A stretch of DNA of 64,000 nucleotides from Rhizaria sp. SCN 62-66 (GCA_001724265.1 MEDY01000101.1:1-64000); one strand, 5' to 3'; shown: positions 1 through 64,000, counted from the stretch's first letter. The notes: generated by a model not told the origin, from the sequence alone. Numbers and translations: made by a program.

Positions 1-288
1 GATCCAGTGCTCGGGCGCCAGACCCTTGCACAGCTGCGGCTTGTTGTTGTGCTTCAGCTGCATCATCAGGATGCACACCTCGCAGAAGTTCTGCACGCCG
101 CCGCCCGCCGCAGTCACGGAGGTCGACGTCGCGGTCGTGGCCGCGGCGGGAACCTCGGAGAGCTCGGTGGAGAGCTCCGCGAACACGGACTCCTCAGCAG
201 CGAGCGCGGCCTGGGGAGCGACGGCGGTGGACGCGGCGAAGACGGCCGCGATCACGAGCACGAGCAGAGCAACAACGTTGAAACGCAT
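1..288 (-). CDS. Secreted protein, 5' part only (runs off the window start); signal peptide and CxxC motif, possibly saposin-like
   Basis: Not in the ORF track. Reading from ATG at 288 gives MRFNVVALLVLVIAAVFAASTAVAPQAALAAEESVFAELSTELSEVPAAATTATSTSVTAAGGGVQNFCEVCILMMQLKHNNKPQLCKGLAPEHWI with no stop up to position 1. It has a basic residue plus hydrophobic N-terminus typical of a signal peptide and strong GC3 codon bias like neighbouring genes. Confidence 0.75.
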   Translation of the reverse strand, partial: MRFNVVALLVLVIAAVFAASTAVAPQAALAAEESVFAELSTELSEVPAAATTATSTSVTAAGGGVQNFCEVCILMMQLKHNNKPQLCKGLAPEHWI

Positions 289-952
289 GATGCCACACAC
301 TAACAAAATAACAATGACGCGATGATGAGATCATATGACGAGGAGAGCGGATAGGAGGAGGACAGAGAAGAGGAAATAAACGGAATGTGACGTGAGCTGG
401 GGATGGAGACAATGGATCGTTCGAGGAAAGGTGTCGTGGGCGTATTTAGAGCAGTAAGCGTATGTTGCAATGCCACATTGAAGCCTTGCAACGTGGATTC
501 ACCGGACAAGCTATTGAATTGCGGAAAAATGGCTCGACAGAGGCTGCAGTGAAGCTCTTGATTGAGAGAAGGGGGCCGTAAAGAGCGAGTTGGAAGCCAA
601 CTCAAGGATGTCCACCAAGGCCTCTACACTCAGCACTAGAATCTGCCGAGTAATGCTCAAACGCACAGCGGAGTTTTGAAGTATGAAAGCGATTCATATT
701 GCGAAGTGACAGTCTCATCGGGTCGTAAATTGACTTCAAAGTTGGAGTTGCCCCCTTGACCATTGGCTGGGACGGTCGCCCTGCCGGTTTTTTCGGTCCG
801 ACGACTCGAACGTCACCTGCAAAGATCAAATTCGGCGAGGATAACACTCGATATGCCTCTTTCATATTATCTAATTGCACTTGGTTAACAAACGTGTACT
901 ATTCTTACTTTCTCTCTTTCTACATTCGTATTGACGATCTATTCCCTCCAGG

Positions 953-1974
953 ATGGCGACTGAGCTGAACAAGGTACGGACTTGCTGTGATTACCCAACG
1001 GTTTGATCTTTTGAGCGTTGACTAGGTTAAATAAGCTATGTGTGGAGCTATGGCGTTGTTTAGCACACGATCTATGTGTGTATAAGTATATGATACTGCG
1101 CAGACACCTATAATGTTTAACCAAAAGGCTGCAGCAGGGCTGCTCAACACCCGCATACTCTCCACCACCATCAAAAGACAACGCATATGTGGGTCACGAG
1201 GCGCTATGTGCGCTGTATGTGACATGACAGCGCGCACATGACACGTTCAGGATGTTGCGACAGGTGCATCTTTGTTACAAGCATATTGATGTCTCCAAAC
1301 TATACGCCCTCTATTTCGCCATGACACTACATTCAGCTTAACATCATCACACCCAATGATCATGTCATCTCACCTCTTTGAAATCAACTTTAATGTCTAA
1401 TGTGCGATCACTTCAACAGGACGGCCTGCCGCGCGCGCACGCGAACCAGTCGAACATCGACAACCCGGTGGTGTTTTTTGACATCACGATGGGCGGCACC
1501 GCCTCGGGCCGCGTCGTGTTCGAGCTTTACGCCGACAAGTGCCCGCGCACGGCCGAGAACTTCCGCCAGCTCTGCACAGGCGAGCTGCTCAAGAACGGTA
1601 TCCCAGTCGGGTACAAGAACACGAGCTTCTTCCGCATTATCAAGGGCTTCATGGTGCAGGGCGGCGATGTGGAGAACAACAACGGCACTGGTCGCACCAG
1701 CATCTTCGGCCCCACGTTCCAGGACGAGAACTTCACGCTCAAGCACGCGGCGCCGTTCCTGCTCTCGATGGCCAACTCCGGTCCCGACACCAACGGGTCA
1801 CAGTTCTTCATTACGCTGGACAAGTGTGAGTGGCTCGACAACAAGCACGTCGTCTTCGGCTCCGTCATTGCGGGCCACGAGGTCGTGTCCAAGATGGGCA
1901 ACGTCAACACCAACGCCGCGCAAAACAACAGGCCCACGCTCGCCGTCGTTGTTGCTAACTGCGGTCAGCTCTAA
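953..1974 (+). CDS. PPIH: Cyclophilin-type peptidyl-prolyl isomerase, cyclophilin H (U4/U6 snRNP)-like
   Basis: Contains NPVVFFDI, PRTAENFRQLCTGE..KNGIPVGYK, FMVQGGD, DENFTLKH, LSMANSGPDTNGSQFFIT and CEWLDNKHVVFG. The KxGxPxGYK loop and KCxWLD resemble PPIH. Proposed structure: exon 953-973 (MATELNK), intron 974-1419 (GTACGG...CAG, phase 0), exon 1420-1974, giving 191 aa. An unspliced start at ATG 1393 is the alternative. Confidence 0.9.
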
Positions 1975-2367
1975 GCTGCGAGTGTGAAGCTTAGCAGTAA
2001 AATATTCCGTCAACGCGAATTTATGTTATCTAGTCAATATGAGCGCACTATCAAGCTGAATAAGGGTAACTTCAGTCGTTGCTGAACTGGGTGGGTTTTC
2101 CATGTTGCCATGCGCTGGTATGTAATTAGTCTTAGTCGTCTTAAATGTTTGTTCTGCATTAATATAGCCAACAAACAAATACAAAGCAATCCATTGTCCT
2201 CAAATGATAATACAAATTTCGACAGAAACGAAAAGAAAGGCTATATAACGCATATGTATTGACCAGAATAAGTTCGCATGAAAGATAATAGTCCCACAAT
2301 CATTAAGCTAACCGATATCATGAACTAAGGTAACGCTTGAGGATATCACAACTCACTGCCTGCTAGC

Positions 2368-4383
2368 TCACTCAATAGGCTTGCGGTACCCGCCCTGCAG
2401 CGTGGCCGCAGTGATACCGTCGCCGAGCTCAATACCGCGCGCACCCGCGTCAACGGCGGCGTCAACTGCAAGCTCGAACTCGTCCTCGGCCGCCGACGCA
2501 GCCACCGCGGCCGCCGCAGCCGCCGCTGCCTCTTTCTCTTCCTGCTCAGCACTCAGCTCAGCGGTCGCAGTAGAACTGGCAGCAGCGCCAGCGGCCTCGC
2601 TCGCAGCGGCTGCATCGGCGGCGGCCTTGGCGCGGGCGGCGGCGCGCTTGGCTTTGATAAGCGCCATGACGCTCTTGCCGCTTGACTTGCTCACGGTCAC
2701 GCTCGCGGCATCGCCATCGTCGCCGGCGGCAGCGCCAGCGCCAGAGCGGGCGGCGCGGGCGGCGGCGCGCTCCTGTTGGCGCTCGTGATAGTTGCTCCAC
2801 GCGCCGCCGTCGTTCGAGTAGAAGTCCATGGGGTAAACGCCGCCGGGCAGCCAGGGGGCGAGCTCCATGGCGACGTCGAACTCGTACGTCGACAGCAGCG
2901 GCGTCGAGAACGCCGAGCCCCAGTCGATGGACAGGCGCGGGCACGCGATCTGGACCCACGCGTCGGCCTGCGGCAGCGTGGCGAGCTTGCCGGGGAAGAT
3001 CTCGCTCAGCAGCACTGTCACGAAGGGCGTGCCGCGCTCCGTCAGCGTCGCCTCGATGCGCTGGAGCAGCGATGCCGAGCCCTGGCGGCCAAGCGTGCCC
3101 AGCACCACGCCCCAGCGCGTGGCGCGCTGCGCGGTGTCGATGGCGGCGCGGCGCGTGGCGTGCATGGTGGCGGTGTCGTAGCCCTCGGTGGAGAGGATCT
3201 TGGTGTAGGGGTCGTAGCGCAGGTAGCGTGGGATGTGCGGGTTATGGATCATGAGCGATTCCAGGTGGAAGCGCCCGTCCGCGATAAACACGCACACCTC
3301 GGGGGACGCCCACCACGACGGCGTCTTAGAGCTGTCGGCCCCGGTCACGGCAACTGCGGTGGCATTGGCTGCGGCGGAGACTGCGGCGGCCGCGGTGAGA
3401 GCGGCCGGACTGATGTCCATGGCGGTGTTTTCATCGGCATTAGCGCTCTTGCTACCGCAGCATGCAGAGCCCGAGGCAGAGCTCTCGGGGTTGCTAGAAC
3501 TACAGCAGGCGCTGTCATTAGTCTTTTTAGCGCCGCCACAGCAGCCACCAGTGCTCTCAGTCGCAGGCGCGGTCGTGCTCGCGCTTGCACCAGTCTGCGC
3601 GCCGGTCACGGTCACGGTGTCGCTGGAGCCGTAAACGCGCGGCAGGTGCGGCGAGGTGCAGCCCAGAACCTCACCCTGCGACAGCGGGCGCGTCTGTGGG
3701 ATGAGCACGTAAGGGAATGCCTCGGCCAGCGCAGCGCGCGCCGCGTGGAGGGCCGCGGTGAACTGAATAGTGCCAGCAAGCAGCAGCTTGGTGTCAGGCG
3801 CGAGATTGGCGCGCAGACAGGCGAGCAGGTGCGCAATGCTGAAACCGATGTCGACGAAGACGTACAGCGCGTTCATCTCGGAGACATCGACGGGCACGAG
3901 ACACGAGTGGCCGTAGTGGACCATGAAGTCGCAGCCGAGCGCGCGCGCAGTGTAATCATCAATACAGCACGCGCCGTAGGTAACGTCGCCCATAATAACC
4001 GTACGCACGCCGCCAAAGCGCTCGAGGATGTCACTGAGCGTGCATGCGTACATCAGCAGCCCCTCGGGCAACTGGAGCGCAACCTTCTTGGAGCCGCACA
4101 CACGGAGGCGCCACAGAGTCTTGTGGACCTCGAACGAGTAGTTGCTGGGGAGACGCTTGATGGCCTCGTTGAGCGCGGCGTTGTTGAGAATGTCGTCGGG
4201 GATCGACGGTAGAGCGATACGGCGGCGCGCGGCAGCTGCGGCGGCTGCGGACGGCTGCTGCGAAGCCGGGTCGGCCTGCGCGAGCACCACAGGCTCTGAC
4301 GACGACGATGAAGTCACGACAGAGTCGACATCGTCCACGGATGGGGCATGCGCCACCGGGGCAGAAGCTGTGGTGGTGCTCAT
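2368..4383 (-). CDS. DPH1: Diphthamide biosynthesis protein 1 (2-(3-amino-3-carboxypropyl)histidine synthase subunit 1)
   Basis: Contains LPSNYSFEVHKT, VALQLPEGLL, GDVTYGACCIDD, HYGHSCL, GEVLGCTSP, DGRFHLES, LGTLGRQG, QIACPRLSIDWG and YPMDFY. The three Fe-S-binding Cys motifs are present. Likely start is ATG 4383 (671 aa). It carries Ala/Ser-rich insertions. Confidence 0.95.
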   Translation of the reverse strand: MSTTTASAPVAHAPSVDDVDSVVTSSSSSEPVVLAQADPASQQPSAAAAAAARRRIALPSIPDDILNNAALNEAIKRLPSNYSFEVHKTLWRLRVCGSKKVALQLPEGLLMYACTLSDILERFGGVRTVIMGDVTYGACCIDDYTARALGCDFMVHYGHSCLVPVDVSEMNALYVFVDIGFSIAHLLACLRANLAPDTKLLLAGTIQFTAALHAARAALAEAFPYVLIPQTRPLSQGEVLGCTSPHLPRVYGSSDTVTVTGAQTGASASTTAPATESTGGCCGGAKKTNDSACCSSSNPESSASGSACCGSKSANADENTAMDISPAALTAAAAVSAAANATAVAVTGADSSKTPSWWASPEVCVFIADGRFHLESLMIHNPHIPRYLRYDPYTKILSTEGYDTATMHATRRAAIDTAQRATRWGVVLGTLGRQGSASLLQRIEATLTERGTPFVTVLLSEIFPGKLATLPQADAWVQIACPRLSIDWGSAFSTPLLSTYEFDVAMELAPWLPGGVYPMDFYSNDGGAWSNYHERQQERAAARAARSGAGAAAGDDGDAASVTVSKSSGKSVMALIKAKRAAARAKAAADAAAASEAAGAAASSTATAELSAEQEEKEAAAAAAAAVAASAAEDEFELAVDAAVDAGARGIELGDGITAATLQGGYRKPIE

Positions 4384-5394
4384 GCTGCCAAAAACCAAAC
4401 ATTGGGGATGCGGGTGTAGGACCGGAGGTGAGCAGCCGGTCAAGCCAGACAGCAGAGTTGGGAGTTTGCGGGTGTGGAGATGAGTACAGTGCGTTCGCAT
4501 GTCCGTAGATAGAGATAATAAAGAGTGTACAAAACGAGTTAAAAGACCGCGTGTAGTGCGCTATGATTATATATTTTTAGAAGCTTGGGAATAGTGTTAT
4601 CACCGGCTTTAGCGTGCTCGACGATGACAGTTGGTGGTCTGGCATAGTTCGCAAAAAAGGGCGAGACATAGGAGCTGGCGATTTCGCCCATGTTTGACTT
4701 CAAAATCTACCTAGGACTGCGTATCGGTGTCGTATACTTGTAAACACTCGTGAATATACGGTTCTTGTTGCACACATGTGTCTGCTTTAATTTTGAACTC
4801 GCGTAAAGTGTGTTGTAGCGCTATGTGATGAGTCCCCAGCGTCCTAGAAGAATCTTCAGGGTTGGACTACTCGCAGAGGGCCCTCCACTGGACAGGGTCG
4901 GTATCTGCATCTGCGCTACCTCGATAGCGGCCGCGATTGAAGTTGGTGACAGTTGTTATCTTAGTTGGTCCGCTTCATGAGTATCCCCCCTACAGCTGCT
5001 TCTTCCATGTCGTGCGCGTCTCGAATCGGGACTCGACCGAGTCGACTTTGCCGCGACGGGCCACACTGACGTCCCTGTCCACCTTCTCATTCGAGCCTAT
5101 CCCCTGCTGTTTCATGATCGTCAATTAAATTTCCCGCGTAATTCAGCGTAAAATGCAGTTTTCTGTATTGTGTGGCGAGTATAATCTTTATTAAAATTGC
5201 GTTTCTATACCGTATTCCTTCTTTTCATGTGGTCCCTAGCCAACTTCCAGTCCAATCCCTGTCACTCATCCATGCGGATGCGTAACTTGCCTTCAACCTC
5301 TCCTCTGTCACAGAATTCATTCTAGGTCTAGATTTTTCTTAGTTTTCCTAGTACAACCCCTCTCTAAGCAACGCTCGCAGTCGAAACCCCGGCG

Positions 5395-8300
5395 ATGCAG
5401 CCCCCCTACGGGCTGGGCCTCGGCTCAGCCGCGCCGCCCTCGCTGGCTGCCGAACCGCCGCCTTCACACGCGCCGCCTACCGCACCGCACGCCACGCTCC
5501 GCGGTCCAGCCGTGGGCCCCGTTTTGGCGCCCGCGTCTATGCTACCTGGCGCTTCCTTCCCGCTGCACCAGCACTTCGCGTCCTCGGCCTCGCACTCGGC
5601 ACCGCGCGCGCCGCTCGCCGCGCAGGCCGCCATTCCCGCATCGGTCTTGTGCGCCGCGCCGCTCGCGCGCGCCCCCTCGCACAGCCATCACCATCACCAT
5701 GCGCGGGAACAACACCCGTCAACCGCAACGGCGGCCGGGCTCTCTGGGGGCGACGGTGGCGGCGCCAGCGGCAACGGCGGCGCTGGTGAAGGTCAGTCGC
5801 ATTCGCACTCACAGTCGCAAACGTCACAGCAGACGCCGTGCTCGATCCACGCGCCGGCTCCAACGCCGCCCGCGTTTGACCCCGTGGTGTTTTTCCACCA
5901 CATGACGATGCTGGAGCGCTCGCTGGCCGTGCTGCTGGGCGTCGGCGTGCAGAAGGAGAACCCTGCGATGGCGCTCACGGTGCTCACGCTCATCATCAAG
6001 TCGCTGTCGGCGCCGGAGTTCCGCGCGCTACCCACCGCCGTCTCTGCCACCGAGGCCGACGCCGCCCTTGCACACGCCACGCTCGCTGCGAGCGGCAGCG
6101 GCAACGGCAACGGCAATAGCAATGGACCAATGAACAGTGCCTGTGCTGGCGTGCCGCCGCACTTGATGCCGCAGTGGCCCTCTGGGCCCAGCGCGCTGGC
6201 GACGCTCGCGGCCGCAGGCTCTGGCTCAGTGCCGATGACCGCTGCGTTCGCGACTGTGGCGACCTCGCTGGCCTCGCTGCCGGGCTCCATGGTCGACGCC
6301 GTCTCCGCCGCCGTCTTCGGCCAGAACAACGCAGGTAGCGGCAATGGCGGGCATGGCAGCGCGATGGCGGGGCCCGTGCTGGCGTCTCCCGTGGACTCCA
6401 CCAACGGTTCGGTTGCCAGCCCGCTCCTCGGGGGCTCGGGACCGGACTCGGTCTCTGGCTCCAGCTCTGCCTCTGCCTCTGCGTCTGGCTCTGGCTCTGG
6501 CTCTGGCTCTGGTGCGTGGTTCGGCCCCGCAGCCCAGTCGCCGTCGCATGCGCAGTATCCGTTCCCCACCGACTCGGCGCAGGCCACGCAGCATCAACAG
6601 CATCAACAACAGCTGCAAGGATATGCTGGCGCTGGCGCTGGTGTTTTCCCGACACCTATTTCATCCCCGTCGAGCGTGTTTTCACCGTTCGCCCCTTTGA
6701 CCGCGTCGTCGGCTTCTGTCGCAGCAGCGGGAGCGGGAGCAGCGCTGCCGGCGGCGAGTCCCAGTGGTGCGATCTCGTCTTCCATGTCGCGGTCGTCGAT
6801 GACCTCGCTCTCTGCCTCGCAATCCTCCTCCGGCGGCCCGAGCCCCTTCGCCCCGCTCGCGGTGCCGCCACGGCCCGCCGTACCCGGCGACGTCGTCGCG
6901 TCTCTGCAAGCCGCGTTGTCGGGCCCGCAGCCCGCCTCTGCGGCGCCGCACGCCGCGCTGCCCGGCGCCCCTCGCGGCGCGGCCCGCGTCCTCCGCGCCA
7001 TGTCTGCGCTGGGCTCGGCCCTGTCGGCCCCGCGCGCCGGCGTCCCTAGAGGCACCGGCTTCGCGCCGGGGCCCGGGGACGCGGTCGAGCGCGCATGGCT
7101 GCTCCAGGAGGCGCAGCTGCGGGCCGCGCGCAGGGTGACGCTAGGCACGTGTTCCGAGGCCTTCACGGAGGAGCTGCTACGGGTCATGCGCGCCGCGATC
7201 GGCATCAGCGCCGACAGCGCACTGACGCACGATTGCAGTGGCAGTGCGAGTGCTGTGTGCGGACTGGACTCTGGCGCTGGCGCTGGTCAGACCGACGGTC
7301 AGTCTCAGTCCCAGTGTAGCCCGCTGCCGGTGACTCCGGAGCAGGCCGCGATCCAGGCCGCTACACTGGCGCACTGCAACGCCACGTCGTCGACGCCCAC
7401 GGCGCTCTCGACCCACGTGTTGCCGGCCACACTGCCATTCCGCCTGCTGCTTTGGTGCGCGACCTTCTGGCTGGCCGTGGCCACGCGCCGCGTCTTCCTG
7501 CCCTACCGCGCGCACCTGCACGGCGCCGCAGCCGTCAAGGCCAGCGCGACCGCGGCCAACGGCGTCAGCGCGGGCGCCGGCACGGGCGGGCTTGTCACCA
7601 CGCAGTCGCGCACCGTGATCAATAGTAGCGGGGCGGGGGCCGGCGCGCTCGTCGGCGGGACGCCCCCCGCGGGCACCGCTACGCGCAGCAGCTTCAGCTC
7701 CGTCGCCGGCGCGCTCAGCGGCAGCGGCGCGGGAACCACCGGCGCGGTCGGCACGGGTCAGTCGCTCTCGACGGGCGGTCGGCGCCGGCGCCGCCTGAGC
7801 AACAACAACAACAGCTTCACCGGGGGCGCGGTGGGCGCGGGCATCGGGCTCGACAGCGGCAGCCCGGTCTGGGGCGACGCGACGGACTCGGCCAGCTCCA
7901 GCTCGCAGCCGCACGCCCCCGCCGCCGCCGCTGGCGCGCGGCTGCACGGCGGGCGGCTGGGCCAGTCGCAGCTCAACGGGGCGGGCACGGCGGCGGTCGA
8001 CGACGACTCGGACTCGAGCTCGGACAGCTCCGACTACGACTCGCTGCCCTCGCCGCCCAACGGGCTCGCCGGCCACGGCGGCGGCGGCGACGGGGCGCGG
8101 TTTGCGGACGCGCGCCGTCGCCGCCGGGCGATGCGCGCGCGCGACGCGCAGAACAGCGTGCTGCGCGCGACGCAGTTCCTGGACTCAGTGACCACGCTGC
8201 CGCTGCCGGCCGGCGCGGCGGGCGCCGGTGCGGGCATGGGCTCGGGGTCGCTGCGCAACAGCGCTAACAACAGCAACGGCTCCGGTGGGCTCAGGTTCCG

Positions 8301-9187
8301 TCCCCGCGGCGCCGTGACACCCCCCGGCGCCTCGCACAGCCACCTGATGCCGCCCGCTGTCGGCTCCTCGGTCACCGGCCGCCACGGGCTCTCACAGGCA
8401 CCGGCGCCGGGGCCGCTGCGGGCGGTGCTGGAGCCCATCTCGGTCGCCGACGCCACGCGCGCGCGCAACGCGCTGCAGGCCGCGATGGCCGCTGCGCCCG
8501 CGAGCCGCGTGCCGCAGCGCTTCCTGCAGACGATGTACGCGCTGTCGGACATGGCATCGCTCTTCCCGCCTCAGGCGCACCCCGTCGGCGCTGCCGCTGT
8601 CGCTGCGGCCGCTGCCGCGCTTGACGCGTGTCCCGTCGCGGGCGGCGCGCTCGGCCGCGGCGTCGCGGGCATGGTGCAATTGTTTCCACTGACGGCCGCG
8701 GAGGAGGCGCGCAGAGACTGGTACGTACTGATGTCGCAGCGAAACAGAAATGTGTCATGACATTTGTTTATATACGTTTGCTTTGCTCTAAAATTGTGTT
8801 GACTTGCTAAAATTCTCATCCGCGTCTACATCGTCAAATTCTCATCAAACATATGTTTCCTATCTTTCTTTTTTGCACGACCTCATCCCCAGGCTTACCG
8901 AGCTTGCCGCAGCCGACCCCCACCGCGCCATCACGGCCGCCGCCGCCGCCGCCGCCGCTGCGACGCCCGCGGGCCGGCGTCGCGCCGCGGCCGCGGCCGC
9001 CGCGGAGACTGAGGGGCTGGACCCGGTGACTTTAGCGTCCATGTGGCGCGAGATCCACTACGTGCACGACTGGGCCCAGCCCAACGCGCACCGCGGGCCC
9101 GTCGCCGCAGCGAGTACGAGCAGCGGTGCGCACATGGCCGCGCTGGGCTGCGTCGTCCCACGCCTCCCGCTGGCGCAGCACCCTCAT

Positions 9188-9224
<37 letters not shown>

Positions 9225-12200
9225 GCGGCGGTTATAACGGCTACAATGGCTACAATGCTAACGGTACTGGCTTCAGCGCCAACGGACTCGACTGGACCGC
9301 TGCAGCCACGAACTTTGCGGACCAGCCCAGCGCCAGTGGCGGCGGCGCGTCCTGGCCTTCCCTAGGCTCCGGCAGCTCGAGCCTCAATGGCACCAGTAAC
9401 GCGGCATGCGCTGACTGGGACGCCCTGCGCCCCGCGGCCTCGCCGGTGCCGCTGTGGACGCCCGCGGGCCTGCTGCCCCAGTCCACCGCCGCCGCCGAGT
9501 CCACCGTGTCGGCGGGCTCCGCGGCCGCCGCGGCGGCCGCCGCCGTGGCTGCGTACTGGCGCGGCAAGCACCCGAACGAGGCGGTGGGCGCCACGCTCCT
9601 CATCGCGCCCGGCGCGCACTCGCGGCGCGCCGAGTGGCGCGTGCGCGACGCGCTGTCGCTGCCGGTGCCCGCCGCGGGCTTCGCCGTGCCGCCCGTGGTG
9701 GACCCTGCGGCGTGGGCAGACGCGCCTGGCGGCGGCCGCGGCGTGCCCGGCGTTGGCGTCGACTCGGCGTCCATCGCGCTGCACAACCACGTCGTCGAGC
9801 GCTGCTACGCCGCCGCGGCCAACAGCAGCTATAACGCGACGAATCATCAACAACAGCAGCAACAGCAGCAGCAACAGTGCATGTCGTCGGCGTTGTCGTC
9901 CATCTCGTCCCCGTCGTCGCTGTCTTCGACGTCCGCGGCGCCCGCGCTGGGCTTCACGCCGCGCGTCTTCACCGACGCCGCCGCCTACAGCTCTATTATC
10001 CCCTCGCGCCTCGCGCTCACGCGCTCCTGCTTCTGCCCCTCGTGCGTGTTCCTCGGCCACGCCGTCGTGCCCCGCCTGTCGCTCTACTCCATCTCGCGCT
10101 TCGCGCTCGACGCCGGGCTTTGGCGCACTGCCGTAGAGGCCGCCATCGCGCGCTCAGACAAGCTGCTGCAGTGGTGTTGGACCACGGCGGGGCTCGCGCC
10201 CGCCACGGGTCCCGGCGACTGCGCCGGTGGCAAGGTCCTCTTCACCGCAACCGCGAACGCCAACAAGTCAGCACTCGGACAGTCGCCGCAGCAGCAGCAG
10301 CAGCTGCAGCAGCTGCAGCACGTGCAGATGCAGACGTACATGCAGAGCGCAGCTTTCGCGCAGCCGGCGTACCGGGTCTCCCCGCAGGCGTCTCCGGCCG
10401 CCGCGGCCGCCGTCGCCTCGGCCGTCGCCGCCACCGCGGCCGCCGCCACCGCGCCTCCCTCTGCTTTTGCGGAAGGCCACAGCACGCAGGACCGTCATAC
10501 GCGCGCGCTCGTGCACGCCGTGCTGACGCTGCCCGACGACGCGCTGCCCTCAGTGCGGCTCTCAGCGCCGGGCGCGGACCCCGCCGCCGTGCGCGTGTAC
10601 GCCGCGCGCGCGAAGCTGGTGGGCGCGTCGCTGCTGATGCTCGGCGTCGGCCGCATGGAGGTCCGTAGAGAGCGCTACCGCCGCGACGCCTTCGACGCTG
10701 CCAACGCGGCTGCCGCGGAGGCCGCCGCCTCCGCCGCCGCTGCCGCCGCTGCCGCCGCGGCACAGCGCGGGGGCGCCGCGATGTCGGCCCATGACAACGA
10801 TGATGGCGCCGCGGGGGCCTTAGCGGACTCGGACGCGGCGATCAACGTCGACGACGAGTGCGGCGGCGTGCACAGCGGTGACAACTCGGGACAGCCGTTG
10901 CGCGTGCGGCCACGCGCCGCCGCCGCCGCTGCCTCGAGCAGGGGCCCGCGGCCCAAGGCCAGCCCGCTCTTGGGCAGCGGCCGCACAAGCAGCAACGGCA
11001 GCATCGGCAGCGGCAAGGCCTCAGGCTCGGGCTCGGGCTCGACCCCACGCACCGGCCCCGCGGCCGCCGCCAAGGCCAAGGCCAAGGCGGCAGCCAAGAG
11101 CAAGGAGTCGCTGCGGCACGTGGACACGCAGCCTGGGCTGTTGTCGGTGTGGGCGCGCTCGCTGCGCACCGCGATGGGCTCGCGCGGCGTGCGCCGACTG
11201 CGCGACCTGACGCTGATGCACCGCACCGCGCTCGGCTACCTCTCTATCCTCCGCGCCTCAGGCACGGCGCACGCGCTGGTCGACTCGGCTGACGACGACG
11301 TGGTGCTGCACGCGCTCTCCGTCGCGGCGGCGCGCGCGGCCCCCGCCGGCACAGACTTGCTGCTGGGCTCACTCACCGCGCTACCTCCCTCGCAGTCGTC
11401 GCAGTCTGCCGGTGCGCAGCAGCAGAACAACGGCGCCGCAGCTGCGTTCGCGGCGCGGCTCGCGACGGCGCCGCACGGGCCCATGCCGTACCGCACCGTC
11501 ATCACCGCAGCCGTCACGCCGATGCTCTCAACGTCGTCATCAGCCTCCGCAACAAGCAACAGCAATCAGCACACAGACGCGAGTAGCAATGACGGCAGCA
11601 ACGGCCCGACGATGTCGCCCGTGGCCGCGGCGGCGACGTACACGCTGACGCTGCCGCCTTCGTGTGGGCTGACGGCGGAGGCGATGTCCAGCGCGGTTTG
11701 GGCCGTCGCGTCGGACGGCTCACTGCTGCTCTCGACAAACGCGCTGCCCGACCACCGGCTAACCAACGTGCTCGCTGAGTCCTTCTCCGCCAGCGCCGCG
11801 TCCGCCCACGCCGGCGCCGGCGCGGCGAGTCGCACTCGGCCGCGGTTCCCGATGCTCATCCCGTCGCCGGTGACGCTGCTGCCTGCGCCCGCCATGGCAA
11901 CCTTCCCGCCCACTGTGGCCATGGACAGTGACGACGACTTGGCGGCCATCACCACCGCGGGCGCGACGGGCGCTGTGGCCGGCACCGGGCTGGCGCTGGC
12001 CGTGACGCTCGCGCTCATTTCGCCGCCGCCGCCGCTGCCGGCCACGTGCGCGACGGGCCCCGGCGCCGTGGTGACGCCCACGGCCGTCGCGGCCGCCATC
12101 GCGCGCCACAGCTCGGCCGTGCTCACGGCGCGCCTGGCCGCCGACTGCCTCGTCTCGGGCACACTGCTCAACCTGCCGAGCATCCGGTCGACGTCGGCAT

Positions 12201-15200
12201 CGCGCATGGGCCGCGTTAAGCGCGTGACGGCCGCGACGGGGCTGCCGATGACTGGCCAGCGCGCGCTCTCGCTGCTCTCGCACGACGGGCTGGGTGTGCG
12301 CTCCATCATCCGCTCCACGCTCGTCGGCATGCAGTGGCTGCTGGTCGACCTGCTGCTCGGCGGCCGCGTCGGCTACGAGCACGCGCGCCGCCACGCGCGC
12401 CGCGCGCTACAGCGCGGGCCCACCAGCTTCCAGTCGCACGCCACGTCGCCCGCAGCCGGGGCCGCTGCCGCCGCTAAGACGCTCAACACGGCCTGTAGCG
12501 CGGGTCCCCTCGCCGTTCACTTCGGGCCCCAGCCCGCGATGGTGCTGCTGCGCGCGCTCGCCGCGCCGGGCCCCGCGACCGGCCCCGCGGGCGTGGGCGC
12601 GCTGACCGCCGCGCTGGCGGTCCCGCCCGTGGTGGTGCCGCCGACAAGCGCGGCGCGCGACCGCGAGCGCGACCGCGAGCGCAAGGACGTGTCGTTCACG
12701 ATGCCGTCGGTGCGCCAGTGCTTGCCCGAGCCGCTGCCGCTAAGCGAGGTGCTCTCGCGCGCGCAGGCTGAGGCCGCGGACCGGTACGCGCGCGCGCTGC
12801 GCCGGGCGCGGTTCTTCGAGGACGTGGGCGCGATCGTGTGCGCGGGCGGCGTCGTGACCATCCGCGCCGAGCAGGGCTCGCTCTTCACGGTCGAGGAAGC
12901 TGCCGCTGAGGCCGCGGGTTTGTTCAGCGAAGAGCAGTTGTGCGCGCACGCGCGGCAGGTCATGGTCGAGACGCTCGCGCACATCTACCCGCTCAATGAG
13001 GGCGAGTCGCCCTTCACGCAGGCCGTCGCCAGCGCCGCAGAGAAGGCCGCCGCGCGCGCCGAGAAGGAGCGCGCCGCCGCGGCCGCCGCAGCAGCGGCCG
13101 CAGCGGCGGCGGCGGCGGCGGCGGCCTTTGGCGCGACGACGACCGTGACGGACGACAAGGAGGCCGCGCGCACGCCGCCCGCACCGCCGGAGGAGATCGC
13201 GGCCTCGCTCATGGCCGCCGGTCCGCTGGCGCCCGCGGCCGTGGTGGCGATGCACCACTCGATCATGGAGCGGCTCAACATCGACATGATGAACATGCTG
13301 CTCGACCTGCTGGGCGACGCCGTGCCCGAGACCGAAGCGCAGCTTGCCGCCTTCATGCACCCCGTCGCCTCCCGCGCACTCGTCTCGGCGGCCGAGCGGC
13401 CGCATCAGGTGCTGGCGTGCTCGCGCGGCGTGCGCGGCGCCTTCATGCGCTTTGTGTGGGCGCGCAACGGGCTCTCCCCGGCTGCCGCGCTGCGCTGGCA
13501 GCCCGGCGAGGTGACCGGCTGCGCCGCCACCGCGCACGGTTTCTGGGCGCCGCAGCCCGGCGCGCTTGTCTCGGCCGAGTGGGAGGAGGACCTCTGCGCA
13601 TTCGCGCGCATCGGCGCGCCTCTGGGCGCCGGCGAGGAGGACTGCACGCTCTCCGCGGGCGCCGCGGTGACGCTGTCGGCGCCGCTGACGGCCGCGGACG
13701 GAAGTGTGCACTCGGCCGTGCTGACTGTCGGACTGGCCCCGCGGCGGTACACGGCCTTCACCGGGCTGGCCGCGCACCCGGGCGCGCTCTTCTCGCTCTT
13801 CACGCACACGCTGCGCCGCGCCGTGCAGGATGTCGTTGTGCTGGGCGCGGACCGCTCCGCGCAGGTCTCTCTGCTGCGCGAGCGCGCGCAGGAAGAGCTC
13901 GAAGCCGAGGCTGTGCGCCAGCGCCGCACACTTGCCGCGGCCATGCGCCGCTCGCTGCGCACGGGCCGGCCCATGCCCGTGCAGACGCCGCTGCCGCAGC
14001 CCTACGGGGCCTCGCCGCTCGGCACGGCGCGGCCCGGACGCGTAACCGTGACGGCCGACGCGGACGAAGTCACGGCCACGTGGCGCGGCATCGCGGGCGG
14101 CGGCAGCGGCGGCGGCGGGCGGCGCAGCGGCGGCCCCCGCAGCGGCGGCGACGACAGCGACGACGGCCGCGCGCCGCCGCCTTCGTCCTCGGCCTACAAG
14201 CCCGCGTACCCGGTCGTGGTGGAGGAGGACAGCAGCATGCTCGCGGGGCCCTGGGCACGGCTGATGGCCTTCCCGGCGCCCTCATTCTTGCTGCCCAACG
14301 TCTTCCAGTACCCGCAGCACCAGGGCCTGCCGCCTGCGTGGTGTTCACTGCCCGGCGTGTACGACGACTTCCCCAACGCCGCGCTGGCGGCCGCGCTCGA
14401 CGGCAACGGTGCCGCCGGCCACGCGGGCCGCGTTGACTCACGCGCCCTGCTCACGCGGCTCTTCCGGCCCGTGCCGCTGCCGCTGGTGACCGCGCCCGCC
14501 GTGCCCACGTGCTACGATCCCTGGCGCGCCATGGCCCTCGTGCTCGTGCTCAGCACTGCGTCGGTCGTCTTCAACGCGCCCGTCGCCCACACCGTCTTGC
14601 GCCCCGTCATGCCCGTGCAGCAGCCCTTCCAGCAGCAGCCCTACCAGCAGCCGCAGCAGCAACAACAACAGCAGCAGGTGGGCGCGTGGCCGCCGCGTGC
14701 CTTTGCGCGCCCACCCTCGCACCCGACCAACCTCGCTGCCGCAGCCTCTGTGAATGCGAATCCGACCTCGATTAGTGGAGCGCACGGCGGCGCCGACGAC
14801 GCACCCGCGCCCGGCCAGTACGCGCACTCCACCAGCGGCGATTTCTCGTATCTGCAGCAGCAGCAGCAGCACGCGTCGCTGGCAGTGCACACGGGCGGCG
14901 ACACGATGCAGCTGCCCGCGATCCAGGCCAGCCAGTCTGACTCAGCGGGCGGCGGCGCCAACCTCAGCGCCCGCGACGGCGCGCGCTCTGCGTACGGCCG
15001 CGGCGGCAGACTGCAGGCGGGCGGGGCCGCGCTGCCTCTGCTGCCGCACCCGGTCGAGAGCAGTCCGCTCGGCGGGAGTCCCCTGGGCGGCAGCCCGCAG
15101 GACACGTCGCCCTTGGACGAGGACGCCGCGCTCGACAGCTACCCCGTCCACGGCCACGCCCACGGACACGGACACACTGTCAGTGCTTCGCAACAGCAGT

Positions 15201-18200
15201 CGCAGCATCAACGGCAGTATAGAGGCGGCATCGCCGGTCTGGGCATCGGAGTGCCACAGGGCGCTGGCGCTGGAAGCAGCATCGTCGCTGGAATCACACC
15301 GGTCACGGTGACGCCCGTGGACGCGTACGCGCCGTTCTCGCCCCTCAGCACCGGCAGCACACATACGCACAACAACGGCCTCGCCCAGAACGGGAGCCGC
15401 AGCGTGGGCGCAACGAGCTCCTACGCCGGCACCGGCAACGACTGGGCAACCGCGGTCGACGCCGGTCACAACGCGGGCGCGGGCGCGTCGCTGGCACCGC
15501 CGCCGCCGGGGCTGGTCTCGCCGTCGCGCTCACTCCGGTCTCTGGGCTCGTTCAGCTCGCTGGACCACCTGCGCACGCTCGACCCCTCCAACAACAACAA
15601 CAGTAACAGTAACGCCGCAAACCAGAACCACGGCAGCACATTTGGGAACCTTTACGCCGGCACCCGCGACCTGCTCGGCGACGACGACGACGACGGCGGC
15701 GACGGCAGCGGCAACATCAGCAGCAGCAGCAGCAGCAGCGGCGGCGCCGGCTTCGCCACCGCGACCCTGCCCGGCCACACGAGCCACGGTGACGCGGGGC
15801 AGATGGAATCGCCCCTGCTCGCGCAGCGCTCGCTGCTGACGCCGTACCTCAACTCGCTGCGCCTGCTCGCCGACGCCACGCGTAACGGCCCCGGCGGCGC
15901 CCGCGGCAGCCGCAGCAGCGCTGCCGTGGTCGTGGTCGGCGCGGGCGGCGCCACGCCCTTCGGCAGAGGCGACGGCCACACGCCCGCCGTCAGCCTCGCC
16001 AGCAACGCTTCCAACCCGCCCAACGGCGCCGCGCACGGCCACAACGGCCACGGCGGCTTCTCGCCGGGCGCGCTCTCCGCGGCTTACAGCACGCAGGGCA
16101 GCGCGCCGAACGCCGCGGGCGCGGGGGCCGGCGGCGCGGCGCTGAGCGCGTACTCGATGAGTCAGCACGGCCCGCTGAGCGTGGGCGACGACGACGACGA
16201 CATCGGGGTGCACACAAACGCGCATACGACGCCCTCGGGCCACTACGCGTACAGCAACAGCAACGCACAGCAGCAGCAGCCGCAGCATCTCGGCGCGCAG
16301 CCCTCCGCGGCCTCTATGAACGGCGGGAACGACCTGGCGGCGCAGCTGCCTGCGCTGGCACCGACTCTGGTGCTGGCGCGCTGGCCGGGTGCCATGGGCT
16401 ACTCGCACAAGGGGAACTGCTCCGCCTCGCACGGCTTGCTCTCGCAGCTGCTGCGGAGCAACGACCCCCTGGCTTGGTTCATGTTCTCGCACGGCGTGAC
16501 CGTGGACGTGTTCGATGTCCACCTCGACGGGCTCGAGATCCACCAGCCCGCGTCGGCGGTCGCGGGCACGCTCTACGCGCCGCCCTCGGTCTTCTCGCAC
16601 CGGCCCAACCTGCGCTACCCGGGCAAGGGGCTGCTCGCGCTGCTCAAGAAGAAGTACGCGGCCGACTACGACCGCGCGCGCGCCGCCCGCCGGGAGCACC
16701 GTCGCGAGATGCGCGCGCGGCGGCCTCCCAGAGGCAGAGGTGCGCGCGCGCTCAACGCTGACGGCGGCGTGGCGCCCGTGGATGGCAACAGCAGCACTGG
16801 CGGCGACGGCGACGGCGGCGTGGGCAGCGCGGCGGGCGCGGGCGGCAGCGAGCGCGGCGGCTACCGCAGCGCGCGGCGCGCTGGTGCGGGCGGCAAGCAC
16901 CTGCATGTGCGCGAGCTTGATGGCGACGGGGCCGTGAGCGGCGACGCGGGCCACGGGGACAGCTCGGCGGGCGGCGCCATGGGCGACTCGGCCGCGCCGA
17001 CCAACGCCGAGTCGATGGACGACGACGACGACGACGACTTGGACGTCACGACGGACACGGAGGCCGAGCCCAGCGACAACGAGGTGCTGGGCACCGAGAT
17101 CTACGACGACGCGCCCGTGTCCGACGACGACGGTGACGACGATGACGACGACGGTGACCACGACGGCGACGGTAATGAAGCCGACAGCCAGAAGCGCGGC
17201 AGCCGCAATGGCGGCCGCGACGGCGACGGCGACGGCGAAGGCGACGGCGGCGACACGTCGAGCAACTACTCTGGCCACGTCAGCGGCGGAAACGCGCCTG
17301 GCAGACGCCTGGCGCAGCACGTGCCGCGGCGCGCGCCCTACCAGCACATCGCGCACGGCCGCGGCGGGCACGCGGGCGGCAGCGACGCCGTGCATTCGGG
17401 CTCGCAGTCGTTCAGCGACATGGACTCGTCGCCGATGCCGCACTCGCGCTCCATCGCCAGCACGGCCCACGCCGGCCGCGCGCTCGCCGGGCCCGCGGGC
17501 GCGGGTGCGTTATCGGCGCTCTCGGCCTCGCGCGCCGTCCCCGCGGCCACGGCGGCCGCGGCGGCGGAGCGGGCGCACGCGCGCCTGGTGATGGGCGACG
17601 AGGGCGGCGACTTCGGGCTCGTCCACAGCAACAGCAACAGAAACAGCAGTGGCGGCAACACGAGCAGCACTGGCGGCGCGCTGGTGCCCGCGGGGGCGTG
17701 CACGCGCTGCCACTGCGCAGTGGGCTCCCCGTCTGCAGCGCAGGCGCCCTCGTCGGTGTCTACGCTGGCGCTCTCACTAGCGGTGCCGGGAGCGAGCGCC
17801 CGCGACAGCGCGGCGGCGAGCACGGCCCAGGCGCCCACGCTGGCGTCCTCACGCTCGGCCGCGCTGCTCACGGTTCCCGCCTACTCGGGCTCGGGGCCCT
17901 TCTCCGCGCCCGGCTCCGGCGCCGCCTCGGCCGCGCTCTCGGCCTCGCACTCCTCGGCGCACTCCGGCGGCGCCGCCGGCGGCTCCGGCGGCGGCGGCTC
18001 CTCGCTGGGCTCGCCCGTGCCTATGGTTGTCGCCGCCGAGGACGCCGAGTTCGCCTTCGTCGCCGCGCGCGGCCGCCAGCGTTCCGCCACCAGCGGCGGC
18101 GCGGGCGCTGCGCTCAATGGCGGCGTGGCTGCGGTCGGCGCTGCAGGCGACGCCGTCTCCGCCGCGGCGGCCGCGGCCCCCGTGCTGCCGGCCTCCGCGC

Positions 18201-21200
18201 GCGGCTCGCTGGCCGTCGCACGCACCGGCGCTGGCGCTGGCGCGGACCCGTGGGGCTCGTCCAACAACATCAACAACTTGACTGTGCTGACGCACAGCAG
18301 CGTCGGCGGGCTGATAGTGGGCGTCGGCGACCTGCCCGCGTCGCCCGGCGCGCGCTGCGGGCTGATGGAGGACCAGGACCAGGAGTCGCTGTTCGAGCCG
18401 CCGGAGCCGCTCGAGTCGGGACGGTCGCGCTCGCGCTCGCAGTCGCCCGCGGCGCGCGGCGGCACGCGCGGCCGTGGCGGCAGCGTCGGCACGGCGCGCC
18501 CCGTCACCTTCGCCGCCTCCACCGCCAGCGGCAGTGTCATTGCCAGCGCGAGCTTCCAGGGTGGTTTCACGCCGCTGTCCACCGGCCACGGCCAAGGCAA
18601 CGCACGTGGGGGTGCGAGCACGTCCTTCACCGGCCCCGGCCACCAGTACCACCACCGCGGCGCGAGCGTCGACACGTCGGTATCCTCGGCGCTGATGCCG
18701 CCGCCCGAGCCACGGCGTGCGCACGCGCACGCGCACATCCTCTCGCTGCAAGCGCGGCCGCCCGCGCGCGTGGGCTCGCTGTCGGCCATCGCTTCGGCCA
18801 ACGCCAACGCTCTGGCGACGGCGACTGCGGGCGCGGTGGCCGCCGCGGGCCGCCGCGCGCCCACCCCCGTGGGGCTGCGCCGCGGGCTCAGCTCCGCCAC
18901 CGCCACGGGCGGCTTCGCCGTCGCGCCCGCGCCCGCCGCCGGCCACAGCGCCGGCGCCGGCGGGCTCGGCAGCAGCGCGAGCGGCGCGAGCTTGGGCGGG
19001 AGTGTGGCGGGCGGCATGGGCGACTCGTCGGCCGCGGCCTCGGTCTCCGCCGCCTCGGGCTTGGGTTCGGCGACGGGCTCCGCGCTGGCCTCAGCCTCGG
19101 CGTCCGCGCGCGCCAACGCGCCGGCCGACTCGCTGCAGTCTGCGACATCTGCCGGCGGGACGGTAATCGAGCGGCGCGCCGCCGGGTCCGCGCGCTACTA
19201 CTCGCTGGCCGCCAACTACTACGTGGGCATCGCCGGCGGCGCCATGACCGCCACGCCCACCGACCTGGAGGGCTTCGCCACGTACATCGCTAACCAGCAG
19301 GCCGTCGCGGGCGCTAGCGGGGCCGCGCCGCCCGCCGCCTCCTTCACCTCGGGCTCCCACTCGCACTCGCAGACGCTGTCGCAGTCAGTCTCGACCCAGT
19401 CGATCGTCACCAGCAGCAGCATCAGCAGCGCGGGCTCCGACCTCGGTGCCGGCGCCGCGGCCGCCGCGCTCGCGCGCAACAACACCCACGTCGGCAACAG
19501 CTTCGCCGCGAACACCGCTGCGGGCTCGTCGGCCTCGCTGGCCGCCATGGGCTCGGGCGCGAGCTTCACGAGCTCGTCCTCGAGCAACTTCGAGTCGAGC
19601 GCGGCCTCCTTCTCGGCCTCGGCGCGCGGCGGCGGCGGCTCCAGTGGCCTCAGTGGCAGCGGCAGCGGCGGCGGCGGGGGCGGGGGCGCGACCGAGGCGG
19701 CGGCGCGGCACGCGGCGGCGATGGCCGATAAGATCGACGCCGGCGACCTGGACATCCGCATCCAGGAGGACGGCGGCGGCCCGCGCGCGATGCGCCCGCC
19801 CGGGGCGCCCACGGCCTCCGCTGCCGACGCGGCCACGCTGCTCCAGCAGCAGCAACAGCAGCAGTTGATGCAGAACGGTGACGTGGTGGTCGCCAATACG
19901 ACCCTGAGCCCGCTGTCGCCAACGGCCGCGCCCGCGCTGCAGTTCGCGCCCTCGCAGTCGCACTCGTCGCACTCCACCGGCTCCGGCTACGGCTACGGCG
20001 GCGCGGCGGGCCCCGCGGCTGCCCACGCCAGCGTCAGCGTCACGGCCGCGCCCATGAGCAGCTCCCCGCAGCCGCGCCAGTCCCCCGGCGGCGCCAGCTA
20101 CGGCGGCGTGAGTGCTGGCGGTGCCAGCGCTGGCGGCGCGAGCGCGGGCGGCGCGAGCGGCTCTGGCCCCGTGCCGCCGAGCATTAGCCCGACCGCGAGC
20201 TCGGGCCCTGGCGCCGTGCTGTCGTTCCAGGCGCCCTCGGTGGCGGCCATCCGCACCGCGCTGACCACGCCCGCCGTCGTCGGACACCTCTCGGCGTCCT
20301 CGGCGTTCGCGCACCTGCCCTTTGCGCTGCCCGCGCGTGCCGACCTGCTGCGCTACCTCTCGCGTCTGCTGCAGCTGCCGACTGTGTCCCGCGTCGTGCC
20401 GTTCGACGACCCGTTCTGCTTCTTCGACACGGCCACGGACGCGTCGCAGCAGCGCGGCATCGGCGCCTCAGGGCAGGTCTACCCCACCGAGATCGGCGAT
20501 GTCCCTAGCGCCAACAACGCGAATGACAGCAACAACGCCAACGCCTTCACGACGTCGGGCTCGGACTCGCGGCTGCTCGCCAATCCCAGCAGCGTCGGCT
20601 ACAACTACGGCTCCAGCAACGCCGGCGGCGGCAGCGGCGGCGGCACCAACTGCGGAGTGTCCGTGTTCATGCCACACGCGCCCATCGACCTCGACGTGCT
20701 CAACGCGCAGTCGCCCGCGATGCTCGTGCTTGCGCGCGCGCAGGACATCGGCACCGCCAACGCGGCCGCCGCGGCCGCTGCGGCTGCCGCGGCGGTGGCG
20801 GAGCGCAAGCTCCACTCGCTCTCGCCCGGCAGCACCCACAGCGCGGCACTGCTCAGTAACAGCAGCGGCAGCGGCGCGGGCGCCCGTGCTAGGGCCGCCG
20901 GCGTGGGCGGTGTGGCGATGAGCAATAACTCGCCCGCGGGCGGGGAGTGGACGCCGCACACGGCCCACGCCGCCGCTACGGGCAACGTCACTGCGCACGG
21001 GGGGAACGCGATGCACGACACAATGTCGGTCTCGTCTCGCACGCTCGTGCCGCCGCTCTCAAGCCACCAGCTGCAGCTCCAGCAGCAGCAACAGCAACAG
21101 CAGCAGCACCCGCAGCAGCAGCAGCAGGGTCTGTGCGCGGCTTGTCGCGAGCACGACGCCCGCCACGGCAACGGCAACGGCAGCGCACGCGGGACGAGCA

Positions 21201-22729
21201 GCGAGGGCGGCAGCTCCGGCAGCGGCGGCGGCGACATCAAGATGGTGCAGCAAGCGGCCTACGACGAGGCCACGCTGGCGACGTGTGCGCTCTACTCGCA
21301 CGTGTACCTGCTGCTGCTGGCGTGCGTGGGCGACCGCGCGGACGCCTTCTCGGCCGCGGGCGACGCCTTCGAGCGCGGTGTGTACGCGCCCTCGATGCCG
21401 CCCGACGCCGCCTCGGCCTTCGTGCTCTACGTGCTGGGCGCCACGCACCCCATCGGCGACGCTGAGTCACAGTTCCGTCTCGGCCTGCTCTACGCCGCGG
21501 GTCGGGGCGCGCCGCGGTCACTGAGACAGGCGCGCTACTGGCTCGCGCAGGCCGCGCTGCAGCACCACGCGCACGCGCAGTACGTGCTCGCGCGCGTCAT
21601 CGCCGCCGACGTGAGCTCCTCGGTCCTGAGCAGCTACTGGCACGCGCGCTCGCTCGCCGCGCTGGGGCTCCCAGGCATCGGTCAGGCTACCGGCAGCGGC
21701 GGCGCGGCGGCCGTCGTCGGCAGCGTTGCCGCGTCGTCGGCCGCAGCCATCGCCGCTACCAGCGCAGTCGTCGGCGGGGACGGGACCGTGATCCTGCCCG
21801 CGCCGCCCACGCCCAGCAGAGCAGCCGCTGCAGCCGCAGCCGCTGCAATGCAGGCCGGGTCCGGCCCCGCCGCGGCTTTCGGCGAGGACGACGAAGATGA
21901 GGACGACCGCGCGGGGCGCGACTCGGCCGCCGCGCTGCCTGCGCACGGCGCGCTCAAGAAGGCGCGCTCCGTCCCGCCCGCCATGCACGCCACGCTCGCG
22001 CACGCCAACGCAGTGGTGACCACTAGCGGCGCCGACGGCGCGGCGGTCGCGGTCGCGATGGGCGACGCCGACGGCGACGGCGACAGACCGGCGCACAACT
22101 CGGGCGGCGCCAACGGCACCGTCGCGAGCTCCGGCGGCGACCACATCGCGCCGCCGGTGTCGGCCGCGGCGCACACCGCGCACGCGTCCACGAGCGACGG
22201 CGGCGGGAGCGACACTGCAGTGTTGATGCCGCGGCCGATCCCGCCCGCGGTCTTCCGCCTCGGGCTCGAGCTCTTCTCGCCGCACGCACTGCAGGCCTAC
22301 GCGCCGCTCGTGGGCGAGATGGCCGAGGCCGTGGCGCTGGCGCGCGCGTCCATCACGCTGCCCTCGGTCGCGCGCGCGGTCGACGTCGTCGCCGGCGGCG
22401 CCGTCTCGGTCGCGCAGCTGCAGACCGCGGGCGCGCTGCGCACGGCTGGGCAGAGCAGCAACGGCGGACACGCGGGCAGCCTCGCGCCGGGCCAATCGAT
22501 GGCGGGCACGGCCTCTTTCTCGGGCTCCCAGGTCAGCGGCGGCAGTGGCAGCGCGAGCGTCGGGCCCACCGGCGGCGAGGGCGGCGACACCGAGATCTGG
22601 GGCGTGGAGATGTGCGGCGCCAACGAGATGATCGTGTACTACACCGTGGTGCCCGACGACGAGGTTTTTCCTACGCAGGGCGACGAGTTCAAGGAGTACG
22701 TCAAGCTTAGCTACGGACGCAGGAACTGA
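5395..22729 (+). CDS. Giant low-complexity protein of unknown function (about 5720 aa) with a C-terminal SEL1-like repeat
   Basis: ORFs 5395-8760 and 8804-22729 join in frame across an AT-rich intron at 8721-8892 (GTACGT...CCCCAG; junction TG|G = Trp, giving RDW-LTEL). GC3-rich codon usage is uniform. The SEL1-like motif GDAESQFRLGLLYAAGRGAPRSLRQARYWLAQAALQHHAHAQYVLAR lies at about 21455-21595. Confidence 0.85.
9188..9223 (+). repeat. Perfect (CAG)12 microsatellite encoding poly-Gln
   Basis: Read directly from the sequence. Further mixed CAG/CAA tracts occur near 9848, 10289, 14645, 19845 and 21080 in the same gene. Confidence 0.95.
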
Positions 22730-24907
22730 GTGCCAGCGCGCGTATCTATCCTTCGCCGCTTCAGCGTTGCTCATAGCCCAACCCTAAGTCTCTGTTAAGT
22801 CAAGTCTCAGCAGCGCGTGACTAATGTCGTGTGCGGTGCGATGACATCTCTTGATGTGATTAAATAATTAAGTCTGAAAGTATGTGAAAATAATCTCTTT
22901 TGTGTGTGTCTCAGATCTTGAAGCTTTTATCTTGGCCAAATGATCCGTATCTGTATCTGGGTTGTCAAACTGTCATGTCTTAGCCTTTGAGCATAACACG
23001 ACTGAGTCAATCTCTTTTGATTTCATCGTGTTTTATGTGCACCTGTGGTTCATTGTGTGTTTATTCTTTTACTTGTGTCGCCTATCATAACGTAGGTCAT
23101 GTGCCTAGATTGTCTGTGCAATTCTCTGTGTAACCTTCTTTGTATCTTTCTCTTCTTTTTTTTCGGTTTCGCTCGCTGTGTCATCTATTCATAAGTCAAT
23201 GGTGTCGCAGTCATTGTCATTATGTTTCATGTCTGTTGGTTGTTTTTGCCTGCTTTGTTCGGTTTACTTTAACTCAAACACGGCTCGTGATGCGTGCGCT
23301 CCTTGGCTACCTTGCGCGCATGCATCACCCTCCACTTTCCTGGCTTCCTCTCCTCACTTGTTTTTATTTTTCTCAAGCCCACGTATGCGTCCCCTCTGCA
23401 CGATGGTAAGCAGTGAGCACACACTAAACTAGACTCTGCTATTTCCGACTCCTAAACGACGCTACATGTTTTGCTCCTCTGTTTCGCTCACACTAACGCA
23501 CACGTGACTCGACGTGGTCGTAGAACACGTGTGTCTGTATTGTGCGTATCTGTGTCTTTGCGTCCACACCCCTGCTCTGTGTTTGCGTGCCTGTATGGCT
23601 TTGTCCTTGCGTCACAACTTTTGCTGATGCGCTCAGTCACAGTCATACTCACACTCGCACTCACAGCGATTGCAGCTTCATTTTGTTGGTATCGCCTTTG
23701 CAATCAGTCTTAGTAGCAGTCTCTGATAGTGATAGGAATCGTTTCAGTCTCACAGTCATCTAAGTTTGTTGTGGATATGTTTGTTTCCGACGGTGTCAGA
23801 GTGCGCAACCTCGCTCGGTCGTGCACTCGCCCCACACTCACGCATCCATTCCTTTATTCTTCATAGTAAGCTTATGTCTTATTTGTATGTTGTATAGTAT
23901 GGTTAGTATTCTTGTAGTATGTATGTTTTATTGTGTACGGGCTTCAGCCCCATCCCTCGAGTGTGAACATTGGTTGTGTTCCCCAGTGTAACCATGTTTG
24001 TTTTTCTCTTTCCTCTCTTCGTTCTCAAGTGTATTGTGAGACTTTTGCGATTTGATCTGCAGAAAAGACAAAACTTTGTATTACATCTTTTCACAACACT
24101 GTGAATGTCATATTCAAAAGTTGGTCTTCTCCGCTCTCAGTTGGTGATCACCCAAAACACGATCCCGACTCACTGATCCTCACCTCACGAAGCTCTCGCT
24201 CACAAAGTCATCAGCATTTTTTAGTAAAAACGGTACATCTTCGTCATAATTGCGACATACTATACTCCGTCCGTCATTCCATAGCTCCCCCAACACGCAC
24301 TAACGATGGTCTCTTTGTGCCTCACTGAAACGCTGCACAAGTCACGACACTCATCTCAACATACATACAACACGACTCATTTTTTGTCTCTACGTCTCAA
24401 TACTTTGTGAAATATGTGTTGTATGTCCGTATTTAAAATCTCTATCATAAACTTGTTTACTTTATCTACTTGTTTCTATTAATTTCATATGTTCTTAACT
24501 TCATTTTTGTGATATATTCTGATTGTTGTCATCTTCACAGAATTGCTAACAGGATTTCTGTCGCACGATTTCTGTCACATTCAAAAGCGTTAAAAACGAT
24601 AACACTGGTGATTATAAAAACGAGTAAAATGGACAATTCCCCCAGAAAGATAGAAGAAAACATCACACACATTAGAGTGTCATATGCATGTTTTCAAGCA
24701 CGTATCAATTGGGTTTGATTGCATGATACGTGCGAGAAAATCAATGATGCTTTGTGGTGCTTTGTATTGAACCTTCTAAATCTAGAAGGGATTTCACACC
24801 AAAGTCAACAACTATAATAATGTATTGGAAGTGAACTGCCACTTCTTACAAGCCACCTCGGGCCCTGGATTGAGTTTCGTAAGCTTCTGCTATCTTTGCT
24901 GCTCACT

Positions 24908-27900
24908 TCACAGCTTAAAACGCTGCGCGGCCTGCTTGGTACGAGTACGGCGCATCGCGGCCTCGGTGCTGCCGCCGCGGCCGCCCGTGGCGCCAAAGAC
25001 GGCCTTCTGCGCGCCGTAGAAGCCCAGCGAGCCGGGCTCGGCCTCCATCACACGCTCGCGCTCCAGCAGGTCGAACTGTTCGCCCACGTCAAGCCCGTCC
25101 AGCGCTGACGCCGACGCCGACGATGAGTGGGCCGGGAAGCCGTGCGCGGTGAGCGACAGCGTGTCGTCGAACGAGGACGCCAGACCGTCGAGCGCGTCAG
25201 TGGCGCCAAACGCGCCGCCCCCGTTGGCGTTGGCGGCCTGATACGCAGTCATGAAGGCGCGCGCGAGCGCAACCTTGGCGTTGTTGGCGGCCGTGCGCGC
25301 AGACATGGCGAGCGCTGCGGAGCGCTGGCGCTCGGTGTCGGCGGCGGCGTACTGCTGCTTGAGCTCCTTGGCCTCGCGGATGAGTGCGTACTCCTCCTCG
25401 TCGATCACCACGACGCCGAGCCCGTCGTCGCCCCACCCCGCCGCGGCGGCCACGGCCCCGTCGGGCGCGGCGCCGCGCGCGGCGCGCTTGGCCACGATGC
25501 GGCGGTTGACGCCGTCGACGAGCGCCTTAACGGCGTTCATGCGCTGCGCGGCGGCTGCGGCGGCGTCCTTGTGCGCGTCGTAGTCGCGGCGCCGTGCCAG
25601 GAAGGCCGCGTTGAGCGCCGCACCGGGGCCCTGGCGGAACTCGAGGAACGCCTCGTCCTCGGACTGCGTCGATAGCGCTGCCGCATTGCCGCTGCTGTTG
25701 TTCGCGGTGGCGTTAAAGGCGGCACCAGAGGGGGGCTGTGCGGTGACATTCGCGCTGCCGTTACCGCCATAAGCAGCAGCAGAGGCAGGGCCGCCGACAG
25801 TGGTGGTGGCGAAGCCGCGCTTGCTGTCTGCGCCGCCCAGCGTCGCCGCACCCGCGCTCGCGAGCCCGCCCCTGCTCTGCACGCCCAAACCGCCCGCATT
25901 ACCGCTGGCGCTGCTGTTGCCGGCGTTGACGAGCGTGTAGCCGATGCGCGGCGTGTTTTGCTGGAGCGCGCGCACGTCCGACGGGTTGGTAGGCTTGGCG
26001 TTGCTGCTCGCGATGCCCATGTGGAAGCCGCTGTCGCCGCTCGTCAGGTGGCCCACGTTGACGGTGCGCTGCGCCAGCGCCACGCGCGCGGCCTCGGCGT
26101 CCGCGGCGGCCTGCGCGGCGGCGGCGGCCTCGGCCTGGGCAGCCGCGGCAGAGGCCGACGCCGCGCTGCCGCGGCCGCCCGCGCCGCCGCCGCCGCCGCG
26201 CACGGCGCGGGTCGTGGAGCTGGGCGTGCCACCGGCGCCGCCAGCAGAGCCGCGGTTAGCGCTCGCAGCCGCAGTCCCAACCGCAGCGGCGCCGCCAGCA
26301 GCAGGGGCGGCGGCGGTCGGGGCCGCGGGGACGGGGGAGCCGAGAGGGGCAGGAGCAGCGGTCGCAGCGTTGGCAGAGTCACTGCCACCGAGGGAGGCTG
26401 TGGTGGACAGCGAGAGCGTGCCACCAAAGCCGTTCCCGGAACCGCCGTTGCTGTTGCTGTTGCTGCTGATGGCACCCGGCACGGCGCCGCCGGCGGAGAG
26501 CGAGGCGACGGAGCGGTTGGCGCTTTCGAGCTGCGCCGTAAGCGCGTGCACCATGCTGCGGAACTGCAGCGTGACTTCGTGCGCATGCCGCAGCGTCGTG
26601 ATGTCGATCTGCGGGATGTTGCCGTGAACGAACGCGCGCACCGTCGCCGCCACCTCGGCCTGCTCCTCAGGTGTGTAATTATCGTAGTTGACACTCGAGC
26701 CGCGGTTCGCCAGCGTGTCGTGCATCGCCAGCTCGCGCTCGAGCGCGCGCACACGCTTCTGCAGCTTCGCCAGCAACAGGCCCTCATCCGCAGCCTCGAC
26801 GCGCGACGCGTAGGTCACCACGCGCATCATCCTGAACAAAACAAAAATCAAGAGGGTATATTCCACAAATATCAAACGTGAGTTCATTTGATGATGAATA
26901 CAAAAAATCAGAGTGAAAGACCAACACTACTTCTCGTTTATGTGGTTGCATTTGTGTTATCTGTCGTGCGTACCTGGCGGCGAAGCGGAGTGTGGAGACG
27001 GTCTCGTCGAGGTGCACGGCCTCGCAGCGCACGTTGGCGATGAGGCGCGTCTTGCAATTGCCGCCCAGCGAGTCACGCAGCACGTTAGTGAGCTTGTTCT
27101 GGCGGAACGGCACGTGGTCGCGCGCGCGGTCCGCCAGCGCGACGACGACCTGCTCCAGGAACGAGAGCGACTTGTTGATGTAGCGCGCCTCGGTCAGTGT
27201 GGCACCTGTGGAGTTGGTCTTACCGACGCGCTCGGAGCCGGCGAGATCCACCAAGTTGAGCTTGCTGAGCGTGCGCTTCTCAGAGCTCTCGACGCGCGAG
27301 CACGATTCGATGGCGACAGTGAAGATGCAGTGCGAGCGCGACGACGCGGCGTTCATGTCGTGCCGCGACACGGCGCGGTTGCTCTCACCACGGAACAGGC
27401 ACTGCAGCGCCTCCTCCTCCGTCGTCACGATTGTGGTGGTCAGTCCCTTAACGACAACGGCGCCGTGCTCGTTGTCGCGCACGGCCAGGTCCGACAGCTG
27501 GCGGCACTGCGGGTCCAGCAGGTCGAAGTACGTCTCGTTGTAGATCTCCAGGTAGCTCACCGTGACCTGGTAGGCGGTGTCGGGCCGGTTGGCGATGTGG
27601 CGGAACACGTCCTCCAGCGCGCGCGGGATAATGCCGCGCTGCGCGTAGGCCGCCGTGTTGCCCAACATCGTGTACGTCTTGCCGGCGCCCGTCTGCCCGT
27701 AGGCCATGATGGTGCCGGAGTAGCCGTCGACTGCGCTGGCGACGATGTCGGCCGCACAGTCGTCGTACACGGCGTCCTGCGACGCGTTGTGCAGCACGTT
27801 GTCGTAGTCAAACGCCCAGTCCTCCTGCTGGTTGTTGATGTGCAGGCCCTGGGCTTTGGGAATGTGCACGTCGATGTGGCGCCGGTCCGCGCCCAGGCGC

Positions 27901-27989
27901 AGGTTGCCCTCGGCGAAACGGCCCGTGGGGCGCGTGCGGATGCACACCTTGACGTTCTCCTTGTAGACCGGAGACGGGCGCTGGGCCAT
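24908..27989 (-). CDS. KIF9: Kinesin-9 family motor (KIF9/KIF6/KLP1-like), about 979 aa
   Basis: Motor motifs are P-loop GQTGAGKT, SYLEIYNE, NAASSRSH, LVDLAGSER and HVPFRQNKLT. Exons 27989-26974 and 26831-24908 are joined across intron 26973-26832 (GTACGC...TTCAG), giving TLRFAARMM. The post-motor ELAMHDTL, IDEEEY and C-terminal GEQFDLLE..PGSLGFY segments match my recollection of kinesin-9 tails. KIF9 versus KIF6 is less certain. Confidence 0.85.
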
Positions 27990-28409
27990 GGCAACGGGCA
28001 GAAAAACGCGGTGGACGCAAGAGAGTGCGGGTTGGGGTCGGGGTTGGGGTTGGGGACAGCGCTGAAGCTGAGAGTTTGGAGAGGTGGAGGTCTGTGTGTT
28101 TGGGCCGAATGGGACGGAGTGATGGAAGACACACAAGAGTTATCAGCAAGTGTAATAACAATATACAATAAATCGATTAACAAAAGATCGTCAAATGAGG
28201 CCAACATACGTTTTGACGAAGAAAATAACTCGTATTTGATAATCACGTGCAGCACGATGTCCGTTTCGTTTCTCTCCTGTTGTGATCGAGGCTGGTCCGG
28301 CGCTGGGTCGGTTCGCGAAAAATGATGCGGAGGCCCTTACTTTTTTTGGGCTGAGAGGACTGGGAGACGAAGTTGTGTGCTGTTGATTTGGATTGTGAAC
28401 CGAAACAAC

Positions 28410-29428
28410 ATGCTCCGTGCTACTGTCTCCCTTTCTCGTGCGGCGAAGCCTCTGGCTCGCGTTGCCACCAAGGCCGCTCCCCTCATCCGCATGCCCGTCC
28501 GCGCGATGTCGACCGAGAGCAAGCCTGTCTGCAGCGTCGGCAAGAACATCAGCAAGCGTACGTCCTTCCTCCACCCCTGCGCACCACAGCCGTGGCCGTA
28601 AGGCTTTGTAATAATTGCCATGATAGATTACTACTTTTTATTCGCTCCTATTGTGCACAGATCCTATACTGCACTGACGACAGACCAAGATACCGCTTGT
28701 TTGTGAACATTCGTTCGCGCTTGCATGCTCGTTCGCCGGTCTGGCGGGACAGCTGATCACTGCTGCTAGCCTTTCCCGCGCTTCCATTACTTCTGCGTTT
28801 CATTTGACATAACTGCCTGGGCTTACATATACCCACTGGTTTCATTGCCCATCCATACGTTTTCGTTTCCAGTCAACGGCGACCAGCTTTTCCTCTACTC
28901 GTCGGTGGCCCTCGGTATCTGCCTGCCCCTCTCGGTCCTCACCGCGCCCACCTTCCTCTCGGTGCCCTTCGACACCGTCGTGGCTGTCGCTCTGCCCTTT
29001 CACATGGCCACCGGTGTCGGCCACATCGTCGAGGACTACACCCCCGCTGCCTACAAGGTCTGGGCTATGCGCCTCGTCAAGCTCATTGCGATCCTCGTCG
29101 GTACGTCTTGCTCCACTCACTTCTTGACCTCGCCGCAGCTCTCTATCGTGCTGTGTTTAAACAAGCATTGATACGCGCATCTGCACGCTGTTGTTTTCTC
29201 CATTATATTTCAGTTTCACAATGCGAAATCTTTGCTTGGACTAGCGGAAGCTTGACTACCGACCAACTAACCATCGTCTGCCCCTTCGTCTGTCCCGATT
29301 CGTTTTCTTCTGGTTCCCCGCTCTCAGCGTACGGCTTGATCAAGATCTCCTTCTGCGGCAAGGGTATCGGCTACTCCATCAAGTCTCTCTGGCTCGATGC
29401 CCCCAAGAAGAGGACCCCCGTCGCGTAA
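28410..29428 (+). CDS. SDH4: Succinate dehydrogenase cytochrome b small subunit (CybS/SDH4), 158 aa
   Basis: Exons 28410-28557, 28873-29100 and 29328-29428 have matching phases; both introns (28558-28872, 29101-29327) are GTACGT...CAG. The N-terminus is an Arg/Ala/Ser-rich mitochondrial presequence, followed by three hydrophobic helices, the H-x3-G-x3-IVEDY heme/quinone motif (FHMATGVGHIVEDY) and a C-terminal GIGYSIKSLW. Confidence 0.85.
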
Positions 29429-30299
29429 GCACCCAGGTGGATACTCTCTTGCTCTTCAACCCCCCGTCTTCCCCTCCGTCCCCAACGCAAGCTTCATGAG
29501 CCCCTGACGCCGCCACCGCTGCGCGCTGACCGCCGCGGCGGCTCACGAGCCCGCTCCTCACCCGAATAAGCGGGGCAGGCCTCGTGAGACACCGCTGCGT
29601 GCTGTCCTCGCAGCAGACTAGCAGCGTCGGACTCCTGACCCACTTTAACACAGCGACACAACGAGCGATACAGCGACGCAACCGCATGCTTTTGCTGCCG
29701 CACTGCTGCTTCGGCGGACTGTCTGACTGTACGCCGACTCCGAACATCGCTCTCAGTCGCAGTCGCTCACACTCATCTCTCTCTCCGGCACCCACGGTCT
29801 CGTGGCCCTCGCACACTCCCATTTACACAAGTAATTTATGTCAGTGTGGCGCACGAGCGACGGAGGCGGTGTATTTTAACACGCCTGCTTGTACAACCTT
29901 AACGCGTACGAGCTGAGCGACCATGTCCGCGAGAGTAATGAGATACTGTGTGACGACAAGCTTCTATGACTGCGACAGTGCATGTTGTTAGTTGAAGTGA
30001 GGACACTTGCAAAACTATCATAAGTTTAAACAACCCCAAAAACACCACCTAGACAAATTTATAAATACCTCAAATATAATACATCAATTTATTTACTGAC
30101 ACGCAGTCTTCGCATTCGTTGCACCACCCTTGAGCAAAACAAACCACCGTTAAGGATTCAAATATATTTGGTCTTTATTTAGACGACTTTAACATTATCC
30201 GTTAAAATTAATCATTGTTCATACTTGTTATAACATATTATTCCCTTGTGTGGCTTATCGCTCCATTTCCAGCCCCGCAGCACAATCCCGCAGGGGCGC

Positions 30300-32321
30300 T
30301 CAGTGCATCGGCGGCGGCCCGGCGGGCGCGGCACTGCGGATGAAGCCGATGGGGTTGGGCCGGTTCTTGAACCAGGCCTGGATAGGGAGTTCCTTGCCAA
30401 AGCGCTGCGCGGCGGTGACGCCGTTGATGCGCTTAAAGCGCCAGAGCGCGGCGACGTAGGCGGCGCCCATGAGGAAGCCGCCGACGTGACCGGCGTGGCC
30501 GACCTCGGAGTTGGGGTCCAGGAACATGGACGAGAGGTCGATAACCGCGTACATGGCAACGGCGAAGGGGATCGGCACGTAGGTCAGACGCATGAAGATG
30601 TGGTCGCGCGGGAACAGCACCGCGGCAGCAGCACTGCGATGTGTGAGGGCAAAGTGTACAAAGAAGAAGACGAAAAACGGTGATGTGAGTACTACGATGT
30701 AGTGCGACAGTATAAAAAGTACAAAACTATGTGTACACAACACAACACAATAATACACAATTATTCAGATAAAATCTTATGTTTCAGGCATTAGCGTACC
30801 TGATGGCCATGCAGGAGCCCGAGGCGCCGAGCAGCGGCATGTCAACCTTGCTCATGATCTTGGTCGCCTCCTCCTCGGTGATGTCGCTGTCATTGCCCAG
30901 CGCGAGTGTCTCCGCGAAGCCGAAGCCCTTCTCGGTGCGTCCGTTGATGACGTTGAGCAGGCAGTGCATGGCCGAGCAGCCCAGGGCGCCGGTGAGGTAG
31001 AGCCCAGTGAAGTAGCGCGGACCGAGGAAGTTGTACACTTTGGGCGCGAAGAGGAACAGCGAGGTGAAGTTGCCGAACAGGTGGTCAAAGCTCTGGTGCG
31101 AGATGGCAGAGGTAAAGATGGTCCACGGACGGTGCACGAATGAATCGACGTTGACGGTGAAGTTGTCGCCCATCCAGTCCATCTTCTTCGCCACGTGGTT
31201 GATCTCGGCCTAAACAATGAGTAAAACAAACATATGTTCAGAGTGGAATGTAAGTTTACGTATTCAATGCAATTCTACGTTATACACAAATCCGATATCA
31301 AAACATCAACTCGTTTTGTGTTGACCAATACAACAATTGTAAATTCTTCGCAAAAAAATATCTGACAAAGACAGCGTTGGTGTGATCGTACCTGGCTCAT
31401 GCCCTGCGCGAGCCGGAGCAGGTTGCGCCCGGCCTTCTCCTGCGGGTCGGTGAGCTTGGCGTACTCCTCCTCGGTGAGCGGCGCGCGCTCGATGGCGGTC
31501 ATCATGGCCATCTTCCAGGCCCAGAAAACGCCCAGGCAGATGGCGAATAAGGAGAGGTACATGAGCAGCGGCGACTTGCCCGGGTGCGCGGGGTCAATGG
31601 GGATCACCCATGTGCTGTTGTGCAGGTAGAACCAGTTGAATGGCGCCCTGTTGGCATACACGGGGTTGTCCGACTCGACCACGCGCGACATCGCGGAGGG
31701 GTGAGGCTTGACTTCCGCGCTGTGCTCGCGGTCGATGTCGGCGCGGGAGCGGAACAAAAAACGCCGCGGAGGGGTGCGGCCCAACTTGGCGACCGCGGAG
31801 AGCGAGAACGGGCGCGAGAAGGCCCACGCCACGGCGGGGGCGCTGACCGCGTTGGAGCCGACAGACGCCCTCACACTCGCAACAGACATGGATGCCTCCG
31901 CCGGGAGCAGGGATACGCGCGAGCGCAGCAGCGGGGAGGAGAGGGACGTCGCGGTCGCAGCCGCGGAGGCGGGACTGGCGCCGGCGCGAGCACTGGTGCT
32001 GGCGAAGCGCGCATTGACGGCGCGGACGTTAGCAGCAGTGGTGGAGGGCGTAGCTGTAGTCAGCGGGCTCGCGAGCGACGCGAGCGCAGTGGCGAGCGCG
32101 GGGACCGCGGAAGTGCGGGCGCGGACAGGCAGCGGGACCACGGTGACGACAGTGTGCAGGGATGCGGCAGCGACGGAAGATACAGCTGTAACGGAGACCG
32201 AGGCGGTCGCGCGGGGACGGCGAGAGGCGAGGGGGGCGAGGGACGTCAGCAGCGCGCGCGGGGGCTGGGGCAGCGCGGTGCGGCGGAGCGCGGCCCGAAA
32301 AAGCAGGGACGACTTCATCAT
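30300..32321 (-). CDS. Rhomboid-family intramembrane serine protease, mitochondrial PARL/Pcp1-like (about 557 aa)
   Basis: Exons 32321-31392, 31209-30800 and 30633-30300; introns start GTACGA and GTACGC and end in AG. Contains RPWTIFTSAISHQSFDHLFGN, catalytic GASG and VGHAGHVGG (catalytic His). The long N-terminus is Arg/Ser/Ala-rich and almost free of acidic residues, like a presequence. Confidence 0.9.
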
Positions 32322-33176
32322 GGGGCAATGCAAGTTACACAACGTTGCGGTTGCTACGATGCGTTGTTAGGAAGCAGTGCGCGGCGTGAAGGGGCTCGGA
32401 CGAGCGGTGATTATAGATGGCTGATTGGCTCTGCGGGGAAAACAGTTGGTTTCAGTACAGGACTAGGGTTCCAAAAAAAGTCACTGCGAACAGTAAACCT
32501 AAACTCGACATAAAATAAAATGCACATATCCACATTCAGTTTTGTTGAGAGGGCCGTGTGAAGATGCAGGTGGAAGATGTGGGTCTCGTCATCACGAAGC
32601 GGCAGTAAAGAAAGTATTTCGAGCACGATTTTGAGGTGACAAATAAATGTCTTTTATGACTTAATTAGAAAAACGAATATAATATTACAGGATCTCACGG
32701 AAACACAGCTCAATATCGCAATTGACGTTCTGTGAACTGTTCGCAGGCCCTTAAACTCGTCGAGATTTTGGATGACTCGCTTCGACGATCACTGCCAATC
32801 GAATCTGCAGTCACGTGCAAGATGAACTATACAAATCAGTGCACTATACAGTCAGTTCATGTGAAGTTAGGATTTCGTTAACCAAGTTTCAATGACGTAT
32901 TTCATGTTATATCTGCAGTTCTATAATTACGTCCTCAATTTCAAGTCTATATTCACGATTACATGAATTTGCCATCTAGTAACACAAGAAGGACAAATCG
33001 TTAAAAGCTATGTATTCGCCATTACATCGTCAGCTGCGCTGGAAATAATGTCGACCAAAAAGCATAATAAATAGTTTAGTTATAAAATAAGGACATGCCA
33101 TCAAACTTACAAACCACCGTGGTTGACCTTGTACTCTTGACGCATGTTGCAAAGTCTCACTGCGAAGATGCTTGTC

Positions 33177-36100
33177 TTAGTCGGCGTCGGAGCCAAAGCC
33201 AGACCCGATGCGCGGCTTCGAGTATCCCATCTTAAGTGCACGGGACTTCGCCTTGGTCGCACCAGCACCAACACTCGCCGTGGCCGTTGAAGCCTTCTTG
33301 CCGCTGCTCGCACTGGCAGAGGCAGCAGCCGGCTCGCTCTTGGCTGCGTCAATGCTGTTGCTGTTGCTGTTGCCTGTCGCGGCACTCGGAGAGGAAGCAT
33401 GTTTGAGCGTGTTCGGGGCCGGCATCGTGCCCCCGAGCATGTTAACACCGCCAAACCCGCCACCCACGTTGTTGCCCACGCCGTTGAGCCCGCCGAACGC
33501 GGCGCTGCCGCCAGCGGTGTTGTTATCATCCCAGAACGGCGACGCCGCGTCCGGTGCGAACGCGCGCCCGAGGCCGAGGCCGTGGCTGTGGCCGTGCGGC
33601 GCGGCGCCCGCGGTGGCCCAGGGGTCAACCTCCTGGAGGTAGTGGCGCACGCTGGCGCGCGGGACGGTGAGTACGGCTAACTCGCTGTCGAAGCGCGCGA
33701 AAAGCCCCATGATCTTGAGCAGCGCGGCCACCTCGGCGAAGGCGGCCTCGTCCACCGCCGGGCTCAGCATGTACGCGCCCAGCGGTAGCCCCGCGCCCGC
33801 CGCGCGCTCCGCGAGCTCAGCCAGCGCGGGCGAGAGGCCTGCGGAGACCGTGAGCAGCGACGCCTCCTCGGCACGCGCAGCATCGGCCGAGAGCGCGCGC
33901 GAGGGCACGCGGTCCAGCGCCAGCCCGTGCGTGCGGCGCCAGAGCACCAGCGGCGCGCCCGCGGAGTCCACCACGCGCACGCCAGCGCTCGCGCTCGCGC
34001 TAGAATCTGAGCCAGTCTGAGTGTGATTCTGAGTGTTGTGAACAGGAATCACGTTGGCGTCGCGGTTGTTAGCGGCGAGCGCGGCGAGCGCGCGCGCGGC
34101 GGGCGCGGCGGCAACGAGCACCGAGGTCTCGACCACGCTGGCGCTGCCCATCCCGCCCAGCACCAGCGCAGCCTGCTCCAGCGCGGTCAGCGGCGGCGCG
34201 GCGCGGGCCAGCACCGCGGCGTCGCCGTCGGCGCAGAGCCGCGCCCACGCCGCGGGGCCATGACCCAAGCGCACAGCGGCCGCCGCTGCGGTCATCACGC
34301 GCGCCAGCAGCGCGGCGTCGCGGCGCAGCGCCGCCAGCGCCGCGGCCAGCTCGGCCTCGTCTCTGCCCTCGCCCGCCGCCGCCGCAGCAGCACCGTGACT
34401 ACCGCTGTAGGCTGCGACGGGGCTGTTGACCGGCGCCGGGCGCACGGCGGCGGTAGCGCTAGCGTCGCCGCCGTTGACGCCGAGGCCGTTGCCGAGGGCG
34501 TTGCCGCGCGCGGCGTCGGGGTAGCCGTGGGCCGAGACGAGGCGCAGCTGCTGCGCGAGCGGGCCGCGGACGCCAGGGATGGAGCCGCCGGCGAGCGCGA
34601 GGCACAGCGTGACGCCCTCGGCGACTGCGGAGTGCGCCAGGCGGGCCAGCGCCACCAGCGAGGCGGCGCGGGAGCCGGCCTCGGCGCGCGCGGAGGCCAG
34701 CGCGGTTGCAGACGCAGCCGCCGTCGACTCAGGAACATGCGCGCCACCGGCGGAGTCATCAGGGTTCGCGTTGCTTGCGTTCGCAATAGACTTGGCGCCG
34801 CTGCTGTTGTCATCGGAGGCGGTGTCCCAGCGGCCGAGCGCGTAGGCCAGGCCGGTGACCGTGCGCAGCGCTTCCTTGGCCGCGCGCTCGGGCACGAACA
34901 CGGCCGCCGCCGCCGCCCTGCTATCAGCGCCGCGCTTCGCAGCACTGCTGGTGACGGTGTGACACAGCAGAGGCGCGCCGCCGCACGCGCGTGCGACGAG
35001 GGCGTCCTCAAGCGCGCTCTGCAGGGAGCGTCCAGCAGAAGCAGCAGAAATGACCGTCTCGGCATCAGTGTCGCCACTTGCAAGCGCGCTCGCAGTCGCC
35101 ACACTGTCGCTGGTGCTGATGCTAGCGCCGCTCGCGGTGGAGAGCAGCGAGCGTTCGACGGCGGCGCACGCCGCCAGGTCAAACCGCGCGAGAGCATCGC
35201 CGACCGCCGCAGCAGGGGCGGCGCCACCGCGCGAGGTCGCGACGGGCAGCGCGCGCGCAGCGTGGAACGCGGCGAAGGCGTCTCGCGCAGCAGCCTCAGC
35301 GGCGGCAGTGGCACTGCTGCGGTCGCTATCGGCGCTCGCGTCGACGGCGGTGAGCTTCGCAAGCGCGAGCGAGAGCGCGCGCGCGGCCTCCTCCGCGTCG
35401 GCCGCGGCCGCGGTGCGCGCGGCGGCGGCGACGGCGGCGGCGGCCTCACCCAGCGGGGCTGACACCGCGGCGGCCGCGGCGCGCAGCCCGGCGCGGGCGC
35501 TGGCCACGTCGGCCTGGGCCAGCGCAGCCAGCACGGCGTGCATGTCCACGCTCGCGGCAGCGCTGTAACCGCCGTCCGCAGCGCCGCTGCCGCCGCCGAG
35601 CGCGGGGAGCAGCCCGGCCTCGCGGGCGAGGGCCGCGAAGGTCTCCGCGCGCGTGGGCAGCGTGATGCACACGTCGGCGAACACGGGCACGCCCGAGACG
35701 TCGCGCGGGGGCAGCTCGGACCGCGCGCGCGCGGTGGCGGCAGCCGAGTCGGCGCGCGCGGAGGCGGCGGCGGCGGAGCGCAGGGCGGCGGCCGCGGCGG
35801 CGTCGGCGGCGGGGAGCCCGCCGGGCGGTGGCGGCGCGAGCGGCTCCAGCGGGCGCAGCAGCGAGGCCTGCATCGACGCCGAGCGCGGGAAAGACAGCGC
35901 GCCCGCGACGCCCGGGGAAAAGACGCCCGACTGCAGCAGCGAGGCACGAGAGCCGCCCGTAAGCTGCGCGGCAGCGTCGTCGGCGCCGCCAGTCGAGCTG
36001 TCACCGGTCGTGGCTGCGTCGGCGCATGCGGGCGCACTTGCACTTCCAGTCGCAGGGTCCGTGCTCGCGTCGGTGTTCGGCGTGGTGCGAGCGCTCGCGC

Positions 36101-39100
36101 TGGGTTTGCCGGGGTAAGACAGGCCGGCCGCCTTGGCCTTGCGCTGGAGGGGCGTCAAGAACTCCTCGGCGTCATCTGCGGCACCCGCACCGCCCGCAGT
36201 TCCAGCAGTTGCGGTCACTTCAGAGCCGCTGCCACTTTTGCTCTTGCTGCCATCGGCAGCCGTAGTCGCCTTGCCCGTACCCGCAACAGCGTTGTCGCCC
36301 GCAGCGGTGTCCGCGGCGACGGGCTTGATGTCCTTGAGGTCCTTGCTCCAGAACGAGTCGCGGTCCGCGTCCTCGACGACAACGCCCCCGGTGATCACAC
36401 CGGCCGTGTCGGCGCCGCCCTCGCCCTCCGCGTCCGTGCTGTCCGCGGCGGCGCCCGCGCCGGCCCCGGGCGCGTGGCTGCGCTGCAGCGCCGAGACGAC
36501 GGAGCGCAGTCGCTTGTACACGGCGCCGTCGCGGCCCTCGTCGCTCTCGGCGGCGGCCGCGGCCGAGGCTACGGCGCCGATGCCCGGCACCATCGCGCCG
36601 GAGTCGGGCAGCATCAACGTTGGCGGCGCGGGCGCCGCGGCGCGCGCGCGGGCCGCGGCCGGGGTCGGCAGCGGGTTGCTGCCGCCGGCGCCGGTGAAGG
36701 CGCCGCCGGTGCCAGTGGACGCCGCGGGTGGGGTCAGGGGCGCGTCGAGGTCCTCCTCGTTGATGCCGCTGTCGCTCTCGCTCTCAACGCTGCCGTCAGT
36801 CACCGCAGCCGCAGCCGCGGCCGCGGTCGCGGCTTCAGGAGCGGCGGCAGCGTCCTTGGCAGCCGTGGCCGCAGCGGCGCCGTCCGCGCCCTTGATGTTG
36901 CTGCTGTTACTGTTTTCGGCCTTGGCGGCCCAGTTGCGCTGCGGCCGCTGCTGCGCGAGCGCGGCACTGAGCTCGGCCACGATCGCCTCATGCCGCCGCG
37001 CCGCATCAGCCGCCTCCGCCTCGGCCTCAGCGTCACTGCCGCTGCCGCCGCTGGCCGCCCCCGCCGCCGCGGTCCCTGCTCCCGCGGTGTTGGCACGCTC
37101 GATCGCGGCCATGGTCCGCACGGTGCCCGAGACCGGGTCGACGCCGGCGTTGACGGCCGCCGCGGTCGCGTTGCCCAGCGGCGAGTTGGTGTTGCGCAGC
37201 AGCTCGAAGGCCTCGACCATGGCCTGCACGGCGGACTCCTGGCTCGCCTCGGGCAGGCTGGCCGCGAGCAGCCGCGCGAAGCGCTCCAGGTCGGCGCGCG
37301 GCGCGGCCTGCACCCAGCGCATGGCGTCCTTGCGCGCCTGCACTTCCTCCGCTGACAGCCCCTCCAGGTTCAGCCGGGCCGCCGCGTCGCCGCCGCCGTG
37401 GTCGCCGCCGTGGGAGGCCGCGACCGTGGCGTTGAGCGGGGAGGTGGGCGACGCGATCGCGAGCGAGCCCGCGTTGACGCCCGCGCTGACCTCGCTGCCG
37501 GTCATTCCCGCCGCGCTGACACCACCGCCGTGGCCGTGGCCGTGGCCGTGGCCGTGCGCGTGCCCGTCGACGGTGACGACGCCCATGCCGCTCGTCCCGT
37601 GGAGCCCCAAGCCGTCCCCGCCAGCTGCGGCCAGACTGCCGCTGCCGCCGCTGCCGCTGCTGGTGCGCCAGAGCGGCGGCTGCACCGCCTGGACCGCAGC
37701 AGCGTGCTCCGCCACCACGGCGGCGGCCTCGCGCTCGAGCGCGCGCACGGTCCGGCCCCACTGCGCGCCGCCCGCCGCCGCGACGAGCGCGTCATAGCGG
37801 CCCTGGCCCAGCAGCCGCGTCGCCGCCAGGTGCACCTGCGCCAGCGTGTACGCCAGCCCGGTGGCGTAGTGGCCCTCGCGGCGGCCCGGCGCGAGCCGCA
37901 CCGCAAGCGCCGGGGCCGCCAGCGCCGCCGCGGTCACGCTCTTGCTCGCCGCGCTGCTGCTGCTGCTGCTGCTGCTGCTTCCGCTGCCGCCGCTGTTAAG
38001 CGGGGCGCGAGGCTGCTCCTTGCCGCTGTGGAAGCGGAACGCCGCGGTGGTCTGCGGCGGCAGCAGCGCGTCCTCGGGCCCCGCCGTGCGCGGCCAGTGC
38101 TCCGCAAAGCCCTCGGCGCCGCCGCGGACCGCGCCGCCGTACGCCACGAGCGCCTCCGAGGCGACGGACCAGGTGTGGCCCCCGCGGGCCGCGCGGTGCA
38201 CGCGCTGCGACGTCGTCACCAGCGCGGCCGCGGCGGCGCCGCCCAGCCGGGAGACGGCGTCGACCGGCGCCATGTCCTCAGCCTCCGCCTCTGCGGCGGC
38301 TTCAGCGGCGGCTTCGGCGGCGGCCTCGGCGGCGAGGGCCTCGGAGTCGGTCGGCGCAAAGCTGTGTGCGCCTGCGTGCGTTTGAGCGAGGAACTGAGCG
38401 CGGGCGCGCGCGGCGCGGCGGGCGTGCGCCCTGGCACGCGCGCTGCCGGTGACGTAGCTCCGCGCGAGCTCCTGCTTGAACTGCTCCACGGCGGTCTTGT
38501 TGCCCGCGGCCGCGGCCGCCGCCAGGGCCGCCTCGAGCGCGGGCCGCGGCAGCCCCGGCGCGGGGGCCAGCGCTGCGGCGTCAACGTCGGCAAAGGCAGA
38601 GGGCGCGGCGCAGTAGGCCTCGGCCAGCGCCAGCCGCGCCTCGGCCAGGGTGCCCCACGGGTTCTCGAAGCGCGTCAGCTCGATCGCGCCGTCGTCCGCA
38701 GCCATACTGTTGTTGTTGTTGTTGCTGTTGTTGTTGAGCTTGCCGTTGCCGCTGCTGTTGCTGAGGGCGCGCGCGGTGTTGAGGGCCGCGAGCACGCGCC
38801 GCAGCGCCGCGCTCTGCTCGCTGTAGCTCGTGCCAGTGCCCAGACTCGTAACGCACGAACCAGTGGCGCCCATGAGTGCACCGTCGCTTGCGCTCGCGCT
38901 CGCGCTCGCGCTCGCGCTCGCATCAGCGTCAGCGTCAGCGTCAGCGTCAGCGCTAGCGAGAGCTGTGTCCAAGTCCGCGGGGATCCCCTGGTGCTTGCGG
39001 GCGCCCGCGGCGACGGCGGCATCGCGCTGCTGATGCGCGGCCCTCAGCGCGGCGTCCGAGACGTCACCCACGGCGAAGGCGTCATCGTGCACGCCACCCG

Positions 39101-41920
39101 CGGCGTACAGGCCCACGGCCAGCGCCGGCAGCGCGGCGCCACCTTCGGACTCAGCATTGCCATTAGCGTCAACAATCTTGGTGCCGGCCGAAGAATCGAT
39201 TGCAGAAGCGGCGCCGTTGCTCGCCGCGACCTCTACGCCTGCCACAGCGTCTGCCTGTGCGCCGGCCTGTGCGTCGGCCATGTTCATGGCGAAGATCGCT
39301 CCCTGGCGGCTCTGCATCTGCGCCTGCCACAGCGCCGCGCGAGCCGCGCCCACGGCCAGCTGCGGCGCGCCCACGCGCGTGAGCGCGGTGTAGAGCTCGG
39401 CCTGCAGCAGCGGCGGCGGCGCGGCGCCGAGCAAGCGCAGGCGGCGGACGACGGCGGCGGCGGCGTGGCCCCAGTCGCGCGTGAAGAGCAGCGCCGTCTC
39501 GAGCGCGTGGCGCATGTCGGCGTCCGTGGCGCGCGCCCAGTGCAGCTCCGCCAGCAGCGGGCCGCGCAGCGACGCATGCGCCGCCGGGCTCACGGTCGCC
39601 GTTGCCGTCGCCGTCGCCGTCGTCGTCGCAGTTCCAGTTCCAGGCGCAGGCGCAGCAGTTGCAGTGTCAGGTGATGAGTCCGCAGCTGCATTGCGGTTCA
39701 AAAGGCTGAAAAAGGTGTCATTGCTCATGGAGCTGGCCGCCTTCATGACCGCGCCCAGGCCGGAGCCCGCGCCCGCGCTCGCGCCCGCGCCCGCGCCGAG
39801 GCGCTTGGACTGCAGGTGCGCGTCGGTGCTGGCGATGAGGTCCTCCAGTGCCGCGATACCGGGCCCCGGCTTGGTCTTCGCCGCCGCCGGCGCCGCGGCC
39901 CCATCCTGCGATACTGTAAGTACCCCCTTAGCCAGGGCGTCCTCGACGGCGTCTCCGGGCACCGCGTGCGGCATGTAGGCAGCGACAAGCAGGTCCGCGA
40001 GCCAGGGCTCGCCCACGGGGGCCGCCAGCGGCGCCACAGCGGCCGCGGGGAGCGGCGCGGCGCGCGGCAGCCGCAGCAGCAGCACCAGCAGCGCCGCCAG
40101 CTCGTCGGCCGTCGCCGCGGGTGCCGCGAGCGCGCGCGTGACCAGCAGCGCCAGGCGCAGCGGGTTGGCCGCGCCGCGCGCGAGCGCCGCTGGCAGCGGG
40201 GGCAGCGCCGCGTGGCGCGGGCCTGCGGGGACGCGGCTGCCCAGCGAGGCGCTGGCGCCGCCGCTCTTGAGGGTCACGTTAGGCAGGTATCGACGACCTA
40301 GCTGCTGTTGCTGCGGGGGCTTGCCGTGGCCGCCGCGCCTGCTGCTACGCAAACCCTGGCTGGCCTGGTTGGCTTCGAGCACGAGCAGCGTCTCGCGCAT
40401 GGCGGCGTGCGTCTGCGCCTCGAGCAGCGCGGGCAGCCCGCCCCAGCGGCCCAGCGCGCGCAGCACCACGGGCGGCGTCGCGCCGGGCAGCAGCGCCGCC
40501 GCCGAGGCCGCAGTGATGTCGTGCGACAGCGCGCGGGCCAGACCGGGACCCGCGGCACTCGCCGCACCATCACTCGCGGTGCTAGAACCAGAGAGAGAAT
40601 GAGGGCTAATCAGGCTCGCGTTGGCGATGGCGCTGCCGCCGCTGCTTTGCGCGTGGATGTCCACGGCGGCCTGCAGCGGGTCGCTGAAGGCGCGGGGCAG
40701 CGCGCCCGCCTGTGCGCCCCACTCGGCCAGGTAGGCGGCGGCGGTGGCGCGCGACACGGCGCCCGCGTGGGCCGCAGCCACGGCGGCGGCGCCCGCGGGG
40801 GTCGCCAGGTAGACGTCGAACCAGCGCACGGGCGCCGCCAGGGCCGGGTCCAGCGGGGCGGCGAGCGGAGTCGCAGTCGAGACAGAGCCAGAGCTAGCGC
40901 TCGACGTGTTAGATGTGTGCGCATCTGTATCGTGGTTGATTGGGGTTGGGTAGAATGAGTTCGAGAGGGCAGCGAAGTAGCCGAGGACGGCCTGGGTAGC
41001 TGCAGTCTCTTCAGCAGCCACCGCAGTCGCAGTGTCTGCATTCGCAGTCTCAAGATGGGCATCGTTGCTGCAGCCGCCGTTCGTTGCAGCGCCCGCGGCG
41101 GGCATGAAGCCCAGCTCAGTGCTCGCGGTCGCAAACGCAACAGGGTTCCTGCTCAGCGTGTTCGAGACGAAAGAGGAGACCGCGCGCTTCGATCCCGCCG
41201 CATAAGTTACCGGTGCGGTTGTTGATGCTTCGGCAGCCACGGCCTCCGCGGCGGACAGGGGTGCGGCGGGCAGCGGACGCGGCGCAAGCGAGGCTGGGAG
41301 CCGCGCGGGCACGGCCCACTGCAGCGCCGAGTCCACCACGCGGTCCACGGCCGCGGTCGCGGTCGCAGTCGTGCTCAGAGATGCGGACGCAGAGGCAGAG
41401 TCGGCATTGTGAGTGGGAGTGCCTGCAGCAGTGGTGGACTGGGGGAAGCAGAAGGCAAAGTCCGCGATGGGGGCGCCAGCAGGCATAGGGAAGCCTTCAG
41501 CGACCGTAAGCACTGCCACAGACGCATTTTCAACGCTGCCAGAGCCCGACGCGACCGCTGTGGCGCTAGTGGCGTGCGCGGCAGTCGCTGCGGAGGCTGT
41601 GCTGGGCGCGAGCGCGTCGAGCCACGCGGCGACGGAGGGCGAGGCCAGCGCCGCGCGCGGGGGCTGCGGGGCGGTCTTGGAGGCTGAAAAGTATCGCAAG
41701 GAGGCCGCTGATGCAGCAGACTAAGCGCGAAAGCAAAGAGAGAGAGGTAGAGTGAGGCAGAGCGATGGATGAGAGGATGGGCAAACGGACGTGAGAATGA
41801 GAGCATTGCAGAGGATATAACCACGGGACGCGGGGGTTAGAGGGTGCAACGTACGTGGAATCCGATGGTCGAAACGCGGACAGACCGCGCGCTCGCAAGC
41901 GCATGTTGGGCGCGGAACAT
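33177..41920 (-). CDS. Giant Ala-rich protein (about 2869 aa) with a predicted mitochondrial targeting peptide; function unknown
   Basis: An 8.5 kb open frame (41720-33177) has no ATG at its 5' edge. It joins in phase 0 to exon 41920-41855 (MFRAQHALASARSVRVSTIGFH) across intron 41854-41721 (GTACGT...TTAG), continuing as SAASAASLRYFSASK. Confidence 0.8.
38888..38953. repeat. Adjacent hexamer tandem repeats (GCGCTC)n and (GCGTCA)n encoding Ala-Ser and Ala-Asp dipeptide runs
   Basis: Read directly from the sequence. The minus-strand translation is ASADADADADADASASASASASASD. Confidence 0.85.
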
Positions 41921-42264
41921 ACGGCGCAGCACAGGCAAGTGCGAGAGAGCGAGAAGATGTGCTTTTTGACGCGGAGTGTTCGGACCCGGAGAAGACGGGC
42001 TTTGACGGAATGAATAGAAGTCGGGTCAGGAATCCGTAAATAGGAGTTAGATTTTGATCACAAATACATATCGGAGATACACTCTATTGACTTTGATTGT
42101 ACTTCTATTTTATCTGATATACACCTCTGTGCATTCATTTTCTTGTTGCGCCCAGAAGACCTCTTCCAGAGTCACATCCAGCCGACCACACCCAACCACA
42201 GTCGCGAGCACACACAGCCCCCAAGCTTCCATCGCAGCGCCCCGCCGCGGCACTTTTGTGCATC

Positions 42265-42903
42265 ATGTCTCGTAACGTCAAGTCCACGGAACAGATCTTT
42301 AGCGATCTCCGCACTGACTTTATCGACCTCATCAAGACTGCCGCTGTACGTCTCATCTTGGCTGCACTGCTTTTCTTGTAACATTTATTTGACGTATGTC
42401 TCTTTATCACCTACACGTATGACGTCAAAACACTCAACTCCTCACCCCACACCCCTTCTACACTATATTTGTTGCTCTTGATATCAATCTTCTTCATAAC
42501 TGCGCGTTTATCCTCTCCACCTTAGATCGGCGACATGACGCTGCCAAAGGACGACAGCTACGTTGCGACCTACTCCGTCGATGACATTGACGCGTTGCCC
42601 TCTGCCGAGCTCCAGCGCGACACCGAAGCGGCCGCGCTGGCCTCGACGCTTAAGTCGCACGCGCTGGTGGCCTCGGCACAGGAACTCATGCGGCGCCTGG
42701 CGGCCCTCAAGCTGCGCGCCGCGGCGGACTCGGCGCGCCGCAGCGAGGCCAACACCGCGCTTCTGCGCGGCGTCTTCGCGGGCCGGCGCGCGCAGACTGT
42801 TGCCGCGACGGTCGGCGCGCTCGCCGCGCTGGACGCCGCGGCTGAGGACGTGCAGCGTCATCTGGAGGGCTCGCTCGAGGGCGTCCTGCTGCCGGAGCCG
42901 TAG
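42265..42903 (+). CDS. MED22: Mediator of RNA polymerase II transcription subunit 22 (Med22/Srb6)-like, 152 aa
   Basis: Exon 42265-42345 and exon 42526-42903 are joined across a phase-0 intron (GTACGT...TTAG). The spliced LRTDFIDLIKTAAIGD and KSHALVASAQELMRRLAALK resemble the recalled Med22 pattern DNFTEIIKTAKIED...RAANIVRAGESLMKLVSDLK. Confidence 0.65.
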
Positions 42904-44193
42904 CCCGAGCTGGAGAGTGAGAATGAGGCCGGTGCTGAGGCTGAGGCTAGAGGCTGAGCAAAGGTTAATGCAGAGTCTGCGGCTTTGGAATGAACGACAT
43001 TACACGAGAGGGCTGGTCTTTGTGACCAAGTTTGGCGGCAAGGCCAGCCACCGCTTCACTGTGTACTACTTGTGCAACTTGTGCAAGAGGAGGAAATGCA
43101 GAAACGTTTTGTTTACGAATGCGCATCTCTCATGCGAAGCAAACACGTGTTTATACATAGCTTTATCTTGAAATTGATACATTTGCAGGCCGTAGCGAGG
43201 ATATGTGACGTTTGAGTACATTTTGTGTATTGTTTGATGTTGGAATGGTTCTAAAGCCCCAATGGGACAAGTACATTTATACATTTGTAACAGAGTTGAA
43301 ATATACTAATTTCTAGATCGAGACATAATGAAAAACAATTACGAAGTTATGACTTGTGCACAGACAGAGAGGGAGAGAGAAAAACAAAGAAACTGACTGA
43401 GACAGGAACAGACAGCAGCAGCGAACAACGGGGCGTTTGAATGGGGTGAGTCAATGGGCTGAATCGAGGCCTTGAGACCACGCACGCAATCAGCGTGTTG
43501 CAGATGTGTGTGAGGGCATGCGCGACTCTTGTTCTCGTGACTGATAGTGTTGTTGTTGTTGTTGTTGTTGGTATAATTATAATGATGGGTGTTGCTATTG
43601 ATGCTGCTGCTACGAGAGTGTTGATGGCCTAGACTGGAGACTGAATTACGTATTGCAACATACAGGTTGCAAACATGCAGTGATCCAGAGCGTACTGAGT
43701 ACATACGGATTGTGACACAGAAAAAAAAGCCACTAAAAAAAACGTTGAATAAAATCTAACACATCGCAAAACATAACACAGACGGCATGTCCATTTGTGT
43801 TTGGGTCTTGTGCTTTCGTTAATAATTATGTTCCTCTCAAGAAAGAGGAGATTTGAACTTATCCCGCGAAGGCCCGACAGTCGCTCGCTCACCAGCTGTG
43901 AGAGCTCGCTGTGACTGATTGTGTGTGACTGAGTGTGTACGAACAGTAGAGCAAGTAAGACGTGCTTTCGGGCAGTACAAAAGAAAAACAGACGCATACT
44001 AACTTACTTGCTGTGATAAATAACTTACGCTTGCACAGAACACATGTAAGCTTAACATAATTGTGATCGCACATCAACAAAAAGACACACATTTGCCACC
44101 ACGTGGCCGACTTCACTTCACTGCTGTTTGTTCGCCTAGACAAACACACAAACAGCTACGGCTTAGCGAGGAGCTCACAAGGCGTCGCCTAGA

Positions 44194-45435
44194 TTAGATG
44201 GCGGCGACCTTCTTGGGCGGCTTGAAGAACATCTTGAGCTTCTCCCAGGCGATGAACATGATGATCATGTGCGGGCCCATGCGCGCGTAGTGGGGGAGTA
44301 ATCCTTTGAAGAGCCCGCGCGGGCCCTCGGTGGCGAGCATCTTGCGCACCACGTCGGCCGCGGAGCTGTAGGCGCCCGAAGTCTTGTTCTGATTGTAGAG
44401 GCGCGTGGTCACCACGTCGAACGGGTTCATGGTCACCGTGACGGCGACGGCGGCCAGCGAGGAGGACGCGAAGTGGAGTGCCATCCCGCGCAGCGACGAG
44501 TGCTCCGCGAACAGCACCTTGCACTTCTCGTAGCAGGAGAACTGGGCCGCGGAGCCGAAACCGACGCGCATGGAGGCGACGGTGCTACCGCGCAGCAGGC
44601 CGCGCGCGCCCTCTTCGCGGATGATGCTGCGGAAGGCGTCGAACATGCCGCTGTAGTTGTACTGGATCCCGATCGGCTTTGCGGCGCCGGAAGAGAACGG
44701 GCGCGCGCCGGCCGACGCCGACGCCGACGCAGAGGTAGAGGCAGAGGCGGTAGTGCTCGCAGCGGCGACGACCGGGACGGCGCCGGCGCCGGTGGTGGCG
44801 GCGGTGGCGGCCCCAGTGATAGAGGCGGAGGCGGCGCCGAGCGCGCCCGGCACGGGGCCCGGACCGAGAGGGGCGTGCAGCGCGCCCGGGCCCGTAGCGC
44901 CAGCCGCGGCGGCGCCGGAGGCCTCGAGAAGCGCAGCGGCGGTGGGGCCGGTGACCGCGGCCACGGGCACGGGCACTGTGCGCACGCGCGTCTGCATGCG
45001 GACCTTGACAAGGAAGAAGGGGTTGCCCAGGAAGGCACCCGTGCCGCCGACGCAGGCGGCCACGAGCGCGTTCTGCAGCGAGAAGTACTTGTCCTTGGGG
45101 TCCGCCTTGCGCAACGCGGTGTTGATGAACTCGTAGGAGCCGAGGCGGAAGCCGTTCATGACGGACTGGAACGCGATCGCGGGAACGAGGCCACCCTGGA
45201 GTCCGCGCACGCCCTCGTAGCGCGCGATCTTGTAGAAGGCGTCAAACATGTTGCTGTACTGGCGCGTGAGGCGCTCGGCGGAGCGCGTCTGCATCTCGCC
45301 CTGGAGCTGCAGCCGCGTCTTGCAGACCTCCATCGGGTTCGAGAAGATGGTCGCGATGCTCGCGGCGGCCGAGCCCAGGCAGATGTCGCGCACAAGGTTG
45401 TGGTCCTTGGCCACGGAGCGCTCTTCGGCGTTCAT
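44194..45435 (-). CDS. Mitochondrial carrier (SLC25), oxaloacetate carrier OAC1 / SLC25A34-35-like
   Basis: Three carrier repeats carry the signatures NPMEVCKTRLQLQGE, NPFFLVKVRMQ and NPFDVVTTRLYNQ, plus EGxRGLxxG motifs and a C-terminal RMGPH. An Ala-rich insertion of about 100 aa sits in repeat 2. Confidence 0.92.
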   Translation of the reverse strand: MNAEERSVAKDHNLVRDICLGSAAASIATIFSNPMEVCKTRLQLQGEMQTRSAERLTRQYSNMFDAFYKIARYEGVRGLQGGLVPAIAFQSVMNGFRLGSYEFINTALRKADPKDKYFSLQNALVAACVGGTGAFLGNPFFLVKVRMQTRVRTVPVPVAAVTGPTAAALLEASGAAAAGATGPGALHAPLGPGPVPGALGAASASITGAATAATTGAGAVPVVAAASTTASASTSASASASAGARPFSSGAAKPIGIQYNYSGMFDAFRSIIREEGARGLLRGSTVASMRVGFGSAAQFSCYEKCKVLFAEHSSLRGMALHFASSSLAAVAVTVTMNPFDVVTTRLYNQNKTSGAYSSAADVVRKMLATEGPRGLFKGLLPHYARMGPHMIIMFIAWEKLKMFFKPPKKVAAI

Positions 45436-46742
45436 GGAGGCAGGGCAGGCGGGCGGGAGCTAGAGTAGCTGGTGGTGGGCTGCGGCAGCGGGGACGGGGA
45501 GCTCAGGTGTGTTTAATGGACTTGCGCCACTGTTGCGGAGTGCAACGGAGAAGGAGACGGGACCGGCGGGGCAGCACGACGGAAAGGGACGCGACTGGGG
45601 TGCGCGGGAAAATGAGCAGAAACTGCTGGAGAGGTGGCTGGATTTCAAGTGGCGTTTGAACTGCTTCTTGGGTGGGCCCAATGAGAGGGTGGTAAAAGGG
45701 AGCGGAAAAGCTGGATTCAGGCGAAAATATGCGCGGAAACGACGGGGAAAAGGACAGGGGAAACATGGGCGAGATTACAGTGTGATGAGCGTTGATAAGG
45801 GAATCAGGCGTGACGCTGGGGGTGGCAGTGAGAGGATGGATGACGACAACGGGCGTCTTCGGACTATTACACCCGCCGGCGCAGGGGCAGTGTTGCCACG
45901 TCAGATCAAGAAATGCAAGCAACATGGGGAGACGTGGAAGCACTTGTAGGGCATATAAAAACAGCATCTGCACAACCAAAACATGGTTCTGAAGCGCGGC
46001 ACGGTGCGGAGATAGAGCTCCAAGGGGGTACTAGACGACCGGAAGATAGGCAAACCGCATATCACACTTGGAGCACTGGCAGGAGCGCTAGTGCAGCACA
46101 ATAAAATCAAAGTATGGTTAGAAAACGCAGTGATTAATGTGATTCAGTCGAGGCAGGACTATCAACGGTCACAATGGACGGCTGGACGCGGTTGCACAAA
46201 GGGCGACGTGGAGGCGTGCATCGGAGGCAAGCGGAAAGCGACGTTCGGGTCCCCCTGCGTCCAACTCACAGCCGATACACGCGCGTGCAGTGCAGTTGCA
46301 AACTTCCTTGCAGCATAAAAGTCCCCTACTTTGCAATTGGCACCCACCGAGGACTACAAGGACTCGAACACCCACATTTCCAGATCGTGACGTTCGGTTC
46401 GACCACACATAGCATGGACCCAGCCCCAGTTTTGGTTCGCAAAAAAACGGGCTTGCTGTTGATGACAACACACACAGCAGGCTTTGGGCACGCTCGACTT
46501 TGCAGTTGATTATCTTGCTTGGACGTCTGTGTAGATGCATATATTGTATTTTTTTGAACTGCCTCGTGATTTTTCTGCTTATACACTTATTTCTATTATC
46601 TTTACATCGTCTCCATCAATGCAGCCACATCGACGTCGCTCACGACTTGGCCTCTTTCCTACCCACTCTCTCACAACCCCCCTCCCAGCCCTGCAGCTCC
46701 GCACTTCATCCCGTCAGTGCCTCCCAACCCGTCCCACCGTTT

Positions 46743-49145
46743 ATGTCCAGTTCTGCGGACCCCGCGTCCGATCGCGTTTCGCCTGTGCTGTCCACGCTTC
46801 AGGATCTCGGCCTCATCCTCCCCTCGAACCCCACCTCCACCGCGACTGCGGCTGCTGACGCAAAGCAACGCGCTGACGCTGCCGCCGCCGCTGCCGTCGC
46901 CGCGTCGACCAAGAGCCCCGTGCCGTCGGCGCCCGCCATGCAGCCGCTGTCCCCCACAATGCACCGCGAGGGCTCCGGCGACAGCAGCAACAACTCAAAC
47001 AACAACGGCAACAACACCATTGACGTTGGCGACGCTGACGATGCCTCTGCCGGCGCGATCCCCATCGCCACGTCCGCCCTGGCCGAGGCGCCCCTGTCGC
47101 CATCTGCGTCTGGCGCCGCCCCCGACGACCGCGCGACGTACGAGTCCTTCGCTTCCTACCTGGAGCGCACACTGCTCGCCCCTCTCCCCGCGGCCGCCGC
47201 CGACGGCAGCGCGCCCGCGCCCGAGAAGCTGCCGCGCGCCGCCATCGAGGACTTCGTGCTGCACCACGGCGTGCCGGACCGCCCGCGCCTGCGCTCGGTG
47301 CTGTGGAAGCTGTTGCTGGGCTACCTGCCGTGGGACCGCGCGCAGTGGCGGCCCGCGCTGGACCGCGCGCGCGCCAGCTACGCAGAGTTCCAGCGCGAGG
47401 TGACCGTGAACCCCTACACGGGCGACATCGACCCGCTTACTGGTGCGCGCGTTGTTGAGTCTAAGCCCGCCGCCGCCGCCGCCGCCGCCGCGGCTGTAGA
47501 GAGCAAAACGAGCACTGGTAGCGCCGCCGGTGCCGCTGAGGCCGAGTGCGACCCGTTGACCGGACTCCCCGTGGCTAACAGCACTGCGGGCAGCGCTGCG
47601 GTTTCGTCTGCGAGCGCGGTCAACGGTCCCATGCGCCCCGTGCGCGTCACCCTCACGCGCACTGTGCTGCCTTCGACCAGTTCAAGCTCCAGCTCTGCCT
47701 CCGCGAACGCGAGTAGTAATCTTTTCGTGGACCCGCTCTCCGCCTTCTCCAGCTCCAAGCCATCCGCCGCCGCCGCCAAGGACACCTCCGGCATGGGCCC
47801 CACCGCGGGCGCCGCCGCGGGCGCGGGCGCGGGCGGCAAGGGGAAGAACGCCTGGGACCAGTACTTCGCGGACGAGGAGATCCGCAACGAGATCGAGAAG
47901 GACGTGCGCCGCACCTACTCATCGCTGCACTTCTTCCAGCTGCCCGTGCACCCCGAAGATAAGGAGGCCGTTGTGCGCAAGATCACGCAAGAGGCGCTCG
48001 CTGAGGCCGCCGCCAAGCGCGCCGCCGCACAGCGGGCGAACGCCGCCGCCGCGGCCGGCAACACGAGCGCCGGCAGCGCGAGGTCGAAGCGCCACGACCT
48101 GTTCGGCGACGACACGCAGCCCAACTCCAACAGCAGCGGCAGCGCGGCTGGTGGCGGCGCGGAAGACGCGACGCCCTCGCTGTTCGGCGACTCGGTCTCC
48201 GAGACCGCGGCGGCGGACACGCTCTACGCGCGGTCGTCACGGAAGCGGCAGAGCCTCAGCACGGGCGTGGTCGAGGTCACGGCCTCGGTCGACAAGGGCC
48301 CGCTGTGCCACCATGACGTGCTGCGCCGGCTCCTGTTCCTCTACGCCAAGCTCAACCCCGGGATCCGATACGTGCAGGGCATGAACGAGATCCTGGCGCC
48401 GCTCTACTACGTGTTCGCCAGCGACGCGGACCCATTCACGCTGAAGTTAGGCCGCTCTTCCGCCGAGGAGAAGCGCCGCCAGGAGCGCTCGCACAGCGGT
48501 GGCAAGGGCCAGATCGGCGCGGACGGTGGCGCCAGCGCCAACGATGATGACGAGCACGGCGTCGACGCGTACGCGGACGCGGAGGCCGATGCCTTCTTCT
48601 GCTTCACCAACATCATGTCCGAGGTGCGTGACCGCTTCATCAAGTCACTGGACCACTCCGACTCTGGCGTGCTGGCTGTCGTGGACCGGCTGAACAAGAC
48701 CTTCCGCGAGGTGGATCCGGACCTGTGGGCACACCTGGACAAGAGCGGTGTGGACCCGCGCTTCTACTCGTTCCGCTGGCTCACGCTGCTGGTCTCGCAG
48801 GAGTTCGAGCTGCCAGAGGTGCTGCGGCTCTGGGACTCGTTTTTCGCAGACACGCGCCGTTTCGAGTTCCACGTCTACTTCTGCTGCGCGATGCTCGTCC
48901 GCGTGCGCGAGACGCTGCTCGCTGGCGAGTTCTCCGACATCCTGCACGTGCTGCAGCAGTACCCCGACAACGACATCCAGGCGCTGCTGCTCATTGCGCA
49001 CGACCTGCGCGCGTGCCACCAGCGCGGCGTTCGCAGCAAGTACAGTGGGTTATCGCGCGCGCAGGCGCTGGTCAAGTCGGTGCAGGAGAGCAAGCTCACG
49101 CAGTTCTTTAAGTCGTCCTTCGCGTCTTTTGGCAGCGACAAGTGA
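46743..49145 (+). CDS. TBC-domain Rab GTPase-activating protein, TBC1D13-like (800 aa)
   Basis: Contains LRSVLWKLLLGYLP, R-finger IEKDVRRT, Q-finger YVQGMNEILAPLYYVF, AEADAFFCF and FRWLTLLVSQEFELPEVLRLWD. The first ATG is at 46743. Confidence 0.92.
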   Translation: MSSSADPASDRVSPVLSTLQDLGLILPSNPTSTATAAADAKQRADAAAAAAVAASTKSPVPSAPAMQPLSPTMHREGSGDSSNNSNNNGNNTIDVGDADDASAGAIPIATSALAEAPLSPSASGAAPDDRATYESFASYLERTLLAPLPAAAADGSAPAPEKLPRAAIEDFVLHHGVPDRPRLRSVLWKLLLGYLPWDRAQWRPALDRARASYAEFQREVTVNPYTGDIDPLTGARVVESKPAAAAAAAAAVESKTSTGSAAGAAEAECDPLTGLPVANSTAGSAAVSSASAVNGPMRPVRVTLTRTVLPSTSSSSSSASANASSNLFVDPLSAFSSSKPSAAAAKDTSGMGPTAGAAAGAGAGGKGKNAWDQYFADEEIRNEIEKDVRRTYSSLHFFQLPVHPEDKEAVVRKITQEALAEAAAKRAAAQRANAAAAAGNTSAGSARSKRHDLFGDDTQPNSNSSGSAAGGGAEDATPSLFGDSVSETAAADTLYARSSRKRQSLSTGVVEVTASVDKGPLCHHDVLRRLLFLYAKLNPGIRYVQGMNEILAPLYYVFASDADPFTLKLGRSSAEEKRRQERSHSGGKGQIGADGGASANDDDEHGVDAYADAEADAFFCFTNIMSEVRDRFIKSLDHSDSGVLAVVDRLNKTFREVDPDLWAHLDKSGVDPRFYSFRWLTLLVSQEFELPEVLRLWDSFFADTRRFEFHVYFCCAMLVRVRETLLAGEFSDILHVLQQYPDNDIQALLLIAHDLRACHQRGVRSKYSGLSRAQALVKSVQESKLTQFFKSSFASFGSDK

Positions 49146-49733
49146 GCGCATACGTGTACATGATGCACGGATTCGCAGAGGTTTTGTATTTAATTATCAC
49201 GCGATACTTATGGATTTATGCTCTATCTTGTGAGTCGTATGTGTTTTGATGGAATAAAGTGTACTTTTGTAATCTCACCACATAAGCTTTTTGGGCCAAG
49301 CACACAGTGACTATGACGTACTTGCACGAAGGGCCGATGACACACCAAAATTAAAAGCTGTTTCACGGCATATCCAGACGTAACTCGTTCTCGGCGATTT
49401 ATTTGCAGATTTTAAATTAGAACATATGTAGCTTGAGTATACTGGTGATTCGTTGGTGTTTGGGATCGCTGTGATATGATCTTTGCAAGATTGCTGCACC
49501 GATAATCCTGACATGTGGACCCACCTGATGCATTCTACCTTCCTACACGCTGCTCAAAAAGAATATTCGTTGCCCTATGTCTTTTTCCACGATATGATTT
49601 ACGAAAGAGCTCTATTCTAAATCTATTTTTCATATGCTCACGATGTACCTCTCAAATCTCTCACCATTCTAACTTTGGTCCTCCATCTTGCCCGACGCTT
49701 GCACTCCCACTGAACCGTCCCCAGTGTTGTACC

Positions 49734-52152
49734 ATGGGTGGCGCTCTTTCCGCCGGCTTTGACTACAACGCGGCCCTGCTTAATGATACGGCGCGCTCCT
49801 ACACGGTCGCGCTCGACGAGGAGCCCGAGGAGGGCTACGGCGTGCCCCGCTGCATGCCCGCCGTGGTCGAGCACGGGCACCCCGACACGTACGGCACCGC
49901 GCGCACGCTTTGGGACATGTTCAACCTTGGCCTCGCGCAGTTCCCGCAGAAGGACTTCCTCGCCGCGCGCCGCTACACCGTCCAGGAGGGGCCCTACCCC
50001 GAGCGCACTCCCGAGCAGGTCAAGAAGCTCCGCAAGGGCTACGTCCCCAGCGGCTACGTCGAGCGCCCCGACGGCTCCGTACTGCGCGGCGACTACGTGG
50101 GGCTTAACTTTGCCGAGGCCAACGCGGCCGCGCTGGCGCTTGCGCGCGGGCTTATTGCGGGCGGACACACCGAGGCCGGCAAGACGGTTGGCATCTTCTG
50201 CGTCAACCGGCCCGAGTGGACGATTGCGTCGCTGGCGTGCTACTCGCACTCGCTGACTGTGGTCTCGCTCTATGCCACGCTGGGCGCCAACGCGATCGAA
50301 TACATCATCGAGCACGGCGAGACGGGCGTCGTGGTCGTGTCCAAGGAGAACCTGCCCGCGCTGCTCACGGTCCTCAAGCAGACGCCCGCCGTGGCGCAGA
50401 CGCTCAAGACGGTTGTCTTCATCGACGCTATCCTCGACGGCCGCTTCGGCAATACGCTCGACAAGCCCGCCGAGGCGGACACGGCTGCGTTCGCGGCCGC
50501 GGGCGTGCAGCTAGTGACCATGTCGTCGCTCATCGCCGCGGGCTCCGCGGCCGACGCCGAGGGCAAGGTCGTGCGCCGCGAGGCGGCCGCCGAGGACCTG
50601 GCGTTCCTGATGTACACGTCAGGCACGACGGGCAACCCCAAGGGCGTGATGCTGACGCACCGCAACGTGGTTGCCACGATCGCGGGTGTGCGCGCGCTGC
50701 TCGAGCAAAACGAGAACGCCTTCCAGCGCTACTTTAGCTACCTGCCGCTGGCGCATATCTTCGAGTCGGTGGTGCAGCTCGTCGTGTGGTGCACGGGCGG
50801 ACTCGTCTACTTCTCCCAGGGCGACACGCGCTACCTGGCCGACGACATCAAACTCGTGCGTCCCACGATGCTGCCCGGTGTGCCGCGCATCTGGCAGAAG
50901 TTCTACCAGCGCGTCTTCGCAATCGTCGACGAGATGAGCTGCCTCAAGCGCTGGTACGTGTACCGCGCCTACAACGCGCAGTGCGCGCTGCTGCGCGCGC
51001 AGCAGCCCATCGATCCCACTTACGACAGTAAGATTTTCAAGACAATGCGCGAGAAGATGGGCCTGGAGGACTGCAAGATCATCCTCAACGGCGCGGCGCC
51101 GTGCCCGCCGTACATCGTCGAGTTCCTACGCGTGCTCACAGGCAACGCCTGGGTCGCGCAGGGCTACGGCATGACCGAGGGCTCCGCGGGGTCTGCGGTC
51201 TCGCTGGCCGATGATCCGCACATCGGCGCGTGCGGGCCCCCGACGATGGTCAACACGTTCCGGCTCGCCGACATCCCCGACATGGGGTATCTGAGCTCCA
51301 ACTCTCCCGCCACGGGCGAGCTGCTCATCATGGGGCCCAACACTTTCCTCGGTTACTACAAGGACGAGCAGAACACGGCCGATGCGTACTTCGTGGACGC
51401 CAAGGGCCGCCGGTGGCTCCGCACGGGCGACGTCGGACGCTGGAACCCCAACGGCTCGATCTCGATCATCGACCGCAAGAAGAACCTCATCAAGCTCGGA
51501 CAGGTACGTACACTCAGAATTTTCCTGTAATCCCTTCATGTCATTGTCCATTCTATCAGTGAAATCTTAACTAATCCTTGTTTTTCTCATCACCTCCAAC
51601 TCGTTTGTTTTTGATACTCTTTGCTTGCTTGCTTGTTTGCTTGCTTAGGGTGAGTACGTCGCTCTGGAGAAGGTGGAGGACATCTACGGCAAGTGCCCCG
51701 CGGTGGGCCAGCTGTGGATTTACGGCAACGGCTTTAAGAACGTCGTCGTTGCGGTTGTCGTCCCCGACGGCGCCGCGCTGCACGCCTTCGCCGTGTCTAA
51801 GGGCTGGTGGTCTGCGGCCGAGATTCCGGCCCCCGTGGGCGCGCTCGACGCGCCGTTCCGCGCCGCGGCCGCTGCGCTGGGCGAGGACGCCGAGAAGCGC
51901 GCCGCGCTGAGCGCGTGGGCGCTGGGCGAGCTGCGCAAGTTCGAGTCCGGGCTCGTGGGCTTCGAGAAGATCAAGGCGGTGTACGTGGAGCTGACGATGG
52001 ACGCCATGGGCCAGGGCTTCACCGAGGAGAACGAGTGCCTGACGCCGACGATGAAGAAACGCCGCAAGCAGCTCACGGACAAGTATGTGCCCGTGCTTGC
52101 GCAGCTCTACAACGAGGTCGGTGAGCCCCAGAAGGCCGGTGAGCACTGGTAA
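49734..52152 (+). CDS. Long-chain fatty acyl-CoA synthetase (ACSL/LACS family), 757 aa
   Basis: Contains AMP-binding MYTSGTTGNPKG, SYLPLAHIFE, GYGMTE and LRTGD. The motif IIDRKKNLIKLGQ|GEYVALEKVE is reconstituted across intron 51504-51648 (GTACGT...TTAG, phase 0). The C-terminus has LTPTMKKRR. Confidence 0.95.
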
Positions 52153-52523
52153 TGTCTAGTGAAGGATGCAGCTTGATGCTTGCTAGAGACTTATGATCTT
52201 ACAGTAAACATTTTTTTCATTCAACCATCATTGAAGCAATTCGAAATAACAATGTTGCGACCAAAATGACTTGAGTCGCATTTAAAACGTCCATTTATGC
52301 ATGTGCCCGTGACTTGTTTGTTTCAGGTGCACTCTGCATTTGAAGGGCACCTTTTTTTATTTAAACAACGATACCAAAAACAAATAAAACAATGATTAAA
52401 CGGGATTACTACTACGTGCTTAGGATTCAAAGTGCATTTGTATTACGTCATTATATTAACTTTTAAAGTAAGTGGATTTTATCTAAAAAGAACGGGCGAA
52501 ATAGTCGTGTTGTTGTGATCTGC

Positions 52524-55500
52524 TTACTGCGGACCCCTGCGGCGACGCGCGTGAGCGAGTGCGACGATGGTGTCCATCAGCTCAACGACCTTGCTGGGTA
52601 CCGCGACCTGCGGCGTCGGCAGCAGCGGCAGCCGTGGAGTGGCACAATCAGTGCGCGCGACAGCGCCGATGGCCCCCGACCCCGTCGCAGGGCCCGCAGC
52701 CACCGAGCCGGTTACGCTGGTGGCGCGGTCAGACTCGGCGAGCATCAGCTGCAGCTGCAGTTGCGAGTCACTCACCCCGACAACACCAGAGGGCAGTCCT
52801 GTGCCGGCGCCACTGTGGCCGTTGCTGTGGGGGTTGTTCGCACCGCCGCGCTGCGCAGCCGCGGTCTGGTTCTGGCTCGGCGTCCACAGCACGCTGCCCG
52901 TCGCGCTGTCCCACACGCTGCTGCACGCGTCGCTCATCGCGTCCGCGTTGTCGCCCGTCTGCGCGCTGTGGTTGCCGACGGCATGGCCGGTAGCGCTGCC
53001 AGCCTGGTACTGCATCTGCATGGAGTATTGATGACGCGGTGTAGCACCACCAGCAGCGCCATTGCCGTTACTGGCGTTATCGTTGGTACTAGAGGTCGCA
53101 GTGTAAGCAGCAGGCCGCGCCAGTGCGGCACCAGTGGGCGTCTCGTCGGTGCTTGTAGGAGCCGTGTCGTACATCGAGAACGACGGCAACAAAAGCTCCA
53201 CCGCGCAGCGAGCAGTGTGTGAGACAAGCACAGACGCGAACCAAGAGGTGAGTGAGCTTGCGTCGTCGCGCGTGTTATTCTTGTTGCTGGTATTGTTGCT
53301 GCCCGTGGAGCTGCGAATGTAGTGAGGCCAGAGCAAACCCGAGCGTGAGAAGACGTCGAACGCAGCGGCAGCTGCTTGCTGTGCGAGGGTCGCCTGAGAG
53401 AGCGCACGCATGTCAAACCTAGGAAGTAATGCGCGAGCGGCCGCAATAGATAGCGCACCGTTGCTGCTCCCGTTGGTGCCAAAGCCACTTGCAGTGTCCA
53501 TCCCGGGCACACTCGCGCCGCCAACACTGCTGACACTGTAGCGCGCGGCGTTATTGTTGGTAGCGCTCGCGGAGGTGCCGACAACAGTCGGCGTGACGGA
53601 TGCCGCGTTCGCAGTGCCGTCACTGTCGCTCGCGTTCGTGTTGTCTCCAAGCGGAGAGTAGCGTGCAAGTGCGGCAGAATCGGTCCAGTCGTACCCAGTG
53701 GCGTCGTTCAGCGGGGTAAGCGCATTGGACAGCGCGGTTGCCGTGGCAGAAGCAAGAGCAGTGGGGATCTGCGCGGAGCGCGAGACTGAAAGCGGCGGCA
53801 TTGTGCCAGAGACAGAGTGCAGACCAGGAGTGACCACATCAACAGGGCTTTGGACCGAAACGGTCGCGTCCTTGCCCTGCTGTTGTATCGCAGATTGCTG
53901 CTGAGAAGACAACGCGCGCGCACCCGAGATGCCAGAAGGCGTTCCCGACGCTGCAGTAGCAGAACCGCTGCTGGTGTTGCGAACGCCAGATGCTGAAGCA
54001 AGCGCCGAGAGTACCAATGTCCCACGTGCGGCCACGTCGGCAGCAGTCGCGATGGGCGAGGTCTCGGGCGCTAACGCCTCAGCAAAGGCGGCGAGCAACA
54101 CTGCGAGATCGCCGTTCCATGCGATAAACGGTGAGTCTGCTACGGAAGTCGAGAACACGGCGGTGAGCAGCGCAATGAGGTCGTCCAAGTCGCTCACTGT
54201 CAGAGGCAGGGGGGGCGTAGACGCTGCAAATGACGGCGACGGTGCAGTCAACACTGAGCCCACGCCGACCGCAGCGGCTGAACCTGCCGTTATGTCTGTG
54301 ACGACATTAAGAGTGATCGCGTTGCGACCACGCGCGAAGAACGCAGCTGAGTCAGACATCGATACTTCGTTGCTGCCCTCGGTAGCTACCGCAGCAGCGC
54401 GTTGAGGAGTGTTATCACCGACGTCGCTGGCGTTCGCGTCATTAGCGTTCATGTCGGCATCACGATCAACGGGGGACTCCGTCTGACTCGCGCTCCCTGG
54501 GATCGCCGCACTGGGGACAGCAGGGCGACGACTGTTTGAGGCCGCGGTTGACGCCTCTGTCTGCGTGCGTGTGCGCTGCGGAGCGCGAGACTGCGCAGAC
54601 GCTGCGAACGGAGCAACGATGCAGTCGGCGTCAACTTCCTCGATCTCAAGCTCGGTAGCCGCGACTCCAGACGGCGACGGCGCCGCATCACCGCGAGACA
54701 TTGGTACCGTCAACGACGAGCGTACCAGAGGGCCGTTGCCATCTGCCGCGGATGACATGGCAGCCGTCGCCAAAGCGAGCGCCGCAGCGATGTGACCACG
54801 ACCCGCATCAGAAGACGTTGCACGGGAGCGCTGCGGGATCACGCCACTGAACACAGTACTCATACGGCCAGCAACTGGCGCAGTCGTCAGCGCACAGAGC
54901 GAAGACACAGGGCGAAGCGTTCCTGCCTGAACTAGTGCGGCACGACTGCTGCTGCCGCTGTTGCAGTCGTCATCACCGTCGGTAGAGCCAGAGCCTGGGT
55001 TGACGGCGGCAGCAGGCAGCAGGTGTCCTGTGTGCGCGTCAGTTGCAGCGACCGAGAATGAAGACACGGTCGGAGAAAGCGATCCCCACCCAAGCTCAGA
55101 CGCAGCAACGAACCCCGGAACGGCGTTTGTCGCAGGTGCCGACAAAATCTGATGCGAGGCGGCGGCTGCTAAGTGGATGGCGTTCATCCCGGAGCTCTGC
55201 GCAGCTGCAGCGACACGACGACGTGCGCGCATAGCGACGCGTGCCTCGTACGCAGCCACCGCGCTCCGCACACTACGCAACACCGTGAGAGCAGCAGCAG
55301 CAAGCGGACGAGCAAGGGCAGTGGCGACTGCAGCATCAGCCGCGACGGCAAAGCGCTGCCACAAAGCCGACAGAATAGCGTGTGCCGCGTGCACAGAGTC
55401 CGCAGCGAGCTCGGCATCGGCAGCAGCCAGCGCCTGCAGCGTGGCAATGTCACCTGCGGCTTGAGCGGTAGAGGCTGTGGTGGCGATATTGTGGCGCACA

Positions 55501-58500
55501 TGCGATACCTCCGCCTCCAGAGCAGCCTTGTCGCGAGTGTACACGGACCACGACTCCATAGCAGCTTGCGACAACGTACGTACTGCAGCAGGAACGGCAG
55601 CGCTCACAGGCGCGAGTACCGCTTGCAGCAAAGCGTCGCGCTCGCAGCGCAGCAGTCCGCAGAAGCTCCAGTTGGCCGCCAGGTGCGCGCACATGCGCTC
55701 CTGCACTGTCAGTCGAGGCCATGACCGCACTGCAACAGAGGTCAGCGAGTTATAGAGGTCCAATGTGGCGCGCGACACGAGGTCTTGCGCGCGTAGCGGG
55801 TCACCGCAACCCTCGGCATCAGAGTGCGCTGAACGGAAGGCGACGACTGCTGCGTGGAGTGCGACGGAGGCCGCTGAGGCCACAGCTGCGGCGTGAGGCG
55901 CATCAGCCCACCAGAGACGCTGCAGAGAGCCAGAGCCGTCGCGCGCGTCTGATGCAAACACTGCGAGAACATGCGCGAGTTCGAGTGATGACAGGCCGCG
56001 TGATGAGTGCAGCGCAAAGAGAAGTCGGCACAGCGAAGCTTCCTCAGTCTCAAGTGTGCACGCAACGGTGGCCTTCGCAGTCGACACAGCGGCCACCCAC
56101 GCTGCCGACCGCATGAGCTCGCGATCGTTCGCAGAGACTGCGTTCACAGCAGCATTCATATTTCTAACAGCACCGTCTATATTCGTATCACAGGACTGCA
56201 CGTTAGCATCGTTTGATGCGACTGCAATTGCAGGCAGTGTGGCAGAGTGTAGACCGTGTTGCGCTTCAACTGCGCTAAGACCCGGAGCCGGTGATGACGG
56301 CGGGCCCACGGCAGCGGGCCCAGACGGGATCGCGCCGGGCAGAGCGGCAGAGCCGGCGCGGCCCCAAGCCGCGGCCGCAGACGCAGCGGCTGGCGCTGAA
56401 GCGGGCCCGTTCGCCTTGCCTGCATTGACGGCGCGCGGCGGCGGGAAGAGCCGGGCCATCGAGACGGAGTTAGGGAGATCGCTCTCACCAGCTACGCCGA
56501 CCACGGGCGTAAGTGGCTGAATCTGCGTCATTCCCGTGTTTGTATGAGTGCGGGTGGGCGCGCCGGAAAGAGGCACACGTGGGGGCAGCTCGCCACTGCT
56601 ACTATTGCTCATGCCATGAGCAGTGTGTGACTGCGAATGGGCCGGAAGGTGCGCGTTGGTGAATGATTGCGACTGTGTGTGCGGCTGTGTGGGAGGACCT
56701 GACTGTGTCTGAGATTGGGAATGCACGTGTGACTGCGTCTGAGACGAGGGCGAAGGCAACGCGTTAATGGACAACACAGGTCGTGGCGGGCCACATGCGC
56801 ACGGCTCAAGCAGGACGTTGTCAACGTCTCCGAGCCTGCGCTGCGCAACACGTGCGAGCGTGTCTAACAACTCAGTCAATGCGAGCGCATGCAACGCGCG
56901 GGCGCTGGAGCGTGTGGTGTTGTCGGCCAGACCGAATGAGTAGTGACGCGACATGTTTTGGGCGCGCGTGAGTCCTTCCTCATACGCGGCAAACGCTTGC
57001 ACAAGAGCAGCATCGTCTAACAGAACGCGCGCCTCCAAGGCCGCCGCGGCGCGAGCGGAGAGAATGCCGCGCTGCGCGTAAGCCGAAAACACAGAGACAA
57101 GTCGACGCAACGGCGGAGCAAGGCGGCGACGCCATGAGCGTGCGCAGTGCGTGAGTGAATCAGTCAGGTCACTTGGCAACGCTACTGCAAGTGCAGACGC
57201 AGCGCAACCACACTGCGGGGACTCAGCCGTTATCATCGCAGCTGCAGCAGTAGCTGAAGAAGCAGTGATTGCAGCCCTACGTAGAGATGCAAAGCCGCGA
57301 GGGAAAGCAATATCAACCGCTGCAAACATCGCACAGGCAGTCGCCCTGAGGACTGAGCGGTGAACACCGCCGATAAGTTCCGCGGCAGCCGACGCAGTGT
57401 GGCTGTTGCTGTTTCCAGAGTCCGGTGAGGGTGACGTAATTGAAGCCTCGGGACTGAGCGTTGTCACAGCAAGAGAGCTTGAAGGCGACGCTCCGGGCAG
57501 TGGGCTCGTCTCTGTCGCAGCACCGTCAAGAAGTGCACCGGTCAGTGCTGACTGTGCACGTGGGCCACATGCCGCATCACCAGCGGCAATTGAGTCGCTG
57601 ACGGCAACCGCCAGAGCACGTCGAAGGTACAACAGCTCGGCAGCAGTCAGAGATGCGAGAGATGGATGGCAGCGCGCAACAAAGCGGTCCGCTGAGAGTG
57701 ACGCAAATGGCAGCGTGCGATGTGTAGCGCAGACCATCTCTGAATCGATATCAACGCACATCGCGCCAGCGTGTGAGTGCGATTGGCTATGCGCAGAGGC
57801 GGGGAAAGCGCCGTGAAGAATCCAGTGCAAAATAGCAAAGCGCTCACGGTCGCCGCGGGGGTCGCCTTCGCGCACACGTGCCAGCAGAGCCGTAGCGGCC
57901 GCAGTCTGGACGCCCTGAAGCGACACAGCAACGAGCTCCGTGATCACACCTGATTCGAACAGAACAGATGCAGGCACCGAGATGGCATCGTGGTAAGCCA
58001 CTCCAGTCGCGGCAACAGCTGCCATGAGATCAAGCCAGATCGCCGACACTGCGGCATCGCCGTCGCACAGCAGAAGCTCCAGCGGTTCGCGCTCTGCCGC
58101 GTGCAGTGTGAAGGCGCCAGGAATCAGCGCGGGCGCGACGTGGCACGCGAAGTGATAGACCTCGCCTAGCGCGAACACGCCGGCGACAGGGCCGGAGACC
58201 GCGCGGGTCCGCTGCGCGCGCCAGAGCCGTCCTTCACGCTGCAAAAGTGCAACGAGTGTGCTATCCTCGTGGGGCCGCCAGGCGCGCGCGAGTGCGGTCA
58301 GCGACTGTTGGGACAGTGCGAGGCAGCTGAAAGCAGGTGTTGCGGCGCTGCTGTTTCGTTGGCGGTGCAGCGGGATATAGCCGAGGGCAGCGGCGCTCGC
58401 GTCGAGCGCAAGAACCAGCGTTGAGAGTGGCGATGGAACTGCGACAGAAGAGATTGTTGTGCCGTTGGCTCTGGCTGAGAGATAATCGCTTGCGCCGGCA

Positions 58501-61500
58501 AGTGATGCAAGCAGCGGTGCGGCTGTGTGGCGGCTGCTCAAGGCGAGCACACGTGTTGCGAAGCGAGAAAGCGAGGCCTCCGTGTGCGCCAACACTGCGG
58601 ACGCCGCGGCAAGAACTTCGGGGGCATACTGCACAGCTTTAGGTGCAGCGTTTTCGCCAGAAAAGTCTTCTGCGTCTGTGTCACCGTCAGCCGCTGCCGT
58701 GACGCGCTGGCTCTCAGAGAGGATCGCGCTCGCGCACAGTCGCATCAGCAAGCCATCCGCAGCGGCCGTTCCAGGGTGATGCACTGCTGCAGACAACGCC
58801 ACAACCGCAAGCGGCGCAAGGATGCGCAGACGGCGGAGTGATACAGATGCGATGAACGCATCTGTCTCGCTTTGCATAGCACTGCTATTTATATCCGCAC
58901 TGTTTGTTGTTGTGGACACAATAAGGTCCAGACCAAGACCGGGACCCGCACGCCGTGCGAGCGCAAACGCAGATGTCAGCCGTTGCTGAGCCGTTGGGCC
59001 CGTGTGGTCGCAATCGTCGCACCTATTGACGTCCGAAAGATCAAGTGTTACAGAGCCACCAACAGCGGCCACTAGGGCAGCATTGAAATCTGTCCACGCC
59101 TCGCTCAAGGTGATGTCGGTCCTTGCAGGTGTGCCAAAGCTATCATGTTTTGGAGCAATGTTAGCGCGTAAGAAGGCAAGATACGCAGTCTCAACTGCGG
59201 ACCAGACAGTGAGCGCCAGAGGCGCGTGCGCGGTCGGCGCAAACGACATTTGCGGCATCATTAAATGTCGACGCGCGCGCGCACTCGGCGACTGAGAGCG
59301 CGCTAACAGCCGTGCAGACTGCGACGCAGAAGCAAGCGCAGCGTACAACAGGAACGCACCAACGGGGCCCGGCGTAGCTATGTTCGCTACGGGGCTGAGC
59401 CATGCAGTCGCCGCAAACGCAGCGGCACGGGCTGCGCGCTCCCAAAGAGGCAACGGTAGCGGGGTCAGTGTGGGGCGGGCAGTGGGTGGCAGCGCGAGCC
59501 GTAAATCTGCGTCTGTAGAAACAAAAGCTGATCGAATTGCACTCTGGAGTTGTTGTCCAGAAGCAAGTGGAGAAGGGACAGGGCGAGGAGCAGATGCACC
59601 ACTGTCCGTGGCAGTCGTCGTCGTCGTCAGCGCAGGGCCTGCAGTCAACGATGATGACGGGGCGGCCGTGACTGTCACAACCATGCTTCCGCGGTTAGAA
59701 TTTGGAGCAGTACCGGCCACGTAGCTTGTCAGCACAGTGCTGAGGCGGTTCGACGACGCAGCGATAACTGCAACGTCTTCACTATCGTCGGCAGGTGGGA
59801 GAGCAGGAGTGCCAGTCTGAGCCAGGCGCATGCGCGGAGAGCGCACAGGAGAAGGCAGGAAACCTGTCGGTGACAAGGGGCGCCGCATAAAGGACACGTC
59901 AGCAGCAGCGGGCGCGTCAGCAGTGCTGTTGTCGTGCTCGGCGAGCGCAGCAAGGCGGTTTTGCTGCTGCTGAGGAGAGCCTCCAGCGGCGGCGCGCGCA
60001 GTCGGAGTTGGCGCGAACCCTGCCAGGGACACTGGACCGTCACGGCGCTGCGGCCTCAACGCGCCCGACGCCGCTGCTGTTGCGCCAGCATCTGAGGAAG
60101 CCGAAGCTGACGCGTACGTGACGGTGGGCACTGTGTGCCGCGAGCGGAACAGCGTCTTAGAACGGGTGCCGTGCGCGTGCTCCGTTGCGAGAACGGACTG
60201 CAAAGAGTCCCAGAACTCATGTACAGCAGCCCTCGCCGACGCAGCGTCATCATGCTTGGCAGCGGTCTCCAAAGAGTCGGTCAGTAGTTCCCACGCAACA
60301 AGCAGCGAACTGTCACCGGTCAGCGCCAGACTCTGCAGCAGTGTAACAGCTCCGGGAGAGAGGGTTGGCGAGGGTGCGGGCCGACACCAGCGCAACAGCT
60401 GCAACGTCGTATCGTCGTTACGGCAATTGACAGCTGTTGCAGAAAGCTGTGCAATGTGATCACATAGCGCGGCGATGGGAGCAGAGACAGAGGCGCGCCA
60501 AGTAGTCGCAACACTCGATACTTCGTCAGCAAGCTTAGCCATAGCCTCATGGAGAACAGATGACTCTTCGTTTGCGGGCGTCAACATCGTCGGTAAGTGA
60601 GCATCAGCCAGCAGCATCAGCGCGGGAGCTGCGTTTTCCAGAGAATGTGACGTCAGCGCACCAGCAGCACCAACAGTCAGAGCAACTAAATCTTCAAAAG
60701 GAAGAGCTGCATCAGCAGGCAGAGCGTGTGCTAGCACCGCGGTGCATGCAGTTGCAGCCGATAAGAGTCGCTGCAGCAACTCCGCGCGCGTGTGTGGTGG
60801 AAGAGGAAGACCGGCTGCAGCAGTGCGGATTGCTGCACCTGCGATGTTAGTCGCTGGAATCGAGGGGCTAGGAATCAGACGAAGCGAGAGTAAGTGCGCA
60901 AAAAGCGCATCCGGAACGGAAATACGACCAGCGGAGAGAAGTGCAACCACTGCATGGGTAAGCAGCGGGCTCAAGACATAGGCAGCCGTTGTATCCGAGG
61001 GCAGGGTCAGCAGAGCAACAGCACTGGCCAACGGCGGTTGTGATGCGATATCAGCTGTGACTTCGTTGTAAAGGGACGGCAGTGAGGCATTCAACAAACG
61101 TCCATCTGTGCCGTTATCAGTTGCAATATGTGATCCAGCTGACAGAGACACAGGCAGTGTCAACGCGTGACCGCGCATGGCCTTGGCGAGCACTGCGCAC
61201 GTCGTAAGCGGATCTCGATAAGCAGCTAACTCTAAAGCAAACGTCTCGGCATCAGTTACAACCTCATTATCGCGCAAAAACGCAACAAACTGTGCGGCTC
61301 CCACACGGGGGCACGTGGCGGCAGCCCCCGCAGCAACGGCTGAGGGCATCGGCGTCAGGCGCCAAAGTGCAGCGAGGCGTGTCAGCTCTGCCGTAAGAGC
61401 CTCACAGCAAAGAGATGCTGCAGAGGCCACCGATGAGAGCGCGCGGACTGGAACACTGCGCGTGGTTGCTGACGTTTGAGTTGTGTAGCAGGCGGCGAGG

Positions 61501-64000
61501 CCCAATGGAGCAGAACGCGTGGCACGAGAGCGAATTGCGTTCGAGTCCGCACTGGAGTCGTTGCTACCACGCGCACAAACCGCACTGGCCACCATGCTCA
61601 CTAGACCAGACTTATGATCATTATATTCGCAGTCAAGATAAAGTTCAGAGGGCAGATTTGCGAGGCAAGTACTCACAGCAGCAACAAGTTCACTGTTACG
61701 TGTCATGGCGAGCGTGGTGAGATGCAAAGCATCAGCGGCGGGTAACGTCAGTCCACTCAACGCATGTGCAACAGTAGCTGGCAGAGCTGCAATGTTGTCA
61801 TTAGATAGAACAATCGCAGACGCCTGAGACGTAGCAGCAGCAACCACAAGGTCAACACTCGCGATTGTGTTCGCAGAAGTCGCCGCACTTGGAATGATCA
61901 GCTCGCCGAGGAAGAATGCGCGCATCGAGGTATGGATCAGTGATGTAACTGACTCTGCTGTCGACAGGACGACTGCGCGTGCGTCCACTGTCACAACATC
62001 AGGCAATACTGCGTTGTATGCAGTTGGCGACAACAGCCAAATCGGATGGAACCAAGGAGCAGCAACGTCCTCGCCCACCGCGCGCGCAACCGCGCTGTAG
62101 CCCCACGCAAGCGCTGCTAAGACACCAAGGGCTAACCTTGCGTCCCGTGCGCACGCTTCGTTGCGCGGGATCGGCGAGCCAGTCGTATGTGGCAGCGCGA
62201 TGAGAGCGCGAAGCAGAGCGGCCTCGGTGGCGGAGTGTTCGCTCGACAGCATGTGGCCCGTGATGTGCAGCACACGCAGCGACTCGAGCGCCCACACTGC
62301 AACCACACTGGGTGCCGGTACCACCAAGGGGCAAGACCGTGGTGGCATCGTCGGTGACGCCCATCCATCGAGCACTGCAAATGCAGTAGATGAGCCACTC
62401 TGACTGTTGTTAGCGCTGAAAGCGGCCAGCGCGGGCACCGCAGTGGCCCAAGACGGTGGACACAGCAATGCGAGCGACGTAGGGTGCCTCCAGAGGCTTG
62501 AAGCGGCTGAGACAGCGACGCAGAACTCAACAAGATCATGCTGACGCTTCGCTAAGATGTCGGCCGAGCACGGCGGTGAGTGAACAATCGCAAGAAAAGC
62601 GCCAGCGGTTCCTGTAGCGCCAGGCGAGAGTGTGGCAACGCGCGGTGCCCACGCAGTAGCGATTGCTGCGACCGCAGAGTGCAGCGCAGGAGAAACATTC
62701 AAATCCGGGGCGCGAGCGGCAAGCGACGACATGATGAGCGCACAGTCAGCGGCGGTGTCCGCAACAGAGGCAGTCGCGCACTTCGATGTGTAGTGCGCGC
62801 AGGAAAGTGGGTCAGCGCATGTCAGAATATGAGATGCCTCAGCAAATATTAGTGCAGCAGAGCGCGCAATCGCCGCCGCTTCTGCTGCTGGGCCAGCGCG
62901 CGCAGCCTCGGAGAGGTGATCAGCACGACAAGCGGCGAATATGGTCGATGGTTCATGTCCAGAGTGCACAGGAACTGCACGAAGTGCTGTTGTTAAGAAC
63001 AACGCATCTGCTTGCTTAATGACGCCATGTGAAACCAAAACGGCACACAACTGAACAAGAGAGCGCGACTGGGGATCCGTCAAAGAGCAATCAGTGTCTG
63101 TAGCAGAGAAAACAACGCTAGCACTGACAGCAGACGCAGACGAGGAACTCATACTACTATTCGCGGAGCTACTCATCGACAGCCCGTCTGAGTTCAAGGC
63201 CGCAAAAGGCCAGCCAGCCTCGCGCCGCCGCTGTTGCAGCGCATTATCGTCAGCCTCTGTGATCTGCTTGCTGTCGCCGCGCCATTGAGCCACAGGCGCA
63301 CTAGCCCACAGCGTACCTGCAGCTTTGGTCGCTCGGGGGTACTCGGAGCCAAACAGCGCCGCAGTGCCAGCAGCAGACGCCACGCAGTGCAGCGCAGTGT
63401 CCCAGAATCTGTCGGCTGCGGCAGTGAGCGGCTCAGTGACTGCAGAGGATGACGCAGAATGCTCGAACGTAGCCCAGGCAGTGCGCAGTGCCACATCGCC
63501 AGAAAGCGCGAGGAGCTCAAGTGTCTCGACCTCCGAGCGTGAAAGCACGGGCACGCCGCGCACGCCAGCACAGAGACCGGCGCCGAGTTGCAATGCCGCA
63601 GCGGACGCAGCAAGAGAGCGGGGACGCATTACCTCAGACGCAGTGGGCACGACTGAGGCTGCAACGTTGGCGACAGCGGTGGAAGTGCGAGACGGCCAGC
63701 AGCAAACGACGTCAGCACTTTGCGCGGCAGCGTGATGCAAAAAGCGCAGCAGCCGTTGAGTTTCCGCAGCGACGTTCTTCGACGTAGTCCCAAAAATTAA
63801 ACCACCAGTGTTTGTGCTCGTGTTGGGGTTGCAAACGTCATCGGTACGCCAACGCGCGCCGAGCGCTGTCAAAGCCCGCTCAAATGCAGCCGCATCTCCG
63901 GTTGCGTCAAAGGCTTCGCACGCGGACATGAGCACAGGATCACGACCCCGCAGCGCGAGAAGCGGCGTGCCTTGTGCCGTGAGAGCGCCGAGTGCAGTCA
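52524..64000 (-). CDS. Giant protein (more than 3820 aa, 5' end beyond the window) with dispersed degenerate helical repeats; function unknown
   Basis: An uninterrupted 11.4 kb minus-strand frame stays open to the window edge (...TALGALTAQGTPLLALRGRDPVLMSACEAF...), although the sequence here is less GC-rich and would otherwise give frequent stops. The stop is TAA at 52524-52526. Confidence 0.85.
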   Translation of the reverse strand, partial: TALGALTAQGTPLLALRGRDPVLMSACEAFDATGDAAAFERALTALGARWRTDDVCNPNTSTNTGGLIFGTTSKNVAAETQRLLRFLHHAAAQSADVVCCWPSRTSTAVANVAASVVPTASEVMRPRSLAASAAALQLGAGLCAGVRGVPVLSRSEVETLELLALSGDVALRTAWATFEHSASSSAVTEPLTAAADRFWDTALHCVASAAGTAALFGSEYPRATKAAGTLWASAPVAQWRGDSKQITEADDNALQQRRREAGWPFAALNSDGLSMSSSANSSMSSSSASAVSASVVFSATDTDCSLTDPQSRSLVQLCAVLVSHGVIKQADALFLTTALRAVPVHSGHEPSTIFAACRADHLSEAARAGPAAEAAAIARSAALIFAEASHILTCADPLSCAHYTSKCATASVADTAADCALIMSSLAARAPDLNVSPALHSAVAAIATAWAPRVATLSPGATGTAGAFLAIVHSPPCSADILAKRQHDLVEFCVAVSAASSLWRHPTSLALLCPPSWATAVPALAAFSANNSQSGSSTAFAVLDGWASPTMPPRSCPLVVPAPSVVAVWALESLRVLHITGHMLSSEHSATEAALLRALIALPHTTGSPIPRNEACARDARLALGVLAALAWGYSAVARAVGEDVAAPWFHPIWLLSPTAYNAVLPDVVTVDARAVVLSTAESVTSLIHTSMRAFFLGELIIPSAATSANTIASVDLVVAAATSQASAIVLSNDNIAALPATVAHALSGLTLPAADALHLTTLAMTRNSELVAAVSTCLANLPSELYLDCEYNDHKSGLVSMVASAVCARGSNDSSADSNAIRSRATRSAPLGLAACYTTQTSATTRSVPVRALSSVASAASLCCEALTAELTRLAALWRLTPMPSAVAAGAAATCPRVGAAQFVAFLRDNEVVTDAETFALELAAYRDPLTTCAVLAKAMRGHALTLPVSLSAGSHIATDNGTDGRLLNASLPSLYNEVTADIASQPPLASAVALLTLPSDTTAAYVLSPLLTHAVVALLSAGRISVPDALFAHLLSLRLIPSPSIPATNIAGAAIRTAAAGLPLPPHTRAELLQRLLSAATACTAVLAHALPADAALPFEDLVALTVGAAGALTSHSLENAAPALMLLADAHLPTMLTPANEESSVLHEAMAKLADEVSSVATTWRASVSAPIAALCDHIAQLSATAVNCRNDDTTLQLLRWCRPAPSPTLSPGAVTLLQSLALTGDSSLLVAWELLTDSLETAAKHDDAASARAAVHEFWDSLQSVLATEHAHGTRSKTLFRSRHTVPTVTYASASASSDAGATAAASGALRPQRRDGPVSLAGFAPTPTARAAAGGSPQQQQNRLAALAEHDNSTADAPAAADVSFMRRPLSPTGFLPSPVRSPRMRLAQTGTPALPPADDSEDVAVIAASSNRLSTVLTSYVAGTAPNSNRGSMVVTVTAAPSSSLTAGPALTTTTTATDSGASAPRPVPSPLASGQQLQSAIRSAFVSTDADLRLALPPTARPTLTPLPLPLWERAARAAAFAATAWLSPVANIATPGPVGAFLLYAALASASQSARLLARSQSPSARARRHLMMPQMSFAPTAHAPLALTVWSAVETAYLAFLRANIAPKHDSFGTPARTDITLSEAWTDFNAALVAAVGGSVTLDLSDVNRCDDCDHTGPTAQQRLTSAFALARRAGPGLGLDLIVSTTTNSADINSSAMQSETDAFIASVSLRRLRILAPLAVVALSAAVHHPGTAAADGLLMRLCASAILSESQRVTAAADGDTDAEDFSGENAAPKAVQYAPEVLAAASAVLAHTEASLSRFATRVLALSSRHTAAPLLASLAGASDYLSARANGTTISSVAVPSPLSTLVLALDASAAALGYIPLHRQRNSSAATPAFSCLALSQQSLTALARAWRPHEDSTLVALLQREGRLWRAQRTRAVSGPVAGVFALGEVYHFACHVAPALIPGAFTLHAAEREPLELLLCDGDAAVSAIWLDLMAAVAATGVAYHDAISVPASVLFESGVITELVAVSLQGVQTAAATALLARVREGDPRGDRERFAILHWILHGAFPASAHSQSHSHAGAMCVDIDSEMVCATHRTLPFASLSADRFVARCHPSLASLTAAELLYLRRALAVAVSDSIAAGDAACGPRAQSALTGALLDGAATETSPLPGASPSSSLAVTTLSPEASITSPSPDSGNSNSHTASAAAELIGGVHRSVLRATACAMFAAVDIAFPRGFASLRRAAITASSATAAAAMITAESPQCGCAASALAVALPSDLTDSLTHCARSWRRRLAPPLRRLVSVFSAYAQRGILSARAAAALEARVLLDDAALVQAFAAYEEGLTRAQNMSRHYSFGLADNTTRSSARALHALALTELLDTLARVAQRRLGDVDNVLLEPCACGPPRPVLSINALPSPSSQTQSHVHSQSQTQSGPPTQPHTQSQSFTNAHLPAHSQSHTAHGMSNSSSGELPPRVPLSGAPTRTHTNTGMTQIQPLTPVVGVAGESDLPNSVSMARLFPPPRAVNAGKANGPASAPAAASAAAAWGRAGSAALPGAIPSGPAAVGPPSSPAPGLSAVEAQHGLHSATLPAIAVASNDANVQSCDTNIDGAVRNMNAAVNAVSANDRELMRSAAWVAAVSTAKATVACTLETEEASLCRLLFALHSSRGLSSLELAHVLAVFASDARDGSGSLQRLWWADAPHAAAVASAASVALHAAVVAFRSAHSDAEGCGDPLRAQDLVSRATLDLYNSLTSVAVRSWPRLTVQERMCAHLAANWSFCGLLRCERDALLQAVLAPVSAAVPAAVRTLSQAAMESWSVYTRDKAALEAEVSHVRHNIATTASTAQAAGDIATLQALAAADAELAADSVHAAHAILSALWQRFAVAADAAVATALARPLAAAALTVLRSVRSAVAAYEARVAMRARRRVAAAAQSSGMNAIHLAAAASHQILSAPATNAVPGFVAASELGWGSLSPTVSSFSVAATDAHTGHLLPAAAVNPGSGSTDGDDDCNSGSSSRAALVQAGTLRPVSSLCALTTAPVAGRMSTVFSGVIPQRSRATSSDAGRGHIAAALALATAAMSSAADGNGPLVRSSLTVPMSRGDAAPSPSGVAATELEIEEVDADCIVAPFAASAQSRAPQRTRTQTEASTAASNSRRPAVPSAAIPGSASQTESPVDRDADMNANDANASDVGDNTPQRAAAVATEGSNEVSMSDSAAFFARGRNAITLNVVTDITAGSAAAVGVGSVLTAPSPSFAASTPPLPLTVSDLDDLIALLTAVFSTSVADSPFIAWNGDLAVLLAAFAEALAPETSPIATAADVAARGTLVLSALASASGVRNTSSGSATAASGTPSGISGARALSSQQQSAIQQQGKDATVSVQSPVDVVTPGLHSVSGTMPPLSVSRSAQIPTALASATATALSNALTPLNDATGYDWTDSAALARYSPLGDNTNASDSDGTANAASVTPTVVGTSASATNNNAARYSVSSVGGASVPGMDTASGFGTNGSSNGALSIAAARALLPRFDMRALSQATLAQQAAAAAFDVFSRSGLLWPHYIRSSTGSNNTSNKNNTRDDASSLTSWFASVLVSHTARCAVELLLPSFSMYDTAPTSTDETPTGAALARPAAYTATSSTNDNASNGNGAAGGATPRHQYSMQMQYQAGSATGHAVGNHSAQTGDNADAMSDACSSVWDSATGSVLWTPSQNQTAAAQRGGANNPHSNGHSGAGTGLPSGVVGVSDSQLQLQLMLAESDRATSVTGSVAAGPATGSGAIGAVARTDCATPRLPLLPTPQVAVPSKVVELMDTIVALAHARRRRGPQ

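Follow-up and report, generated by a model that had tools for sequence, protein, structure and literature searches.

Intron-poor lineages have repeatedly adopted donor sites that mismatch U1, and why they do so and when the snRNA follows are questions posed in the accessible part of Roy & Bowser 2022 (10.1101/2022.06.08.495308). In that same part, Thecamonas trahens, the Mamiellales, and Mastigamoeba balamuthi are described as favoring C at position +4 of their introns, and the U1 of M. balamuthi is given as ACGUAC, the exact complement of GUACGU. The +4 C donor is thus not a new phenomenon in itself, being described in these other lineages. No lineage with a GTACG consensus was found in the literature, where the accessible text of 10.1101/2022.06.08.495308 comes closest.

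Here, we describe ten introns whose donors all begin with GTACG in one 64-kb stretch of DNA (the window, meaning the whole stretch analyzed). As judged from these predicted introns, the window is a further case of the homogeneous +4-pyrimidine donors known from intron-poor microbes. A lineage with GTACG donors probably exists; how such a signal is recognized is not something the window reveals. With an invariant GTACG(T) donor, such a lineage would be a clean test case, because its consensus complements a U1 variant that has so far been reported from Mastigamoeba alone and because +4 C cannot pair with the A of U6 ACAGA. With a standard U1 and U6, it would be the third +4 C lineage lacking an RNA-pairing explanation; with nonstandard ones, it would represent an independent event of co-evolution.

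Introns of the window

A string check found GTACG at all ten donor coordinates given by an earlier, sequence-only reading of the window, each time on the strand named there, and pairing each donor with the nearest suitable acceptor reproduced the length range of 134 to 446 nt (individual lengths below). Every intron has GT at its 5′ end and AG at its 3′ end, and pyrimidine-rich 3′ tails ending in YAG are visible. Intron density is low, as the 12 genes of the window, with about 52 kb of exon, contain ten introns; uninterrupted exons reach 4,600 codons. Seven introns, referred to here as robust, were located by base composition and reading frame, independently of the donor motif. Seven stand-alone AT-rich islands (GC 0.42 to 0.50, versus 0.69 in exons) break otherwise open frames, and each of them coincides with one of the ten introns. 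Homology confirms five junctions (ACSL, both SDH4 junctions, the second rhomboid junction, and kinesin), and two others (8721 and 31391) are supported by the continuity of long open reading frames (ORFs) across an AT-rich island. The sequence-only reading had counted seven junctions as anchored by protein motifs; this holds for kinesin, SDH4 (twice), rhomboid 30799, and ACSL and is not reproduced for rhomboid 31391 and for the gene labeled Med22.

The intron of the long-chain acyl-CoA synthetase (ACSL) gene (51504..51648, plus strand, 145 nt, GTACGT...TAG, phase 0) splits the motif KLGQ/GEY at a junction that is gap-free in 10/10 homologs; GC drops from 0.61 to 0.34 at the donor, and CTCAT lies 59 nt from the 3′ end. 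The SDH4/CybS gene carries two introns on the plus strand, both GTACGT...CAG and in phase 1. Across the first (28558..28872, 315 nt, CTTAC 47 nt from the 3′ end), the spliced product has a gap-free alignment with a 70%-identical relative (P0242), and eight of eight homologs match Pfam CybS. The junction of the second (29101..29327, 227 nt, CTAAC 57 nt from the 3′ end) is gap-free in all ten homologs, and with the two SDH4 junctions taken together the count is likewise 10/10. Exon 2 searched against the PDB gave no match, and the gene was identified through the search of representative sequences.

The intron of a KIF9-like kinesin gene (26832..26973, minus strand, 142 nt, GTACGC...CAG, phase 2) lies at the end of the motor domain. 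The Pfam Kinesin match stops at model position 324 of 327, no more than 2 residues from the donor, and the KIF9 domain is found on the downstream exon; GC changes from 0.69 to 0.35 at the donor, with CTCAC 47 nt from the 3′ end. A rhomboid protease gene on the minus strand has two introns. The second (30634..30799, 166 nt, GTACGC...CAG, phase 2) follows directly after the GASG active-site motif; Pfam Rhomboid positions 3 to 77 stop one residue before the donor, and positions 81 to 142 begin at residue 2 of the next exon. Its donor marks a fall in GC from 0.64 to 0.26, and CTCAC is placed 52 nt from the 3′ end. The first (31210..31391, 182 nt, GTACGA...TAG, phase 0) has its junction 27 residues ahead of the Pfam Rhomboid domain and is without a motif anchor. 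There, a 325-codon ORF upstream of the intron runs in frame into the rhomboid exon, GC goes from 0.70 to 0.35 at the donor, and CTTAC lies 41 nt from the 3′ end.

The seventh robust intron (8721..8892, plus strand, 172 nt, GTACGT...CAG, phase 2) belongs to a giant orphan gene (5368 to 22729), in which it joins parts of 1,117 and about 4,600 codons. Read-through meets a stop after 37 nt, and splicing gives back a single frame; GC decreases from 0.74 to 0.36 at the donor (0.38 in the intron as a whole), and CTCAT stands 48 nt from the 3′ end. For the giant ORF (8792 to 22729), no homolog of 2,554 to 8,129 residues was found, and none spans the 8721 junction.

The three other introns, at 974, 41854, and 42346, were found partly via the motif and are plausible, though optional, introns behind short 5′ exons; we treat them as candidates. 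The candidate 5′ intron of a cyclophilin gene (974..1419, plus strand, 446 nt, GTACGG...CAG, phase 0) follows a seven-codon exon 1 (953 to 973), has CTCAC 47 nt from its 3′ end, and precedes the ORF in which Pfam Pro_isomerase starts. Its donor has no GC step (0.42 on both sides), and an in-frame ATG inside it, at 1393, could start cyclophilin unspliced, making the intron optional. The candidate 5′ intron of the orphan ORF at 33177 to 41720 (41721..41854, minus strand, 134 nt, GTACGT...TAG, phase 0) joins a 22-codon ATG exon in frame to 2,847 codons and has a pyrimidine-rich 3′ end, with CTCAT at 49 nt. The case for it is weaker than for the others, given an intron GC of 0.54, later in-frame ATGs in the ORF, and no homolog.

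The third candidate (42346..42525, plus strand, 180 nt, GTACGT...TAG, phase 0) interrupts the gene of a small helical protein. A 27-codon ATG exon precedes it in frame, and no more than two GT donors are possible; exon 2 has its own in-frame ATG after four codons, from which an ORF call also starts, and this makes the intron optional. No branch-like motif lies 41 to 59 nt from its 3′ end, the nearest being at 81 nt. The earlier Med22 label of this gene, whose split motif presumably resembles MED22, is not confirmed. Neither exon has a Pfam match (E ≤ 1) and no named Atlas cluster was found; in the PDB, exon 1 has no match and exon 2 has chance-level matches only.

Uniformity of the donor and intron class

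Positions +1 to +5 read GTACG in 10/10 introns, T is found at +6 in six, and G is found at −1 in seven; the hexamers are GTACGT (6), GTACGC (2), GTACGG (1), and GTACGA (1). The pentamer itself is common, with 95 copies in the window on both strands, 40 of them exonic and on the sense strand, so the string alone proves nothing, and the evidence lies in where GTACG sits. The robust introns offer 8, 11, 4, 12, 6, 1, and 1 frame-compatible GT donors, and GTACG is among them in 7/7, being the sole such donor at 30799 and 51504. By our own arithmetic, with 95/7,008 as the probability of ACG after GT, GTACG would occur in all seven with P of about 2e-9. Chance is excluded as the cause of GTACG at the robust introns. 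AT-rich islands, ORF structure, and base composition revealed no other donor type in the window, and no further intragenic AT-rich island breaks an ORF.

Taken over the predicted introns (ten of ten, seven robust), the strong preference for +4 C is real within the window. The sample is ten introns from one 64-kb window and may not represent the genome; if the window is assumed to be representative, 7/7 puts the share of +4 C across the genome at no less than about 0.65 (one-sided 95% bound, again by our own arithmetic). The earlier proposal of a lineage-specific donor code is borne out insofar as +4 C is invariant in the window. The GTACG pentamer is not a sufficient code, because the exons do not avoid it.

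Avoidance of GTACG by exons, which would have been separate evidence for a pentamer code, was not seen: 40 copies were observed versus 46.0 ± 5.1 under synonymous shuffling (z = −1.2). Raw sense/antisense asymmetries of GTACG are confounded by codon usage. The missing avoidance neither supports nor explains a strong signal based on the pentamer.

A branch-like motif, CT[ACT]A[CT] (CTNAY), lies about 47 nt (41 to 59 nt) from the 3′ end in 9/10 introns, a count reached in 1 of 2,000 shuffles; within 46 to 52 nt it is present in 6/10, a count reached in 0 of 1,000. With their GT-AG ends, a YTNAY-like branch motif, and the restoration of frame and homolog collinearity on removal, the introns have the features of the U2 type. 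They are best explained as ordinary spliceosomal introns of the U2 (GT-AG) type, from a nuclear genome that is GC-rich and poor in introns, with a donor that would be homogeneous as (A)G/GTACGY. The low intron density and near-uniform donor (10/10, seven robust) are features of the transformed +4-pyrimidine donor class. U12-type (minor) introns have a donor consensus of the RTATCCTT type. The introns here do not fit that type, all ten donors being GTACG followed by variable bases.

How the donor may be read

In several eukaryotic lineages, splice signals have become stricter as introns were lost, and the uniform donor may reflect the same process, in this case with C at +4. A standard U1 5′ end (ACUUAC) would pair with positions −2 to +3 and with +5/+6 and tolerate the +4 mismatch, as reported for Thecamonas, the Mamiellales, and budding yeasts; a subsequent step involving U6 ACAGA, U5, or Prp8, or else a protein factor, would select +4 C. 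By analogy, we consider a standard U1 that tolerates the mismatch to be the most likely mechanism, with slightly better than even confidence; its one basis is precedent, in two lineages out of the three with described +4 C donors. The pentamer would also be insufficient for recognition, as 40 copies of GTACG on the sense strand of exons are apparently left unspliced. One observation counts against this mechanism: GUACGU is the perfect complement of a Mastigamoeba-type U1 (ACGUAC), which favors a co-evolved U1. A search of the window for snRNAs found none, whether at Rfam gathering scores or with E ≤ 1, and no tRNA was found in it.

A co-evolved snRNA is a possible explanation that we hold to be distinctly less probable. 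A U1 with the 5′ end ACGUAC would form six Watson-Crick pairs with GUACGU, making +4 C the fully paired optimum, and GUACGU, present in 6/10 introns, is exactly what the M. balamuthi U1 variant would pair with. T at +6 is limited to those six introns, and pairing of such a U1 would therefore not be perfect throughout. The accessible part of 10.1101/2022.06.08.495308 names Entamoeba as having a second compensated U1, whereas it reports a standard one in Thecamonas and the Mamiellales, leaving Mastigamoeba as the exception among the three +4 C lineages described. A U6 with a changed ACAGA box, the alternative form of this explanation, is much less likely. In Cyanidioschyzon merolae, a changed U6 box, ACUGA, pairs with +4 A, as given in the accessible part of PMC8163875, so snRNA changes at the base facing +4 do occur. 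Also counting against a co-evolved snRNA, a single-gene tree of DPH1 (below) places the organism away from Amoebozoa, and any compensated U1 would therefore be an independent event. That a protist lineage outside Amoebozoa and Opisthokonta independently fixed GUACGU donors together with a co-evolved U1 (5′ ACGUAC) or a changed U6/METTL16 system is doubtful. If true, it would add a further independent case of snRNA/splice-site co-evolution, and its organism would be plentiful enough in wastewater to allow study from existing data.

Whichever RNA or protein reads it, the donor might appear more uniform than it is, with +4 C being one of several donor classes and its uniformity arising from motif-aided recognition of introns in a small window. 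Three of the ten introns (974, 41854, and 42346) are not needed by the reading frames, the composition of the window makes GTACG frequent (the 95 copies above), and introns in untranslated regions or in small unannotated genes are possible. We nevertheless judge this explanation unlikely, since the motif played no part in locating the seven introns that ORF continuity or homology requires, all of which start with GTACG, at the chance probability of about 2e-9 given above, and no frame-breaking AT-rich island has another donor.

Introns of uniform architecture in small genomes can also arise via introner-like elements, as in some algae and fungi. A recent origin of the ten introns as copies of one mobile intron-generating element, with the donor shared by descent, would fit their common donor and branch-site distance but is highly improbable, as outside the splice signals they are no more alike than shuffled sequences (best pairwise local score of 25; shuffles average 17.2 and reach at most 29), their lengths spread from 134 to 446 nt, and no tandem or dispersed repeat is reported in them.

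Placement and comparison with known systems

In the DPH1 tree, which is based on a single gene and contains no apusomonad, the window falls away from Amoebozoa and Opisthokonta with an SH-aLRT of 96. No Thecamonas protein is among the 120 best listed matches for either ACSL or DPH1. A metagenome scan with DPH1 yielded 51 loci. None belonged to the same organism, and the closest one (L001) is on a 2-kb contig without an intron-like island. The corresponding scan of viral contigs gave 0 relatives, and a scan of genome contigs found a single locus (L052, 41% identity) that belongs to another, GTGCG-rich organism. The protein relatives P0122, P0123, P0242, and P0001 are 59 to 70% identical. Six sequencing runs, from wastewater, activated sludge, and biofilm, are listed with shares of sampled words of 0.00 to 0.74; we take these runs as evidence of neither splicing nor habitat.

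Among described systems, Schizosaccharomyces pombe has GTACG-type donors as a normal minority class; its C4 introns are 514 of 5,056 classified (about 10%), versus 10/10 in the window (accessible part of PMC8163875). Saccharomycotina, Giardia, and Trichomonas resemble the window in intron loss and in a +4 pyrimidine that mismatches U1, with a strict GUAUGU donor and a standard U1. By established pairing rules and the same part of PMC8163875, the +4 U of GUAUGU lineages can pair with the A of U6 ACAGA, whereas a +4 C, as in the window, cannot.

M. balamuthi shares +4 C with the window and, in the accessible text of 10.1101/2022.06.08.495308, combines GUGCGC donors with the U1 5′ end ACGUAC. It is described there as intron-rich (2.5 introns per gene), and its donors have +3 G and +6 C, whereas the window is intron-poor with A at +3. 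Mastigamoeba is an anaerobic amoebozoan, whereas the window has genes for SDH4 and for a mitochondrial carrier and lies away from Amoebozoa in the DPH1 tree. The Mamiellales (Micromonas, Ostreococcus, and Bathycoccus), with GYGCGY donors, are like the window in their compact GC-rich genomes and homogeneous donors with +4 C and +5 G; they differ in being marine picoalgae and in having G at +3, where the window has A in 10/10 introns. Their U1 is reported as standard in the accessible part of 10.1101/2022.06.08.495308. The same is reported there for the U1 of T. trahens (Apusomonadida), which, like the window, represents an intron-poor protist with a preference for +4 C and in which canonical branch motifs are also common.

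GTACG donors and location of the introns

GTACG is present on the correct strand at all 10 donor positions named by the sequence-only reading: 974 (cyclophilin), 8721 (first giant orphan), 26973(-) (kinesin), 28558 and 29101 (SDH4), 31391(-) and 30799(-) (rhomboid), 41854(-) (second giant orphan open reading frame [ORF]), 42346 (a small helical protein), and 51504 (long-chain acyl-CoA synthetase [ACSL]). The claimed intron lengths of 134 to 446 nt were reproduced using the nearest suitable acceptors. The pentamer is common in the window (95 copies on both strands), and the introns were therefore sought without using the motif. A GC scan identified seven stand-alone AT-rich islands breaking otherwise open frames, all of which (7/7) correspond to these introns; other low-GC stretches are intergenic or are in-frame portions of the third giant ORF. 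The predicted introns have GC contents of 0.33 to 0.54, versus 0.69 for exons.

All frame-preserving GT-AG pairs were enumerated for each intron. GTACG was the sole feasible GT donor at 30799 and 51504, and no alternative at the other sites looks like a standard donor. For the seven robust introns (all but 974, 41854, and 42346), with 8, 11, 4, 12, 6, 1, and 1 feasible donors and a background of 95 GTACG among 7,008 GT sites, we calculated a probability of ~2e-9 that GTACG would always be among the feasible donors. The evidence for a uniform GTACG donor is strong within the window.

Junction support and intron anatomy

Seven junctions had been described as anchored by conserved protein motifs, and those in ACSL, SDH4 (both), rhomboid (30799), and kinesin were borne out. 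The predicted spliced ACSL protein aligns without gaps across KLGQ|GEY with all 10 homologs compared. Both SDH4 junctions are gap-free in 10/10 homologs, one of them 70% identical, and the Pfam CybS family matches all eight SDH4 homologs scanned, four above the curated cutoff. In rhomboid, Pfam positions 3 to 77 stop at donor 30799 and positions 81 to 142 start in the following exon; the kinesin match stops at position 324 of 327, at most 2 residues from donor 26973. The rhomboid junction at 31391 proved to have ORF continuity in place of a motif; as at 8721, support comes from long ORFs that continue across the intron and from a sharp step in GC content. The Med22 label of the gene at 42346 found no confirmation in Pfam, PDB, and Atlas searches.

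The introns at 974, 41854, and 42346 are optional candidates. At 974, exon 1 comprises seven codons, and the unspliced protein could instead start from an ATG located in frame at 1393; at 41854, a 22-codon ATG exon is joined in phase 0; and at 42346, a 27-codon exon joins a protein that has an early ATG of its own.

Donor positions +1 to +5 are identical in all 10 introns, with T at +6 in six and G at -1 in seven. Acceptors are pyrimidine rich and end in CAG (six introns) or TAG (four). A branch-like CT[ACT]A[CT] motif places its A 41 to 59 nt before the 3′ end in 9/10 introns (47, 48, 47, 47, 57, 41, 52, 49, and 59 nt), a count matched by 1 of 2,000 shuffles with the position window rechosen for each; six introns carry it at 46 to 52 nt, matched by 0/1,000 shuffles. 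The exception is 42346, where the motif was not found within 41 to 59 nt. The motif at 47 nt in 974 and at 49 nt in 41854 increases confidence in these two doubtful introns. This nearly fixed and rather long distance is a shared architecture absent from the sequence-only reading.

Gene content and kinship

The window has a GC content of 65% and carries nuclear eukaryotic genes, in the following order by Pfam: cyclophilin, DPH1, a giant orphan (5368-22729, +), a KIF9-like kinesin, SDH4/CybS, rhomboid protease, a second giant orphan (33177-41720, -), the small helical protein, a mitochondrial carrier, RabGAP, ACSL, and a third giant ORF leaving the window end (52524-63998, -). The three giant genes contain single exons of up to ~4,600 codons and match no Pfam family except one subthreshold Sel1 repeat; a collection of 5.8 billion proteins yielded no homolog comparable in length to the largest exon. 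No tRNA genes were found within the window, and Rfam families, including snRNAs, gave zero matches there even at E<=1. A 2.2-kb AT-rich stretch (22780-24948; GC, 0.42), flanked by two convergent gene ends, contains no ORF of >77 codons, Rfam match, or tandem repeat and exceeds what two 3′ untranslated regions would normally span where genes are packed so tightly. The kinesin tail (24911-26830, -) matches a KIF9-type domain (PF23735; E value, 8e-5; under the curated cutoff), a hint of a flagellum in this organism.

The nearest proteins in a large protein collection are 70% identical for SDH4 and, among the matches listed, 50% for ACSL; for DPH1, the nearest among the matches listed is 59% identical by BLASTP, or 69% when the 401 columns of the tree alignment are compared. 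The best named matches are scattered across fishes, fungi, dictyostelids, oomycetes, and algae, indicating an organism from a poorly sampled protist lineage. A DPH1 tree (one gene; 35 rows hand-picked from the best 120 listed, with no apusomonad or archamoeba row) unites the window and two relatives in one clade (support, 100). A split with 96% SH-aLRT groups this clade with oomycetes, a brown alga, Chlorella, and an MMETSP sequence, across from Amoebozoa and Opisthokonta; this single-gene placement away from the latter two is only a hint. A search of genome contigs with the DPH1 protein also matched a eukaryote-type relative (L052:10001-11405; 41% identity) on a 201,880-base contig titled as an uncultured Actinomycetota MAG. 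That contig (GC, 68.5%), with 91 GTGCG and short lower-GC islands in the 17.7-kb stretch around the match, may be a GC-rich eukaryotic contig misbinned as a bacterium.

Donor recognition and comparison with known systems

The near-fixation of +4 C proposed from the sequence stands insofar as the base is invariant in the window introns; the exonic count speaks against a simple pentamer code. Under synonymous codon shuffling (~52 kb of exons), exonic sense GTACG is not avoided (40 observed versus 46.0 ± 5.1 expected), and recognition must therefore also use the AT-rich body, branch site, and 3′ end. GTAAG is rarer than expected (2 versus 8.1 ± 2.4; z = -2.5), GTGCG is enriched (114 versus 83.8), and GTCCG is depleted (45 versus 69.8), deviations that may reflect codon-pair or dinucleotide bias.

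These are probably U2-type introns whose donor has become homogenized in a genome with few introns (10 introns across the 12 genes of the window). Position +4 is opposite the 5′ end of U1 at first and, at a later step, opposite the central A of the U6 ACAGA box; METTL16 methylates this A in many eukaryotes (PMC8163875). A +4 C would pair with neither standard U1 nor that A. We lean toward a standard U1 with the +4 mismatch tolerated; a co-evolved snRNA is a more doubtful explanation. Precedents exist for both (10.1101/2022.06.08.495308): Thecamonas trahens and Mamiellales favor +4 C with standard U1, Mastigamoeba balamuthi, which favors GUGCGC, has a U1 with the sequence ACGUAC, exactly complementary to the window's GUACGU, and Entamoeba provides another case of a compensated U1. 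That the uniform donors are a sampling artifact is improbable. An introner origin is very improbable, as outside the splice signals the introns are no more alike than shuffles (best local score, 25; shuffle maximum, 29) and so are not mobile-intron copies.

A literature text search found no paper naming a GTACG consensus for any lineage. Homogeneous +4-pyrimidine donors in intron-poor lineages are already described, with +4 C in three lineages, and C4 introns number 514 of 5,056 in S. pombe (PMC8163875). The window donor reads ACG at +3 to +5, mostly followed by T at +6. It differs from the donors of Mamiellales and Mastigamoeba, in which +3 is G, and may be similar to that of Thecamonas.
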